In this document: one piece after another, positions 1 to 64,000 of the stretch
Numbering within the stretch: position 1 is the first letter of the stretch
Layout: each line of letters opens with the position of its first letter
Source of the DNA: Candidatus Brocadiia bacterium
Lineage (GTDB): Bacteria; Planctomycetota; Brocadiia; SM23-32
DNA: 64,000 nucleotides
Direction of reading: 5' to 3'
NCBI GenBank assembly: GCA_046538485.1
Contig: JBKHIT010000002.1
Location: 64,001-128,000 of the forward strand
Program-made: the position numbers and the translations under genes
Notes under the pieces: generated by a model
Told to the model about the DNA's origin: nothing
Database searches by the model: none
The model's input: the letters and a program-made list of their open reading frames with translations, nothing else

Positions 1-573
1 GTGGTTCTCTCCGCGGAGACCGAAGAATTGGGTTTGACTGCGGGGCTTCAGGACCGGGTTGCGCAGGCCTATCAGGGCGTAGTTTATATGGATTTTGGCA
101 AAGAATATATGAAGCAACATGGTTACGGACTTTACGAAAGGTTATCGGCGGAGGCATTGCCGCCGCTCTATATTGCCTACCGTACGGATTTGAGTGAGGA
201 AAGTGACCAGGCTCATATACGTGTCCGGGAACGCTACGATATGGGCGAAGAAAAAGTCATTGAAACAATGGACAAGATCGCTTCACTGGCGGACGAAGCA
301 CGCGAGGCTTTGCAGGCAGGACGAACTGAAGATCTGCCTGAGATGATCGACCGCAATTTCGACCTGCGGAGCGAAATATACCCGATCAGCGAGGCGAACA
401 TGGAAATGGTCCGAAGGGCAAGGGAGACGGGTGCATCGTGCAAGTTTTGCGGATCGGGCGGCGCGGTCGTCGGCACTTTCGACGGTCAAAAAAATGTTGA
501 AGAATTGCGTCGAACGATGGAAGAAGGTGGCTACAGATTTGTCCTCCCGGAAATCGTCGGGCCCGGTGAGTGA
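1..573 (+). CDS. GHMP-family sugar kinase, glucuronokinase-like (5' partial, C-terminal half)
   Basis: Motifs GLTAGLQDRVAQAYQGVVYMDF and C-terminal KFCGSGGAVVG (GHMP motif III). The ORF is open at the window start. Confidence 0.8.
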   Translation: MVLSAETEELGLTAGLQDRVAQAYQGVVYMDFGKEYMKQHGYGLYERLSAEALPPLYIAYRTDLSEESDQAHIRVRERYDMGEEKVIETMDKIASLADEAREALQAGRTEDLPEMIDRNFDLRSEIYPISEANMEMVRRARETGASCKFCGSGGAVVGTFDGQKNVEELRRTMEEGGYRFVLPEIVGPGE

Positions 574-632
574 ACAGGCCAAACTTCTCGCGGAAACGCA
601 CGGCTGTTACTGAAATCAATTTTCAGGTATCA

Positions 633-3110
633 CTAGTTTTCTGCCAGCCACATTATAAGCAAACCAGCGCAGCCGTAGAGGACAGCTCCGAGTAACATCA
701 CGTTTGTCAGACCCGTCCCGGTGGCAAGCAATACCCCGATAGGCGGACCTGCAACCGAAGCAAATCCGTTGACTGCCCATGCCCACGGGATGTACTCCGG
801 TCGTCTCGCACGCAGGCACGCTATTCCGCTCGGGAAAAAACATCCCATTAGCGTTGCCAGGGGAGCGATTAAGACGATTGCAGTGGTTAAGCGTGCGAGA
901 ACAGGCCATCCGGCAGCAAAGGCAAAAATTGGCCCCAGGGTCAGTACGAGTCCTATGCTCATAAAAATGATTGCCGCGGAGGCTGACATGACCGTGTGAG
1001 GTGGGGCAAGCGGACTTCGCCCGCTCAGCCAGCTTCCCAAACCGGTAAAAAAAAGGAAAATACTCAAAACCAAACCGGCCGACAATATCGGGTCCCCGAG
1101 AAAATGCGTAAAGCGAATGATCAGGGTCATCTCAAGCACCATGAAGGTTATTCCAAGGGTCAGAAAATAGAGCAGCGTTGGAATCCGGAAACCGGAAGGA
1201 AATTTGATCTGACGGGAAATAAGCAGCGGCAAAACAATCAATATCCCGCCGACCACGATGACTTCTATCAGAACTGCTACAACAGCGACGTAGCCAGGTT
1301 CGGAACGTCTGAACCAGCTTCGACTGTAAACCCGACGAAACTTCGAGATGCTCTCCCAGCGGAAGAAATTATGGAAATAGGGGCGGTCGTCGGTAGGGAC
1401 TTCAACGTTATAAATGTAGTCGCTTAGAAATTGTGCCCGATCGGCCGAGAAAATCTTTCTGGCGGCGTGATGAAGATAGGAATAGGATTTGCCCGGGGGG
1501 CCGGGCACCCGGGCGTATTGCTGGGCGGAGTCGCCCCCGTCGATCGGTAACCAGGGGGTGTCCAGCTGGAGTTCCGCAGCGGTTTGTTTCAGTCGGGCGT
1601 ATCTATTGGCCCCAAAGGGTTTTCGTGAGACGAGGGTGCAAACGGCCAGATAGTTCCGGAGCTGGACGATATGTTGCGCGGGATGACTGCAGCCCCCGGC
1701 TTCCAGAGCCGAGACAAAGGTATTCAGAAGTTTGATGTTTCCACGCGGGGGAGATTGTTTTTGTCGTGTGACGGAAATAACCCCCTCGGGAGACAAATGT
1801 TTCAAACAAAGTTGGAAACTTTCCCGGGTGAGCAAGAAATCTTCGTGAACGGACAAAAGCCCAGCTACACCTGCGGTCATCCCTTCAGCCCCCGCCAGCT
1901 GGATAATATCATAGGTCCGGTCTGTCTGCTCGAGAAAAAGCCGCGGATCGCGCGTAATGACCTCAACGTTTTGCTGCTGAAAGACATGGCCCATAGGTTC
2001 CGCAAGCGACCCATACCACATTTCTACCAGCTGCGGGTTGCGCTGGACCACGGTTATCCGAGAGGCGTCCCAGCGTTTTGCGAGCCACACATTTGTCCCG
2101 TCAGTTTCACCAAGTAACAGCACCCGGGGCTTCTCGATCAGGCGGTGCGCCACGCTCATCGGCGTGTGATCGAGTAACGGGGCCTGAGACGCTTTTCTAA
2201 TCTTTAGAGAAACTCCCCATGGAGAAGCATCACGATACAATCGCAGTTGAGGCGTGTCTCGTTCCGGAGCGGGAGCTGTCCACCCGGCGAAAAGGGTAAA
2301 AGGCGATGTCGTTGTTTCATAGATATCGATGCGTGCGCGTGGGCCAGGGCGGGTAGCGATGTGCTTCGCGTCGGACTGTTTCTCCCACCGACGCGCGGTT
2401 GCCAACCCTTTGTAAGTATCGATTCGCAAATTGAGCCTTTGGACGACCGGCATACACACGATTGCGGTCCCGGCAAGGAGAGGCCACAGAACCGGCCAGA
2501 GTGCGGAATCGGTCTGTTTGAGGTCATGGAATCTCCACAGCACGGCAGCCAGAAGTGCCAGAAGAGAGACGACGTAGATGAGCTTGACTTCCGGCATCAG
2601 GAACATTATGGGAAGAATCAAAAGCCCACCGGCGCCGCTCCCGAAGAGGTTGGCCGCATAAACGAGATGTACTTTCTCTTTGAGGTGGGTCAATGAAAGA
2701 CCGATGACTATGCCGCCGATGAAAAAGGGCAGACTGAGAGCAACGTGGTAGAGCATCAGAAATCCCGCCTGTTCCCAGCTGTAGAGGACATACCGGACAT
2801 CAAGCGGCAGTGCCTGGATGGTGTGGAAAGAGAGTGGGACTGCAACGGCAAGAGCAGATGTCAATGCCGTACACCACGTGGCAAAACGGCGTTCAAGTCG
2901 GTGTCCGATGAAGGTAAGCAGTGTTCCGCTGGCCCCGAAGCCGATGAGTGATGTGCTGATTACGAGGTAGGCAAAATGATGGAACGTTGCGACCGATAGA
3001 CACCGCATCAGGACCAATTCGAGGGCGATGACCGCGCTTGAGATGAGAAAAACAGCGGCAGCTGCCGGCAAAATCCCCGTTATTCCGCTCTCGGATATCT
3101 TTTTTTGCAC
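633..3110 (-). CDS. Integral membrane protein with central spermidine-synthase-like/SAM-methyltransferase domain
   Basis: About 7 N-terminal and about 7 C-terminal hydrophobic helices flank a Rossmann-like domain (RVLLLGETDG, DPRLFLEQTDRTYDII, PTDDRPYF). C-terminal WAWAVNGFASV is typical of this family. The GTG start lies 4 nt after the pcm stop. Confidence 0.8.
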   Translation of the reverse strand: MQKKISESGITGILPAAAAVFLISSAVIALELVLMRCLSVATFHHFAYLVISTSLIGFGASGTLLTFIGHRLERRFATWCTALTSALAVAVPLSFHTIQALPLDVRYVLYSWEQAGFLMLYHVALSLPFFIGGIVIGLSLTHLKEKVHLVYAANLFGSGAGGLLILPIMFLMPEVKLIYVVSLLALLAAVLWRFHDLKQTDSALWPVLWPLLAGTAIVCMPVVQRLNLRIDTYKGLATARRWEKQSDAKHIATRPGPRARIDIYETTTSPFTLFAGWTAPAPERDTPQLRLYRDASPWGVSLKIRKASQAPLLDHTPMSVAHRLIEKPRVLLLGETDGTNVWLAKRWDASRITVVQRNPQLVEMWYGSLAEPMGHVFQQQNVEVITRDPRLFLEQTDRTYDIIQLAGAEGMTAGVAGLLSVHEDFLLTRESFQLCLKHLSPEGVISVTRQKQSPPRGNIKLLNTFVSALEAGGCSHPAQHIVQLRNYLAVCTLVSRKPFGANRYARLKQTAAELQLDTPWLPIDGGDSAQQYARVPGPPGKSYSYLHHAARKIFSADRAQFLSDYIYNVEVPTDDRPYFHNFFRWESISKFRRVYSRSWFRRSEPGYVAVVAVLIEVIVVGGILIVLPLLISRQIKFPSGFRIPTLLYFLTLGITFMVLEMTLIIRFTHFLGDPILSAGLVLSIFLFFTGLGSWLSGRSPLAPPHTVMSASAAIIFMSIGLVLTLGPIFAFAAGWPVLARLTTAIVLIAPLATLMGCFFPSGIACLRARRPEYIPWAWAVNGFASVAGPPIGVLLATGTGLTNVMLLGAVLYGCAGLLIMWLAEN

Positions 3111-3114
3111 GCGT

Positions 3115-4017
3115 TCACCGGCCTTCTTGTGCTCGACCCGTCATTGGCACGAAACGAACGGCCATCAATTCCTGCGACCGTATTCGCCCTTCGGCGTTCT
3201 TCCGAACTTTTATGAGCGACTGAGTTTCATAGACGCTGCCAACCGGGATTACCATGTGTCCGCCGGGGGCGAGTTGTTTGAGCAACGGGGGAGGTATATG
3301 GCCAGCGCTGCACGTCACGATAATGGCATCAAACGGTGCATGTTCTTCCCAGGCAAAATACCCGTCTCCCTGTTTTGACTTCACATTTCGGTATCCCAAA
3401 CGCTTGAGCCTTTTACTTGCTTGCACGGCCAGCTCTTTGATGATTTCGATGGTATAAACTTTAGACGTAATTTCGGCGAGAACAGCCGCTTGATATCCGC
3501 TTCCCGTCCCTATTTCGAGGACTTTTTCGCCAGGTTCAAGCTCAAGCTGCTCTGTCATGTAGGCGACGATATACGGCTGGGAGATGGTCTGGCCATGTCC
3601 TATCGGCAGGGGGCTATCGCCGTAGGCGTTGCCTGACATCCCCTCTGAAACAAAAGCATGCCGCGGGACTCGACGCATTGCCTGCAGCACTGTTTTGTCA
3701 GTAACCCCACGGCTTTCGATTTGCTCAGTGACCATGCGGCGGCGCTCGTCGGTGCGCTCGCTGAAGGCGGGGGGAGTTTCCGCGGATTTTTGATCGGTTT
3801 CCCTTTTTCCCTGCTGGGGACCGGGCTGGTCGAGGGGAGCCTCAGAAACCGGTGGTTGTTTGACGGGGCGGTTGCGGCTCTGTTCCGGGGGGTTGGGCGG
3901 TCGCCCGGAAGGTTGTCCCAGAGCTAACCAGAGAATGCCGACAATCAGAAAAGTCGCTACCACTGCAGCCACAGCTAACAGTAACAGTCTGGCCGGTTTG
4001 GTCGGAGTTTCGTTCAC
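3115..4017 (-). CDS. pcm: Protein-L-isoaspartate(D-aspartate) O-methyltransferase with N-terminal membrane anchor and Pro-rich linker
   Basis: VPRHAFV, PLPIGHGQTISQPYIVA, VLEIGTGSGYQAA, APFDAIIVT, LLKQLAPGGHMVIPVG and VRFVPM. Start moved to GTG 4017 (GGAG RBS 8 nt upstream) from the ORF-track start at 4215. Confidence 0.93.
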   Translation of the reverse strand: MNETPTKPARLLLLAVAAVVATFLIVGILWLALGQPSGRPPNPPEQSRNRPVKQPPVSEAPLDQPGPQQGKRETDQKSAETPPAFSERTDERRRMVTEQIESRGVTDKTVLQAMRRVPRHAFVSEGMSGNAYGDSPLPIGHGQTISQPYIVAYMTEQLELEPGEKVLEIGTGSGYQAAVLAEITSKVYTIEIIKELAVQASKRLKRLGYRNVKSKQGDGYFAWEEHAPFDAIIVTCSAGHIPPPLLKQLAPGGHMVIPVGSVYETQSLIKVRKNAEGRIRSQELMAVRFVPMTGRAQEGR

Positions 4018-4536
4018 CGTTTGCGCTCCGTAATCCCGGTAAAAATGGGTTGCCCGTTCCGCGACCCGCCACATGTCCATGATAAACGTGGGGAAAGAGG
4101 GTTGCAAGGTTGTCGTAATATAAACCTCATCTTTTGGTGTCAATGATTCTGTCGGCTTGCAACCCGGCTTTTCGCCCGCGCATCCTGCAGGCTCCAGTCC
4201 AGCTGAGCCCGCCACTCAGCGGGCGAAGCGTGACTTGAGGCGGACAAATGCCGGGAAATGGGCCACCAGGGGACGGGATAAAAGGGTATATAGGCGGCAG
4301 AAAAAGTTCTGGCCTCGGCCGCCCTGTGCTGGTGGGGGCAACGGAGGTGTGGCGGTTCGGCTGACAGACGCATGTAGCACAGGCTCTCCAGCGTGTGGAC
4401 CGGGTCGTCAGACCCGGAGTCGTTGTCGTTTGTTACGGAACGGAATATTTGGCGTGGCGGACAATCGTATCAGCACCGGTTTGTGCATGAACCCCGCCGG
4501 CACATCCGGCTACGGAGTGCGGCGACCGCGAGTCGC

Positions 4537-4779
4537 GGTGGACTACCTGGAAAGGGGTATACCAATGCCAGTGATATTTAAAAATGGCAGGCACCTCTGC
4601 CCAACGAATCCCCCACAGGGGGCGCCGCTGTGCCGTTGTCTTTCGTCGTTTTGTGGTGGACTACCTGGAAGCGGGATGCCAATCCAATGATATTTCAAAA
4701 TGGCAGCCACGTCTGCCCCCAACGAATCCCCCCACAGGGGCCACCGCTTTGCCGTTTGTCTTCCGTCGTTTTGTGGCGG
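4537..4779. repeat. Imperfect tandem duplication, two copies of about 118-125 bp
   Basis: Copy 1 starts GGTGGACTACCTGGAA at 4537 and copy 2 at 4655. Both continue ...TGATATTT.AAAATGGCAG.CAC.TCTGCCC..AACGAATCCCCC.ACAGGGG...CCGCT.TGCCGTT.GTCTT.CGTCGTTTTGTGG.GG. Confidence 0.9.
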
Positions 4780-4917
4780 GCCTTCAGCCCACTTTTTTCC
4801 CAATGCACACCTGTACCCCAGGGCTCCGAGGGCTTTCAGCCGTCTGCACCACGGGCTATTATATACTGCCCTTTCAGGGCATGAGACGGCAGGGCGCGCT
4901 CGGCGATCACGCCCTGC
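4778..4917. repeat. Cluster of short REP-like palindromes
   Basis: GGGCCTTCAGCCC (4778), CCCCAGGGC (about 4816), GGGCTTTCAGCC (4830), GCCCTTTCAGGGC (4868) and the hairpin GCAGGGCG...CGCCCTGC (about 4889-4917). Confidence 0.6.
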
Positions 4918-5012
4918 ATGTATGCGGCATCCCGGATACGTGAGGGCCCGGTGGGTTCTGGGAAATGTTCCGGGGCGGTGAACTGTTGCTATCCGGGAAA
5001 ATGCTAAAGAAC

Positions 5013-5052
5013 TGTAGGTCCGCATCGCCGAGGCGGAGCTGCCGTTGGTTGT
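5013..5052 (+). repeat. REP-like dispersed repeat, copy A (GTAG foot plus GC hairpin)
   Basis: TGTAGGTCCGCATCGCCGAGGCGGAGCTGCCGTTGGTTGT, closely similar to 36916-36955. Confidence 0.7.
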
Positions 5053-5315
5053 TTTGCTATTTTGCTCCGAGACCTGCAGGTTTGTGCACCGCGTGCTGAA
5101 CTCCAGCCTCCGGCTGAAGTCCAGTCCGCTCGCGGGTCCGGGCCCGCTTGCAAATCCGCCGGGGTTGTTTGGACGGAAAGCGCGAACCCCTTGTCCTTTC
5201 CGTCGCTTTGGTCCCTTACGTCCGTTTTTTTACGGGCTTCCCGGAAGCAAGGCACAGTTGAGTTATGGGAGAGATTTCCTATAATCATTTCAAACTGCTC
5301 AAAGGAGGTCTGAAG

Positions 5316-6509
5316 ATGCCAGTGCCAAAACCAACTGATATCTGCCTCAGCATTCGGAGTGTTCGCTTTAACGTTCCCGATTCGGACCCAAAATCGTGGG
5401 CTGCGGCGCGTGGCATCATCAAAAAAGTCTCTCCCACCCGAATCGAGTGGTCGTATGTCCGTGATCGGGACAAAATTGATTTTATGAAAGATCGGGCGAA
5501 TGTATTTGTATCGTCACTCAATACCATTTCGCCGCCGGGACATGCATTGGATTTTGACGCGCAGCCCTGTATAGCCCCCTGGATGCGGAAATTCGGATCG
5601 CCGGGGGATCGAAAACCATACATCTGCATGAACAATCCCACGGATTTAGAAAACCGATGTCGGCGCTCAGAAGAACTGATATCCGACGGGGTAACTGACA
5701 CATTTCAATTTGACGACTGGTACGGTAACGCGCAGATGTTCGGTTGGCCGCGGACCCCTTACACACCGACGGCATGTTTCTGCAGCCATTGCATGCGGGA
5801 ATTCGGACGCTACCTCGGACTCGATATAAACTATCGTGAATATCTTGTTGGTCGGGGCATCCGAAGCCGGAAACAGCTGTTTGCGATGGCTGAGCAAGGC
5901 GAGGTGCCCCTTTGGGATGATTTCAAACGGTTTGCCGAACAATCTGTCTACGACTACCTCCGGCGCCTGCGTCAGACGATGGCCCGTCATTTGGGGGAAG
6001 AACCGACCCTGTCTGTCAACGCGACTGTGAATTTCGATCGGATTGATCTTATCAAAGGTCTGGTCGACTATTTGCACGGCGAGACGCGGAATTTCTCTCC
6101 TCAAAATCTCTATCGCATGGCAGCGCTGAGTCGCGAGAAAAACCTTCCCCAGGTCGTTTCAATGTTTCCCGATGTGCCGGCCCGTGAATATCACAGCGAC
6201 GAATTCGTGGCACGAATTCGCAGGGCGATCGCCGTCTGTTACGCGCTTGAAATGGTTCCGCTCTTCCCCTGGGACGTTTATGCGGGGGATCAGCCGCGCT
6301 GGTACGGACGCTGGGAAGAATACCGTGACCCTTACCAGAAAGTGCGCGAATCCCCTCATTGGTTGAAAGACTACAGGTGGACCAGGTTAGAGCAGAAAGA
6401 GGGGAAAGTGATAATTTTTGCCGAGCTGACGGATAATTCGCCCATCGGCATTAAACACATAATAGAAGAAGATGGAACATGGGAGATCGAAGAAGTAATG
6501 TCGGACTGA
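5316..6509 (+). CDS. Hypothetical protein, probable glycoside-hydrolase-like TIM barrel
   Basis: Strong RBS AAAGGAGG before ATG 5316. Contains FQFDDW, the CFCSHC Cys cluster typical of GH42/GHL-like barrels, and VDYLHGE. No signal peptide. Confidence 0.55.
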   Translation: MPVPKPTDICLSIRSVRFNVPDSDPKSWAAARGIIKKVSPTRIEWSYVRDRDKIDFMKDRANVFVSSLNTISPPGHALDFDAQPCIAPWMRKFGSPGDRKPYICMNNPTDLENRCRRSEELISDGVTDTFQFDDWYGNAQMFGWPRTPYTPTACFCSHCMREFGRYLGLDINYREYLVGRGIRSRKQLFAMAEQGEVPLWDDFKRFAEQSVYDYLRRLRQTMARHLGEEPTLSVNATVNFDRIDLIKGLVDYLHGETRNFSPQNLYRMAALSREKNLPQVVSMFPDVPAREYHSDEFVARIRRAIAVCYALEMVPLFPWDVYAGDQPRWYGRWEEYRDPYQKVRESPHWLKDYRWTRLEQKEGKVIIFAELTDNSPIGIKHIIEEDGTWEIEEVMSD

Positions 6510-6540
6510 CATCTTAGTTCCCTGCTTGAAAGGCCGAAAA

Positions 6541-7581
6541 ATGGAGCGTGAAGACTGGTTTAGAGTTGTTGAAATGAAAGGACCGGGCCCTATCCCGTGT
6601 CGACCGGTTCTGTCAGGTGCAACGTGGAATCAGCACAAAGAGGAACTTCAGAAAATTGTTGACAAATATCCCGACGTGTTTGGGGGCTCATCGCCCAGGG
6701 GAAAGTGGGAAAATTTCGACGACCGCCACAGCATCGAGACCACCATCGATAGCTGGGGTTGTCGATGGGACAATGCCCAGGCCGGTATCGTCGGACAGGT
6801 GACCGAACACCCTCTGGAAGATTGGGATGATTTTAACGGTTTCGAACCGCCGGATCCGGAGTATAAGACCGACTTTGGGGATAAGGATTGGGACAGCGAA
6901 CGCAAGAAGATTAAAGAGGCCAAAGAACAGGGGCAAATTACTGCAGGCGGAGTCAGTCACGGGTTTCTTTTCCAGCGTCTTTATTATCTGCGGGGCTTTG
7001 AAAACCTCATGATGGATATTGCCACCGGAGATCCCAGGCTCCTGAAGCTGATCGATATGGTGGTGGAATTCAACATGAAAATTGTCAAACGCTACCTGTC
7101 ACTCGGTGTCGATCTGATGCAGTTCGGTGACGACCTGGGTATGCAGGAGCGGCTGACAGTTTCGCCCGAGCAATGGCGTCGTTATATCGGGCCGGCATAC
7201 ACAAAGCTGTTTCAGACATGCCGTAATGCGGGCGCTCACGTTCACCTCCATTCCGATGGTTACATCACCGACATTATGGAGGATTTGATCGAAGCAGGAG
7301 TGACGATTCTTAACCCCCAGGATTTGATCCACGGCCTCGATGTGCTCAAGGGAAAGCTTAAAGGCAAAATTTGCATCGATCTCGACATTGACCGCCAGAA
7401 AATCATCCCGTGGGCAAGTCCGCAAGAGATCGATAATCACATCAAACGATGTATCAAAAAGCTGGGGTCTCGTCAGGGTGGCCTCATGATGGTGTGCGGA
7501 ATTTATCCGCCGACCCCCATCGAGAATATTGAGGCGCTCATCAGGGCGATGAGCCGGTACAGAACAATGTACGCGGAATGA
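6541..7581 (+). CDS. Uroporphyrinogen decarboxylase (URO-D)/MtaA-CmuA-like family protein
   Basis: DSWGCRW, LRGFENLMMD, FGDDLGMQ, HLHSDG and PIENIEAL. Confidence 0.85.
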   Translation: MEREDWFRVVEMKGPGPIPCRPVLSGATWNQHKEELQKIVDKYPDVFGGSSPRGKWENFDDRHSIETTIDSWGCRWDNAQAGIVGQVTEHPLEDWDDFNGFEPPDPEYKTDFGDKDWDSERKKIKEAKEQGQITAGGVSHGFLFQRLYYLRGFENLMMDIATGDPRLLKLIDMVVEFNMKIVKRYLSLGVDLMQFGDDLGMQERLTVSPEQWRRYIGPAYTKLFQTCRNAGAHVHLHSDGYITDIMEDLIEAGVTILNPQDLIHGLDVLKGKLKGKICIDLDIDRQKIIPWASPQEIDNHIKRCIKKLGSRQGGLMMVCGIYPPTPIENIEALIRAMSRYRTMYAE

Positions 7582-7678
7582 ACGTATAATCTCGACTCAG
7601 AGAAATTCAGTCAGAATGGACAGTCTCTCGGACTCAGATCCATATTTTTGATTGCTTTTCGAAGATAGGAGTCGATTT

Positions 7679-10600
7679 ATGAAAGTTCACTTTTACCTGT
7701 CTTTGCTGCTGATTTTTGCCCTCGCTGCGACCGCACCTCGGGCCGCTGAAAAAAATCCAGCAGCTCTAATATACGGAGGTATCCATGAAAAATACGTCGC
7801 CCGACCCCTCCACGCTCGGGATATTGAGTTTGATACCTGCACTAAAACGGAAAACCTTCAGGAGCGCTTGGAGAGTGGTAAATTTAATGTGCTTGTTGCC
7901 GTAAAGCTCCTCGGCCAAGAAGGAACGCAGGTGGCGCAGAAACATCTGGCTCGGGGAGGAGGTCTGCTCATCCTGGCGCCGAGCGGTAACCACCATCACA
8001 CCGAAAAATGGACCGCAATGAATCGATGGCTGACTGATATGGGAGCGCGCCCGCGGTGGGAAGTTCTTAAAGAAACGGACCCGGCAAATAGAGTCACCGA
8101 TATGATGGGCGTGGGACACAGTTTCACGGATCGGCTGAAGCCGCCGGTCAGTAAGGGGGTGAAGGGCGTTCTTATCATGATGCTTGGCAATCCCGGGGCG
8201 GAACCGGTGATGCCATTCGAGTTTTCCGAAAAATGGGACGTCGTGGTCAGGGGCGCGAAATCCCTCAAAACCGTCATCACCGAGCATCACAGCAAAGGGG
8301 CTCACCTGCAGCCCTGGATACCGGAAAAACCGATCGACAGCGGGCCGGCGTTTATGGGGGGCCGTGATTTTGGCGGGGGGCGCATTGCCGTTACGTCTTT
8401 GCGACCGAAGTGGTCTTTCACGGCGCCCGGTCATTGCCCGACTGTCGAAGTGATGATGACAAAGGGCGAGGACGGCAAACCGAGCGACTGGGTCGGGGTC
8501 CTGGCCAATACGATCCGTTGGCTTGCGAAACCCTCCCTGAAGAAAGGAATGGGCGGGGCAAAAACGCCGAAGAAACTTTTGCACCGGCCTCGAAAAAAAG
8601 TGAAAAATCTGGGTCCGAAGAAATGGAAAGGAATCACGGTTCTGAAAAATCGGCCCCAGACGCCCGGCCTCATCGGAGCACGCACAAAACTGTCTTCCGG
8701 TTCAGGTACGGTGTCGGATTACGTAGAAGAGGCCAAAAACGCGGGGCTGAAATACATCGTTTTCCTGGAAGACATGTTGCAACTTGAGAAAGGCGAATGG
8801 GATCAGCTCGTTGAAGAGTGCAAAAAATACTCGGGAGAAAATGTCCTTGCGCTCCCCGGTTTAACATACGAAGATGCGCAGGGCAATCACCTGTACGCTT
8901 TTGCGGACAACGTTCAGTTTCCGCGAGAGGATATGGTTCTTGAAGACGGGCGGCTGGCGACGAACAAAAAAAATCGGACCGGCGCGCTTTTCGACTATGT
9001 TAATGAGCTGATGCGGCAGGATATCATCAGCGGATACTGGCGACACGATGAAAACTGGCTCCATTGGGCGGATTATAAGCTCTACAACTCTTTCCCGATC
9101 TACTCTTTCGTTGATGGCAAGCCGGTGGACGATGCGTTTGCACAATGGCGATACTGGATGGATACCGGCGGATGTCAGGCGGCCCTCGCTCTGGAGATTA
9201 TGACCAATCCGAAACAGGTGAAAAAGCGTGCTAAAGGGGGCTGGAAAGTGGTTGCGACGCGTCCGCTGAAAGAACTGGACGGGACATGGCACCACGGGGC
9301 CTGGCCGTTCAACGGACGTTTCTCGCAATACATCACGAATGGCCCGAAAATCCTGGATTGGCGGCGAATCCAGCACCCGAGTGTCCGGGGTGAATGGTGG
9401 AGACCGGACTTCTGGCAGGTACGTATGGGTTTGCGAGTCAGCTCGGATGCAGGGCTGAAGTCCGTCACAATTTACCGCGGCAATCGTGACGTGGCCCGCC
9501 GCTGGAAGCTCGATGGGGCGCAGGAATTCGAGCATGTTTTCGTTACCACAAACGCGCAGCAACACGGTTTGTTTCTCGTGGTCGAAGATGTGAAAGGCAG
9601 ACGTGCTATCAGCATGGAATACTGGAACCGCAATTTCATCAACGAACAATTCATTTGCGGCGATCGATGCAATTTCCTGGGCAACGCGCGTTTTGTCAGC
9701 AAAGACGGTCGCTGGATCTGGTTACCATGCGGTTTCCAGGGCAATTTGGGTATTGCTCCGAGCAAAGGATCGATGAAAAAAGCGATGAGGTGGGAACCGG
9801 CCATTTCTCTCACTGCCAATGTCCCGACTCTACCAGTCGATGGCCGACCGGTGAGCTGGGATACACCATCCCTCAGTGCGCGCGTCCATGTGCCCGGTGA
9901 GTGCAAGGAATTGTTCACCTATCCCACTAATTACCTGTTCTCGCCGGAAATGATGATTGGACAGGGCAACTTTAAATTGGCTTACGATCCGGCCGAGTAC
10001 GGCGCCAGAAAATCTCCCATAGGAATACCTTACGAGGAACCCGATAAACAGGCTCATATCGGGAAGAATGCCTGGACAAGCTGGTTCCATCTGGTGCCCA
10101 CGAAGTTTTTGAGTGGTTGGTACCGGATCTGGGCAACACCTGTGCTGGGTACGACGCGGGAACGAGTTGCCCGTTTCGGCGGATTCCAGGCGTCTCCGGT
10201 GATGAAACGGGATGTGACGCTCGAAGAAGGCGGTTCGGTTGTCCGACTCTGGGGCGGAAAGGGATGGGAAATTTACCGGGGCGATGAGCTGCTGGCCGGG
10301 AAGGGTACTAAAAAAGCATCAGGAGATTTCGGACGTGGAGCGTTCGCCCTGAAATTCAGTCCCAAAGGTTCGGTCGCCCTCATCGGCAGCGATGCGCCCA
10401 TGCGGTACCGACTTAAAGGCGGGAGACTCAGTATCGTCAGCGTCCACAAACAGCGCAATCTTGAGAAAGGGGGGACGGTGGAATTTTTCATCCCCTGGGT
10501 CGGGTTTTCCGGCGCGGTTTCGCCCGAACGTGCGCGCAAATGTCTCAAGGCGTTCGGCATCCGAAGCCCCGGCAACACCGCTTACCGAGCGGAAGTCAGA

Positions 10601-11062
10601 CGGGGAGAGGAAACGGATCGATACCTTTTCTGGCGCACAAAGGCGGAGAATGGGGCTTTTGAGGCCACCGTAAAACGGTGTAAGCTTCTCAATTTCATTC
10701 CGCTCATAGTTGACGGTCTGCACGAACACTGGTCTGCGCACCTGCTTATTCGCAGCAAAAAGTGGCCCAATCATCGTGCAATACCGGTGCGAAAAGGTCG
10801 GGGCTACGCACAGCTCGATCCCACCGAAGGCGATATCGATATCTTCGCCGGGCATCCAATCACTTGCGACGACCTCCGTGTACGGCTGACTGTTAATTGG
10901 AAAGAAAGACCCAAAATATGGTTTATCGAGGCCCACAATCCGACCGACGATAAATGCGCGGTCCATCTTCGAAGTTCCGCGGGCTGGGACGTGTTTGATT
11001 TTGATAAGCAGATTGAGCTCAAACCAGGCAGCAGTGAAGTCTGGGAGATCGAAGGGAAATAG
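7679..11062 (+). CDS. Large secreted hypothetical protein (about 1127 aa): class-I GATase-like N-domain, PHP-like domain, beta-rich C-terminus
   Basis: AGGAG RBS, signal peptide MKVHFYLSLLLIFALAATAPRA, HLARGGGLLILA, GGGRIAV and the PHP-like segment GLIGARTKLSSGSGTVSDYVEEAKNAGLKYIVFLED. Confidence 0.7.
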   Translation: MKVHFYLSLLLIFALAATAPRAAEKNPAALIYGGIHEKYVARPLHARDIEFDTCTKTENLQERLESGKFNVLVAVKLLGQEGTQVAQKHLARGGGLLILAPSGNHHHTEKWTAMNRWLTDMGARPRWEVLKETDPANRVTDMMGVGHSFTDRLKPPVSKGVKGVLIMMLGNPGAEPVMPFEFSEKWDVVVRGAKSLKTVITEHHSKGAHLQPWIPEKPIDSGPAFMGGRDFGGGRIAVTSLRPKWSFTAPGHCPTVEVMMTKGEDGKPSDWVGVLANTIRWLAKPSLKKGMGGAKTPKKLLHRPRKKVKNLGPKKWKGITVLKNRPQTPGLIGARTKLSSGSGTVSDYVEEAKNAGLKYIVFLEDMLQLEKGEWDQLVEECKKYSGENVLALPGLTYEDAQGNHLYAFADNVQFPREDMVLEDGRLATNKKNRTGALFDYVNELMRQDIISGYWRHDENWLHWADYKLYNSFPIYSFVDGKPVDDAFAQWRYWMDTGGCQAALALEIMTNPKQVKKRAKGGWKVVATRPLKELDGTWHHGAWPFNGRFSQYITNGPKILDWRRIQHPSVRGEWWRPDFWQVRMGLRVSSDAGLKSVTIYRGNRDVARRWKLDGAQEFEHVFVTTNAQQHGLFLVVEDVKGRRAISMEYWNRNFINEQFICGDRCNFLGNARFVSKDGRWIWLPCGFQGNLGIAPSKGSMKKAMRWEPAISLTANVPTLPVDGRPVSWDTPSLSARVHVPGECKELFTYPTNYLFSPEMMIGQGNFKLAYDPAEYGARKSPIGIPYEEPDKQAHIGKNAWTSWFHLVPTKFLSGWYRIWATPVLGTTRERVARFGGFQASPVMKRDVTLEEGGSVVRLWGGKGWEIYRGDELLAGKGTKKASGDFGRGAFALKFSPKGSVALIGSDAPMRYRLKGGRLSIVSVHKQRNLEKGGTVEFFIPWVGFSGAVSPERARKCLKAFGIRSPGNTAYRAEVRRGEETDRYLFWRTKAENGAFEATVKRCKLLNFIPLIVDGLHEHWSAHLLIRSKKWPNHRAIPVRKGRGYAQLDPTEGDIDIFAGHPITCDDLRVRLTVNWKERPKIWFIEAHNPTDDKCAVHLRSSAGWDVFDFDKQIELKPGSSEVWEIEGK

Positions 11063-11078
11063 GGGCCAGTATGTCGAG

Positions 11079-13208
11079 TCAATCTGCGTTTCCAATCGGT
11101 CGCTCTTCACCGTCAACTTCAAAGTAGGTACCGTCTCCGATGGCGTAATCCAGGACATTGCCATTTTCCACATCCCGTCTCACAACGCACCAGCTACCGA
11201 GAGCTTTTACGCCGGCGGCCTGCAGAACGCCGTGTTCGTGCGTCCGGATCAATACGTCTTCGACCCCGTCGAAAGTTATCCGCACGGCAATCGACTGGGG
11301 AAGACTTTTGATTCGCTCAACTTCGGGTGGGGGTTCTTCTACCCGTCGCGGCAACAACAGGGACATGAGACGGCCGTTGTATCCGGCGATTCGGGCGACC
11401 AAACGCGGCCGACGAAACGCCGAGTAGTGAACCTGCTCGGCAGGACGGTCGAATTTCTCCATGTGAGATTCCACCGACCCCAGGTATTCGTAAGAGCTTG
11501 GTTCCGCCACGTCCTGAAACAGCTCTTCAAGCACATGATCGCGGGGATATTGTTCCGGGGCGGGCAACGCAAAACGAACATCGAGCGCTCCTTCGCCCCG
11601 CCAGCCGAAGACCGTTGCTCTGTCTTCGGCGATTTCAATCGTATTCTCCGGGCAGGCGTGAAACTGCCACCAGTACTCGGCCCATTGGTTATTTTTGTTG
11701 ATGTCATCCACGATCCAGATGTAAGGTCGAGCGGCCTGGCCTTTCACGAATCCAATCCGCCGCCGCGCCCGGTAACAATCGTGCTGCAGGGTGCTGTCGA
11801 CAAGGGCCGTATCCACGAAGTTGCCGGGGGTGTATTCTTTCAGAGTCCCGGCATGGTCCATGAATTGCCAGGCCCCGTCGGTACTGCGGCCGCTTTTCCC
11901 ATCGATCAAGACTACGTTATGACAGTTCTGCTCCATGTTGTAGCGGCCGGGGCCGATGGCGAAGTATTCTCCCAGTGCCGAAACCATGAAATGCCCGCAG
12001 CTCGCGTGTTCGTGTCCCATGGCAGCCGGGCTTCTCTGGGAGGAGTCAAATGCCAGGTAAGCATCGTCTGGTTCCCAGCCCGACCGGAACGATACCATGC
12101 CTCTGCGGGGGGCCAGAAACTGGGTGGGGACATCCGTTTCCGATGGGGGCTTTCCCCGGTCGAAACTGTCCGCGAGCAGGACGGAGTAGAAGGTATCTTC
12201 CACCTGCATTCCGTTGCCCAGATCGATATCCCTCTTATCGGACAGATGAGTGAGCAACCAGATTAGTGTGGGGTCATGGGTCTCGTCGGCGAGCCGAGCG
12301 AGAACGAACGTGCGCAGTCCGAAATCGTCTCCGTGATCGCCGGTGGTGGTCAGATGCGTACCCCAGGGCTGGAGCATGTGGAGCATGGCGCGCCCGAATT
12401 TGGCGTAGCGTGGGCACTTTTCATAAACATCGTAGATTCCGGCGCGTCTCAGGATTTCGACGGTGTGGGCGAGACGGGCGGTCATTAATGTGCCGTATCC
12501 CATGTCTTCTTCCGGATAACCGTTCGGACCGAGGCAGCCGTGGACGATGGCTTCGATCATGGGAATGACCTGCGGCCAGAGTTCTTCAGCGCCCTCGACG
12601 CAGGGCTCACCTTCAAGACAGAGCAAAGCCTGCACAGCATTCAGCACGCCGCTCATGGGAATATTGGCGCCCGGACCTTTGAAAATGCGGACCGAAAGGT
12701 CGTTCAGGTTCTCCTGGACCCCGTGTTCCCATGCCCAGGAGCAGATTTTTTCTTTTTCGTCATCCTCAAGGTCCTGGGCCACCATATCATAGGCCTGGCT
12801 TATGAGACCGACGCCGTTGTAGGAGAGGGCAAGGCGTCCCTGTCCGGAACTGTCGAAATCGGGGATCACCCGAAACAGCCGTTTCACGGCTTTCAATGCT
12901 TTCTTATCCCGGTCCAGCAGATAGATCAGGGCCATATCGACGATGCCGGTTGTGCGCCCTCCTTTCACGAGTTTCTGAGTTTTCGAACGCGGTTCACCGG
13001 TTGCCTCGCGGAGTTCCGCATCCGTGTCGAATTCGAGTACTCGTTCGACCTGCGAGTGGACTCGCTCGCGGAACGCTTCTACGATTGTCCGACCGTGACC
13101 GGAGGACAATTTTTCCCGCAGCGCGGGCAGGTCATCGATTCCGAAATGTATTCTCGGCCGTGAGCGATTCGTGCGTAGCTCGTTGGCGGCTCCCCAATCG
13201 TAGTTCAT
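11079..13208 (-). CDS. Heparinase II/III-like polysaccharide lyase family protein
   Basis: Alpha/alpha N-terminus (RPRIHF, GYPEEDMGYG), SFRSGWEPDDAYLAF, GHEHASCGHF and HNVVLIDG. Start ATG 13208 with GAAGGGA RBS. No signal peptide. Confidence 0.75.
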   Translation of the reverse strand: MNYDWGAANELRTNRSRPRIHFGIDDLPALREKLSSGHGRTIVEAFRERVHSQVERVLEFDTDAELREATGEPRSKTQKLVKGGRTTGIVDMALIYLLDRDKKALKAVKRLFRVIPDFDSSGQGRLALSYNGVGLISQAYDMVAQDLEDDEKEKICSWAWEHGVQENLNDLSVRIFKGPGANIPMSGVLNAVQALLCLEGEPCVEGAEELWPQVIPMIEAIVHGCLGPNGYPEEDMGYGTLMTARLAHTVEILRRAGIYDVYEKCPRYAKFGRAMLHMLQPWGTHLTTTGDHGDDFGLRTFVLARLADETHDPTLIWLLTHLSDKRDIDLGNGMQVEDTFYSVLLADSFDRGKPPSETDVPTQFLAPRRGMVSFRSGWEPDDAYLAFDSSQRSPAAMGHEHASCGHFMVSALGEYFAIGPGRYNMEQNCHNVVLIDGKSGRSTDGAWQFMDHAGTLKEYTPGNFVDTALVDSTLQHDCYRARRRIGFVKGQAARPYIWIVDDINKNNQWAEYWWQFHACPENTIEIAEDRATVFGWRGEGALDVRFALPAPEQYPRDHVLEELFQDVAEPSSYEYLGSVESHMEKFDRPAEQVHYSAFRRPRLVARIAGYNGRLMSLLLPRRVEEPPPEVERIKSLPQSIAVRITFDGVEDVLIRTHEHGVLQAAGVKALGSWCVVRRDVENGNVLDYAIGDGTYFEVDGEERPIGNAD

Positions 13209-13328
13209 CTTGTTGTTCCCTTCGGTTTTAGGCCCGCTGCGCTTGCGGAGCAATTTAAACTTCTCGTCTTTGGACAGTGGAATCTGTAAGAGACGGGCTC
13301 GAGATGGGCGGCGCCAAATTAATCTGTT

Positions 13329-13358
13329 ATCGTATTATGCGCGTCTAAAATTTGTCAA
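13329..13358 (-). promoter_or_regulatory. Putative sigma70 promoter for the heparinase-like gene
   Basis: Minus strand TTGACA-N18-TACGAT. Confidence 0.4.
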
Positions 13359-13492
13359 GACTAATTATCCGAACGAGATCCCCAGTGATCTATGACAGTG
13401 GATTTTATGGGTTCAGTGGGGCGATGGCAGGGAATATCTGGGTTGCTGGGAATTGAAGGGTACACGCCGAACGCAATTCATTGAGCGGCCGT

Positions 13493-14010
13493 TCACCCGG
13501 CATGAAACGTATTGATCAGGCTCTGTCCCTTCAGCCGGTCGGAAAGGGCCTCAATGGACATTGGTTTTTGGGTTGAGATGTCTATTTTTGATGGGCGGCC
13601 CGGACGCAGGTGGATAAAATTGTCGCTGTAGCTGGCCCCTCGACCCGGCAGTTCCAGCCAGCTCCACAAAGCGGAGCGGGATGCACTCAAAGAGATGGTG
13701 AAAGAAGTCTCGCTGTTCTCACGGATTTCGGTAGAAATGTCCGGACGCTGGATGTCAATGTGTTTGGGGCGCGCAAACAGCACGAGATTCTCTGAAACGA
13801 TTTCCCCCTTCACCTGCATCTCCAGGAACAACAGCAGATTGCGCAGTTCGGCGTCGCTGGCAAGTCCCCCAATGTCCAGAGTATCGACGTGCGTATCGGA
13901 CAGGGGTTTTGCTTCCGCGTTCAGCGGTCCTTCCTTTATCTTGCGACCATCCGCGTGATAAAGATACCAGCCGATCTCGACCGGCATGTGTTCCCGGTGA
14001 TCATTCGTTC
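13493..14010 (-). pseudogene. C-terminal remnant of a GH2 beta-mannosidase (Ig-like domains only)
   Basis: TNDHREH..EIGWYLYHADG, SENLVLFARPKHIDI and ALWSWLELPG..YSDNFIHLRPG match the beta-mannosidase C-terminus. There is no catalytic barrel upstream and similarity appears lost near 14010. Confidence 0.65.
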
Positions 14011-14288
14011 CGTGGGGACAGATGAGGACGTCAAATTTTACTTCCGCGAAAGTCGCCCGCGATGATGCACGGGAAGGCGGCCAGCGGGACGAATCATGGA
14101 CTACACTTGAAGAGTATATGGCGGAGCACGATGTCATGGCGATCCCGCATCACCGAAAGCGGTGGGGAATTTACCGTGACGAGTCCCGTGTGGGAGAGAA
14201 GGTAACGGACTGCGGTTCTGAGTAAGCTCATACAGCTATCAAACACCTAAGCGAGCCAGAGCATACACTGCTCGCGGGTTGCACGCGC

Positions 14289-14317
14289 TTGACGCGTGGG
14301 CCGCAACGGGTAAAAAT
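14289..14317 (+). promoter_or_regulatory. Putative sigma70 promoter of the moxR operon
   Basis: TTGACG-N16/17-TAAAAAT about 80 nt upstream of the RBS (GAGGAG) and ATG 14394. Confidence 0.4.
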
Positions 14318-14393
14318 AAGAACGGTTTAAAGGTGTTTGCCAGACGGTTTTTGAAATCGAAAATCAATATGGGGAACGGGGGAGAGAGGAGAA

Positions 14394-15413
14394 ATGATGG
14401 GTGACGAAGCGGATGTGCAATTGGTTGAAAAGGCCCATGCGGCCCGCGACAAAATCCTTGGCGAAGTACAAAAAGTCATTATAGGGCAGGAACGACTGAT
14501 AGAGGAGGTTCTGATCTCTCTATTTGCCGGTGGGCATGTACTTATGGTGGGTGTGCCGGGATTGGCAAAAACGCTCCTGGTTCGGACGCTGGCGAAAACT
14601 CTTTCTGTCGAGTTCAAGCGTATCCAGTTTACTCCGGATATGATGCCTTCAGATATTACCGGCACTGAAGTTCTCGAGGAAGATCATGCGACAGGGGGAA
14701 AGCAATTTGTTTTCGTCCAGGGGCCGGTTTTTACAAATCTCCTGCTGGCTGATGAGATAAACCGCACCCCACCGAAAACGCAGGCGGCTCTTCTGGAAGC
14801 TATGCAGGAGAAGGATGTTACGGTTGGCAAGCAGACGTATGGTCTGGATGAACCTTTCATGGTAATGGCCACGCAGAATCCAATTGAGCAAGAAGGCACA
14901 TACCCGCTTCCAGAAGCACAGCTTGATCGGTTTATGTTCATGGTTATGGTCGATTATCCGGCGCAGGACGAGTTGAAAGAAATCATCCGCGAGACGACAG
15001 TTGGTCACCTGCCCGAACCGGATTCGGTTCTGACTGGTGAAGATGTCGCAAAATTGCGAGAGACAGTATGGACGATTCCGATCAGCGACCATGTGCTTGA
15101 TTATATTGTCCGAATCGTTCAGGCCACTCACCCGGATGAGGAGAACGCTGCGGAGATGGTGAAGAAGTATCTTTCGTGGGGAGCCGGGCCCCGCGCGGGC
15201 CAGTACCTCAGTTTGGGAGCTAAATCGCGTGCGCTGCTTCGCGGGAACCTCCAGGCGACCGCGGAAGATGTCCGCGCGGTTATTCACCCCGTCATGCGGC
15301 ATAGAATGGTCACGAATTACACCGCTCTTGCCGATGGGGTGGATACGGATGATGTGATCGATGATTTGCTGAAAGTTGTGCCGGAAGCGCCCAAGGAGAA
15401 AGTTGGCGCCTGA
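14394..15413 (+). CDS. moxR: MoxR-family AAA+ ATPase (MoxR proper)
   Basis: Walker A GVPGLAKT, RIQFTPDMMPSDITG, Walker B LLLADEINRTPPKTQAALLEAMQE and ATQNPIEQEGTYPLPEAQLDRF. Confidence 0.96.
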   Translation: MMGDEADVQLVEKAHAARDKILGEVQKVIIGQERLIEEVLISLFAGGHVLMVGVPGLAKTLLVRTLAKTLSVEFKRIQFTPDMMPSDITGTEVLEEDHATGGKQFVFVQGPVFTNLLLADEINRTPPKTQAALLEAMQEKDVTVGKQTYGLDEPFMVMATQNPIEQEGTYPLPEAQLDRFMFMVMVDYPAQDELKEIIRETTVGHLPEPDSVLTGEDVAKLRETVWTIPISDHVLDYIVRIVQATHPDEENAAEMVKKYLSWGAGPRAGQYLSLGAKSRALLRGNLQATAEDVRAVIHPVMRHRMVTNYTALADGVDTDDVIDDLLKVVPEAPKEKVGA

Positions 15414-15464
15414 CGGTTCTTTCACGGGGTTCCTCCTTTTCATTGGTTCTGAGCTGAAAGAAAT

Positions 15465-16367
15465 ATGCCCACCAGTCAATTTCTTGATCCAGAGGTCTTG
15501 CGCTCACTCGCCAATATCGAATTGAGAGCGCGAGTGCTCGTGGAGGGAATGTACGCATCCCGTCATAGAAGCCCGTATTACGGTTACAGCCAGGAATTTG
15601 TCGATCACCGGGAATACGCCCCGGGCGACGAACCGAAGATGATCGATTGGAAGATGGTAGCGCGGACTGAAAAATATTTCGTCAAACGGTTCGAGATGGA
15701 ATCAAATATGAACGTCGTGGCGCTGCTGGATGTCAGCGGTTCGATGGGATATGAATCCAGTAACGAAGCGCGTCTGAGCAAACTGGAATACGGTTCTTTC
15801 CTGGCAGCTTCCCTTGCTTTTTTGGTCAATAAACAACAGGACTCTCCCGGGTTGGTAACGTTTGACGAAAACATCCGTGATCTTGTCCCCCCAAAACAGG
15901 GGGATCGCAATCTTCATACTATTCTTTCGAAATTGCAGGATACCGAACCGGGTGGGAGAACGGATGTGGGCGATGTGCTCAAAGCGATAAGTCAGCGGCT
16001 AAAAAATAACGGGATAGTTCTAATTATCAGCGACTGTTACGGGGACCCAGAAAATGTAGCGGAAGGCGTTCGGCATCTGTTGGTGCGCGGTCAGGATGTC
16101 ATCATATTCCACCTGATGGATCATGATGAGGTGACGTTCCCGTTCAAGTCTCTGACAAGTTTTCGAGATATGGAGACGGGGCAGGAAGTTATGAGCGACC
16201 CTCTCCGCCAGAAACAGCGGTATCTGAACAAATTCGAGGCTTTTCGGGAAGCGTTGCGCTCCAGCATCACTTCTGCTGGTGCCGACTATCGTTTCGTCGA
16301 TACGGTTGATCCGCTGGAAACAGTATTGCGGGATTATCTCCTTTATCGTGAGCAGACCATGAGATGA
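15465..16367 (+). CDS. DUF58 domain-containing VWA-type protein
   Basis: HRSPYYGYSQEFVDHREYAPGDE, IDWKMVAR, VKRFEME, MIDAS DVSGSM and IISD. Directly downstream of moxR. Confidence 0.93.
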   Translation: MPTSQFLDPEVLRSLANIELRARVLVEGMYASRHRSPYYGYSQEFVDHREYAPGDEPKMIDWKMVARTEKYFVKRFEMESNMNVVALLDVSGSMGYESSNEARLSKLEYGSFLAASLAFLVNKQQDSPGLVTFDENIRDLVPPKQGDRNLHTILSKLQDTEPGGRTDVGDVLKAISQRLKNNGIVLIISDCYGDPENVAEGVRHLLVRGQDVIIFHLMDHDEVTFPFKSLTSFRDMETGQEVMSDPLRQKQRYLNKFEAFREALRSSITSAGADYRFVDTVDPLETVLRDYLLYREQTMR

Positions 16368-16445
16368 AAAGGATTGTTCTAAAGAGCTTTTCTAGTTTAT
16401 TTCGTATCGTCAGAGACGGGAACGAAATGGTTTGATGGAGGCGCG

Positions 16446-19007
16446 ATGAGTTTTCTTTATCCACTTATGCTGGCCGGAATCGCTGGGATTGCGGTGCCGG
16501 TGATCCTGCATCTCATAGCGCGGCACCGATTTCCTGTCCAGGATTTTCCGTCCATCCGCCTGCTTCAGGCTGAAAAACGTGCGAACGTTTTTGCGTTTAA
16601 GCTGGTTGATAAAGCTCAGCTGTTGCTCAGGGCGCTTTTGCTTCTCCTGCTGGCCCTTGCGATGGCTCGGCCATTTTTGAATACGGCGAAAGACGAACCA
16701 CCTCCGTTCAACCGCGTTGTCGTGCTCGATTGCTCTTCCAGTATGAAGATGACTGCAGAAAATGCGAGTGGGGGAGCAGCGCGACCGGCAAGCCTGATGG
16801 AAGTGGCAAAGAACAGGGGGACGGAATTGCTAAGCGAAGTCGAAGAGCCTGGCCATTCGGCCTGCGTTCTGGCCGGCCGTGTGCTGGAGCAGGATGGAAA
16901 TACAAGAAGCAAGGTGGGCTCACTGTTACCGGGACATGCCGAATCTGTGCCGATCGTGCAAATGGCGGAGGCAATTGATGGCGAAGGTGAAGGACTCGTG
17001 TCGGCTTTAGGGAGAGCATGCGGATTGCTCCAGGGGCGGCACGAAATACGATCGCAAATTGTGGTTCTATCCGATATGCGTCGTTCGGCTTTTGCCGCTC
17101 GTAATCAAGCCAATATTGAGAAAATAAGACGGGTCGAAAAAGAACTGGGCGATCGGCTGGATGTTGTTTTCGTTGATGTCCGCGCGGAACCACAGTCGAA
17201 TTTCGGACTCCTGGATGGTTACGTCCGGGGCGGAGCGGGCCAGGTGGGCGAAGATGCCCATATCGTTGCGCGAATTGAACATTTCACTGATCGTATAGAA
17301 GAGCCTGAAGAAAGGGGAGATTCTAATGCTGAGAGCAAGAAACCGGGTTCAGGGAAGACGATACACGCTCGGCTGCGAATCGGACAGCAGAAAGAACCGT
17401 TTGTCCGCGAAATAGCTCTCCAACCGGGATCACAGGCCGTTGTAGATATGACGACACGGGTAAACAAAGCGGTCGAAACCTTCGCTCAGGTCTATCTGCA
17501 GGACCCCGACGGAGTTGCAAGCCCCGACGCTATGTCGGAAGACGACCGGTTTGCTGTTCCCCTGGAGGTTGCGGATGTGCTGCGGGTGTTAATTATCGAT
17601 GGAACGGCTGCCGAAAAGGATACCAAAAGCGAAGTAGAAAAAGCAGATGGCGGTGTAATGACTGGTGGGCTTGGAGGGGATATGCACGGTGCCCCGCATT
17701 CTGAAGAAGAGAGCGATGGGGAATCGATCAGTGGAGTGCGAATTTTGCAGTATGTTCTCAACCCCGCTCGCGAACTGGGGCGAAGGGGGGGAACAGGTAT
17801 AAATGCCAGCGTGGTGACGCTGGACGGTTTAGCGAACCAGCCGCTGAGTAAATACCAAATTATTTGTCTTTATGATGTCAGTAGTCTTTCGGCACAGGCC
17901 TTATCGGACTTGGAGACATTTACAAAACAGGGTGGGGCGTTGCTTCTGATCGTAGCGGAAAATTGCAACCCGATGAAGTTTAATCGGACTTTGGCGTCGG
18001 CGGGGGCCGCTAATGCTGAAGCCGATGGGCGAGGGATGATTGCGCCGGCTCGGGTTGGGAACGAGAGAACTCTTAAATCTCCCGTAGGTGTTGCGCTAGG
18101 TTCGGAAAGTATGACCGAGCTCCATCCCGTGTTGGCGCCATTCCGGGATCAACGTCGGGGCGATCTTTCTGTGGTGAGATTTTCGAAGTTGCGGAAGTTG
18201 CGTGGGCTTGCGCGCGGCGCGGAAGTGATTGTTCAAAGCGAACCGCTGGGAGAAGGAAAACGGGGCATTCCATTAGTCGTGGAGCGAGACATCGGTGACG
18301 GCCGGGTGGTACTGCTGACATTCGGTTTCGAACTCGACCGCGGCAACGTTGCGCGGACGCGTGTTTTCCCCGTCCTTATGTGGCGGATTGTGGATTATCT
18401 CACAAAAAACCTCGAGCGGAAACCGCCTGATATTCTCACCGCTATGAGGCCTGCTGTACTGGATGTTTCCGAGCCGCGGTTTGCGTTCGTTGATGAAGTG
18501 GAGCTGGTCCCAGTTAAAGTTGCCAGAGAAAAATCGGCGGAAAAGAACGGCGAAAATGGGGATGTGAATCTGTCCGTGCAAAAAGAACGCGAAACGTCTT
18601 TAGCTGAACCGCTGATCTTGCCGATTGCGGAGGATCGGACGGTGTTAGTGCCGGCTATCCCGACGGGTTTGTATCGATTACAAAAAGTCCGAACGAACGG
18701 CGGAACTTCGATGTTCAGCGCCCGTTCTCGTTACGTCACCGTCAATCCCGACCCCGCTGAGAGCGATCTGGATCTGGTTTCCGGAGAAGATCTTAACGAG
18801 ATCGCGGGGGAAAGTTGGTCCCGCCTGCAGGTAGGTGAAACACTGAGTTTTGCTCCGGAAGGATGGGAAGCCTGGAAATGGCTGGTGCTGGCGCTGGTGG
18901 TTCTTTATGCTGGCGAAGGATTTGTCGGGTGGTGGCTGAGTGCCCGAAGAGAAAAAGAACGAGCCGATGAATTACCGTCTTTTAACGGAGAAGGAACGGA
19001 AGCATGA
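16446..19007 (+). CDS. BatA N-terminal double-TM domain + VWA + GATase-like membrane protein
   Basis: MSFLYPLMLAG..PVILHL..FPSIRLL..LLLRALLLLLLALAMARP (BatA), DCSSSM, VLSD, VNPDPAESDL and a C-terminal TM helix. Confidence 0.88.
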   Translation: MSFLYPLMLAGIAGIAVPVILHLIARHRFPVQDFPSIRLLQAEKRANVFAFKLVDKAQLLLRALLLLLLALAMARPFLNTAKDEPPPFNRVVVLDCSSSMKMTAENASGGAARPASLMEVAKNRGTELLSEVEEPGHSACVLAGRVLEQDGNTRSKVGSLLPGHAESVPIVQMAEAIDGEGEGLVSALGRACGLLQGRHEIRSQIVVLSDMRRSAFAARNQANIEKIRRVEKELGDRLDVVFVDVRAEPQSNFGLLDGYVRGGAGQVGEDAHIVARIEHFTDRIEEPEERGDSNAESKKPGSGKTIHARLRIGQQKEPFVREIALQPGSQAVVDMTTRVNKAVETFAQVYLQDPDGVASPDAMSEDDRFAVPLEVADVLRVLIIDGTAAEKDTKSEVEKADGGVMTGGLGGDMHGAPHSEEESDGESISGVRILQYVLNPARELGRRGGTGINASVVTLDGLANQPLSKYQIICLYDVSSLSAQALSDLETFTKQGGALLLIVAENCNPMKFNRTLASAGAANAEADGRGMIAPARVGNERTLKSPVGVALGSESMTELHPVLAPFRDQRRGDLSVVRFSKLRKLRGLARGAEVIVQSEPLGEGKRGIPLVVERDIGDGRVVLLTFGFELDRGNVARTRVFPVLMWRIVDYLTKNLERKPPDILTAMRPAVLDVSEPRFAFVDEVELVPVKVAREKSAEKNGENGDVNLSVQKERETSLAEPLILPIAEDRTVLVPAIPTGLYRLQKVRTNGGTSMFSARSRYVTVNPDPAESDLDLVSGEDLNEIAGESWSRLQVGETLSFAPEGWEAWKWLVLALVVLYAGEGFVGWWLSARREKERADELPSFNGEGTEA

Positions 19008-21271
19008 ACGTTATCTACTGGCTACTGGGACTTCGCGATCCCGGCTCAGTTTTAAAGATAACTGAATGGGCCTGGTATGCGGCCAGTTCGCCCGCTCTCT
19101 TGCTTCTTGTTGTAATAACCATTGTGGCACTGGCCGTTGCCGCCCTTAATTTGCTGCCCCAAAATGTCATGCCGTGGACTACCCGTTTCTCATTAACGTT
19201 AATGCGTATCGCGGGATTTGCGCTACTTGTGCTGATGCTGGCGCAGGTTGAACTCGGACTCACCGTTCACCGTGAAGCGCGCCCCCGGGTGGCAATGTTG
19301 ACAGATATTTCGGGGAGTATGTCGATTAAGGATGGAGGCGGCGAAGAATCGCGTCTGTGGGCGGCCAATGCTTTCGCAAATGAAAAGGTCTCCAGGCTTG
19401 CCGAACAAGCGGATGTTGCCCGTTACTCTTTCAACTGGCAGGTAACTTCAGACGAAGAAAACCAGGGGGAGGGTAATGGCACAACACACCTTATCGAGGC
19501 CATCGAAGAAGTGGCGAGGCGGGAGAAAAGCGTCGATGCGCTCATTTTGCTGACCGACGGACACGATACGGTGGGAAATACTGGCCGACGTCTGTCGCGT
19601 CTCCTGGCGGCCCGCGGGCTTCCCGTCTATCCGGTAATTTTCGGGAAATCGGAAAAACCTCGGATTGCGCGCGTGAGAGTGACGGAGGGCGCGAATTATG
19701 TGAGGCTGGGCGACGAAACCCGTTTGGCTGCGAGGGTCACCTCGGAAGGTGTTCGTGGGCAGACGGTGGCCGTGCACCTGTTCGAGGAGGGCAAAGAAAA
19801 ACCAGTAGCCAGCCGCGAGAACGTGCGAATTGGAAAGGGACCCGTTGAGGTCAATTTTGTTGTCCAGCCAACTGAACCGGGTCCACGAACGTATCGCATC
19901 GTTTTGAAGGGCGTCCGCGAATCGGTGAGTGAACGGACGCTTGTCGCAACACATCGCTTGAACGTGATCGACAAAAAGATCCGTGTGCTGTATGTCGACA
20001 TCCCACGGGATGAACGCAAAATTTTGGGACACTGGCTCACTCTTGATCCCGTAGTTGATTTTGCTGCGCTGACATTGATGCCGAAAGGGGGATGGTATGG
20101 GCAGGGAGCCCTTCAACACGAAGACGTGGGAGCCGGACTTCCGAACAAAGAAGCGGATTTGTATAAATACGATGTGATCCTTTTCGGCGATATCCCGCGC
20201 AGTTATTTTCGGCATGGGGGCGACGTAGCGGAGACCAAAATGCGCCGTCTGGTGGAATTTGTGAGCCGCCGGGGAGGTGGCATTGTGACTCTTGGCGGGC
20301 GCGATGTATACGCGGCTGGCGGTTACGAGGATTCTCCGCTTGCGCGTATTTTGCCATTCCGCATTGAACCCACCAAAGAGCCCCAGATCAAAGGCGAATT
20401 TTCGGCACAACCCACAGCGATCGGTTTCAGCCACCCAATAATGCAACTTGAATGGCATCCCCGAGAAAACCGGGATGTTTGGTACGGTCTGGCCCGGCTG
20501 AACGGCTGTAATCGGGTCGGGGAGTTGAAACCAAGTGCCACTTTGCTTGCAGAACGAAAACTAGAGAATGAGACATTTCCGGTCATTGCCATTCACAATG
20601 TGGGGAAGGGGAAAGTTCTTGGAATGACCTGCGATACGACCTGGAGGTGGGAGATGATGCGCCCCCCCGACAGCGAAGATTATTTTCGAAAGTTCTGGGG
20701 TAACGTGGTCCGATATCTCGCCCCCGATCCTCGCCTTTCACCTCACCGACCACAGATAATGCGATACCAATCGCGGGCAGCGGTGGGAGAACGAGTTACC
20801 CTTGCAACGCGCCTTGTCAATGATGTTTATGAGCCGGTGCGCAACGCGGATCTGCTTGTGAAAGTGCGCCACCCATCGGGAAGCTTAACAAAGATATATC
20901 CGCGGGATGGGCGGGATAGCCCGGGACTCTACGAATATGAAATTGATGTCGATGAACCCGGCATCTGGACGGTGGAAACTGTTTACAATGACGCAACGAC
21001 AACCGAGAAAATCAGGGCCGGGGAGAGTACGGAAGAGATGGAGGACCCGACAGCGAAACCAGACGCCATGAATCAGTTTGCCCGCACTACCGGGGGAAAA
21101 GCGTTTACTCCACAGGAAAGTGAGGATTTGCTGAATGCCCTGGATCTTGAGAGGCGAGAGTACGTTCAGCGACCTGTTGTTGCGGTCTGGAACCTCCCCA
21201 TTGTGCTGCTGGCACTTCTGGGATTAGTGTGTATGGATTGTTTCATCCGGAAGCGACGGGGGATGGTGTAA
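19004..21271 (+). CDS. Membrane protein with VWA, Ig-like and glutamine-amidotransferase-like (DUF1355-type) domains
   Basis: Two N-terminal TMs, DISGSM, LLTDG, YDVILFGD, GGGIVTLGG, DTTWRW and a C-terminal TM ending RKRRGMV. ATGA overlap with the previous gene. Confidence 0.85.
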   Translation: MNVIYWLLGLRDPGSVLKITEWAWYAASSPALLLLVVITIVALAVAALNLLPQNVMPWTTRFSLTLMRIAGFALLVLMLAQVELGLTVHREARPRVAMLTDISGSMSIKDGGGEESRLWAANAFANEKVSRLAEQADVARYSFNWQVTSDEENQGEGNGTTHLIEAIEEVARREKSVDALILLTDGHDTVGNTGRRLSRLLAARGLPVYPVIFGKSEKPRIARVRVTEGANYVRLGDETRLAARVTSEGVRGQTVAVHLFEEGKEKPVASRENVRIGKGPVEVNFVVQPTEPGPRTYRIVLKGVRESVSERTLVATHRLNVIDKKIRVLYVDIPRDERKILGHWLTLDPVVDFAALTLMPKGGWYGQGALQHEDVGAGLPNKEADLYKYDVILFGDIPRSYFRHGGDVAETKMRRLVEFVSRRGGGIVTLGGRDVYAAGGYEDSPLARILPFRIEPTKEPQIKGEFSAQPTAIGFSHPIMQLEWHPRENRDVWYGLARLNGCNRVGELKPSATLLAERKLENETFPVIAIHNVGKGKVLGMTCDTTWRWEMMRPPDSEDYFRKFWGNVVRYLAPDPRLSPHRPQIMRYQSRAAVGERVTLATRLVNDVYEPVRNADLLVKVRHPSGSLTKIYPRDGRDSPGLYEYEIDVDEPGIWTVETVYNDATTTEKIRAGESTEEMEDPTAKPDAMNQFARTTGGKAFTPQESEDLLNALDLERREYVQRPVVAVWNLPIVLLALLGLVCMDCFIRKRRGMV

Positions 21272-23113
21272 ATGGCCAAACGATCAGGACAGCAGGGAAC
21301 GAAAGAAACGCGGGAATCCCTGCGTTCCCTGATGGATGGGCTCCGGGGTTTCGGCCGGTTCCGCAAAAAATGGCGCATTTTGGAAGGCCTCGGACGGGCC
21401 CTGGTTGTGGGGCCTGCGCTCCTTTTCTTGTGGTTTATCGTCGATTGCATCTTTAGGCTGCCTGCGTGGCCTCTCTTCCTCCTATTTGTTCTGGTATGTC
21501 TTGGCTGGTTGCTCGGTATTATCCGGTGGTTTGTGTGGCCGCTTTTTGGCAAGATCGACCCGGAACGGGAAGCGTTACAGGTAGAAAAACTGCATGGCAA
21601 TATGGACAACCGTCTCATCGGCGCTCTCCAGCTTGGCGAAGAAGTCCAGGAGAGTGAACGAACCGGGCACCGGTTAGGCTATTCCAAAGGGCTTGCGCGG
21701 GCTTTTGTGCGTCGGATATCTCGAATGTGGCCAAAACTCGAAGCACGACAGTTCGTCGACCTGAGATCTGCCAAACGATGGTTCGGAGCGATATGGCTTG
21801 TTGTGCTGATCGCCGGAGGCTGTTTTTTCCTCGGGCGCGATGCCGTGACGAATCGAGTCAACAGGCTCCGACTGGCTTATGCGACGGTCCTCGACACGAT
21901 TTTCCCTGTCAAACTCGTAGCACATCCGGGCAACATAAAGCTCGTTACAGGGGAATCGGTCGATTTGTCCGTCGAAGCTAAAGGTGCGCGACGGCCTGAA
22001 ATCGAGTTGATCATGACTGATCAAAACGGGAAAAATCCCCGAAGCGAGATGCTCGAACTCAAGGAGCATAAAGCCCGGTTTAAAATCGAAAAGGCGGCGG
22101 AGTCTTTCAGATATACATTCCGCTACGGACGACAGGAAACCGAACAGTATACGGCACTCGTGGCGGATCTGCCCCGGCTGGAAGCTATTAATTACGAATT
22201 GATGTATCCCGCTTATACCGGCCAGCCGCCTCGAACACTTGTGGGACGCGTGCCCCGATTGCGAGCCCTGGAGGGCACGCGTGTACTGGTAAGTTTCGCA
22301 ACGACATCTCCGCTGAATCGCGATCTTTCGCACGTGGAATGGCAAACGGGCGTTCGACAACCCATATCCATCCGGGGCCGGTTTGGCCATTTCTCATTTG
22401 TTCTAGAGCAGCCCGACCGTGCTAAGATCTATCTTTTCGGGATGCACGGGAAGAAATTCCGAATGGAAAAGACGCCGAGTTTTGAAATTGCGGTTCGACC
22501 TGATGAAAGCCCATCGGTCAGAGCCCTGCTGCGGAAGAAGAAACAGACGATGCTTGCTGAGCAGGCGACGGCTTTCGCGCTCGGTTATGCAGCAGAAGAT
22601 GATTTTGGCGTCTCGGAAATAGTGTTGAGATATAAGATCGAGGGTATTGATGAGTTTTTGAATCGGCCGACGCGGGAAAATGAGGTTACGCGGAAAATCG
22701 ATCCGCCCCGCGACAAGATCAGAGGAAGGTTTGCAAAAGTATTCGAAGCCGTGGAACCACCTCTTGCGCCCGGAGATCGCATTCGAATGACGATTCTGGC
22801 GCGGGATAACAATACGGAAACAGGACCGGGGCTCGGTAAAAGTCAGCCCATTGAAATTGTTGTGGTTCGACCGGATCTGGCGAAGTTTACCGAAAAGGAA
22901 TTCGCTTTTGGCGGACGAAGTTTGCTCGGCGAATTGCACAAAGTAAAACGCAGCACAAATTTGCTTGTCCAACCTGAACGGAGTGTGCGAAAAGAAAAGC
23001 AACACGAAGTTGAACCAAGGGAACTGGAAGCCAGACTGAATCCAGAATCGTGGCCCAGCGGGGCTGAAGATTCCGTAGGCGATTATTTCCGGCTTCTGTC
23101 GGAGGAGGAATAA
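21272..23113 (+). CDS. DUF4175-like membrane protein with Ig-like domains
   Basis: Three N-terminal TMs, DNRLIGALQL, YPAYTG, AEDDFGVSEI, ARDNN and C-terminal DYFRLL. Start abuts the previous stop (TAAATG). Confidence 0.75.
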   Translation: MAKRSGQQGTKETRESLRSLMDGLRGFGRFRKKWRILEGLGRALVVGPALLFLWFIVDCIFRLPAWPLFLLFVLVCLGWLLGIIRWFVWPLFGKIDPEREALQVEKLHGNMDNRLIGALQLGEEVQESERTGHRLGYSKGLARAFVRRISRMWPKLEARQFVDLRSAKRWFGAIWLVVLIAGGCFFLGRDAVTNRVNRLRLAYATVLDTIFPVKLVAHPGNIKLVTGESVDLSVEAKGARRPEIELIMTDQNGKNPRSEMLELKEHKARFKIEKAAESFRYTFRYGRQETEQYTALVADLPRLEAINYELMYPAYTGQPPRTLVGRVPRLRALEGTRVLVSFATTSPLNRDLSHVEWQTGVRQPISIRGRFGHFSFVLEQPDRAKIYLFGMHGKKFRMEKTPSFEIAVRPDESPSVRALLRKKKQTMLAEQATAFALGYAAEDDFGVSEIVLRYKIEGIDEFLNRPTRENEVTRKIDPPRDKIRGRFAKVFEAVEPPLAPGDRIRMTILARDNNTETGPGLGKSQPIEIVVVRPDLAKFTEKEFAFGGRSLLGELHKVKRSTNLLVQPERSVRKEKQHEVEPRELEARLNPESWPSGAEDSVGDYFRLLSEEE

Positions 23114-23947
23114 ATGCGAGGTAAAAATAGCCATTACTCTGTCTTTCTTCGGTTGCTGACAATGTTGGCTGTAATCAGTCTCGTGACGGTGTCACGTAGC
23201 TTACGTGCCTCCTGGGCGGAACGTGCCGGGAAAATGAATAGAACGAAGCTTTCGGAACAAGAGGCACGGGCGAAGAGCGAGAAGGGCCAGCAGGAACGCA
23301 GAAACAAGCTGGCTATGCGTCGGATCAACCCCTCAATGGAAGGTGTTGACTGGAATGCTGACCCTACCGCAATCCCTTATATGCTCTACCAGGTGAACAA
23401 ACGAACCGATCTGCCTGTTTACGTCGATAATGACGGCCTCAAGGTGGCTACTGATGAGCTGTTCGAGTTTACCATCGTTTATCTTACCTCTCACACCCGC
23501 TGGTCGTTCAATGAAAAGGAAACGGCCAATATGCAACGGTTTTTGCGTCGTGGTGGGACATTGTTGCTGGATGATTGTTATAACCGGGGAAGTGCATTTA
23601 CCGATAGCGTTCGGCCGGAGGTGGCAAAGATGATCCCCGGTGCGGAACCGACAATGCTTTTGAAAGACGATTCCCGCGTGGAAGATGTATTCCGGATGGT
23701 GTATGAAACACCGTGGCCGGGGGAAGCAGGTCGGTTTCCCAACAAACCTTGGCAGTATTTTCTGCTGGACGGGCGTCCGGCGGTATTTTTCAGCCCCAAT
23801 GACGATGGTTGCGGCTGGGAAGTTTCAACTCCCCCGACGGCTTCAAACCCTATCGGTGAGGGAATCGGGCATGGAGGAGATAACCGACAACGAGAACTTA
23901 TGTATCAGTGGGCAACAAACTGGATGCTTTATGCTTACACACACTGA
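23114..23947 (+). CDS. DUF4159 domain-containing exported protein
   Basis: DWNADPTA, YLTSH, FLRRGGTLLLDDC and GRPAVFFSPNDDGCGWE. N-terminal hydrophobic segment. TAAATG coupling. Confidence 0.85.
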   Translation: MRGKNSHYSVFLRLLTMLAVISLVTVSRSLRASWAERAGKMNRTKLSEQEARAKSEKGQQERRNKLAMRRINPSMEGVDWNADPTAIPYMLYQVNKRTDLPVYVDNDGLKVATDELFEFTIVYLTSHTRWSFNEKETANMQRFLRRGGTLLLDDCYNRGSAFTDSVRPEVAKMIPGAEPTMLLKDDSRVEDVFRMVYETPWPGEAGRFPNKPWQYFLLDGRPAVFFSPNDDGCGWEVSTPPTASNPIGEGIGHGGDNRQRELMYQWATNWMLYAYTH

Positions 23948-23973
23948 TAATTGCCTTTGGCGGACGAACAATA

Positions 23974-26900
23974 ATGAAAACAGATAAATTATTTCTGCGG
24001 GGCCGCTGGGCTGCGATTTTGTTGTGCATTCTTTGCCTGGCTCTGGTGGGAGAAGTGTCTGCTGACGAAACCGTGGAGTTGCGGCTTGTGCCTTACGACC
24101 GGCCCGATGTTACGGTGGATGAACTCGACGAAGAACGACCGATCGTTAATCCAGTGTCAACCGCTCAGGGCGTTGAGATGAGACAAGTTGGGGTAGCGGT
24201 TACCTGTTGGGCACGGAATGTGCGGCTCGATGGCCAATCTGTTTTTGAACGCTACCACGGTAGGAAGTACGTGGGACGAGTTCCGGTCGTCAAAAAGAAG
24301 CTCGAACCCGGCAAACATACAATCTGGCCGGGCGAACATACCTTTACGGTAACGGATGAAGGCGAGCTTCAATCCGGGAGCCCCGCTCTGGAGATCGAGG
24401 AGAACGTTGTTCGGATCAAATGTTATCCGGTGACGATTGAAGCGTATCAGTCTTCGGGCCCAGGCTTATCGGGGACAATGCGACAGCAGGCACTGCCGGA
24501 GATGACGCTTCGTGAGGCAGAAGATGCCTGGAGCGCGGCAGAAGATAACAAAAAGAAACCCCGGGAGTTGTTGCCTGTTTTTGAGGATTTTGCACCGCTC
24601 CGAATCTGGCTGCCACCGAATACAGCGGGTGCTGGCTATTTGCTCCATCCGGTCGGGCTCACGTTTCAGCTGGATGCCGATGGGGTGAAGGTTGGATCGG
24701 GTGAGAAAGGGAGAAAAGTTGACGGTATTAAAACGGCGAAAAATAAAATTCGCGTACCGCTGAGAGTTCATCCAGTGCGTGGTGATCAGGGAAGTGCGCT
24801 CGTGGTTCTCGGTGTGCATAAAATGGAATGGGAACGGGAAAGTGGCCTCAAAGAGGCGCGATGGTATCCGCGGCACCAGCCATACGAGGTTCAAATTGCT
24901 GAAGAAGCGCCGACAATTGAAATTGAGGGACATTTGCAGACACTGCCAATAAAAATGATGAGAGTGCGAATTGTCGACCAGCTGAGCGGGGCCCAGCAGC
25001 TGCTTGTTGCGGAGATGGAGTCACCTCACCTGATCACTCAGCAGCAATTTGTAAGCCGTATCCGGGGTGTCGATGCTCGCGGGAGCAAGCTGGACGATAA
25101 GGTTGTTTTCGGGGAAGTGCGAAGGTATGGCGAAAATGAATGGAATAAGCTCGGATTGAAAGGCCATGGCCAGGGGGAGGCGAAATTTTTTGTGCCGGAA
25201 CTTCCAACGGGCCTTTACGAATTGCGGATCGGTTTCGAAGTGGCCGAAAACGACCGTTTCGGCGTAAAAAGATGGGTGACCATCGGGCCAGAGGAGCCAC
25301 GTCCGGGAGTTGGCACGTTTACTCAAAAGGGGCGAAATGCTTTCTACCGAGGAGAAGAATTCTGGATTGGTCTTGGTGTAAGAACTCCCGGGGAGCAGAT
25401 TCCCTCCGGCCAGCGCATCGAGTTGAAATTGGAGGACGAAAATGGGCGGGAACTCTCGGTCTATGTTGGGAAGACCAAGGCACCAATTGAAGAACGAAAA
25501 ACCTATGTGGTTCGGGTTGGCGGGGAGATGAGTTTAAAACTGGCGCCGGGGAAATACCGACTCGCAGCCAAACTGGGATCTTACAGTTCCCCGGGGCGTG
25601 ATATTTCGATTGTCGAACCTGATCCGCAGACGCATTTCACGACTATGCTCAATGGAAAATATAACGTCATCGGCAAACAGTATGAGAAAGTTCTCAAGAC
25701 GTGTGAAGGCGCAGAGTTTCTGGCCCGGGAAATAAAGGAGGCCGGATATAACACGTTCATGGGAATGAGCTACAGCTTGCAGCGTCATAACCGTAAAAAT
25801 ACGGCAATCGAGCAGCTTGTGCGTGAACGACCGTCTCTGGGCCCGTGGGAAAGTTATTATCAACCCAGCGGACGCGACCGGTTTATGAACGCGGCGGTTC
25901 GCAATAACTTGAGATTTTACGAGAATATCTTCAGTCATCACGACAGCATGTTACCACGGCATAAGGCTTTTCTCGCGGCCGCCGAACGATATGCGAGCCT
26001 CGAATTAGAGTCTATGCGGCACAGCCCCGTTTTTCGGGGAGTCTGTTTGTATGATGAGTTTTATCATTCGGGGGGAGTTCATACGGCAGCGATAAAGGAT
26101 ATGTTTCTGAAAGCCCAGCAGATGGGTTTCAGGGAACGTTATGATGGTTTGACTGTGGCGGAAGCCAAGAAAGCGCTCGATCGGTTTGTCAGACGACCGC
26201 CTGGGCGTCGGCGGACGGAAGATGTGGAGAAGTACCGGCTCTGGAAAGAGCATGAGGACTGGCAATGGGAACGATTTTCCCGACGTATGAACGGAGCGAT
26301 CAAAGATGTGATGCCGTCCGCTCGGACCTTTGCTCTCCAGAGATTCGGGGGTAGTAACGGGTCAAATATCGCGCACAATGGCCCTTCGGAGAAGGTTTTT
26401 GGACCGCTGGATATCGCATCCTGTGTTATGTACAAGGACGGAGGGTTTGGGGACCGGCCGGTATTCGCCCCAATGCAGGCGGATGTACTCAGCATTCGTA
26501 AAAATATCCCCGTCTGGACGCAACTTCATTGTTTTCACGGTCCCGGGATTTACGGGCGGCATCTTCTCCGGCAGGCGTTCTTTGCACTTTCGCAAAAAGT
26601 CGAAGGGTTCAGTTTCTTTACGATCGGGTTCGATCCAGAGAACCCCCGACAACTTGATAACAGGGATACGATTCGCACGATTGCCGCTGAACTTTGCAGG
26701 CCCTACGGTGATTTCTTCATGGCTTGCGAGAAGGGCTACAAAAAGGTTGGTATTTATTACTCGCGGACGGCGGCGCACCTGAGACAAAGAAAATCTCTAA
26801 AATTGAGTTACGCATGCGAAGGGCTCTGGGTTGGGTGTATGCGGGCTGGATATCCCGCCGACTTCCTCTACGATACCGATATAATTGAGGGCCGGGGAAT

Positions 26901-29900
26901 GGAATACGATGTGGTCTTCGCACCGGGATGGGAATTGGTGGGCGAATGTCCTCCCAGTATACAAAAAGCTCTTAAACGCCTTGTTAATGCCGGCAAAATC
27001 GTCGCGACCGAGCGGTCGAGTAAACTTCCCGTAAAGGGGATTTCAAGGCTTCAATCATCGCTTGATGAATACGACGATAAGCTCGGTGGCGCTTTCCCGC
27101 GATATGTGGATTTTGAGACGGAGATGGTGTGGAACCGGAGTGAGAAAACGACGCAACTGGTGGGAGATTTCCTTTCAAAACACATCGAACCGGCGGGGTT
27201 GGTCCAAAAGGCTGAAGGGACCGAGGAACTCCCGGTCCACGTGGGGCCGGACTGGCTGAAATGCGGGCGGGGACAATACATGATTATACCCAATTTTGCT
27301 TATACGCGGTTTGATGGGCTTCATAAAACGCTCTATCAGGCGCCCGACCGGCCGACCGTGAAATTTCCCGAGAAGAATCCGAAATGCTACGATATGCTCG
27401 AGATGCGATCTGTGGAAGTTGAAAGGAAAGATGACTGGATGATTGTCCGGCCGGACTTCCGGTACTACCCGGGGAAGATATACGCTTTCCTCCCGCGTGA
27501 AATCGGTGGCGTGAGTCTGAAGGCCAGTTCCGAGGTTAAGGCGGGAGAAACCATCCAATACCAGGCACGAGTGACGGACGACGCTGGCCACACAATCAAT
27601 GCCGGTTTCCCTATTGAAATTAAGCTGGAGCACCCTCTTGGCAGGACGCTCTACGATGTTTACCGGGTAGCTAAACCTGTGTATTCCGGTGCTTATGCAA
27701 TGCCGGTCAATATTACACCCGGCAACTGGACCCTGAGCGTTCGGGAATTAATCGGCGGCGCGATTGCGAAGACGAAAATCAAGGTGGGGCGAGGGGCGTT
27801 GCCCCTCGGCCAATACGATGGGACAACCGTGTTTGTGCATGATGTCGCCCAAATCCGCAGGTTTTTGAAAAATAACGAAAAAGTAATCATTGCGCGTTCG
27901 GAATCTCAGCAATGGTTAGTGCCGGCCGCTCGAGAACTATCCGCAGGACTGAAAAAGATGGGCATTGAGGCGGAGATCAAGAACATTGACGGGATCGTGC
28001 GCACTGCTGGAGACTGGAACCGCAAAAATCCAACAGCGGACGGGACAAGGATGTGGCGTGGAACAGTAGTCGCCCCTGGACTGTTTGTCGATGCTCCTGT
28101 GATCGTGCTGGGACGGCGTTACGAAAATCGGCTTGTGGAGGCTTTGATCGGTAGAGGAACAGTGCCGGAGCCTCTGACGGAAAACTTCCCGGGGCAAGGC
28201 CGTGCTGTCGTCGGACACGTGCGGCGGGCGTTTTCCAATGAGTACGACACCTTGTACATATTCTCACGAGACAAAACCGGAATAAAACGAGGAATCGAGA
28301 AATTGATCTCGGCGGAAGCGGATGTGTCAGCGCCCGTGCATCCGGAACTTGTTGAACCGAAAGTTCGGTCCGATGCGAAACTCGCTGATCAAGCCAGACG
28401 GGACTGGGCACCTTCAAGTTACCGACAGAATATCTGGGGTGAAGATCTGATTCGAACGATAGATGTCGATCCGGTATCCGGTCGAATCCTGGTCGGGACA
28501 TTTGGGTACGGTTACAACCTGTTCTGCCTGTCGGAGAAGGGAGATCTGTTGTGGCGCAAATTTCTGCCTGAACATGATGTTTACTATGCCCGATGGTATG
28601 ACCAGGGTATCAGGGAGATTGAGAAAGAAGAGGAAGAGGAGACGATAGGGGCGTGGGAAAATGCGAAAGAAATCAGGCCGGACGAAGGATACGAAGAAGA
28701 ACCAGAAGAGGGTCAGGGGGAAGAAGTGAAAAAGGGCGCCCGGCGTGTCGTAGCGGCGACGGGCCGCGGTTTCCATGTCTTTTTGCTCAACGGTGAAAAT
28801 GGTGACGTGATCAAAAAATTTGCATCGACCGAGTGGCCGAATTACCACAGTACTTACACCGAAGGAGCATTGAAGACTGAAGTGCCGATTAGAGTGAACA
28901 CACCTCTGAAACAGATATTGGTATGCGGGAAGACGGCTATGGTAGCACTGGATTATGAAGGGAACAAAATATGGTCGCTCGATAGGGCGGATGCGATCAC
29001 CGAATACCCTGAGAAAGCTGAACAAACCGGAGCGGCCACTTTTCCACGGTCAGCGGTCATGCGAGGGTTTGCGATCAGCCCCGATGGATCGAAGATTATT
29101 CATAGCCAGTATCGGATCACCGGATCTACGGAGACAGCAAAAGAAATAGTCGATGTTTGGGGCCACCTGCCGCACGTAATCGATGCCAGAACGGGGAAAA
29201 TTCTGGCGGTTAACCGGTCGAACCGGGGTGAAAGTACACGTGCTTGCGGATGGTCTGTAGGGTGGCCGGAAAATTCGAAACGGCCATGGGTGTATCGAAA
29301 AGGATTGGGAGCTCCTCTCCAAGAAGACGGAAGTTTTGGCGAATTTAAGCTGGTTCGTGGAAAAAGACTCGAAAATGGCGATTGGCTGCAGCATACAAAT
29401 ACGCGACTGGCAAGAGTTGCTGCGAATGGGAATGTGGTGTGGGAGAAGGACTCGGAGGAAGTCTGGATTCGACAACTGGACCGGCTCAGTAAGGATCAGA
29501 CGAAGATTTATCGTTGCGATCCCGACGGGCTGATTAAATGCTATGATCTTGAAAACGGAGAAACTCTTTGGGAATACGGCGGCTTGGATTACAGCGCGGT
29601 TTTCCGGCCGACCCAAAAGAGTCTGCTGGCTGGGGCGGAAGACGGTGACCTGGTATTTCTGGATTCAGCGGGAAAGGCGAAGTGGGAAACAACAATTCGT
29701 GACGACAACCGTGTTCCCGCTGGAGGATACCCCGGCGAAATTGAATATGCTGAACAGAGGGACCCCGATAGTACGGCTGAATTTTATCCGGTTGGTGAAG
29801 ATAAACCGGGAGACTATAAGACCCTTCTTCGGAAAGGCCTGGAGCAAATCTCTGGGGGTGGTTTTGAAGCCGGTACCCATTGGGAAATTAAAGATGGCAA

Positions 29901-32001
29901 AATCGAATCTGGTGGGGAGGCTCACCGAGGCAAGAAATGTTTGTCCCTTGAGCAAGGGGATCTTGTCAGCCAGGCTATCGAGCGAAAAGTGGTACCGTCG
30001 GCTACTTACCTGCTGGAATTTTTCTACAAAATCAATAATTTAAAAGCGCGGCTGACGGCTGGCGTGATGCTTGAGGGCAAGGGCAAGATCAGCGATGAAG
30101 TCCTTACTGCCTCGAAATTTGGGGCGGTGACGGGGGCGCGAGCCGGGCAGTGGAGCTTCGGGCGGCTCGCCGTGAAAAGCATGGCCGATACCGTGAAAAT
30201 ACGGGTCGGGTTTGAGGCGGAAGATGGAGTGGTTTTGGTCGATGATGTGAGTTTGAAACCGATTCGATTCCCGTCGGCCAATCTGGTGGCATGCGAAGAA
30301 CTCCACGCGATTGAGCCCACGTATGTGGAAGATATTCGAGTCCAGTATGATCGCGTTTCAGGGGCACTCAAGAATAAGTTGCGCAATAAGAATCGGGTCG
30401 CTGCGTTTGCCCAATGTGATCCGAATGTGGCAATCATCTGGACGCAGGAAGAAAGCTATTTGCACAATGGTCGGCTGGACGACATCGGTCAGATATGGCG
30501 CTATCAACCGGACAACGTGGGATTCAGCGTTATTTTTGCAGAACCTATGTACGTTTCCCATCTTGTGCTCTATCTGAACAATGCGACGCCTGGTAATGTT
30601 TATCAAACCATCGGCGTGCTGGCGAACAATATAGAGACGAAAATGCCAGAAACGGTGGCACTTGTGCGAGGGAATCGTCGTCGGTTCGTAGTAGTTCATT
30701 TCGACGAACCTGTCTACACCGATAATCTGAAAATATTGCCGGGACCGCACCGAGCTCATAAAGAGTGTATCACCGAAGTGGAAGTCTACGGTCCGCTCGG
30801 GGGCCCGGAAATGGCGGAGAAAAGCGATGGATTTTCGGAGGCAGCGCCGGCCCATTCGATGTTCATGGGATCGCCGGATCATGCTCCGAAACAACTTCCA
30901 GAACCCCTGACCGGCGAGTATAAAGAAGTAGCGAGATCGAGTCGCATTGGTACCCCGGCTTACCATTGTGGAGGCTCCGTTGCGAGCGGACTCTTTACGT
31001 TCGGTGTGGCAGATGGGAGGGTCCGCTCCGTGAAAATCAGTCGATCGGAGAGACGACATAACAGACCAGATTGGGGTCGGTCATGGTCTCTCAGCAGCGT
31101 GGCTCCAACAACCGCACCCGCACGATATAGAGGACGCCTTCTGGTCGGATCGGCGGATTATAAACTGCATGCGGTCGCTGATAATGGCATGCATCTGTGG
31201 GGTTTTGAGACGGACGGGAGAGTGTACTCAGCTCCAACTCCGAACGGACATGAAGTATATTTTGGCTCGGATGATGGGAATCTGTACAAAGCGGATATCG
31301 ATTCCGGGATGTTGATATGGCGGTTTGAAACCGGTGGAAAAGTGCGAAGCTCTCCTGCATTGTCCGACGGAAAACTTTATTTCGCTTCCTGGGATGGGAA
31401 CCTTTACGCTCTGGATGCGGCGAAAGGACGGAAGGTTTGGCAGGCTGCAATAGAGAAGTTCACACGTTGCAGTCCGGCGGTTCGAAGTGGAAAAGTTTAC
31501 ATTGGTGATGAACGAGGTCATATGGTCTGCTACAGCGCTAAAAACGGCAAATTGTTGTGGAGAAAGCCGCTGGGAGACCATATTTCGAGGTGTCCGGTTG
31601 TGCTGGGAGATAGTGTGGTATATGCGAGCGAAGACGGCAAAATCGCGGCAATAATGCCGTCGGGATCCGTCCGTTGGAGGCGTGATCTGAAGACGCGTAT
31701 CAGTGGCCAGCCCATTCCCACGCGGGAACAGCTTATCGTGCCCACTGACAATGGACTTTCTGTATTGAAATCGGACGATGGGAAGGACGATGAAAGGTTT
31801 GTCCCGCCTCGTAAGGCGGGTAAAATTCATACCGCCTTACCCTATAAAGGTTTCTTGTGTCTGCTGAGTGGTCGCCCATCCGTTTATAAGGCTGGCGGAA
31901 GGAACTTTGTGAATTATGGTGGCACTGTGGAGATCTGGGCTCCAAGAGAGGAACCTGAGACGTCGGAGACACCGGAAAAGGGCACGGGAGGTTCGAAATG
32001 A
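23974..32001 (+). CDS. Giant secreted multidomain protein (2675 aa): GH42-like barrel + trimerisation domain, Ig-like, alpha/beta domain, beta-propeller, CBM-like, C-terminal PQQ-like (BamB-type) propeller
   Basis: Signal peptide MKTDKLFLRGRWAAILLCILCLALVGEVSA, VCLYDEF, KVGIYYSRT..GYPADFL..YDVVFAPG, GGFEAG..AHRGKKCL and repeated VYFGSDDGNLY..WRFETGGKVRSSP. The uninterrupted 8 kb ORF supports real coding. Confidence 0.8.
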   Translation: MKTDKLFLRGRWAAILLCILCLALVGEVSADETVELRLVPYDRPDVTVDELDEERPIVNPVSTAQGVEMRQVGVAVTCWARNVRLDGQSVFERYHGRKYVGRVPVVKKKLEPGKHTIWPGEHTFTVTDEGELQSGSPALEIEENVVRIKCYPVTIEAYQSSGPGLSGTMRQQALPEMTLREAEDAWSAAEDNKKKPRELLPVFEDFAPLRIWLPPNTAGAGYLLHPVGLTFQLDADGVKVGSGEKGRKVDGIKTAKNKIRVPLRVHPVRGDQGSALVVLGVHKMEWERESGLKEARWYPRHQPYEVQIAEEAPTIEIEGHLQTLPIKMMRVRIVDQLSGAQQLLVAEMESPHLITQQQFVSRIRGVDARGSKLDDKVVFGEVRRYGENEWNKLGLKGHGQGEAKFFVPELPTGLYELRIGFEVAENDRFGVKRWVTIGPEEPRPGVGTFTQKGRNAFYRGEEFWIGLGVRTPGEQIPSGQRIELKLEDENGRELSVYVGKTKAPIEERKTYVVRVGGEMSLKLAPGKYRLAAKLGSYSSPGRDISIVEPDPQTHFTTMLNGKYNVIGKQYEKVLKTCEGAEFLAREIKEAGYNTFMGMSYSLQRHNRKNTAIEQLVRERPSLGPWESYYQPSGRDRFMNAAVRNNLRFYENIFSHHDSMLPRHKAFLAAAERYASLELESMRHSPVFRGVCLYDEFYHSGGVHTAAIKDMFLKAQQMGFRERYDGLTVAEAKKALDRFVRRPPGRRRTEDVEKYRLWKEHEDWQWERFSRRMNGAIKDVMPSARTFALQRFGGSNGSNIAHNGPSEKVFGPLDIASCVMYKDGGFGDRPVFAPMQADVLSIRKNIPVWTQLHCFHGPGIYGRHLLRQAFFALSQKVEGFSFFTIGFDPENPRQLDNRDTIRTIAAELCRPYGDFFMACEKGYKKVGIYYSRTAAHLRQRKSLKLSYACEGLWVGCMRAGYPADFLYDTDIIEGRGMEYDVVFAPGWELVGECPPSIQKALKRLVNAGKIVATERSSKLPVKGISRLQSSLDEYDDKLGGAFPRYVDFETEMVWNRSEKTTQLVGDFLSKHIEPAGLVQKAEGTEELPVHVGPDWLKCGRGQYMIIPNFAYTRFDGLHKTLYQAPDRPTVKFPEKNPKCYDMLEMRSVEVERKDDWMIVRPDFRYYPGKIYAFLPREIGGVSLKASSEVKAGETIQYQARVTDDAGHTINAGFPIEIKLEHPLGRTLYDVYRVAKPVYSGAYAMPVNITPGNWTLSVRELIGGAIAKTKIKVGRGALPLGQYDGTTVFVHDVAQIRRFLKNNEKVIIARSESQQWLVPAARELSAGLKKMGIEAEIKNIDGIVRTAGDWNRKNPTADGTRMWRGTVVAPGLFVDAPVIVLGRRYENRLVEALIGRGTVPEPLTENFPGQGRAVVGHVRRAFSNEYDTLYIFSRDKTGIKRGIEKLISAEADVSAPVHPELVEPKVRSDAKLADQARRDWAPSSYRQNIWGEDLIRTIDVDPVSGRILVGTFGYGYNLFCLSEKGDLLWRKFLPEHDVYYARWYDQGIREIEKEEEEETIGAWENAKEIRPDEGYEEEPEEGQGEEVKKGARRVVAATGRGFHVFLLNGENGDVIKKFASTEWPNYHSTYTEGALKTEVPIRVNTPLKQILVCGKTAMVALDYEGNKIWSLDRADAITEYPEKAEQTGAATFPRSAVMRGFAISPDGSKIIHSQYRITGSTETAKEIVDVWGHLPHVIDARTGKILAVNRSNRGESTRACGWSVGWPENSKRPWVYRKGLGAPLQEDGSFGEFKLVRGKRLENGDWLQHTNTRLARVAANGNVVWEKDSEEVWIRQLDRLSKDQTKIYRCDPDGLIKCYDLENGETLWEYGGLDYSAVFRPTQKSLLAGAEDGDLVFLDSAGKAKWETTIRDDNRVPAGGYPGEIEYAEQRDPDSTAEFYPVGEDKPGDYKTLLRKGLEQISGGGFEAGTHWEIKDGKIESGGEAHRGKKCLSLEQGDLVSQAIERKVVPSATYLLEFFYKINNLKARLTAGVMLEGKGKISDEVLTASKFGAVTGARAGQWSFGRLAVKSMADTVKIRVGFEAEDGVVLVDDVSLKPIRFPSANLVACEELHAIEPTYVEDIRVQYDRVSGALKNKLRNKNRVAAFAQCDPNVAIIWTQEESYLHNGRLDDIGQIWRYQPDNVGFSVIFAEPMYVSHLVLYLNNATPGNVYQTIGVLANNIETKMPETVALVRGNRRRFVVVHFDEPVYTDNLKILPGPHRAHKECITEVEVYGPLGGPEMAEKSDGFSEAAPAHSMFMGSPDHAPKQLPEPLTGEYKEVARSSRIGTPAYHCGGSVASGLFTFGVADGRVRSVKISRSERRHNRPDWGRSWSLSSVAPTTAPARYRGRLLVGSADYKLHAVADNGMHLWGFETDGRVYSAPTPNGHEVYFGSDDGNLYKADIDSGMLIWRFETGGKVRSSPALSDGKLYFASWDGNLYALDAAKGRKVWQAAIEKFTRCSPAVRSGKVYIGDERGHMVCYSAKNGKLLWRKPLGDHISRCPVVLGDSVVYASEDGKIAAIMPSGSVRWRRDLKTRISGQPIPTREQLIVPTDNGLSVLKSDDGKDDERFVPPRKAGKIHTALPYKGFLCLLSGRPSVYKAGGRNFVNYGGTVEIWAPREEPETSETPEKGTGGSK

Positions 32002-35000
32002 AAAGAGTTTTAGGCACCACAATAACGCTGTGGATCGCGGCATTGGTGTTTTTGTCGTTGAACTGTGCCGTCGCGGCCCAGCCCCATAATATCGTTGAAA
32101 ACTTCACCGCGAGGCTCAATTCAAGCGACCAAATACACTCTTCGGTTGTGACCACGGATCCCTGGCGCGGGGTTGGCCATGCGCATTTGACCTACAAGGC
32201 CGAAGGGCGCCATCGAAGGGCCAGCTTGTTTTTACCGGATGAAAAATACCGAGTTCCAGGACCGGGAACCGTAAAAATGTGGGTTAAGGGAGATGGGTCA
32301 GGTAATAATCTGCGAATCTGCGTGCGACATGCCAGAGTTCAACATGATCGGCATGGACGTCGTCGCCTGCAACACCATGAAGACATCTGGTCCAGGCAGG
32401 TCAAGCTCGATTTCGCAGGATGGAAACGCCTGAGTTTCGATATGAGCGAAATTCCCGATGACCGGTCGGCATGGTGGCGGTGCCTTGAGATCACAGTTCC
32501 GCGTGGGCAAGAAGCGAAAATGAGCGGTAAACTTGCTCTTGATGAATTTGTTCAGATTCCCAAAAAGTCGAGGCCAAAGGGGGCTGTGGCTGTAACACTG
32601 ATCGGGCCGCGGATACGCAATTTCAGCCGCAAAATCGCTGTCTCACTGGATGTCAGGAATTTCACCCGGAAAAGCCAGGAAATCAAAGCTCGAGTGGTGG
32701 CCACTGACCGAAATGAGAATCTGGTTCTGGATCGGGACTTTACTATCAAGGCCGAACCGTTCGCGAGAATAAGCGCCGATGAAAACAAGACTTCTGAACA
32801 CCATCTTGAACTTGTGCCCGATCAAATCGCACGGTTTCTTCCACCTTTCAAAGTCCAGTGCGATGTCGGTTCCGAACTAACCGATCTTTCGGTCAGCCGT
32901 AGTTTCAAAGTGGTGATGGGCAATAGTATTTATCTGTTTGATGACCTTTCAGATGTTTACGGGCGCTGGTTTACCGCGGGCGGCGGGGATTTGAAAAGTA
33001 TGCGGCATTGGCCGAAATGGATAATGGGAGAGCAGCAGAGATATTCCCCGTTCTACCAGACGTCGGCCAGGCTGACACGTGTGCCGGTCGAGCACAAACC
33101 AACCGGCAAATTACTTGCCGAACGATACCTCGGAAAGTATGCCATGAAATTCGACTATCGGGGCAACGCGGCGGTTTATATGACCCGCCGGCGTTATCTG
33201 CCCGGGAATGCCTACCGGATGGGGGTCTGGGTAAAAGGCGACGGCAACGGTGCTGAATTGTGGGCTCGTTTTCTCGATTACACAGACAATGCAGATTTTT
33301 GGCCCGGTGGGTGGCAACGAATTGGGCGCGGTGGGCGAGTGGTCTGTAAACTCGATTTTACCGATTGGAGATATTTCGAGTTAGAGTTGCCAGGTGGAGG
33401 TATCGGACGCAACACGCCGCGTGGTTCAACGGATGCGCTGGATTTTCCCCTTGAACTGACCGCTTTCCGCATCGAACCGGGGAAAGAAAAGAGTTCCGGG
33501 TCCGTTCAAATTGGAGCCATTCACGTTCATACCCAGCAACCACAACGAAAAACTCTGGCCGTGCAAGTAGGGTATGAAGATGCGGAAAGACGTTGGTGGT
33601 CGGAAGGCGATGCATGGGCTGCAGTGCAAAACAGCTGGCCGGGAGGCGGGCGGAAGGTAAGAGTGACCTGGAACCTGCTGGACCGAAAAAATGAAGAAAT
33701 TGCATCGGGACAAAAAGAGCTCGGACTTAATCCAGTAGCGACGGCAAATGTTGAGATACCTCTGTCAAAGTTCGCGGCGAAAATTGAGAAATGTCTCGCC
33801 CCTTTCCGCCTTCAAGTCGTTGCAACGGATACGGAAGACTTTTCTACTTCCACGACACGTGAATTGATTATCGCAAAACCGGATTCCTCGGCTTTAGTTG
33901 CCGATTTTGAGGCGGAACGGGGATACCTGGGAATGCTGCCGAGGGGCATGGAACGCAAGAAACCGGCCGGGGAATTCGTGGCCTGGACGAGCGCCAAAGT
34001 TTCGCATGGGGGGCAAAGATCGCTGGCCATCAATTGGAAGAAAGAGGCCGGACTCCAGTTGCCTGTATCGGTCGATCCACCTTTGCCGGGCGTGCCCGTT
34101 GAGCTGAGTTTGTGGGTCCATGGGGATGGTAAAGGTGAGATAATGTATCCGTTGATCGGGGACAAACGCGGGGTCAGTCATGGCGCGCACGGTGGGCAAT
34201 GGGATCTGTTTTTGCCACGCACAAGCGCGGGTAAATTTCAAAACGTGGTTAAGGTTGATTGGAAAGGATGGAAGAAGTTGACTTTCAATCTGCCGGTTAT
34301 TCCCCCGACATGGCAGGAAAAACTGCCGGTGCTGGGTTTTGAGGCCAGTTATCCGCTCGGTGTACATCTGATGGTGGACGGACGAGATGCATCGGCAGAA
34401 ATGGGCACGATATATGTCGATGATTTGCGTGCTGAAACACATCTCGCTCCTCAGCATCGAGTCAATATGCGGTTAAGGCCGATGGGGAGGACGAATGTCC
34501 TTCGTCCCGGCGAAGCGGCGCGCGTTTTGGTGACGAATCACGGGATGGCAGACGAGAGTAATGTAGAGATTGAAGGGGGTATTTATGATTGGCGGGGGCG
34601 AAAGCGGGTGGAAGTTGATGAAAAACGGGCTCTTAAACCGATGGCACATGTAGGGCTCGAATGCGGCGAAAAACTGCCGGTTGGTGCATACAAGATTGCA
34701 CTGGATCTAAAACAAAATGCGAAGAAGTTGGAGCACCTCAGCAAGGATTTTCTGGTGGGGGATCTGTCAAAATATCTCGGTAGCGGTTGGGAAGAACAGA
34801 TCGACGATTCGCCGGCTTTGAAGCGGCCCCTGGGTGAAGATTTTGCCCGGATTGATGAAGACTGGGACTGGGTGGAACATTATCCCGGAAACGTGCAGCT
34901 GGATACGCTGAGATATCACATAGGGAGGGTCAGGGAAGACGGCGCGAAACCGTGGGCTTTGCTTGGATACAGCGCTTATTATGCCGCTGGAGTGGGTTTT

Positions 35001-36884
35001 GAGCAAATGATGAGGGGAGCTTTTCAACGAAGAAAAAGGGATGCCGGGCACGCCGTGGATGTCTTCCTGGTTCCTGAACGAATGGATGATTGGGATCATT
35101 ACACCTGCGAGGTCATGCGTGGGGTTGGCCAGGGCCTGGCCGGCTGGATCTTGTGGAACAATCCGGATGGGTCGGGCCCCCTGGCGGTGGAACCCAAAAA
35201 GTTTGCCTCCATGGCGAAAATAGCCGACCAATGGCGCCGACGTTACTGTCCGGAGAAACCTCTGTTGATCGGGGGAATGAGCTCCAATACGGCTATCCCA
35301 TATCTGCGGAAGTTAGGCAAACAAAATGCTTTGGAACATGTCAGCGGAGTGAATGTTCGTATGGACGTCGGACGGCTTTCCCCGGAAGACGCTGAGATTG
35401 TCAATTATATTGAGGAGCTTCGCTCAGAAATGCCTCAGGCTGAAGAACATCGTTACGTTCTTGTGACGGATCTCGACTGGGCCGTTGAGAAAGAAGGGAG
35501 CGGGCTCTGCGTGTTTGACCAGGCCGCGTTTTTGACGCGCTCATACATGATGTTAAACCGTTTCGGAATTCGGCCTGTTTTGCAAATTGCGAACGAAGAT
35601 TATGATCGACTCGGGCTGGGTCTGGCGTATCGGGATCGCCTTTATGTACCGCCGATGCGGGCCCGACCGAGTGATTATCATTTTAAACCTTCCTGGTGGG
35701 CGATGGCCCGGGTGCGAGAACTGTTTGGCAATTTCCATTCGACGGGAAGCGTTGAAATCAGCGATATTATTCCCGGGCAAACCCGGTGCTTGCTTTTCGA
35801 AAAAAGCGGAGAGGATGTGACTGTCGTCGTATTATGGCGTTTGTATCGGCCGGGAGAAATCTCTTTTGAAAATACAGGTCTCGAAGTGACTGAATCATGG
35901 GACCTGTTTGGAACTCCCATTAAGCCGACTGAGAAATGGTTCTCCGTGGGGAAAATGCCCACTGCGTTCCGTATCCCCGTGAAACCGACTGTTGCGGAGC
36001 AAGCATTGAGACTTCTGCAGGTGAAAAGTCCAGATGGGCTGAGCTGGCCCCAGACGGTTATATCGGTAATAAAACCGGGAGGAAAAGATTATAAACAGAC
36101 CGGCGGCCAAAAAGCGGTTTTCAAGGGCAAAACGGTGACTGCACGCAGCTGGGAAGGTAATGGTTTGCGGTTCAAAAAAGGTGGTTCGGAGGAATTTTCA
36201 GTGCCAGTGCCGAAAGATTACGGACTGGTTCTCAGGAAACGCTTCCTGCTGGAAGAGATCGGGCAAGACGCGGAGGTGGCGGTCAATGGGAAAAAAGTAG
36301 CGGAGTGGAATCTGCGGCGGCACAAAAAACAGTTGTCCGGTGGCGTGCGAGATAGCTCTTTTTTCATTGGAAGGAAGCATTTAAAAAATTCAGACGAGGC
36401 AAAAATAACGGTCAAATACCCGGACGCAGCCAATACGATCGAGTGGCGGATTTTTGCGTATCGAGAAGGCGCCTTCCCACTCTCAGCTCTCGGCCCTCTG
36501 TATGCGGAACAGAATGTTGGGCACATAAGGTTTGGACGCAACAGTCTCGGGATGCCACTGAAAATTGCTGGCAAATCATTTAAAAACGGACTGGGGACAT
36601 TTGCCCGTAGTCTGGTGGAATATCAAATCAACGGGCAATTTAAGAAGCTGAAGGCAGAAGTCGGTGTGGATGCCGTCACAGAAGGGAAAGGATCCGTTGT
36701 GTTCAAAGTGTTTGGTGACGGGGAAGAACTGTGGTCTTCACCTGTAATGTCGGGGTTGGATGAAGCCCGACCGGTGGAGATAGATGTGAGCAGTGTAGAT
36801 CGGTTGCGTCTGGTGGTTGATAACGCTGGCGATGGCAACCGCTATGATGCTGCAAATTGGGGCAGAGCCCGCCTGCTGCGCTAA
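31998..36884 (+). CDS. Large secreted protein (1628 aa): three CBM-like/Ig-like repeats, GH39/GH5-like barrel, C-terminal NPCBM/NEW2 domain
   Basis: Signal peptide, three W-V-[KH]-G-D-G..D-[FW]-x-[GD]-W modules, WILWNNPDG, FKPSWWA and NPCBM (GRNSLGMPLKIAGKSFKNGLGTFA..VGVD..GSVVFKVFGDG..DGNRYDAANWG). ATGA overlap. Confidence 0.82.
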   Translation: MKRVLGTTITLWIAALVFLSLNCAVAAQPHNIVENFTARLNSSDQIHSSVVTTDPWRGVGHAHLTYKAEGRHRRASLFLPDEKYRVPGPGTVKMWVKGDGSGNNLRICVRHARVQHDRHGRRRLQHHEDIWSRQVKLDFAGWKRLSFDMSEIPDDRSAWWRCLEITVPRGQEAKMSGKLALDEFVQIPKKSRPKGAVAVTLIGPRIRNFSRKIAVSLDVRNFTRKSQEIKARVVATDRNENLVLDRDFTIKAEPFARISADENKTSEHHLELVPDQIARFLPPFKVQCDVGSELTDLSVSRSFKVVMGNSIYLFDDLSDVYGRWFTAGGGDLKSMRHWPKWIMGEQQRYSPFYQTSARLTRVPVEHKPTGKLLAERYLGKYAMKFDYRGNAAVYMTRRRYLPGNAYRMGVWVKGDGNGAELWARFLDYTDNADFWPGGWQRIGRGGRVVCKLDFTDWRYFELELPGGGIGRNTPRGSTDALDFPLELTAFRIEPGKEKSSGSVQIGAIHVHTQQPQRKTLAVQVGYEDAERRWWSEGDAWAAVQNSWPGGGRKVRVTWNLLDRKNEEIASGQKELGLNPVATANVEIPLSKFAAKIEKCLAPFRLQVVATDTEDFSTSTTRELIIAKPDSSALVADFEAERGYLGMLPRGMERKKPAGEFVAWTSAKVSHGGQRSLAINWKKEAGLQLPVSVDPPLPGVPVELSLWVHGDGKGEIMYPLIGDKRGVSHGAHGGQWDLFLPRTSAGKFQNVVKVDWKGWKKLTFNLPVIPPTWQEKLPVLGFEASYPLGVHLMVDGRDASAEMGTIYVDDLRAETHLAPQHRVNMRLRPMGRTNVLRPGEAARVLVTNHGMADESNVEIEGGIYDWRGRKRVEVDEKRALKPMAHVGLECGEKLPVGAYKIALDLKQNAKKLEHLSKDFLVGDLSKYLGSGWEEQIDDSPALKRPLGEDFARIDEDWDWVEHYPGNVQLDTLRYHIGRVREDGAKPWALLGYSAYYAAGVGFEQMMRGAFQRRKRDAGHAVDVFLVPERMDDWDHYTCEVMRGVGQGLAGWILWNNPDGSGPLAVEPKKFASMAKIADQWRRRYCPEKPLLIGGMSSNTAIPYLRKLGKQNALEHVSGVNVRMDVGRLSPEDAEIVNYIEELRSEMPQAEEHRYVLVTDLDWAVEKEGSGLCVFDQAAFLTRSYMMLNRFGIRPVLQIANEDYDRLGLGLAYRDRLYVPPMRARPSDYHFKPSWWAMARVRELFGNFHSTGSVEISDIIPGQTRCLLFEKSGEDVTVVVLWRLYRPGEISFENTGLEVTESWDLFGTPIKPTEKWFSVGKMPTAFRIPVKPTVAEQALRLLQVKSPDGLSWPQTVISVIKPGGKDYKQTGGQKAVFKGKTVTARSWEGNGLRFKKGGSEEFSVPVPKDYGLVLRKRFLLEEIGQDAEVAVNGKKVAEWNLRRHKKQLSGGVRDSSFFIGRKHLKNSDEAKITVKYPDAANTIEWRIFAYREGAFPLSALGPLYAEQNVGHIRFGRNSLGMPLKIAGKSFKNGLGTFARSLVEYQINGQFKKLKAEVGVDAVTEGKGSVVFKVFGDGEELWSSPVMSGLDEARPVEIDVSSVDRLRLVVDNAGDGNRYDAANWGRARLLR

Positions 36885-36915
36885 CCCGCATATGGGTCGG
36901 AGAATTTCAGAGAGG

Positions 36916-36955
36916 TGCAGGTCCGCATCGACGAGGCGGGCCCGCCGGTGGTCGT
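36916..36955 (+). repeat. REP-like dispersed repeat, copy B
   Basis: TGCAGGTCCGCATCGACGAGGCGGGCCCGCCGGTGGTCGT, similar to 5013-5052. Confidence 0.65.
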
Positions 36956-37448
36956 GTGCAGTTTGCGGGGAGATCTGACGGCTTTGGAGCTGCTTTCTGA
37001 GAAAGTTACAAATGTGAATAGGTTTTACGTGCCTTCTCAGCGCACCGGCGCTGGCTCTGGAATGGGGTGAAGAGTTGGGCCGTGCCAAACGGGACACCAG
37101 TTTTCTTTTTTCCCGAACCTTTCGGTAAATTGTTCAATAGGGCATGATGAGCCACTTTCTGGCCAACAGTCTTCTTCATCTGCCGGGCAAGCCGGCACGG
37201 GCCGTGTTTATTGGATGAGGGGATTTAGATTATGAAATGGGAATGCCCTATGCGCACCGTCGTTACGCAAAAATCGATGCCGGGTATTTACTTGAAACTT
37301 TGCGGGGATAGTTTTTGAGAGGTCTGTGCCGAAGGGGTCGTTAAACTCTACTGTTTTTCGCGAAGCTGGCGGGACCAAAAATAATAGACCGCAAATATGC
37401 GACGACGTGCGCGGGGGAAAAAGAGGAATTGTCCTTCCGTTCAAATAT

Positions 37449-38471
37449 CTATTTTTCCTTTTTGATTTGCTGGATGATTTGTTTGATGTATTTGCCTTCA
37501 CGTGAATCGGGATTGAAGGAGATGGCTTTTTGAAGCGTTTTCAGGGCTTTTTCCCTTTTGCCTTGCTGGGCATACAGGATGCCGAGGAAGTAGTGATCTT
37601 TCTGAGGTTCTTTGAGTTTAACACCGGCTTCCGTAAGCTTCTCCATTTTATCAGTAGCTTCCACTACCTGTTTTTTCAATTGCGCCGGGGGAGTACTCCG
37701 GGCATTTTGCAACAGGCTCATCACGTAGGATGTTACGGCTTTTTCCCAGAAACCGTCTTTGTTTTTGGGGTCAAATGTCCGGACCTGATTGAGAGCCTCA
37801 CTCAGCTCGTCCTTTTTCCCTGATTTTTGCAGAGTTTGGAAACGGATCATCGCTGCTTTTGCCCCATTTCCCCGTTTGTTATCGGGATCAAGCTCGAGAA
37901 CTTTTTCGGCTGCATGAAGTGCCTTTTTGTGTTGCTGGACGCCCATGTAGATATTCATCGCCTGAACATTAAATTCGTAACTGTCTGTATCGGCTGTTTT
38001 GGTTTTTTTCTGGAATGTCTTGAAACTCTGCAATTTTTTCTGTCCGGTTTCCAGCTTTTTGACAAAAGGATCTACGGGAAGATACCCGGCCCAGGAATTG
38101 AAGACTATCCCATCGGCAGTAACCTGCACCAGGAAAGGGTACCCTCCACCTCCCCATTTTTTCATTAATTTACGGTATTTCTTAGCGTTTTCGAGTTCTT
38201 TTCCCTTTCGGTTTCGCACCGTACAGTCGAGGCTTACAGGAACGAATGCTTTGAGCGCCTGTTTGCCTTTTTTGTTGTTGTAAACATCTTTTTCGATTCT
38301 CCGGCACCAACCGCACGACTCGGTCGTGAAGTGCACATAAAGCGGTTTGCTTTCTTTGCGGGCCAGTTTCTTGGCTTTCTCCCAATCACTGAGAAAATAG
38401 TCAACGCCTGCAGCAGCATGAAGAAGCGGAGAGGCGAGGATTAAAAGACAGACGGCAAATAACTTTTTCAT
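37449..38471 (-). CDS. Exported thioredoxin-fold (CGWC) protein with TPR repeats
   Basis: Signal peptide MKKLFAVCLLILASPLLHA, KPLYVHFTTESCGWCRRIE, cis-Pro GYPF and TPR segments (AEKVLELDPDN, LGILYAQQGKREKALKTLQKAISFNP). Confidence 0.88.
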   Translation of the reverse strand: MKKLFAVCLLILASPLLHAAAGVDYFLSDWEKAKKLARKESKPLYVHFTTESCGWCRRIEKDVYNNKKGKQALKAFVPVSLDCTVRNRKGKELENAKKYRKLMKKWGGGGYPFLVQVTADGIVFNSWAGYLPVDPFVKKLETGQKKLQSFKTFQKKTKTADTDSYEFNVQAMNIYMGVQQHKKALHAAEKVLELDPDNKRGNGAKAAMIRFQTLQKSGKKDELSEALNQVRTFDPKNKDGFWEKAVTSYVMSLLQNARSTPPAQLKKQVVEATDKMEKLTEAGVKLKEPQKDHYFLGILYAQQGKREKALKTLQKAISFNPDSREGKYIKQIIQQIKKEK

Positions 38472-38528
38472 ATTTTTCCCTTTTGAGAAACGAGTGGATA
38501 GCCGAAATCATAAAAACCCATTATATTG

Positions 38529-38558
38529 AGCATAGGTCATTTTGAGGTTTTATGTCAA
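38529..38558 (-). promoter_or_regulatory. Putative sigma70 promoter for the thioredoxin-TPR gene
   Basis: Minus strand TTGACA-N18-TATGCT. Confidence 0.4.
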
Positions 38559-38835
38559 TGCATCAGAGCGCTCTTTAATTGCCTGATAGGTGAAACGGGA
38601 AGAACACAAGAACAGTTGAGTCCTGTGTTCGATACAGATTCCGTGGGCAAACCTGCGTTTCGAGTGTATTGGTGGCTTATATCGAGCGGGAGGAATAGAT
38701 TGGACCGCTTTTCCGCCTTTGCTCGGTTGAAAAAACAAGGGCTTGCGGTCATGCTGCACCCTGATCAATAGCAGTTTTATTTTTGTACGAGGCCAAACCG
38801 AAAAGCTCTTTTCATACGGAAGGCAGGTTATAGAA

Positions 38836-41800
38836 ATGTATGTGAGGGTGCAAAACATTCTTCTGTGGGTTTTGCAGATACTTCTCTCTGCAACGTTGCT
38901 GCCCGCGGTTGGCTTTGCGGCGGAGGCGGAGGTCTTACAGGCGAAGGAGATAGAATCAGAACTCGGGCGCGTAACCGACCTCCGAGTGGTTCACCGCGGT
39001 GCTATTGAGCACCTTCAGGATGCCCGTACGCTGACGGTTTATCTTGCTGGCTGGGGAGGGCCTGACCGGGACCCCGAGGTCGAAGACCTGATGGTCGAGG
39101 CGGAAGGACTCTATGGCCTGATTCGGGGAGTCGATTACGGAGCGAGCGGTTTGCAGGCTCAATTTAATGTTGCCACCAGCAACAAGAAAGAGACGGTCAA
39201 GAGACCTGCGGTTGAATCTCTTGCGCTTCTCCAACGTGCGCGTCGTTCAGTGGCCGAGCAGGTAAATGATTTCTACCGACGATGCGTGGCGTTGAAAAAA
39301 GATCTTCGCAAGCGGGTACGAGAAACTGCGCGCCAGAAAATCCAATGGGAGATAACCGAAAAGGCGGCCGCCTGGGGGAGTCCTGTGCTTGAAAGAGGAC
39401 GCCGTTCGGGTCTTCGCTTTGGGTGGAGGTTGCGTGAAAGGGACCGCAGAACGGATTTTTTTGATTACAGCGACGAGCGCAAGAACCACGTTCTCGCCAC
39501 GGGCGCCCGGATGGGTATTTCATTCGTAAACGTCTATTACAACAAGGTTTGTAACTGGTCAGTTATCGAAAAAGAGAAGGGGGAGTATGATTTTGCCCCC
39601 CTTGATAATATCGTCAAACGCGCCCACAAATACGGCATTCGTGTGACCCCAATGCTGGCCTGTTTGAACGGATCACCACCAGAATGGCATCTTGAGAAAG
39701 AGGGCAAGGACAGCCAGTTCACTGTCTTAAGACGAAGACGCCGCCGCGAACCAAAAAAGGAAGTTCAGACAGGAATCAATTTGTTCCATGAACCAACGCG
39801 CAAAGCCTTCACGCGTTTTTTGACGGCCTATGCGCGTCATATCCGGCAAAAATGGGCAGAACAAATTCCGGCCGTCTATGCACCGGGGACCCAGCGCGAA
39901 CTCAGCGCACCCGCAGATCGGTCGGAGATTATGGATCAGTTCTGGCGACGCTGGGACCGAGCGCACGGGGGCGATGGGAAGAGCGAATGGGTGATACCGG
40001 AAGAAATTGACCGTGAGAGAAAAGGCGGTGAACGCGCGTATGTCCGGGCCGAAATGTGCCGGGAGGACTGGCTTATTCAGTACGTGCGAACGGTTCATAA
40101 GGCGTTGAAACAAGGCCACGACGAGTTAATTGTTCAGATGCCGACCACAAGCGATGATTTCCACAGACTTTTCGCGGCTCGAACGGGTAATTCGCGCGAT
40201 CTGAGCCGACTCTGTGAGTTGACGGATAACCCCGGGACTTCCACGGACAGCCCGGCTGGATTCGGAGTGCTGCGCAGCTTGGCGGACGGGGCGTGGCGAT
40301 GGTCGCAGGACGTCCATTCAGGTTGCGGAATCATTGCTGCTGCGGCCACATCAAATGCGACGTTGCACGGTTGTGTGCGGATTGCTATCGGGGAACCTGC
40401 AAACAGTTTGCGGGCCTATTTCCCACGAAGCTGGTTCCGCTATTGTGACTGGCAGATCGGCGGGTTCGGTATTGGATCTTACTACCTTGCGCCGATGCGC
40501 TGTCAGGAACTTTCTGCGCTGATTCTCAACACCCGTCGGGCAGACGCGCCGATTGCTGTACTGTGGAGCCAGAGCAGTCTACGGCGCGACAAGAACAGTC
40601 GTTGGTTCAAAAGCGCGATGGCATGGGGCCATCTTCTCGCCAGGTCCTATTTTCAGTTCGATTATATTGCTGAGAACGGCCTCGCGGAAAATCTTAAAAA
40701 TTACAGAATTTTGATTCTACCGTCGACCCATACGTTGCCAGATGGGGTTAGCAAAACGATCCGGCAGTGGGTTCGAGGGGGCGGTATTCTTCTGGGATTT
40801 GGGGCGCCCGGTCTTTACGATGAATTTGGGGTTCGACGCAAAGGACTGCCTCTGGCGGACGTTTTTGGGGCGGAATTCGCCGGGTTCCGGGTTCCAGCGC
40901 CCATCCGACCCGACAGACTGGTGACGACACACCCGGAAGGTTCGTATGTTTCGATCCCCCCGCACGATTACAAGTTCGAGGCGAGCACTTACGCGGTGCT
41001 TGAGCCAACGGATGGCAAGGCCCGGGCATTTTATGCTTCGCGTCACGAGCAGGTAGCCATTGTGGAGCACAAGTTTGGTGAAGGTGAGGCTATGCTCAGT
41101 GGATACCCCGTGGGGTTTGAGTACTGGCAGGCTGCACCTTACGAAATGGGGCTCGGATTGACCCATCATCGCCAGCTCGATTACAATCCTGAAATTAAAC
41201 GATACGAACATTGGCTGGCAAAAGAACTCGAAAAACGGGGCGTAAAGCGAGAACTGGTGCCGGCATACGGTCGCATGCTGCGTTCCCAGCGCGGGGATGA
41301 TCCCGACTGGTTCCACATCTTCCGCAACAATCCCGAATATCGGGAGTACATGTTCGAAACTGATCGACCGGTCCGGGCGGTCTACGCCATCCCTCGTAAG
41401 AGAGAGGGGATTGACAACTTTTACGTGACTTTTACCAATACTCAGGCTAACTATTTATGGGAACGCGGATATTTCGTCAGCACACTGGCCGGGGGACGTG
41501 TCATGATGGCGGTGCTGGCGGAGGATAGATGGGAAGAAACGCCTGTCGTTTTTGACGCGCGCCTCAGAGTTCCTGTTCCGGCCGAAATTAAGAAGGGTAG
41601 GATCAAGATGCAGCTTGTTGATAGAGGATATACAGCTCGGGAGGCTAAGCCGGCTCATATGGACGGGCGGTACCTTCGTTTTGAAACCTGGCTGCCGGTT
41701 TCTCGCGCGGCAGGATATGCCATCGCGCCGCAGGGAAAAGTCCGTTTGTTTGGACAGACCGAACCTGACGGCGAGACTCCGGATGCGGTCTTTGAAAAAA

Positions 41801-42339
41801 CTCAAGCCTGCGAAAAAGGTGAGAAACTTCGTGCGACTGAGATTCTTGCGCCGGCTGAAATCGGCGAGTTTTTGGAGAAACGGCGGGGCAAGGAACTTCT
41901 CATCGGGTGCGGGGATCGGCGTTACCGGCCGGTCGGCGAGGAATTGGCCACGTGGTTGAGGGAAAAATACAATATTGAGGCCAAAACGACGACAGCAGGT
42001 CCTCGCGCGACGACGAATTGCACATATATGTCAGGTTTTGGTTGGACCCGTTACGGTAAAAACCCGGTGGAGGCCGATATACTTGTGGGCAATGATCAGT
42101 CCAACGGTTTAATGTGGAAGTTCGCCGACAGCAAAGACTGGGTGCACTGGTTACCGGTGGAGGTCAATCAAGATTTCCCGGGTCTTGGGCATGCCATTGT
42201 AATGATGTCACTTCCGGTAAGGACCCGCGCGAACGGCCAGCCCGGCGGCAGAGGGGCCCCCAGTCACCTTATCATCGGCGCCAGCAATCCCTCGGATGCG
42301 CTTCGGGCGGTGAAGGAAATGAATGAGAGATTGAAGTAA
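38836..42339 (+). CDS. Secreted GH42 beta-galactosidase-like multidomain protein (about 1167 aa) with atypical catalytic positions
   Basis: Signal peptide ..LLSATLLPAVGFA, NWSVIEKEKGEYDFAPLDNIV..GIRV..SPPEW, and trimerisation domain APIAVLWS..FDYI..YRILILP..WVRGGGILL..YDEFG. Confidence 0.75.
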   Translation: MYVRVQNILLWVLQILLSATLLPAVGFAAEAEVLQAKEIESELGRVTDLRVVHRGAIEHLQDARTLTVYLAGWGGPDRDPEVEDLMVEAEGLYGLIRGVDYGASGLQAQFNVATSNKKETVKRPAVESLALLQRARRSVAEQVNDFYRRCVALKKDLRKRVRETARQKIQWEITEKAAAWGSPVLERGRRSGLRFGWRLRERDRRTDFFDYSDERKNHVLATGARMGISFVNVYYNKVCNWSVIEKEKGEYDFAPLDNIVKRAHKYGIRVTPMLACLNGSPPEWHLEKEGKDSQFTVLRRRRRREPKKEVQTGINLFHEPTRKAFTRFLTAYARHIRQKWAEQIPAVYAPGTQRELSAPADRSEIMDQFWRRWDRAHGGDGKSEWVIPEEIDRERKGGERAYVRAEMCREDWLIQYVRTVHKALKQGHDELIVQMPTTSDDFHRLFAARTGNSRDLSRLCELTDNPGTSTDSPAGFGVLRSLADGAWRWSQDVHSGCGIIAAAATSNATLHGCVRIAIGEPANSLRAYFPRSWFRYCDWQIGGFGIGSYYLAPMRCQELSALILNTRRADAPIAVLWSQSSLRRDKNSRWFKSAMAWGHLLARSYFQFDYIAENGLAENLKNYRILILPSTHTLPDGVSKTIRQWVRGGGILLGFGAPGLYDEFGVRRKGLPLADVFGAEFAGFRVPAPIRPDRLVTTHPEGSYVSIPPHDYKFEASTYAVLEPTDGKARAFYASRHEQVAIVEHKFGEGEAMLSGYPVGFEYWQAAPYEMGLGLTHHRQLDYNPEIKRYEHWLAKELEKRGVKRELVPAYGRMLRSQRGDDPDWFHIFRNNPEYREYMFETDRPVRAVYAIPRKREGIDNFYVTFTNTQANYLWERGYFVSTLAGGRVMMAVLAEDRWEETPVVFDARLRVPVPAEIKKGRIKMQLVDRGYTAREAKPAHMDGRYLRFETWLPVSRAAGYAIAPQGKVRLFGQTEPDGETPDAVFEKTQACEKGEKLRATEILAPAEIGEFLEKRRGKELLIGCGDRRYRPVGEELATWLREKYNIEAKTTTAGPRATTNCTYMSGFGWTRYGKNPVEADILVGNDQSNGLMWKFADSKDWVHWLPVEVNQDFPGLGHAIVMMSLPVRTRANGQPGGRGAPSHLIIGASNPSDALRAVKEMNERLK

Positions 42340-42347
42340 GATTCAGT

Positions 42348-43892
42348 TTAGCCCGGGAGTTTCCCTGCATCCTGACGATAAGTTTCTTCGCATTCCCGCC
42401 AGAATTCCTGCATTTCGCGGCACCGATCGGGCTTCTCTTTGGAAAGGTCATTCATTTCACTGCGGTCGGCCGACAGGTTATAAAGAGCCCAATCGTCGTC
42501 CATCGAGCCCACGGGGCCCGAATCCGATGCGCTGACGATTTTCCAATTGCCGATCCGGAGAGCACGGTTCCCTGAATGGTGGAAAAAGATATGCGAGTGC
42601 CCGATGCTATCGTCTTCACCGAAAGTGGGCGCCAGACTTCTACCGGGGAGTGGCGGGGCATCCGCCGGGAACGGGATGTCGCCAGGGCGTATGCCGGCAA
42701 GTTCGAGGATTGTGGGCAGGAAATCAATGCAATGGCCCATGTCGTGACGGAGCTCGCCCCGGGCGGCGATACCGCTGGGCCAGGAGGCAATCATCGGAGT
42801 GGCTACACCGCCTTCATGAACCCAGATTTTGTGTCGTCTGAATGGCGAATTGCTGCAGTTGGACCAGCCCGGGCCAAGACACAGATGCGTTGTTTCGGAG
42901 CCCGGGGGAGCCATGGGATCGTGTCCGCCGGCTCGGATCATAATCTCCGCACTCGCCCCGTTGTCGGACAAAAACAGAACAAGTGTGTCATCGTAAACGT
43001 TCATTTCTCGGAGCTGATCGAGCAACCGTCCGATTTCGCGGTCGGTACGATCGACCATCCCGGCGTGTATGGCCATTTTGGTGGCCTGGAACTCTTTCTG
43101 TTCGTCTGTCAATGAATCCCATGGGACGGCATACTCGATTTCGCCCGGACCGTAACGTTCTCCGTATTCGTCTTTGTACCAGGGGGCTTTTACGTCCGAC
43201 TCGCGTTCCGACAGCGGGCAATTCACAATGCCCATCTCACGAAGACGCTGCCAGCGGCGTTCGCGCATTATGTCCCAACCCTCGTCGTAACGCCGCCGGT
43301 ATTTATCGATATCTTCCGGTTCGGCCTGAACGGGGAAGTGGGGTGCGGTATAGCATACATAGTGGAAAAAGGGTGTACCGCTGTGATTGTTTTCGTGATC
43401 ACGCAGACACTCAAGCGCATGATCGGTGATGGCGGTTGAGGAAAATTTCTTTTCGCCCTCTTCCCCGAAGAAGTGTTTCCCTTGTTCGATCTGTGTTCCC
43501 CAGCTTATATCGAATTCTCCGAACTCTTCGGGTTTTTGCACGTTGCTTATGTGCCATTTGCCGGAGTGGTAGCTGCGATAGCCGACCTGATGCAGGTAAT
43601 GGGGCAACAACCTCTGCCAGGAGGGCCGGTAATGTGTTTCCGAATCGGGAGGATCCATGCAGACCTGCTGTGCGTAAAATCCCGTCATCATGCAGGACCG
43701 CGACGGCCAGCAGCGTCCGGTGTTATAGAATTGAGTAAATCGCAGTCCCTTCTTGGCCAACCCGTTGAGATTCGGGGTTTCGACTTCGCCCCCATAACAT
43801 CCGGGGTCGGAAAACCCCATATCATCCATGACTATCAAAACGACGTTTGGCTTTTGCGGGTTGTTTTCCTGCGGATCGGCTACAGATGCCAT
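42348..43892 (-). CDS. Arylsulfatase (S1 Cys-type sulfatase)
   Basis: PNVVLIVMDDMG, CWPSR signature, SGKWH, YTAPHFP, FLSDNG and HEGGVATP. No signal peptide. Confidence 0.93.
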   Translation of the reverse strand: MASVADPQENNPQKPNVVLIVMDDMGFSDPGCYGGEVETPNLNGLAKKGLRFTQFYNTGRCWPSRSCMMTGFYAQQVCMDPPDSETHYRPSWQRLLPHYLHQVGYRSYHSGKWHISNVQKPEEFGEFDISWGTQIEQGKHFFGEEGEKKFSSTAITDHALECLRDHENNHSGTPFFHYVCYTAPHFPVQAEPEDIDKYRRRYDEGWDIMRERRWQRLREMGIVNCPLSERESDVKAPWYKDEYGERYGPGEIEYAVPWDSLTDEQKEFQATKMAIHAGMVDRTDREIGRLLDQLREMNVYDDTLVLFLSDNGASAEIMIRAGGHDPMAPPGSETTHLCLGPGWSNCSNSPFRRHKIWVHEGGVATPMIASWPSGIAARGELRHDMGHCIDFLPTILELAGIRPGDIPFPADAPPLPGRSLAPTFGEDDSIGHSHIFFHHSGNRALRIGNWKIVSASDSGPVGSMDDDWALYNLSADRSEMNDLSKEKPDRCREMQEFWRECEETYRQDAGKLPG

Positions 43893-44058
43893 TTTTCTCT
43901 CCTGGTTGGTTTTAGTTGTTAGAAATGCTTTTTTTTGGCAGGTTTACGGGACAGGAGCAAAACTATGTGCCGCGAGTTTAGGGTCTTAAATCAGGCACGA
44001 CAAGGGAAAAGTCAGATTTGAGAACCGTTCCAGCATGTGGGCCTGACCTCTGCAGCGT

Positions 44059-44514
44059 TTACTTTTGTGCGTTGAGACTATCGGCGATATCTCGGGCTTT
44101 TTCCTGGCTGAAACGACCGCTGATAACCGCCTGCGGGTCCGTTATCTTTTCCATTATGATCGGAGCAGAGACCAACGTGTCGTCGACAATAATTGCGATG
44201 GGTTTTCCAACAGATTCTGCCGTGGCCTCCGAAAATTTCCTTTTGCCTTCGCTGGTAAAGACTATTTGTAGTTGTGAGATATTTCCGGGTTTTCTTTTCA
44301 ACGAAGCGGATTTGATGTCGCGCTCGGTCAGGAAGACTTTTTGCCCCACATAGACCGCAGTGTCGGTCCCTTCAACGACCATTTTTTTCAGTTGTGGTGC
44401 GGACAATTTTTGAGCATTGCGGAACTCAACCCTGATTGGTGGGCCGTTGGTCCGGGCGGTCGTACATCCCGTCAGTAAAATTGCGATCGACAGTGAAAAG
44501 ATTGTGGCCTTCAT
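44059..44514 (-). CDS. Lipoprotein with stand-alone SecD/SecF P1 head subdomain
   Basis: Lipobox LTGC, FTSEGKRKFSEAT..VGKPIAIIVDDTLVSAPIIMEKIT..AVISGRFS. Confidence 0.8.
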   Translation of the reverse strand: MKATIFSLSIAILLTGCTTARTNGPPIRVEFRNAQKLSAPQLKKMVVEGTDTAVYVGQKVFLTERDIKSASLKRKPGNISQLQIVFTSEGKRKFSEATAESVGKPIAIIVDDTLVSAPIIMEKITDPQAVISGRFSQEKARDIADSLNAQK

Positions 44515-45042
44515 GACTTTTCCTTTCGATATGTTGTTAATTCTATTCCATGTGTCTGGATATGTCGAACAACTACTTTTTCAGTTCGAGGCGAGGATAT
44601 TAGGAGCCCAGCGGCCATCGAAAAAGTCAAAATGGACGCTGTGTTCCGAAGGCATTTCGACACGAATTTGATTTTCACTGTTTTCGACGGCTTTCACTGT
44701 AAAAGCCTTTCTCCCTCGGGGCATGAAAGCAATGTAAAGTCCAACGTTAACGCAAGGCTGCCGCCGGATGCAATAAAAGGGACGGGCATATATACCCTGT
44801 AACTAATTGTCAGCCGTTGCGAATGCTCAACAAATTTGACAGATTGGGTTTTGGGTGGCTACCATGAGAGCAGTGCTGGAAGTGTTTTGCCCTTGTGCCG
44901 GCGCGGATTTGGTGTGTCATATTGGTGTACTTCTTTCTGTTCAAGGGGCAATGATTTGGCACGTAATATTCCATGGGGCGACAAGCTTGCAAAGATACGG
45001 GGCTTATTATCGTCTTCTCCGGTGCAATCTCAGATTTCTTCG

Positions 45043-45819
45043 TTGAAACGTGGTGTACTATCAAAGGCGGAGTGGGGCGGGTTCACACTTATTGAACTAT
45101 TGGTTGTAATTGCAATTATTGCTATCCTTGCGGCTATGTTGATGCCGGCCCTTGAGAGCGCCCGGGAAGCGGCGCGGATCTGCGCCTGCCTGAATAATTT
45201 CCACCAAACGGGTCTGGCCCAAACGATGTATGTGGGGGACTATCAGAATCATCTGCCTGCGAAATCGAGCAGCTGGGCAGACTGGCATGTAAACCACCTC
45301 TGGGGTTATGGGATGCTCAGCGAGTATCTACGGCCGGGCATGACGGCAAAACAGTTCAAGGATATCCACGGGGGCCCATTGAGTTGCCCGTCCGTGCGTG
45401 CCGATGAAGATGGTTACTATATTAGTGATGGAAAATATTTCAGGATGTGTGGTCAATACCGCCTGGTGGGTCTTAACACCCGTATGCATTCCAGTTACGG
45501 GAACGCGTATCTGAACGGCCGTCCGCTGAATATTGTGAAAAACGCGTCGGGTTTGGTCACGTTCTACGAAGCACCTTATCTGAATTACGATGCGGCGGTA
45601 AAGAACTATTTTTCGAAGCTTCCCCCCGGCTACAATTCCCTCTGGTCGGCGTTCAGCTACGGAGGGGCGCCCAGATGGTTTCATCGGACCGAAGAGCCGG
45701 AGAAAGGCAGTGCCAACCTGTTATTTTTAGATGCCCATGCGGCAACGATTTCCTATCAAGAGCACCATCAGGCGGTGTTGAAGGACAAAATTGTCTGGCG
45801 ATGGAACGACGGTTACTGA
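45043..45819 (+). CDS. Prepilin-type N-terminal cleavage/methylation protein (DUF1559 / H-X9-DG-like type)
   Basis: [41 protein letters not shown] and C-terminal [13 protein letters not shown]. Start is uncertain (TTG 45043 or GTG 45022). Confidence 0.88.
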
Positions 45820-45873
45820 TTGGGCTTACGTGGGGGCAGTGCCGGACAGGCAGGTTTCCAGTCATATGTAGGA

Positions 45874-47667
45874 TCAACGAATTTCGTCGCATGGTCCCCA
45901 CGGATAGGACAGCGTTGGGCGGCGGACGAAACGTTTCATCTGAACCCGTATCTTCGCTCCTGCGCCCGGTTGAAGTTTAACGACAAAGGCTCGGCCGTTG
46001 ATTTTACGGGACGGCCCATTTGTGACAGCAATCTCAGTTATTTGGTGTTCGGCGTAGGCTCCTCCCTGGACGACGACAGTACGGGGAGTTGTGGTAGAGA
46101 GGTTAACGAGCGTCACGTGGACTTCCTCATCGCGGATCCTATCAACCAGTGCTCCGACATCGGGCGGGAGTCCGGGTCTTCCACGGTCGGGATCGAAGTA
46201 GCGCAGGCGGGCAAAGAGCAGGGAGCCACGCCAGCTCGGCTGTCGGCCACCGGTCGTCAACATCGTGAGGGCAGCCGTTGCAACGGGGTTTTTGCCGGTG
46301 AGGTTGCATTCTCGTTCCCAATCGATGCTTTTGTCGGCACGGATTTTTCTCACGCGCCGATCGATGTGTTTGAGACTCTTTTTAAGAATTGATTCCGGGA
46401 AATTGGCATTTTCCCCATCGAGCCACGCGATCCAGTCCAACGTATATCCCATCTCATAGTGCGGTTGGTCGTGTCCTTGGCCCGGCCCCCAGTACTGTCG
46501 GAAATAATCTTCGTAGCGACCGGGGCGCAGAAGGTATAGATCCTCGGCAAACCACTGTTTCTGACCGCTTCCGTCGGTTGTAAGAGGTTTGCCGTTTGAT
46601 TTTACGCCGATCTGCATGCCTTTTCGGAGGTGTTCGATCTGGCGTCGCCCCGCTTCGAGATACCTGTCATTGGCGGTTAGAAGAAACGCATTTTTCAGCC
46701 CCATCCGCACGCCCGACATGACCATATGGGGCCCACCCCAACCGGACCAGCCCATTACGCCTCCAGCCCAGGGGTAGACTTCTGAACCTTTCGGGACATA
46801 CTCGGGAAACTGTTTTGCCGGGTGGGGCCAATCCTCCCCGGGTTTGCCATTGAGCCCGACATTTCCGGGGAATATTCCGTTGTTTGCACGAGCGCGTTCA
46901 ACCCATGCGTCGCCATATTCTTTGACCCAATCGCGGTATTTCTTTTCGCCGCTGATAAGAAACGCGGTGGTGACGAGGGAGGTGGACTGCATATTCAGAG
47001 GAGTATCGCCTCGCACTTTTACGCCGGTCCAGTATTTAAAAAAATCCTGTCCACCCCAGTCTTCCAGGGTCGCGTTCATAATGGGGCCGGCACTTCCGTT
47101 CAGGACGCTGCGGATAAGCCTCTTATTCGGGTTGTAATTGGGCATGCCGAGATAAAAATCGGCAAAGCGGCAGACGCGCTCGCGATATTTCTCATTACAG
47201 GGATCGCACAAACCCAGATCATAGAATGAGCGGTATTGTTCGCCGTTATGCTGCCAATCGAAAGAACGGATAAACTCTTCATGCAACCCACCAGCTTCGG
47301 TGTATTGTTGGTAATGTCCTTCCCAGGCTTTACGGAGGGTTTGCAGCACGTATTCATCGCCGCCGAGTGCATAGAGCAAGCCCCAATTATTGGTCGGTTC
47401 GGTGGAATCATCGGCACCGGCTCCACCGCCCAATGTCGCATCGACCTTCAGATAGCCGCGTTCGTCATAGTATTTTTCGGCGAATATATGAAGCGCTTCA
47501 GTATTTTGCTCAAAGACTTTTCTTTCGAGAACGGCCCATGGAGGGGGAGACATGGGGGAGTTAATGTTCAGTCGAGGCATATCCGCAGTCCGGCCGCTGC
47601 CGGTGATGGTACACCCAACGACTGATATGAAAAGAGCAAGACACACTGTTTTGAACACAGGCTTCAT
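45874..47667 (-). CDS. Hypothetical lipoprotein, probable alpha/alpha-barrel enzyme
   Basis: Lipobox MKPVFKTVCLALFISVVGC. Enzyme-like motifs DDSTE..NNW.LLYALGG, DWQHNGE, GDTPLN and RYFDP..RPGLPPDVGALV. Function not assignable. Confidence 0.65.
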   Translation of the reverse strand: MKPVFKTVCLALFISVVGCTITGSGRTADMPRLNINSPMSPPPWAVLERKVFEQNTEALHIFAEKYYDERGYLKVDATLGGGAGADDSTEPTNNWGLLYALGGDEYVLQTLRKAWEGHYQQYTEAGGLHEEFIRSFDWQHNGEQYRSFYDLGLCDPCNEKYRERVCRFADFYLGMPNYNPNKRLIRSVLNGSAGPIMNATLEDWGGQDFFKYWTGVKVRGDTPLNMQSTSLVTTAFLISGEKKYRDWVKEYGDAWVERARANNGIFPGNVGLNGKPGEDWPHPAKQFPEYVPKGSEVYPWAGGVMGWSGWGGPHMVMSGVRMGLKNAFLLTANDRYLEAGRRQIEHLRKGMQIGVKSNGKPLTTDGSGQKQWFAEDLYLLRPGRYEDYFRQYWGPGQGHDQPHYEMGYTLDWIAWLDGENANFPESILKKSLKHIDRRVRKIRADKSIDWERECNLTGKNPVATAALTMLTTGGRQPSWRGSLLFARLRYFDPDRGRPGLPPDVGALVDRIRDEEVHVTLVNLSTTTPRTVVVQGGAYAEHQITEIAVTNGPSRKINGRAFVVKLQPGAGAKIRVQMKRFVRRPTLSYPWGPCDEIR

Positions 47668-47716
47668 CTGAATAATATACATAATACTTGTTGGCAACAG
47701 AAGATTAACGGACGCT

Positions 47717-48142
47717 CTATTTGACGTCGGTTCGGCTGCGATTTTCCGAGTTGCCTTCACTAAAGCCCGACCATCGTCGCGCGATATTGACATCTCCAAA
47801 AACAATGACTACTTCAGGGGAATGGAGAACAACCATACCCTCGTAGAATTTCGCTATATCCCAGCCGCGATTATCCTCGTATGATACGACAATCCCGCAG
47901 CGCTGTCTCGTAGGTTCTTTTTGCAAAGTTTGCCTTCGTTCAAGGATTTTCGAGACATCCTTTTTGGTAATATGAGCAAGCGCCCCCGGTTCGATTTCCA
48001 GCAACTCTGAAACAGGTCGGTGTATACGGTCATCGATTGCGTGGTGAATTTCGTATTCGATGAAGTCTTCCCCTGTGACGGGAGACCGAGCGACCGCGTG
48101 AATCAGATGCCCTGCGCCGAGCACTTCATATCCAATCGGCAT
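47717..48142 (-). CDS. Small hypothetical protein, STAS/SEC14(SpoIIAA)-like
   Basis: AGGAGGAAGG RBS, RCGIVV and VIVFGDVNIARRW (F....A..W C-terminal pattern of STAS/SEC14-like proteins). Confidence 0.55.
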   Translation of the reverse strand: MPIGYEVLGAGHLIHAVARSPVTGEDFIEYEIHHAIDDRIHRPVSELLEIEPGALAHITKKDVSKILERRQTLQKEPTRQRCGIVVSYEDNRGWDIAKFYEGMVVLHSPEVVIVFGDVNIARRWSGFSEGNSENRSRTDVK

Positions 48143-48162
48143 ACCTTCCTCCTTTTTACCCC

Positions 48163-48189
48163 TATCCTGCATCTTACGGATGCAGGATA
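48163..48189. promoter_or_regulatory. Perfect 11-bp inverted repeat (operator or RNA hairpin)
   Basis: TATCCTGCATC-TTACG-GATGCAGGATA, just upstream of the RBS of the 47717-48142 gene. Confidence 0.45.
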
Positions 48190-48489
48190 TATAAAACGGC
48201 GCATGCCGTTCAGGCGTAAGAATTTACCTGTATGCTGCTACTGTGCGGATTTTAGTTTGCCTGTTGATGAGAATCAAGACTTTTTCCGTCAAAACGCTAA
48301 TTTGTCCAACTGGGGCTGCAGGGAATTTGTGTAACAGAAAAAGACAGTTTTGCTTGCTATCGGTTAAAATTAGCGAGTCCTTAGTAACTTGCGTGTGCAA
48401 GCGAGGTGTGGTAGATTGCCGCGTCCCCGGTGTTTGGCCGGGGCGTTCTGAGCTACCCTTGATATCATTAAGCATTAAAGGAGTGTGAA

Positions 48490-49269
48490 ATGCGCATCAA
48501 GCAGTCGATTTGTTATCCGTTGTTTATGCCGGACGAGATGGAGTTGGAACAGTTGTGCGAAATTGCGGCTGATATTGGCTACGATGCCATTGAACTGTGG
48601 GGCCGCGGGGACGATTTTGAAGAGATTGTTGAGACAGCCCATTCTTATGACCTTGTTGTTGCCAGTTTTATTGGTCACGATTCTCTTCCGGATGGTCTCA
48701 ATAAGTATGAAAACCACGATCGCATTGAGGCCGAATTGCGGGAATCTATCGACATCGCCGCGGCCAACGATGTGCCGGGTATGATTTGTTTCAGCGGAAA
48801 CCGGAATGAAGGGCAGAGCGATTACGAAGGGATGATTGCTTGTGCACGTTGCCTGCGAAAAGTCGCTCCTTATGCGGAGGAAAAAGGAGTGAATCTGAAC
48901 GTCGAGCTTCTTAATTCGAAGGTCAACCACCCGGGTTATCAATGCGATCATACCGATTGGGGACTGGCGTTGTGTGAAATGGTTGACAGCCCGCGAGTTA
49001 ATTTGCTTTTTGATATTTACCATATGCAAATTATGGAAGGTGACATTATTCGGAATATCAGGAAATCCATCGATCGTATTGGTCATTTCCACACAGCGGG
49101 GAATCCGGGTCGGAACGACATGGATGATACGCAGGAGATGAATTATCGCGGGATCTGCAGCGCCATCGCAGAGACCGGCTATGACCTCTATCTTGGCCAC
49201 GAGTTCAAACCCAAAGGCGACCCGATTGAGGCTCTAAAAGATACCTTTGAGATTTGCGATCAGGGCTGA
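48490..49269 (+). CDS. Hydroxypyruvate isomerase family / xylose-isomerase-like TIM barrel
   Basis: ICFSGNR, VELLNSKVNHPGYQCD, LLFDIYHMQIMEGD, GHFHTAGNPGR and GHEFKP. AAAGGAG RBS. Confidence 0.9.
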   Translation: MRIKQSICYPLFMPDEMELEQLCEIAADIGYDAIELWGRGDDFEEIVETAHSYDLVVASFIGHDSLPDGLNKYENHDRIEAELRESIDIAAANDVPGMICFSGNRNEGQSDYEGMIACARCLRKVAPYAEEKGVNLNVELLNSKVNHPGYQCDHTDWGLALCEMVDSPRVNLLFDIYHMQIMEGDIIRNIRKSIDRIGHFHTAGNPGRNDMDDTQEMNYRGICSAIAETGYDLYLGHEFKPKGDPIEALKDTFEICDQG

Positions 49270-49277
49270 ATTTAATT

Positions 49278-49315
49278 GAACGGGCCGACCGCTGTGAAGT
49301 ATGGTCGGCCCGTTC
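49278..49315. terminator. Hairpin between convergent genes (probable bidirectional terminator)
   Basis: 13-bp stem GAACGGGCCGACC / GGTCGGCCCGTTC. Confidence 0.65.
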
Positions 49316-49343
49316 TATGTCGGGTCAGGCTGGTTGCGTATGG

Positions 49344-50486
49344 TTATTCTTCGATGGCAATCCCTTTTTCTTTTGCCTGTTTGCGGGCGCTATTGCGAAT
49401 TGCAGCGTCAAAAGAATCCTCTTCGCCTTTTTCGCTGAGTTCTTTTTTGATGTAGGTCTGCCGTTTGGCCTGCAGTTTCGTGATTTCGGCTCGGAGTTGC
49501 TTTCGCTTCTTGACCTGTGCTTTCAAATAGGACTGGAGCTCTTCTTGGGGCATTTTGCGGAGTTTCTCGGGCAGATGCTCTTTATTGATTTTGTCGAGCT
49601 TAATTTTGCCGGCCGCGTAGTCGCTTATGAGTTCTGATCGCCCTGCAAACGCTTTGCCCCCGGCTTCTGTGGCAAGGAACGCCGCACGATCCGCGCTGGC
49701 TCCCGGTGCGGCCTTTTTCCGAATCTCATCGGCAACTTCTTCGCGTTCGGCGAGTTGCTTGCGTTTGGCAGCAGTGCCGTAATAGAGGCGTGTTCCTTCG
49801 AGCTTTGAGGACATCTTAGCCATTTTCCCATCATACGGGGTGCTGACGGTGACGGCGCCGCCTGCCTGAGCTACCTGAAAAAAAGCACCTTCAGCACGGT
49901 TCGCAATGTCTTTCCATATGGCGGTCGTTTTGCCGTAATTTCCACATTGTATTGTATTAATAATGATCCCGCGGCGGGCAGCTTGTTTGCACGTAGTGGG
50001 ATATTTTACGTCCTGTTTGTAGTCCATATGGGGAGGATAATCTCCGACGAGATAGATGACGCGAAAGGTTTTTGCACCTTCGCTCCACTTTATTTTATTG
50101 ACGGCTTCGTGCAGCGCTTGATTGACACTCTCAGGGCCATCGCCGCCGCCCTGGGCCTGGAATTTCATCAAATCACTGTAAACCGCATCAAGATCAGTGG
50201 TCAGTGGCGTTATTTTTGTGATGTAGGCATCGCCCCGGTCCCGGTATCCTACAAGTCCCATTTTGATTTCTGGTGTCGGTTTCCCGGTTGCAAGGGTGTT
50301 GGCAATCGACCATATCTTTTGTTTGGCTCCCTTTATTAGTCCGCCCATACTCCCTGTTGTGTCAAGGACAAAAACCACTTCGATTTGCGGTTGTGGTTCT
50401 TGAACCGGTTTTTCTTCTGCGCGCAGGGAAGCAATAGCGATTCCGAGACCCAGAACTGCCAGCAGAACTAAAACTAAGTTTTTCAT
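49344..50486 (-). CDS. Secreted VWA domain-containing protein
   Basis: Signal peptide, VFVLDTTGSM, GYRDRGD, GGGDGPE, LVGDYPPH and INTIQCG. Confidence 0.88.
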   Translation of the reverse strand: MKNLVLVLLAVLGLGIAIASLRAEEKPVQEPQPQIEVVFVLDTTGSMGGLIKGAKQKIWSIANTLATGKPTPEIKMGLVGYRDRGDAYITKITPLTTDLDAVYSDLMKFQAQGGGDGPESVNQALHEAVNKIKWSEGAKTFRVIYLVGDYPPHMDYKQDVKYPTTCKQAARRGIIINTIQCGNYGKTTAIWKDIANRAEGAFFQVAQAGGAVTVSTPYDGKMAKMSSKLEGTRLYYGTAAKRKQLAEREEVADEIRKKAAPGASADRAAFLATEAGGKAFAGRSELISDYAAGKIKLDKINKEHLPEKLRKMPQEELQSYLKAQVKKRKQLRAEITKLQAKRQTYIKKELSEKGEEDSFDAAIRNSARKQAKEKGIAIEE

Positions 50487-50738
50487 CACCGATCTCCTTT
50501 TGCGGAATGGTTTCCAAATGTTTCACGTTGCTTCGACATTTATTTAGACGGGACAGGAGGGAATATGTTCCATTGAAATTTTTTAATAAGGGACGTCTGG
50601 CTTCCATAAAATCACGGTATCGGCTGCGATTCGGGCCCATGCTCGATCTCAGGTCCCGCCCCCTATGATCTGGAAAACGGGACATCAACTGTGGAAGTGA
50701 GTGAAGAGAAGGCCAGAGTTTTGCCCCGGATTGGTTAC

Positions 50739-51764
50739 TTAATGGGAGGTCGACAGAAATCCTATTGGATGTTCACACAGCATCCTGCGCACGGTATGGT
50801 CGGTGGTTCCCTCTTTTGTGGGGCCGCCTGTGACGGTTGATGTGGTGCGTTTCTCAAGCAAGAGGTCGACGCTATTTTCCAGGTCGAAAATCCACGTTCC
50901 TCGCCCATCCAGCTTAAGATTGCTTTGTGAATCGGACCTTTCGCCTTCGTAGGTGAAACGTATCTCGGCGCTTCTCCGCCCCCGGTGTCGGCTGATATCG
51001 ACCACGGCGAAGTGAGACCGCATTTCGAAAACCGATTCTTCTTCGAGTTCTGGAATAGAACCGGCTTTAAAATTAACATCCCATTGACTATCGCCTTCGA
51101 GTTTTTTGTCCGGCAACCAGGGGAAATAGTAGCTATCATAAATGTGGGATACCGAGACGACGTTTTCTCCTACTCCGGCTGCCCCGACAAAACCCCTGGT
51201 GCCTTCGTGATCGTAAAAGCGCCCTTTTTTATCAATACGGATTGTTCGAATCGTTTCGCTCGTGCGTTCTACAGCAAGTTGCGTCTGTTCAATCTCAAGA
51301 TACTTGTCGCGGTCAGCCTGCAGACGCAGGTTGTCGATTAGATACTGACGTAGTTCTTTTTCGCTTTCTTTTCGCTGTACTTTTTCAACCAGGTAAGACC
51401 AAATTCTGCCGGCACGATAAGCGTACCGCGGGCAGGCTTCGCCACTGGCTTTGCGGGAGACCGCGATTTCCATCAATTCTCCGCCATCGAGCCAGAGCCC
51501 ATGACATTTGGCGCACATATCTACCGTTACGTGAGTGGTTGGATACTGGAAGACGTACATCTCTATGTTACAGCGGGGACAAATACGCTCTCCCTTATTG
51601 GCTTCTGGTGACAATTCGAGTTCCCTTACCGGCACATCAAGAACCTGTTGAAGCTCGCCGCCATCAAACCAGAGGCCATCGCACGAAGGGCATCTGTCCA
51701 GTTCTATCCCGCCGTGTTCGATCATGGGTTCGAGTTCCTGGCCTTCACAATGGGGACATTGCAT
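50739..51764 (-). CDS. Double zf-TFIIB-type zinc-ribbon protein with C-terminal beta-rich domain
   Basis: CPHC..IELDRCPSCDGLWFDGGEL and CPRC..VDMCAKCHGLWLDGGEL. Confidence 0.82.
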   Translation of the reverse strand: MQCPHCEGQELEPMIEHGGIELDRCPSCDGLWFDGGELQQVLDVPVRELELSPEANKGERICPRCNIEMYVFQYPTTHVTVDMCAKCHGLWLDGGELMEIAVSRKASGEACPRYAYRAGRIWSYLVEKVQRKESEKELRQYLIDNLRLQADRDKYLEIEQTQLAVERTSETIRTIRIDKKGRFYDHEGTRGFVGAAGVGENVVSVSHIYDSYYFPWLPDKKLEGDSQWDVNFKAGSIPELEEESVFEMRSHFAVVDISRHRGRRSAEIRFTYEGERSDSQSNLKLDGRGTWIFDLENSVDLLLEKRTTSTVTGGPTKEGTTDHTVRRMLCEHPIGFLSTSH

Positions 51765-51817
51765 TTTCTTATATGACCTTAAATTGTTAGGGAAAAGCAG
51801 CTATCAGTAATTATTTG

Positions 51818-51845
51818 ATTTTACCAAGCGGGCCGTTTTTGTCAA
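51818..51845 (-). promoter_or_regulatory. Putative sigma70 promoter for the zf-TFIIB gene
   Basis: Minus strand TTGACA-N16-TAAAAT with a TG extension. Confidence 0.5.
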
Positions 51846-51954
51846 TGTAGATATTTGGGCGAGGAAACCCCGAAAAGAAGTTAATCCGATTTGTCCGGCC
51901 AGGGAGTTGGGGTTAGAATGACATTTTTTGACCATTTTCCTGCAGAGGCGTGTA

Positions 51955-52968
51955 ATGCTTGTAATGGCATTTGAGACTTCCTGCGATGATACCTCGTGTG
52001 CCATTGTTGAAGATGGCAGGCAAGTGCTTTCTAATATCGTCAGTGATCAGGATGAGCTGCACGAACGTTTCGGGGGAATTGTGCCTGAGGTGGCGTGTCG
52101 CGCTCATATCGAAAATATCTTACCCGTGATGAGACAGGCAATCGACGCGGCCGAAATGAAGCTTAGCAGTGTCGATGCTGTCGCTGTTACCAACACTCCC
52201 GGCCTTATCGGGTCTCTGTTAATTGGGCTGACTGCGGCGAAGGCTGTGAGTTGGGCTTTCGATCTGCCTCTGGCTACTGTCAACCATCTGGAAGCTCACA
52301 GCTATGCACCATGGCTGAACGGCGAACCGCCTCCGTTACCGGCTATTGGGTTGGTGGTGAGCGGGGGCCATACCAATTTGTCTTGCATACGCGGTCCACT
52401 CGAACATGAACTTTTGGGGGCGACAAGAGATGATGCCGCAGGAGAAGCTTTTGATAAGGTGGCGAATATACTAAAGCTCGGTTTCCCCGGAGGCCCGGTT
52501 ATCGAGAAGACCGCCGAGAATGGAGATCCGGAAGCGGTCAACTTCCCGCGAGCCTGGTTGAATAAGGATACGCTTGATTTTAGTTTCAGCGGGGTAAAAA
52601 CGGCTGTCCTTTACCACTGTCTCGGCCAGAATGCCTCCAAAGACGATATCGAAGACGCGGACTACGATCCGGATTTTGTTGCGAACGTTGCGGCAAGTTT
52701 CCAGAAAGCGGTTGTCGATGTTCTGATAGCGAAAACGAAACTGGCACTGGAAAAGACGGGTTTGCAGACACTGATAGTTGGCGGTGGGGTGGCGGCGAAT
52801 AAGTTGTTGCGGCAAAAGCTCAAAGAATTGACCCATGACCTATCTGTTGATTTGTTTCTTGCACCTCTGAAATACTGCCGTGATAATGCTGCCATTGTCG
52901 GGGGACTTGCTTATCATCTCCTAAAAGCCAAAAATCTGGCTTCGCTGGACGCGGAAGCGCAGCCGTGA
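51955..52968 (+). CDS. tsaD: tRNA N6-threonylcarbamoyltransferase complex subunit TsaD
   Basis: ETSCDDT, FGGIVPEVACRAH, PGLIGSL, NHLEAH, VSGGHT, DDAAGEAFDK, FSFSGVKT, GGVAAN and DNAA. Confidence 0.96.
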   Translation: MLVMAFETSCDDTSCAIVEDGRQVLSNIVSDQDELHERFGGIVPEVACRAHIENILPVMRQAIDAAEMKLSSVDAVAVTNTPGLIGSLLIGLTAAKAVSWAFDLPLATVNHLEAHSYAPWLNGEPPPLPAIGLVVSGGHTNLSCIRGPLEHELLGATRDDAAGEAFDKVANILKLGFPGGPVIEKTAENGDPEAVNFPRAWLNKDTLDFSFSGVKTAVLYHCLGQNASKDDIEDADYDPDFVANVAASFQKAVVDVLIAKTKLALEKTGLQTLIVGGGVAANKLLRQKLKELTHDLSVDLFLAPLKYCRDNAAIVGGLAYHLLKAKNLASLDAEAQP

Positions 52969-52995
52969 TTTCTTAACCAGGGAGTTACCTACACC

Positions 52996-53781
52996 ATGGA
53001 TGAATTGTCTTTGCGCCAGTTGCTGGACAAAGTTGCCGCGGGGGAAGTGTCGATTGAAGATGCGCTGGGTGAATTGCGGCATCTTCCGTTTGAAGATATT
53101 GGATTTGCGAAGGTCGATCACCACAGATCGTTGCGTTGTGGCCGAGCCGAGGTAATTTTGTGCGAGGGCAAAACCCCGGACCAAGTCGGCAAGATCGCCG
53201 GCAAAATTTTCGAACGAAGTGACCAGGTCCTGGCCACGCGCGCTACCCAGGAGCATTATGACGCTGTTGCCCGAATTGTTCCCGAGGCAAAATACCGGGA
53301 ACAGGCGCGGTGCGTGGTTATTCAGGAGGAAAAACCCGTCCCGCGCGGTCAGGTTGTGGTTGTAACAGCCGGCACAAGCGATATCCCGGTGGCGGCTGAA
53401 GCGGTCGTTACGGCCGAGGTATATGGAGCGAACGTGGAGATGGTCAGCGATGTTGGGGTGGCCGGGATCCATCGTCTGCTGGGTTACGCCCGTCTGTTAC
53501 AATCGGCCAAAGCTATTGTTGTGGTGGCAGGGATGGAGGGGGCGCTGGCGAGTGTGGTGGGAGGAATGGTGCAATGTCCCGTTATCGGTGTGCCGACAAG
53601 TGTTGGCTACGGAGCGAGTTTGCAGGGGATTGCCCCGCTGCTCACCATGCTGAATAGCTGCGCGTCGGGCGTGACGGTGGTCAATATCGATAATGGTTTC
53701 GGAGGCGGATATATGGCAGCTCTTATCAATGAAACCGCCCTGGATTTGGATACCGAAGACATGCAACCGGAAGGGAATTGA
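52996..53781 (+). CDS. larB: Nickel pincer cofactor biosynthesis protein LarB (AIR-carboxylase-like)
   Basis: FAKVDHHR, AGTSDIPVAAEA, DVGVAGIHRL, VAGMEGAL, VPTSVGYG and VVNIDNGFG. Confidence 0.93.
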   Translation: MDELSLRQLLDKVAAGEVSIEDALGELRHLPFEDIGFAKVDHHRSLRCGRAEVILCEGKTPDQVGKIAGKIFERSDQVLATRATQEHYDAVARIVPEAKYREQARCVVIQEEKPVPRGQVVVVTAGTSDIPVAAEAVVTAEVYGANVEMVSDVGVAGIHRLLGYARLLQSAKAIVVVAGMEGALASVVGGMVQCPVIGVPTSVGYGASLQGIAPLLTMLNSCASGVTVVNIDNGFGGGYMAALINETALDLDTEDMQPEGN

Positions 53782-53784
53782 AGT

Positions 53785-54711
53785 ATGAATGATGGAACGA
53801 AATTGCCGCGGATACCCCCGCGATCGGCGGACGCGCATAAAGGTGATTTTGGCCACGTTCTGGTTGTAGGCGGAAGCCCCGGGATGACAGGGGCGCCCTG
53901 TATAGCAGCTCTTGCCGCGCAAAAATCGGGCGCAGGGTTGGTGACCGTGGGGATTCCTGAAACTTTGAATGTTGTAGTTGAAGCGCGGCTGCTGAGCGTT
54001 ATGTCATGGCCGCTGGAAGAATGCGGGGCGAAACGACTTGGTTCAGAGGCGGCAACGGAGATCCTTCAGGAGGCTGAAAAATTTGACATCTGCGCTCTTG
54101 GGCCAGGTTTGGGACGCGCTCCGGAAACGCAGGAAATGGTGCGATCTTTGGTAACCGACTCTGAGCTGCCCCTGATCATCGATGCCGATGGTTTGAATGC
54201 CCTGGCGACGGATTTGAAACCGGTCCGGGATCGATCGTGTCCCACCGTGCTGACTCCGCATCCGGGCGAAATGAAACGGCTTGTCGGAGCCGAAGATGTG
54301 AGCTGCATTCAACACGACCGGAGTGAAGTTGCGCGCAGACTGGCCCGAGAAGTTGGAGCGGTTGTCGTTCTAAAAGGCTCCGGCACGGTGGTAACGGATG
54401 GCGGTGAGATTTATGTTAACCTGACCGGCAATCCCGGTATGGCAACCGGAGGTATGGGAGACGTTCTCACGGGGGTGATTTCGGCCCTTGCTTGCCAGGG
54501 ACTCGATTCATTTGATGCCGCTCGCCTTGGTGTCTTTGTCCACGGATTGGCCGGCGACCTGGCGGCCCGAAAATATGGGGCAATTTCAGTGATGCCTGAA
54601 GACGTGCTGGATTTGCTCCCGGTTGCGTTTTTGGCGCTTGGAGAGGCCGGAGATAAAAATCTGGAAGAGACTTTCAATGCCGAGAGAGTTATCGAGGTGA
54701 CTTTAAGTTAA
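53785..54711 (+). CDS. nnrD: ADP-dependent NAD(P)H-hydrate dehydratase (stand-alone)
   Basis: HKGDFGHVLVVGGS, GAGLV, GPGLG, IDADGLN, LTPHPGE, VLKG and GNPGMATGGMGDVLTG. Confidence 0.93.
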   Translation: MNDGTKLPRIPPRSADAHKGDFGHVLVVGGSPGMTGAPCIAALAAQKSGAGLVTVGIPETLNVVVEARLLSVMSWPLEECGAKRLGSEAATEILQEAEKFDICALGPGLGRAPETQEMVRSLVTDSELPLIIDADGLNALATDLKPVRDRSCPTVLTPHPGEMKRLVGAEDVSCIQHDRSEVARRLAREVGAVVVLKGSGTVVTDGGEIYVNLTGNPGMATGGMGDVLTGVISALACQGLDSFDAARLGVFVHGLAGDLAARKYGAISVMPEDVLDLLPVAFLALGEAGDKNLEETFNAERVIEVTLS

Positions 54712-54716
54712 CTGTC

Positions 54717-55028
54717 CTATGGCACAGTTTCTTCCAGGTCACCTTCTTTCGGCGGTTGTAGAAGCTGGTGAGGGTACTCGCGTTTTGTCAGTCTGCGGTC
54801 CCAGGAATTGGTAATTTCTTGATAAAGCAGGTCTCTTTTAAACGGTGGCAATTCCACATTTGTGCCGTATGTTTCACTTTTCAGATAGCCGCTGAGTACC
54901 GTGGCATTTCTGTAAACTGTCGCGGCGTAACTCTCCACTCGATTTCGGAAATAAACGGCGAGAAAAAAGGTCGCTATCAAAAGCAATATCAGGCTCCCCT
55001 GAACAATTAGTCCGACGCGTTTTTTCAT
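54717..55028 (-). CDS. Small membrane-anchored hypothetical protein (last gene of the pil-like operon)
   Basis: N-terminal TM. Start lies 2 nt after the stop of the PilO-like gene. Confidence 0.55.
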   Translation of the reverse strand: MKKRVGLIVQGSLILLLIATFFLAVYFRNRVESYAATVYRNATVLSGYLKSETYGTNVELPPFKRDLLYQEITNSWDRRLTKREYPHQLLQPPKEGDLEETVP

Positions 55029-55030
55029 GA

Positions 55031-55891
55031 TTATCCTTCTGGCTCGCCGGGCCGATAAAAATCAAAGATATAGAGTCCCAGCTGAACTCGAACAATTCCG
55101 GGACGAAGTTCGTCGGGAGTTTCTAAGGCAACACTCCTGACGGAAATACAAGGTTCTTCGGTTGTTCTTGATACCCGGACGATTTGATCGAGCATTTCAC
55201 CGAGGGTTTTGAATCGGGTGGTGAAAGTGATGTCGACGGGTAAGAGCCGATATCGCACCACTCTGAGCTCTCCCTCCGGGACAGGTGGTTGCTCCGGCAT
55301 AATGGGCTCATGTATATGCATCAGTTCGATAACAGTACTGGGGTCATGGGTCAATTCGCCCGGAGGCTGGGGATCCGGATGCCCGATAAGGATACGCGCA
55401 AGTGCTGTGGCTTTCTCCAGCCTGTCGATTTGATCGGGTTCCGGCCGGCCTTTTGCCTCTTCTTCCCAATCGTCCAGTGGGCCTAACTCCAGAAAATTAA
55501 GATTTCCGGCACGATCGGACAATTTGTTTTTTTCGCTCCGGAATTCGTTTGCCACCTGATAGGCTTGAGAGCGAGGCCCTTTGAAAATTTCATCGTTGAG
55601 GTCGCCGCTATGCCGAATGTAATAGGAAGCGCATGTCTCGGCCTCTTTACGCATTTCTTTCTTGCGAGTCTCGTATTTCTCAATTAAACCCGCCGTGGGG
55701 AGATTTTCTTCTTCGGGGCTTTTGTCCTTCAAAGAGAGAATGGATTCCTGTTGTTTCGCCAGTGTTTGGTGAGTCTGTAATAGTGTTTGCCTCAAGGGGA
55801 TGATCTTAAATGCCAAAAATGCAAACAGACTCAGCCATATTACACCCACCACAATTGTGGTTATGAGTCTTTTGGTGCTCGCATCCACCAT
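55031..55891 (-). CDS. PilO/GspM-like bitopic membrane protein
   Basis: One TM, coiled coil and ferredoxin-like C-terminus (YRLLPVDITFTTRFKTLGEML..ISVRSV..VRVQLGLYIFDF). Follows pilMN. Confidence 0.6.
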   Translation of the reverse strand: MVDASTKRLITTIVVGVIWLSLFAFLAFKIIPLRQTLLQTHQTLAKQQESILSLKDKSPEEENLPTAGLIEKYETRKKEMRKEAETCASYYIRHSGDLNDEIFKGPRSQAYQVANEFRSEKNKLSDRAGNLNFLELGPLDDWEEEAKGRPEPDQIDRLEKATALARILIGHPDPQPPGELTHDPSTVIELMHIHEPIMPEQPPVPEGELRVVRYRLLPVDITFTTRFKTLGEMLDQIVRVSRTTEEPCISVRSVALETPDELRPGIVRVQLGLYIFDFYRPGEPEG

Positions 55892-55907
55892 CTGTTTCTC
55901 CAGAAAA

Positions 55908-57866
55908 TCAGTCGTCTTTCTCTTTGAAGTTTGATTCGTAAATTCTAAGAACACCTGTGAATGGGAGAGCCGATGGCACCTCTGCCCGAATTGTGAACTC
56001 ACCGGTGAGGTGATTCCACTCTGAGACGCCGATCCTGGCTGCAGAGAATTCACCTTTGATATCGCCGCCTTCGAATTCATTATTCAGCAAGAGCTTGTCG
56101 TCAGATTGGACCTTTGCGAGAGAATACCAGATACCGTCTTCGTGAGCCATAATTTCATCGCCTTCTTTCAGGGTTTCACTCCATCTGGTATTCGAACCCG
56201 TCACGAGTCGTTTGCCGGCTTCGAATGTTGCTTTGCCCTGTGAGCGGGTAAGTAGCAAAGAATTGCGCAGGTGGTTTTTGAGCCGACCGTTAAGTGATGC
56301 ATAAGCTTCTTTATTTTCCATCCCCGGTGGTGTATGGATCTGCCCGACCACCGAAAGGACAGTTTCAGCGGTCGAGGCCAACTTTTTGGTTTTTCTCTCT
56401 TCCTCTTTTTTGTCGTCTTCAGGGGCTTTTTCGGAATTGTGTAATTTTGTGTGATAACATTCCATCGAGAAAAGCTGGAAATATACTGTACCGTGCCGGT
56501 TGGCTTCTTCAAAAACCCTCACAACTTCATCGAAAATCAGAGCAGTTTGCGCGCGCCCGTTACTGAGAGAAGGAAGGAAATCCATCTCCCGTTCGATGGC
56601 CTCCCATTCCGTTGCGTCTCTAAGCGCGTTTTTGTTCTCCCGGTATGTGGCAAGAACGTCCTGAGCACGATCCTGAGCCTCTTTTAGATATTGCTTGACC
56701 CGAACGCCAAGCAGAAAGGCAATTACGACGATTCCCCACAGGACAATACCCGTAGAGAATAGGAACCTTTTGGCGGTAGACGCTTGAGTTTTTAGAGCGA
56801 CATTTTCGGGGACGAAAGAGGCTCTGACAGGGGTTTTGTCGAGTGCTTTAATCCCGGTTCCAATTGCCACAGCGAGTCGATCGAAATTTTTCTGGATGAT
56901 TCGTGCGTCGATATCCGGGGAGACGAAAATGTGTTCCAGCGATCTGATATCCAAGAGTTTCTTCTTGAGGCTTTGACGCACCTGCGCTTTAAGTCCTGTC
57001 AGGCGGGCTGCTCCGCCGATGGCGTAGACTCTGTCGTAGGAGACATCTTCGCCCTGTCGTCGAAGATAATCGAGTGTCGTTTTGAGCTCGGCAGCCAGTT
57101 CGTGCAGGCCGGGTTTGATAGCTTCCACCAGATTTTCGGCCATCTCGGACCGGGCGATTCGTTTTTTTGCCTGTTCAGCTTGATCGAAAGGGATGTCGAA
57201 TTCATCTCGCAGCAACCAGGTAATTCTGTTACCGCCAATTCCAAGGTTTCGCATCCAGAAACGATTACCATCCATTGAGACCAGACATGTGTTTTCGGCT
57301 CCGACATCGAATAAAAGCGCTGAACCCTGCTGTTCTGTTTCGAACTGAAGCAGACTGAGGTCTGCCAGGGGGGCAATCGTAATTTCGACGATACGTTCCG
57401 CATCCGCTTCTGCGAACGCCTGGAGGTAGGTATGGATGGACGTTTTTTTGACGGCGAAAATCATACCCCTTTTGGTCGCCTCTTCCCCTTTGGCGTCGAA
57501 TAAGTGATAATCCCAGAGGACTTCATCGAGAACAAAAGGGATGGCGTTGGAAGCTTCGAAATTAACGAGTTCTTCTACGTCGCGTTTACCGACGAGAGCG
57601 ATCTCAATTTCGCGAATGAGGGCATTCTGCGCGGGAACCGCAAAAGCGACAGGATATTTGTCGATACGATGGCGTTTGTCGAATTCTTCAAGAGCATCCC
57701 ACAGTCTCGTATCTCGACTCGGTTCTTTGAGCGCTTCCGGCGGATCGCCTTTCAAAGATATGATGTCGGCGTCAAGAATTTCGACTCCGTCTCGCACGGG
57801 GGTAATTAATACCCCTTTCAGGGCACTTCGTCCGAGGTCAATAGCCCATATCTTTGGTGCGAACAT
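55908..57866 (-). CDS. pilM: Type IV pilus assembly PilM-PilN fusion protein
   Basis: Actin-like IDLGRSALK, FEASNAIPFVLDEVLWDY, DVGAENT, GGNRIT, GGAARLTGL and AVAIG, then a TM helix and a periplasmic PilN-like part. Confidence 0.85.
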   Translation of the reverse strand: MFAPKIWAIDLGRSALKGVLITPVRDGVEILDADIISLKGDPPEALKEPSRDTRLWDALEEFDKRHRIDKYPVAFAVPAQNALIREIEIALVGKRDVEELVNFEASNAIPFVLDEVLWDYHLFDAKGEEATKRGMIFAVKKTSIHTYLQAFAEADAERIVEITIAPLADLSLLQFETEQQGSALLFDVGAENTCLVSMDGNRFWMRNLGIGGNRITWLLRDEFDIPFDQAEQAKKRIARSEMAENLVEAIKPGLHELAAELKTTLDYLRRQGEDVSYDRVYAIGGAARLTGLKAQVRQSLKKKLLDIRSLEHIFVSPDIDARIIQKNFDRLAVAIGTGIKALDKTPVRASFVPENVALKTQASTAKRFLFSTGIVLWGIVVIAFLLGVRVKQYLKEAQDRAQDVLATYRENKNALRDATEWEAIEREMDFLPSLSNGRAQTALIFDEVVRVFEEANRHGTVYFQLFSMECYHTKLHNSEKAPEDDKKEEERKTKKLASTAETVLSVVGQIHTPPGMENKEAYASLNGRLKNHLRNSLLLTRSQGKATFEAGKRLVTGSNTRWSETLKEGDEIMAHEDGIWYSLAKVQSDDKLLLNNEFEGGDIKGEFSAARIGVSEWNHLTGEFTIRAEVPSALPFTGVLRIYESNFKEKDD

Positions 57867-58163
57867 AGTTCCTGGCCGTTCAGATCATCAGCGAGTTTAT
57901 GAGATTTGCTTTTTCCGGGAGGCCCCACGGCCTCCTAAACCGTCCATAACTATGGACAAGTGCGGTTTTTTTTTCAAGCAGGATTCGGATTTTTTGAAGC
58001 TCCCTCTCCCGTTTGTTTGCAGAGAATTAAATATTTTTCCCCCACACATGGAGATATTATCCTATCGGTTTCGGAGCCATGGCGTCAATCGCTATCGCTG
58101 AAAACGCTGTTTTTTCTTCGTCAAAACTCAGCCAATAGGCTTTCGATGATAAGGTCGTGTGAC

Positions 58164-58191
58164 TTGATTTTGGAGGGGTATCGCCTATAAT
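58164..58191 (+). promoter_or_regulatory. Putative sigma70 promoter for the GH42 gene
   Basis: TTGATT-N16-TATAAT. Confidence 0.45.
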
Positions 58192-58289
58192 GCCTCGAAA
58201 CCGCGCCGGCTTTCTGCCGGAGGCGAAAAGAGAGATAATCCATCACGAAAACATCGGCTCAGCCGCCTATCGACCCGCCGGAGGTTCAA

Positions 58290-60275
58290 ATGAAATTGGG
58301 CGTTGCCTATTACCCCGAGCAGTGGCCTGAAAATCAGTGGGAAAAAGACCTTGATATGATGGCTGATATTGGGATGGAGGTCGTGCGACTGGGCGAATTT
58401 GCATGGTTCAGGTTGGAACCCCGCCGTGAGCGTTACGAGTTTGAATGGCTTGAGAATGTCATTGAACTTACAGGCGAACGCGGTTTTGAGATTGTGCTGG
58501 GAACTCCCACTGCAGCTCCGCCCCCGTGGTTATTTAATCGACACCCAAACATTATGCCACAAGATCGAGAGGGGAACGTCTGGTATATGGGGAGCCGACG
58601 TCACGTCTGTATCAACAATACAGCATATTTGAAATACGTTCGCCGGATTGTGAACGAATTGGCCAGACAATTCGGGAGAGATGAACGCATCAGTGCCTGG
58701 CAAATTGATAATGAATTGGCACTGGGACCAACCGGGTTATGCTACTGTGAGGAGTGTGAGAAAGAGTTCACACGCTGGCTCAAAAGGCGTTACGGCACCA
58801 TCGAACGGTTGAACCGAATGTGGGGGACAGCTGTCTGGAGCCAGGGATTCAGTGATTGGCACGAAATTCCTGCTCCCAAACGTACCACTTGCGGTCCTCA
58901 CCCGTCACTCGCTCTGGATTATAAACGATTTTTCTCCGCGCGGTGCCGCGCTTTTGTGGAGGAACAAAAGGAGATGATCAAGAGATATGCCGGCGAAGAT
59001 GTAGTGGTTACTGTGAACGAACCGGAAGGCTTTGCCCTGCCGCATATCGATTTGTTCACCCTTTCGGAAGCGGAGACGGTCGCATCACTGGACAATTATC
59101 CCAGCGATGCAGACCGAAGACACAACGCGGCCCTTGGCCTGGATTTGGCCCGGTCTTTGCATAAAAAACCCTTCTGGGTTCTGGAGCAACAGGCGGGCGC
59201 GCCGTTAATTCGCGAACACGCTCAACAGCCCCGTCCCGGCCAGCTTCGGCTGTGGTCTTACCAGGCGGCTGCTCACGGAGCGGAGACAATTGTTTATTTC
59301 CGCTGGCGTACGGCGGCCGCCGGCCAGGAAATGCACTGGAACGGAATTATCGATTCCGACGGTATCCCAAGACGACGTTTCGACGAGTTGAAGGCAACGA
59401 TATCCGAATTAAAAGCGAAGGCGGAGGCCTGGGAAGGCCACCTGCCAGAGGCGCGTGTGGCCATTGCCCTCGACTACAATTCTGCCTGGGCGTTGGAAGC
59501 TACACCTTTGGCGATGCACCCGGACTACTTTGAGCAGGCGCGGATGTTCCACAGAATTCTGAGGGGTTTCGGGGTTGCGGTTGACTTTGCAGATGTTCAA
59601 AAGGATCTGAAGAATTACGATATTGTGCTCCTTCCAATGCCTTTTATCGCTGTCGCTTCCCTTGCAAAGAATCTTGAACGCTTTGTTCGGGAGGGAGGGG
59701 GCGTGCTGGTTACTGCGCCCGCGGGGTACAAAACGCAAGCCAATACAAACGCCGAAAATCGCCGACCAGGCTGCCTTTCTCAATTGCTTGGTGTCGAAGT
59801 GGTCGAGCATGATGTCCTGAATTCGCGCATATCAAATAGCGTGCGTTTTAAGGAAGAGGATCAAGAATACAAAGTCGAAGAGTTTTGCTCCATTCTGGAG
59901 CTGCAGGGTGCCGAGGCACTGGCTTTTTACACGGATCAATACTACGCCGAATCGGCGGCCATTACCGTGCAAAAGGTCGAAAAGGGTTACTCCTATTTTG
60001 TAGCGGCAGATGTCGGGGAAGAATGCTACCGGGAATTGATTGGAATGTTACTGGAAGATAATGAAATCCAAGTGCATGATTGGGGAGACGATGACGTAGA
60101 AATTATTCCTCTTTCGGTTGAGGGCGAAGAGGAGCGTATTTTTGTGCTCAATCACTCGGCAAATGAAGTTAAACTGGAATCGGAGGATACGGCTGCTAAA
60201 GATATTCTTACTGGCAAAAAAAATGGGGAGATTATCCTCGAACCCTATGGCGTGGCAATCGTTGTGAAAAAGTAA
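58290..60275 (+). CDS. Beta-galactosidase, glycoside hydrolase family 42
   Basis: GVAYYPEQW, GEFAW..LEP, GTPTAAPPPW, WQIDNE (acid/base), CYCEEC, FWVLEQQAG (nucleophile) and YFRWR..GQEMH. No signal peptide. Confidence 0.94.
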   Translation: MKLGVAYYPEQWPENQWEKDLDMMADIGMEVVRLGEFAWFRLEPRRERYEFEWLENVIELTGERGFEIVLGTPTAAPPPWLFNRHPNIMPQDREGNVWYMGSRRHVCINNTAYLKYVRRIVNELARQFGRDERISAWQIDNELALGPTGLCYCEECEKEFTRWLKRRYGTIERLNRMWGTAVWSQGFSDWHEIPAPKRTTCGPHPSLALDYKRFFSARCRAFVEEQKEMIKRYAGEDVVVTVNEPEGFALPHIDLFTLSEAETVASLDNYPSDADRRHNAALGLDLARSLHKKPFWVLEQQAGAPLIREHAQQPRPGQLRLWSYQAAAHGAETIVYFRWRTAAAGQEMHWNGIIDSDGIPRRRFDELKATISELKAKAEAWEGHLPEARVAIALDYNSAWALEATPLAMHPDYFEQARMFHRILRGFGVAVDFADVQKDLKNYDIVLLPMPFIAVASLAKNLERFVREGGGVLVTAPAGYKTQANTNAENRRPGCLSQLLGVEVVEHDVLNSRISNSVRFKEEDQEYKVEEFCSILELQGAEALAFYTDQYYAESAAITVQKVEKGYSYFVAADVGEECYRELIGMLLEDNEIQVHDWGDDDVEIIPLSVEGEEERIFVLNHSANEVKLESEDTAAKDILTGKKNGEIILEPYGVAIVVKK

Positions 60276-60326
60276 AGCTGTTGGGCAGCTTCATCTGTTG
60301 TGATTGCGAAATCAGGAGAAAATATT

Positions 60327-61097
60327 GTGGATGCTATCTTGCTGGCAGGAGGTTATGCGACCCGGCTTTATCCGCTGACCAAAGACAGGCCTAAGGCCCT
60401 TTTGCCGGTGGGCGGGAAACCTATCCTGGATTACGTTGTGGAAGAGCTGAAAACAAGTGATAAAATCGATAAACTTTTTTTGGTAACCAACGCTAAATTC
60501 GCGCCCCATTTCCAGGAGTGGGCAGATAGGTATGTTGAGGGCGAGAACATCCAGATCCTCGATGATGGGACGGATTCAAACGCCGACCGTCTCGGAGCCC
60601 TCGGTGATGTGCGTTTCGTGCTGAATCATGCCGATGTCGACACCGATTCAGGTGTGTATGTTCTTGGTACGGACAACCTGGCCGACTTCAATATTACTGA
60701 TATTGTGGACCTGGCCCTGGAGAAAAAGGGCAGTGCTGTTTTTGCCAGTCGTATCGATAGCGAAGGAAAACTGACGAGAATGGGAGTGGCGACAGTTAAC
60801 GACGAGGGCCGGGTTGTGGATTTCATCGAAAAACCCGATAATCCGCCAAGCAACCTGGCGGTTCCGCCATTTTATGTCTATTCTCCGAACGCCGTACAGT
60901 TGTTGCGAGATTACTTGAACGACGAATCAAATAACCCGGATGCCCCCGGCCATTATATCTCCTGGCTTGTCCATCAAGATGACGTTTATGCCCTGATAAC
61001 AGATCAGACTGTTCTGGATATTGGGACGCCTGAAAGCTACCAGGAAGTGCAGGAGAAGTGGTCCGGCGGTGAAGAAATGTTCACAGGGAAGAGCTAA
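60327..61097 (+). CDS. Sugar-1-phosphate nucleotidyltransferase family protein
   Basis: ILLAGGYATRLYPLT..PKALLPV, FIEKP, DAPG and DIGT. AGGAG RBS before GTG 60327. Confidence 0.88.
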   Translation: MDAILLAGGYATRLYPLTKDRPKALLPVGGKPILDYVVEELKTSDKIDKLFLVTNAKFAPHFQEWADRYVEGENIQILDDGTDSNADRLGALGDVRFVLNHADVDTDSGVYVLGTDNLADFNITDIVDLALEKKGSAVFASRIDSEGKLTRMGVATVNDEGRVVDFIEKPDNPPSNLAVPPFYVYSPNAVQLLRDYLNDESNNPDAPGHYISWLVHQDDVYALITDQTVLDIGTPESYQEVQEKWSGGEEMFTGKS

Positions 61098-61164
61098 GAC
61101 CGAGAAGGCAGCGCAAACTACATCTCGCCTTTTTCGAAGGGTATTCTGCATGCATGCCGTTTGC

Positions 61165-61192
61165 TTGACATCGCCCGCGGTCCTGTTATGAT
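61165..61192 (+). promoter_or_regulatory. Near-consensus sigma70 promoter of fba
   Basis: TTGACA-N16-TATGAT with extended -10 TG. Confidence 0.65.
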
Positions 61193-61268
61193 ATCGGCTC
61201 CGTTGGGCAGACTCCTGCCCGAAATTGCTGTTTTTCTGAATTCCCTCTTTATAGTGTGAGGTGCTTCC

Positions 61269-62432
61269 ATGAGTGATTACGAACTCAGCCCTCTGGTCGC
61301 TGTTCTTGGCGCAGCTGAAGAGTCCAGCCAGAAAGGAAATCCGGCAGCTGCCGGGGCTTTTAATGTCAATTTCTTTACCCAGGCTCAAGGAGTCCTGGAA
61401 GGGCTCAGGCGAGGAAATGCTCCTGCCGTGATCCAGGCTTCCAAAGGTGCTAATCGTTTTCAAGGTGGTCCCGACAAGATTTTTTACATGGTGACCAAAG
61501 CCATGGAAAACAGCGATCACCAGCTGCCTGTAGCCTTGCATCTGGACCACGGTAACCCGGAGAAGGGTGAAGAGTGTGCCGATAGCGGGTATACGGGCAT
61601 TATGATTGATGCCAGCGATGAAGAGTTTCCGGTCAATATCGCTATCACACGAGGAATGGTTGCTTTTTCCCATCCGCGAGGGGTCGGCGTCGAAGGCGAA
61701 TATGGGCAACTCTCGGGTGTTGAAGAAGATGTGTCCCACCAGGAGACGGTTTACGCGGATCCCGCTCGCGTGCCTGAATTTTTCGAGCGGACCGGAGCTG
61801 ATGCGCTTGCTGTGGCTTACGGAACCAGCCATGGGCCGAACAAAGGGGCCAATATCAACGAGCTGAAAACGACAATCGTGCGGGACAGCTACGCCGGTAT
61901 GGTGGAAGCTGGCCTCAATGAGACCCGCTTCCTGGTTGGACATGGTTCTTCAACTGTGCCGCAAGATATTGTCCAGGAGATTAATGATCTTGGCGGCAAT
62001 TTGCAGAATGCCCAGGGCGTACCGCTCGAAAAAATTAAAGAAGGAATCTCGTTTGGGCTGCGGAAAATCAACATCGATACCGACCTGCGACTCGGCATCA
62101 CAGCGACGTCTCGCAAATTCTTCAAGGACAATCCTGCTGCCGGCCAAACAAAGGCCCTCGCAGGTGCAAAAAAGGTCCTTGACGAGCAACTGGATGTCAT
62201 CGACCCGCGCACATATCTCGGGGAAGTCGAGCCCTTCGATATTCTCAGGGAACCGCCCGAGGAAAGCGGCGTTCAGGAATTCATCGATCTAATGGCTCTT
62301 ATCAAAGAGCGCATTGCTCAACATGTTGAGTTTCTGGTCAATGAATTCGGCAGTGCCGGCATAGCCGATATGGTGGCCGATACAACCATGGCGGATATGA
62401 AAGCCGTCTACGAGCAAAACGATCCATGGTGA
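61269..62432 (+). CDS. fba: Class II fructose-bisphosphate aldolase
   Basis: GAFNVN, LHLDHG, MIDAS, VEGEYG, DALAVAYGTSHG, HGSS and KINIDTD. Confidence 0.9.
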   Translation: MSDYELSPLVAVLGAAEESSQKGNPAAAGAFNVNFFTQAQGVLEGLRRGNAPAVIQASKGANRFQGGPDKIFYMVTKAMENSDHQLPVALHLDHGNPEKGEECADSGYTGIMIDASDEEFPVNIAITRGMVAFSHPRGVGVEGEYGQLSGVEEDVSHQETVYADPARVPEFFERTGADALAVAYGTSHGPNKGANINELKTTIVRDSYAGMVEAGLNETRFLVGHGSSTVPQDIVQEINDLGGNLQNAQGVPLEKIKEGISFGLRKINIDTDLRLGITATSRKFFKDNPAAGQTKALAGAKKVLDEQLDVIDPRTYLGEVEPFDILREPPEESGVQEFIDLMALIKERIAQHVEFLVNEFGSAGIADMVADTTMADMKAVYEQNDPW

Positions 62433-62480
62433 TCGGTTTACCCCAGCTCCTCTGAGTAGAAATCGGTATCCATATGAAGG

Positions 62481-63722
62481 TCAGTTTTGCACTTGTAATT
62501 CAACTGTGGATGTCCCTTCGGCTTCGGAGTGCGTGAAACCCATTTTTGCCGTCGTGCCGAGTATTTCGACTTCATACTCACCGTAGAAACCATTAAGCGA
62601 AATCTCCCCGCTCGAATCGGTTGTCATATTCGTGGCCGTTTTCCATTCCGAATGGATGAGCTCGTGGAGACGTTCGTATGCGGGTTTTGGGGTAAGGTCG
62701 CGTCGCAACAAACCGGCTGGAGCGTTTTTCCAGCAGCCGTCACGGAAATCCCACCAGGTAATCGCTTCTACGGACGGGTGACTGAACAGAATAGTGTAGA
62801 ATGCCTCAACGTATTTGCGCTGTCGTTTTTCCCCTTCTGCTGTAGAGGGCCAGTCTTCCCAATTCGCTTCGTCGAAGGGGACACCCTCCGGGATACGTCG
62901 TCCGCTCAAGACCGTTGTTTCGGTGAAGTGGACGGGGAGTTCGAACCGGCTATAATCCTCGCAGACTTGCCAGAGACGTTCGAGCTCCCATTCGCCCCCG
63001 TGCATGTGAGATTGTATGCCGATGGCATCGATGGGAGAGGCGCGGTGGGTGAGTTCGTTGAGCTGTTTTTCGTACTCAGGGGAGACGTTGAAGTCGTTGA
63101 CAAGTAGCACAGATTCCGGGGCAGCACTGCGGGCCCATTCCAGACACTGGCGGGCAACTTCGGCCGACCCATCCTGTTTAACCCATTCACCCAAACCGTT
63201 ATCAAAATTTGCGGAAACGGTGGATTCGTTGATGACGTCCCAATGACGAATAAGAGGACGAAAATCTGAGGTTATTTCCTGGACGCGCTCTTTCAGCCTT
63301 GCTCGGGTTACTTTGGGATCGTCCGGGCCCCATGATGGCCAGACCGAATGCCAGACGAGGGGATGTCCTTTAGGGATAATCTCGTGTTCGATGCACCATG
63401 CGGCCATAGCTTTGAGTTTCTCTTCTTGCTTCTCGCCGGGTTGTTGTTCGTAGCTGCCCCAGTAAAAAGGCAACGTTGCGAAGTTGAAAAGTTCATCAAA
63501 GTGTTTTTGATAATTCTTTTGGTCTTCTGATTGATTGGCGGGTTCCAGCAGATAGATGTTGCAGCCAAAAAGAAAGTTGTGATTTGTTTGCGTTAAACGG
63601 ACCTTAACACCTGAGGCGCGTTCACCATTTTGGTCGGACAGCTGAAGCCGGATAGGTCCTTTACGGTATTGTTCAATGCGCTGATTTGCCGAATTTAACA
63701 GGGAAAGTTCTTTTTCGTTCAT
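62481..63722 (-). CDS. Glycoside hydrolase family 10 (endo-1,4-beta-xylanase-like)
   Basis: KGHPLVWH, WDVINE, NDFN, IGIQSHMH, HFTE and ITWWDF. No signal peptide. Confidence 0.88.
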   Translation of the reverse strand: MNEKELSLLNSANQRIEQYRKGPIRLQLSDQNGERASGVKVRLTQTNHNFLFGCNIYLLEPANQSEDQKNYQKHFDELFNFATLPFYWGSYEQQPGEKQEEKLKAMAAWCIEHEIIPKGHPLVWHSVWPSWGPDDPKVTRARLKERVQEITSDFRPLIRHWDVINESTVSANFDNGLGEWVKQDGSAEVARQCLEWARSAAPESVLLVNDFNVSPEYEKQLNELTHRASPIDAIGIQSHMHGGEWELERLWQVCEDYSRFELPVHFTETTVLSGRRIPEGVPFDEANWEDWPSTAEGEKRQRKYVEAFYTILFSHPSVEAITWWDFRDGCWKNAPAGLLRRDLTPKPAYERLHELIHSEWKTATNMTTDSSGEISLNGFYGEYEVEILGTTAKMGFTHSEAEGTSTVELQVQN

Positions 63723-63765
63723 GTTTTACTGTTTTCGATGATCGGTTTAAGAAAAGAGCGCCATT

Positions 63766-63804
63766 AAAAAGAAAAAAGCAGGGGCGATCAGACACCCCTG
63801 CTTT
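63766..63804 (-). terminator. Rho-independent terminator after the ferredoxin
   Basis: Stem AAAGCAGGGG / CCCCTGCTTT followed on the minus strand by a T-run. A second hairpin TTGAGTTCC / GGAACTCAA lies at 63803-63830. Confidence 0.75.
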
Positions 63805-63830
63805 GAGTTCCAAAACTGACGGGAACTCAA

Positions 63831-64000
63831 TTATTCTTCGCTAATTGCTTCGACCGGGCATTCTTCCATGCAGGTGCCGCATTCCACACATTCTTCTTGA
63901 TCAATTACCGCAATACCATCTTCGAGTGAAATGGCTTCGGTGGGGCAAACATCAACACAGGTTTCGCACCCGGTGCATTCTTCTTCGTCAACTACGAACA
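63831..64000 (-). CDS. 2[4Fe-4S] ferredoxin (about 56 aa; probable start codon cut by the window end; not in the ORF track)
   Basis: Manual translation: (M)[55 protein letters not shown], with two CxxCxxCxxxCP motifs. Confidence 0.93.

Follow-up and report, generated by a model that had tools for sequence, protein, structure and literature searches.

Operons that encode a MoxR-proper ATPase together with DUF58, BatA and DUF4159 proteins are found widely, and except in the Mxa case we know of no named client for any of them. What such a module acts on is the question raised by the locus described here, in which six cassette genes are followed on the same strand by genes for two very large proteins, Giant 1 (G1) and Giant 2 (G2). 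Within the window, the whole 64,000-nucleotide stretch that was analyzed, these features are located as follows:

14394..15413, plus strand: MoxR-proper AAA+ ATPase, 339 aa (Pfam AAA_3, E 1e-64)
15465..16367, plus strand: DUF58 VWA protein, 300 aa (Pfam DUF58, E 1e-44; VWA_2)
16446..19007, plus strand: BatA-N double-anchor VWA membrane protein, 853 aa (Pfam BatA, E 1.5e-12; TIGR02226)
19004..21271, plus strand: VWA and GATase1-like membrane protein, 755 aa (Pfam GATase1_like, E 1.4e-6)
21272..23113, plus strand: short DUF4175-like membrane protein, 613 aa (Pfam DUF4175, E 4e-8)
23114..23947, plus strand: exported DUF4159 protein, 277 aa (Pfam DUF4159, E 1.4e-30)
23974..32001, plus strand: G1, 2675 aa (81 homologues at 34-55% identity; Pfam, model and fold search)
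25615..27513, plus strand: GH42-like module of G1 (fold search, hhalign and column counts)
31998..36884, plus strand: G2, 1628 aa (89 homologues at 39-52% identity; conservation and model)
34770..35987, plus strand: GH39-like domain of G2 (fold search and residue alignment to 5jvk)

The eight open reading frames from moxR to G2 occupy positions 14394-36884 of the plus strand, as seen from ORF calls and Pfam matches. The original prediction had described eight tightly coupled genes on one strand, and all eight ORFs and all four junctions were verified: stop and start codons overlap as ATGA at 19004 and 31998 and abut as TAA-ATG at 21272 and 23114, and the remaining intergenic gaps are 51, 78, and 26 nt. 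Promoter and terminator scans gave counts that were ~2 sd or less from those of shuffled sequence, and no Rfam family was found within 13000-44000. By hydropathy, the three membrane proteins each show three TM-like stretches, and DUF4159, G1, and G2 show a hydrophobic stretch at the N terminus.

Walker and MIDAS motifs are conserved across the cassette proteins. The MoxR protein, whose orthologs are 68-78% identical, scores 217 bits against Pfam AAA_3 and 51 against bpMoxR, and an alignment of 19 sequences shows conservation of its Walker A (GVPGLAKT), Walker B (LLADE), and LDRF motifs. The DUF58 protein retains the MIDAS motif DxSxS and shows no hydrophobic segment by hydropathy; it is likely a cytoplasmic adaptor of MoxR. 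By hydropathy and conservation, the BatA-type VWA protein has two N-terminal hydrophobic segments, one C-terminal segment, and a DxSxS motif, while the VWA/GATase1-like protein contains both DxSxS and TDG. The DUF4175-like protein is ~600-660 aa long in most giant-linked copies, and four other paralogues of the source genome measure 720-1615 aa. In a 39-sequence alignment, the DUF4159 clade has a mean column identity of 74%, two invariant cysteines, and a conserved C-terminal loop.

Structure models and fold searches back the GH-A-type barrels that had been proposed for the giants, and Pfam supports their propeller, MG2, and NPCBM domains. In G2, three similar CBM-like sandwiches alternate with Ig-like domains, a repeat identified by eye, and are followed by a GH39-like barrel and a C-terminal NPCBM/CBM51 domain. 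Residues 625-1628 were modelled with a pLDDT of 88.9. The C-terminal domain matches CBM51 (Z 25.1); the (beta/alpha)8 barrel with its beta-sandwich matches 5jvk (Z 20.6, rmsd 5.9, 425 aligned residues) and PslG 5bx9 (Z 19.3). At the acid/base site after strand 4, where the WNEP of 5jvk aligns to W-N-N-P, G2 proteins carry S, N, G, or T, with Glu in 0 of 87 sequences. The nucleophile site after strand 7, where VTEIGW aligns to VTDLDW, is occupied by Asp in 79, Asn in 6, Glu in 1, and Ala in 1 of the 87. Judged by its sequence, G2 is thus a GH39-fold protein that lacks both catalytic glutamates, and the term pseudo-glycosidase, which the original prediction applied to both giants, suits it well. 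For G1 the term is only half right, as the acid/base Glu is kept within an Asp-Glu pair. A paralogous relationship between the two barrels was rejected (hhalign probability 0.4%).

G1 consists of an N-terminal part, a beta-sandwich, a GH42-like three-domain module, an MG2-like Ig domain, an alpha/beta domain, and a C-terminal PQQ_2/BamB-type propeller. Atlas scores for its N-terminal 309 aa are at most 0.86, indicating low recognition, and residues 439-1450 were modelled with a pLDDT of 91.7. The module has the GH42 domain set of barrel, GATase-like trimerisation domain, and C-terminal beta domain; its fold matches 5xb7 (Z 21.1, rmsd 3.2, 496 aligned residues) and the GH164 structure 6t5o (Z 20.7), and comparison with 23 GH42 sequences gave hhalign probabilities of 97.9-99.2%. 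The barrel was placed only by folding and by this GH42 profile comparison, with its sequence profile finding no match in the PDB up to E 10. The propeller, at approximately residues 2383-2610, resembles BamB (E ~1e-26) and designed propellers far more than quinoprotein dehydrogenases (E 1e-11 or weaker), which rules out G1 as a PQQ dehydrogenase.

In the GH42-like module of G1, the acid/base residue E695 and the preceding D694 are each found in 80 of 82 sequences, Y820-K821-D822 is invariant (82/82), and E650 and D657 occur in 79 and 81 of the 82, respectively. The strand-7 nucleophile site is Q850/L851, with the GH42 Glu aligning to L851, and neither Glu nor Asp is among the five commonest residues at any of columns 847-852. 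Although the nucleophile is lost, G1 keeps the Asp-Glu pair and so may not be catalytically dead. We consider it possible, if somewhat doubtful, that G1 is a non-canonical glycosidase that is either substrate-assisted, acting on N-acetylhexosamines through D694-E695, or metal-dependent like GH106; the complex would then be a degradative or envelope-remodelling enzyme, an activity compatible with either a maturation or a machine architecture. Beyond the conserved residues, this possibility draws on the consecutive Asp-Glu pair being the catalytic motif of substrate-assisted GH123-type enzymes (as described in part of PMC11087588), on the metal dependence of GH106 enzymes, one group of which has Asp-Glu at a comparable site (from passages of PMC6828813), and on the GH106 structures 6q2f (Z 17.3) and 5mwk (Z 15.6) in the fold list, which contains no GH123 row. 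It is weakened by the best folds being classical GH42 and GH164, by the D694-E695 pair being conserved in subtype A only to vary at the Asp in distant full-length relatives (N, Q, H, or E), and by the distant relative P0169, which also lacks the equivalent of the E695 Glu.

Do the giants belong with the cassette? Homologues of the giants might have occurred mostly without MoxR/VWA neighbors, and the opposite was found: of the 38 genome loci that extend 1.2 kb or more upstream of G1, 35 have a DUF4159 orthologue there, as do 54 of 55 informative metagenome loci, and G2 lies downstream of G1 in 36 of the 39 genome loci that extend 1.5 kb or more downstream. In the home phylum, 13 of the 401 genomes carry the DUF4159 clade at E<=1e-30, and it is these 13 that have large G2 matches (12) or G1 matches (12). 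In a second phylum, clade and giants share the same 5 of 301 genomes. The co-occurrence persists where the genes are scattered, and in the five genomes in which the VWA gene does not adjoin G1 an orthologue (50-57%) is encoded elsewhere (5/5). Gene order is shuffled while the set is kept together: moxR is first in nine loci and last in nine, and in loci L096 and L100 a G2-HEAT-HESP block is inserted inside the cassette. The subtypes number at least four, and in each the cassette goes with giants of its own; genomes G104, G188, G270, and G407 carry paralogous subtypes, each with its own cassette and giants.

Trees of three cassette proteins and of both barrels separate the same subtypes, with the VWA tree being a quick tree with long branches. 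Mantel values for the trees were computed without host-phylogeny control, and the all-subtype G2 correlations were set aside because the G2 row of C_L058 is a neighboring A-type gene. Congruence inside subtype A can be plain shared descent, and the 13 system genomes fall in five families, so that they are not independent. There are also exceptions: certain subtype-B giants lie dispersed and lack a cassette within the fetched flanks (G407:C129, G261:C36); locus L193 has G1-G2 with no DUF4159 in 8.5 kb upstream; and in G261, which has A-type giants, the best DUF4159 is only 40% identical. Three further frequent members, a CBM9-like protein, a HEAT protein, and the 'HESP' protein, had not been recognized in the earlier reading of the locus; all three are absent from the source copy, with no remnant in 36885-37448.

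With 10 MoxR paralogues and 184 ORFs of at least 1000 aa in the source genome, an ordinary Bat/cmd envelope operon could lie passively beside two of many large CAZyme-like genes. Two genes that flank the system are such bystanders:

37449..38471, minus strand: exported CGWC thioredoxin-TPR (ORF call and Pfam)
38836..42339, plus strand: exported GH42-derived protein G3, 1167 aa (Pfam and locus comparison)

The thioredoxin gene is real, as had been noted, but it lies convergent with G2 on the opposite strand, and therefore cannot share its transcript. The proposal that it encodes a maturation factor is not supported, in view of its strand and its absence from related loci: tblastn gave 0 matches in the fetched loci L001-L260 outside the source genome, and the five system genomes (5/5) contain only weak generic matches (E 8e-9 or weaker, 25-33%). 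G3, proposed as a third giant, has no detectable similarity to the G1 and G2 profiles (hhalign probability 0.1%) and does not travel with the system, being absent at E<=1e-10 from 5 of 5 system genomes and found downstream of G1 in 0 of the 31 loci, among 52 genome loci, with at least 8 kb of downstream sequence. For G1 and G2 themselves, passive linkage is very improbable and already largely refuted by the co-occurrence data, given that presence and absence match in two phyla, that the genes are retained even when dispersed, that their order is reshuffled, and that paralogous sets are cognate. Linkage, co-occurrence, and cognate sets instead mark G1 and G2 as dedicated partners of the MoxR/DUF58/BatA/VWA/DUF4175/DUF4159 cassette, and because they are inherited together with it, the giants are probably what this ATP-driven module builds or drives.

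Our preferred reading, held tentatively and at a little under an even chance, is that the six cassette genes and two giants form one inherited functional unit in which a MoxR/DUF58/VWA machine assembles or metal-loads an exported glycan-binding complex. We infer the topology, physical contacts, client role, metal loading, and glycan binding along the following lines. The cytoplasmic MoxR ATPase would act via the DUF58 VWA adaptor on the two inner-membrane VWA proteins and the short DUF4175 protein. Metal-binding MIDAS sites in the periplasm could then grip the exported partners G1, G2, and DUF4159, joined in many genomes by the CBM9-like, HEAT, and EF-hand-like proteins. The gripped partners would be remodelled into a large heteromeric glycan-binding complex, probably loaded with a divalent metal, in which G2 may serve as a non-catalytic multi-lectin and G1 as a lectin or non-canonical glycosidase. 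The three membrane proteins could anchor it as a glycan-capture scaffold, as the original prediction envisaged. Precedents include the VWA domain of the Bat-type protein BB0173, which faces the periplasm (according to part of PMC5700661), the gripping of an acidic patch on the target by a MIDAS (from passages of PMC9976466), and the deletion of mxaR, S, A, C, K, or L, which yields an inactive enzyme devoid of Ca that added Ca rescues in vitro (as given in part of PMC12276312).

Genomic data alone do not separate a client from a permanent subunit. The giants could be permanent subunits of an ATP-powered trans-envelope machine: DUF58 and the membrane VWA/DUF4175 proteins would transmit the energy of MoxR to a lectin complex, in the periplasm or at the surface, which captures large glycans and draws them in, independently of SusCD/TonB, or which holds the envelope. 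This possibility, which we regard as somewhat doubtful, agrees with conservation of both giants over their whole length, non-catalytic domains included, with the same parts list being split differently in subtypes C and D, and with the loss of catalysis, which suits a structural or binding role. In the portions of the literature consulted, the players in planctomycete macromolecule uptake are described as unknown (PMC12673574), Verrucomicrobiota MAGs lack SusCD (PMC8857213), and cmdA-D mutants have envelope defects (cited in PMC5700661). However, no outer-membrane channel was recognized among the linked genes, and the MoxR/VWA pairs characterized in the relevant parts of PMC9976466 and PMC12276312 are remodellers rather than motors. 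Moreover, a system present in only 13/401 and 5/301 genomes cannot be a general uptake route.

No description of this gene set was found in the literature searched, which covered few subscription papers, and the main text of a Kiritimatiellia synteny preprint contains none of six terms looked for. The locus could represent a family of ATP-powered trans-envelope glycan machines that has gone undescribed, comprises at least four subtypes, and extends over Planctomycetota, Verrucomicrobiota, and relatives. Such a machine would combine a cytoplasmic MoxR motor, membrane VWA proteins, and a ~half-megadalton complex of rewired GH42/GH39 proteins for glycan capture, processing, or import without SusCD, with G1 performing nucleophile-free metal- or substrate-assisted chemistry switched on by the cassette. 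This full picture is speculative and, taken whole, unlikely. For MoxR-proper/DUF58/BatA/DUF4159 operons, the system offers clearly delimited candidate clients whose co-inheritance is close to perfect. It adds a pair of conserved GH-A protein families of non-canonical type and, in a minority of lineages, a candidate for the question of large-glycan handling by PVC bacteria. The Mxa system has reportedly been reconstituted heterologously in E. coli, and with defined candidate clients and several cognate pairs within single genomes, specificity and mechanism are directly testable here by the same approach.

Among known systems, the MoxR-vWA beta-propeller ternary conflict systems (PMC7159879, in part) and Esr (10.64898/2026.09.08.750141, in part) likewise place MoxR, VWA, and propeller in one locus. 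The former are defined in that portion of PMC7159879 by a bpMoxR-type ATPase and a propeller fused to the vWA protein, and neither is found here. By analogy, the lectin and propeller giants could sense a glycan threat that MoxR-VWA relays inward. The occurrence of the conflict systems in planctomycetes, the pairing of surface propellers with MoxR/vWA in Esr, and a patchy distribution, with a close DUF4159 orthologue in none of 40 relatives, point in this direction. Such sensing or defense is nonetheless quite improbable, as the MoxR belongs by its bit scores to another subfamily, propeller and VWA are not fused, kinase, FHA, effector, and regulator are all absent from the conserved linked genes, with no variable effectors, and the giants are conserved (~40-55% identity) rather than hypervariable.

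The G2 and G1 modules share fold and domain order with GH39 (5jvk, PslG) and GH42/GH164 enzymes, respectively. Unlike GH39, G2 lacks both catalytic glutamates; G1 has neither the nucleophile nor the cysteine cluster of GH42; and in contrast to both families, the modules here sit inside multidomain chains of 1600-3000 aa. The cassette resembles the Bat operons of Bacteroides, Leptospira, and Borrelia (bb0170-0176) and Rhizobium cmdA-D (RL3499-3502), which encode MoxR, DUF58, and a BatA-anchored VWA protein, are located at the envelope, and have no defined client in the part of PMC5700661 that describes them. It has their AAA_3 MoxR with intact Walker motifs, DUF58, and a VWA protein with a BatA-N/TIGR02226 anchor and MIDAS. 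None of the eight genes has a Pfam or NCBIfam match to BatC (TPR) or BatD/E (SH3); a TPR gene occurs only on the opposite strand. In contrast to these operons, the present system adds the short DUF4175, the clade-specific exported DUF4159, and obligatory giant partners.

The best functional analogue is the Mxa accessory system, MxaR-MxaS-MxaA-MxaC-MxaK-MxaL, in which a large periplasmic partner is encoded alongside a MoxR ATPase and several VWA proteins and depends on them (PMC12276312, in part). The Mxa client is a PQQ/Ca methanol dehydrogenase, which G1 fails to match with its BamB-like propeller. That client is also catalytically active, while standard catalysis is missing from G2 and probably from G1. 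Here giants of GH42 and GH39 fold take the place of the quinoprotein, and DUF4175 and DUF4159 are added to the module.

All eight same-strand genes of the original prediction, with their tight junctions, were recovered by ORF listing and translation between 14394 and 36884 on the plus strand. Genes overlap as ATGA at 19004 and 31998 and abut as TAA-ATG at 21272 and 23114, and the remaining intergenic gaps are 51, 78, and 26 nt.

Features in and around the gene block
7652-11062: exported 1136-aa protein, no Pfam or NCBIfam match; the genome holds three or more paralogues
13493-14137, minus strand: 214-aa ORF, limited to the pair of Ig domains from the C-terminus of a beta-mannosidase; perhaps the remains of a gene
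14394-23947, plus strand: six-gene cassette
23974-32001, plus strand: giant 1 (G1), 2675 aa
31998-36884, plus strand: giant 2 (G2), 1628 aa
36895-37110, 3' of G2: dispersed intergenic REP- or MITE-like repeat (~70 genome-wide blastn matches of 32-109 bp at 69-88% identity, many directly downstream of genes)
37449-38471, minus strand: CGWC thioredoxin-TPR protein
38836-42339: third large protein (G3), 1167 aa, exported and GH42-derived; GH42 catalytic motifs align poorly; one distant paralogue on contig C44

The cassette proteins match the AAA_3 MoxR, DUF58/VWA, BatA/TIGR02226, GATase1-like, DUF4175, and DUF4159 families of Pfam and NCBIfam, and their Walker and MIDAS motifs are kept across orthologue alignments. 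Hydropathy indicates three TM-like stretches apiece in the three middle cassette proteins and a single N-terminal hydrophobic stretch, the basis of predicted export, in each of DUF4159, G1, and G2. Two proposed members fall away: the thioredoxin-TPR protein is encoded on the minus strand, and G3, though of GH42 origin, is not detectably similar to either giant. G3 had no match in five of five system-bearing genomes and was absent from every foreign locus apart from those fetched for G3 itself.

Linkage was assessed around G1 in 52 genome loci and 59 metagenome loci, a sample that includes related and duplicate assemblies. A DUF4159 orthologue lies upstream of G1 in 35/38 genome loci with at least 1.2 kb upstream and in 54/55 metagenome loci (the other four of the 59 had upstream flanks too short to count), counts at odds with giants that occur mostly apart from MoxR/VWA neighbours. 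Of the 29 genome loci whose upstream flank reaches 7 kb or more, 24 have a BatA or VWA-GATase gene; among the five without one, L096 and L100 have G2-HEAT-HESP inserted within the cassette. G2 lies downstream of G1 in 36 of 39 genome loci with at least 1.5 kb downstream. The position of moxR varies (first in nine loci, last in nine). DUF4159 is absent from locus L193, and some subtype-B giants have no cassette within the fetched flanks. In L095 and L099 the DUF4159 gene is tandemly duplicated immediately 5' of G1, with the remaining cassette elsewhere in the genome. At the 31 loci whose downstream flank reaches 8 kb or more, further genes recur for a CBM9_1-like protein (19 loci), a HEAT protein (16), and a ~195-aa HESP protein (16); the window's genome (88% complete) has no clear orthologues of them. 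HESP proteins (L057:7816-8409; L110, L112, L117) are exported, carry AHESPxDHV, ERAAL, and MDxxxxGxI motifs and, by our reading, an EF-hand-like loop, and have no Pfam match; the HESP gene moves together with the HEAT gene.

Co-occurrence extends the association beyond adjacency, in counts that include kin, so that genomes are not independent: the DUF4159 clade (E<=1e-30, our own threshold) occurs in 13/401 genomes in one sample of the home phylum, where large G2 matches and G1 matches, in 12 genomes each, together cover the same 13, and in a second phylum the clade and the G2 barrel occupy an identical 5/301 genomes. In G435, from that phylum, both are present with the genes far apart, and in genomes with unlinked G1 a VWA orthologue is found elsewhere in five of five (50-57% identity). 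An A-type DUF4159 was not found in genome G261. The system is patchy, because no close DUF4159 was found in any of 40 relatives of the window's genome (best E 1e-18). On this genomic evidence, cassette and giants are very probably functionally coupled, and passive linkage is a scarcely credible account of their adjacency.

Among the best ~8000 candidates scored, G2 has at least 89 homologues (39-52% identity) and G1 at least 81 (34-55%), mostly near full length, with source labels of Planctomycetota, Verrucomicrobiota, Kiritimatiellia, and Lentisphaerae. Judged from these labels and from a DUF1559 gene that it carries, the window itself probably belongs to Planctomycetota. Across 1.84 billion representatives, profile searching gave 42 proteins at E<=1e-30, some of them full-length relatives at 25-36% identity. 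Titles of L074, L080, L095, and L110 name Klebsiella, Akkermansia muciniphila, or Rhodospirillaceae; their genes match the PVC system, and these labels are probably unreliable. A subtype-B G1 gene (L126 / L125, G261:C36) has one in-frame TAA inside the match and is a broken gene or assembly error.

Full cassettes with their own giants also occur outside A, the type in the window.

Further subtypes
A2 (L129): complete cassette and own giants
B (L195; L261-L265, a similar divergent set): complete cassette and own giants
C (L058, L138-141, L217-218): G1 split into GH42-like and propeller proteins; HEAT gene
D (L215-216): complete cassette and own giants

Two system types occur in each of G104, G188, and G270, and three operons in G407. 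FastTree trees of VWA, DUF4159, DUF4175, and both barrels resolve the same subtypes. Distances correlate with those of the G1 barrel at 0.92-0.93 across 25-26 operons and, inside A alone, at 0.71-0.80, values that ignore host kinship; all-subtype G2 values were set aside, the G2 row for C_L058 being a neighbouring A-type gene. In a quick tree, giant-linked VWA proteins separate from the window genome's other VWA paralogues (support 92). That genome holds 10 MoxR paralogues and several further cassettes, each followed by different exported genes (an NPCBM protein closes one set), a pattern suggestive of 'cassette plus cargo' as a general design.

Further DUF58/BatA/VWA cassettes in the window's genome
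C67 34062-47437, minus strand
C119 83755-97153
C20 49947-62760
C97 111730-122539

The giants had been described as pseudo-glycosidases, which holds for G2 and in part fails for G1. The model of G2 625-1628 (pLDDT 88.9) has, in fold searches, a GH39-like barrel (5jvk, Z 20.6; PslG, Z 19.3) preceded by a beta-sandwich and an Ig domain and followed by another beta domain and CBM51 (Z 25.1). WNEP and VTEIG of 5jvk fall on WNNP and VTDLD of G2 (overall E 5e-4), and Glu occurs in 0/87 sequences at the first catalytic site and 1/87 at the second; subtype D G2 keeps the acid/base Glu and has lost the nucleophile. The model of G1 439-1450 (pLDDT 91.7) holds an entire GH42/GH164-type module (Z 21.1 and 20.7). 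Aligned as a profile with 23 GH42 proteins (probability 97.9-99.2%), G1 has D694-E695 at the GH42 N-E, Y820 at the strand-6 Tyr, and L851 at the nucleophile position; it lacks the GH42 cysteine cluster. With both catalytic Glu sites lost, G2 is, judged from sequence, a pseudo-enzyme by GH-A rules; with D694-E695 kept but the nucleophile lost, G1 would be a lectin or else an enzyme of different chemistry. Activity of G1, a question apart from architecture, is doubtful, and possible leads come from the available text on substrate-assisted GH123-type enzymes, in which a consecutive D-E pair is catalytic (PMC11087588), and on GH106 enzymes of related fold, which depend on metal (PMC6828813).

We found no description of this gene set in the literature passages searched; supplementary tables may list such loci. 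Our tentative preference is that the cassette would remodel, and would probably load metal into, an exported, putative glycan-binding complex. The main rival, in which the giants would be permanent parts of an energised glycan-capture or envelope machine, is rather unlikely, and a sensing or defence role is improbable. Remodelling and metal loading are favoured because of three likenesses in the accessible parts of earlier accounts: the Mxa precedent, the periplasmic VWA domain of BB0173 (PMC5700661), and target recognition by the MIDAS of NorQD (PMC9976466). The system is real, robustly linked, and a variant of the MoxR-proper/DUF58/VWA kind, to which it gives defined candidate clients. Its closest experimental precedent is Mxa, the accessory genes of methanol dehydrogenase, where MoxR and VWA proteins serve a periplasmic partner: the MoxR-class MxaR and the VWA proteins MxaS, C, and L are required for Ca loading of the periplasmic enzyme, by a mechanism that its authors describe, in the text available, as unresolved (PMC12276312).
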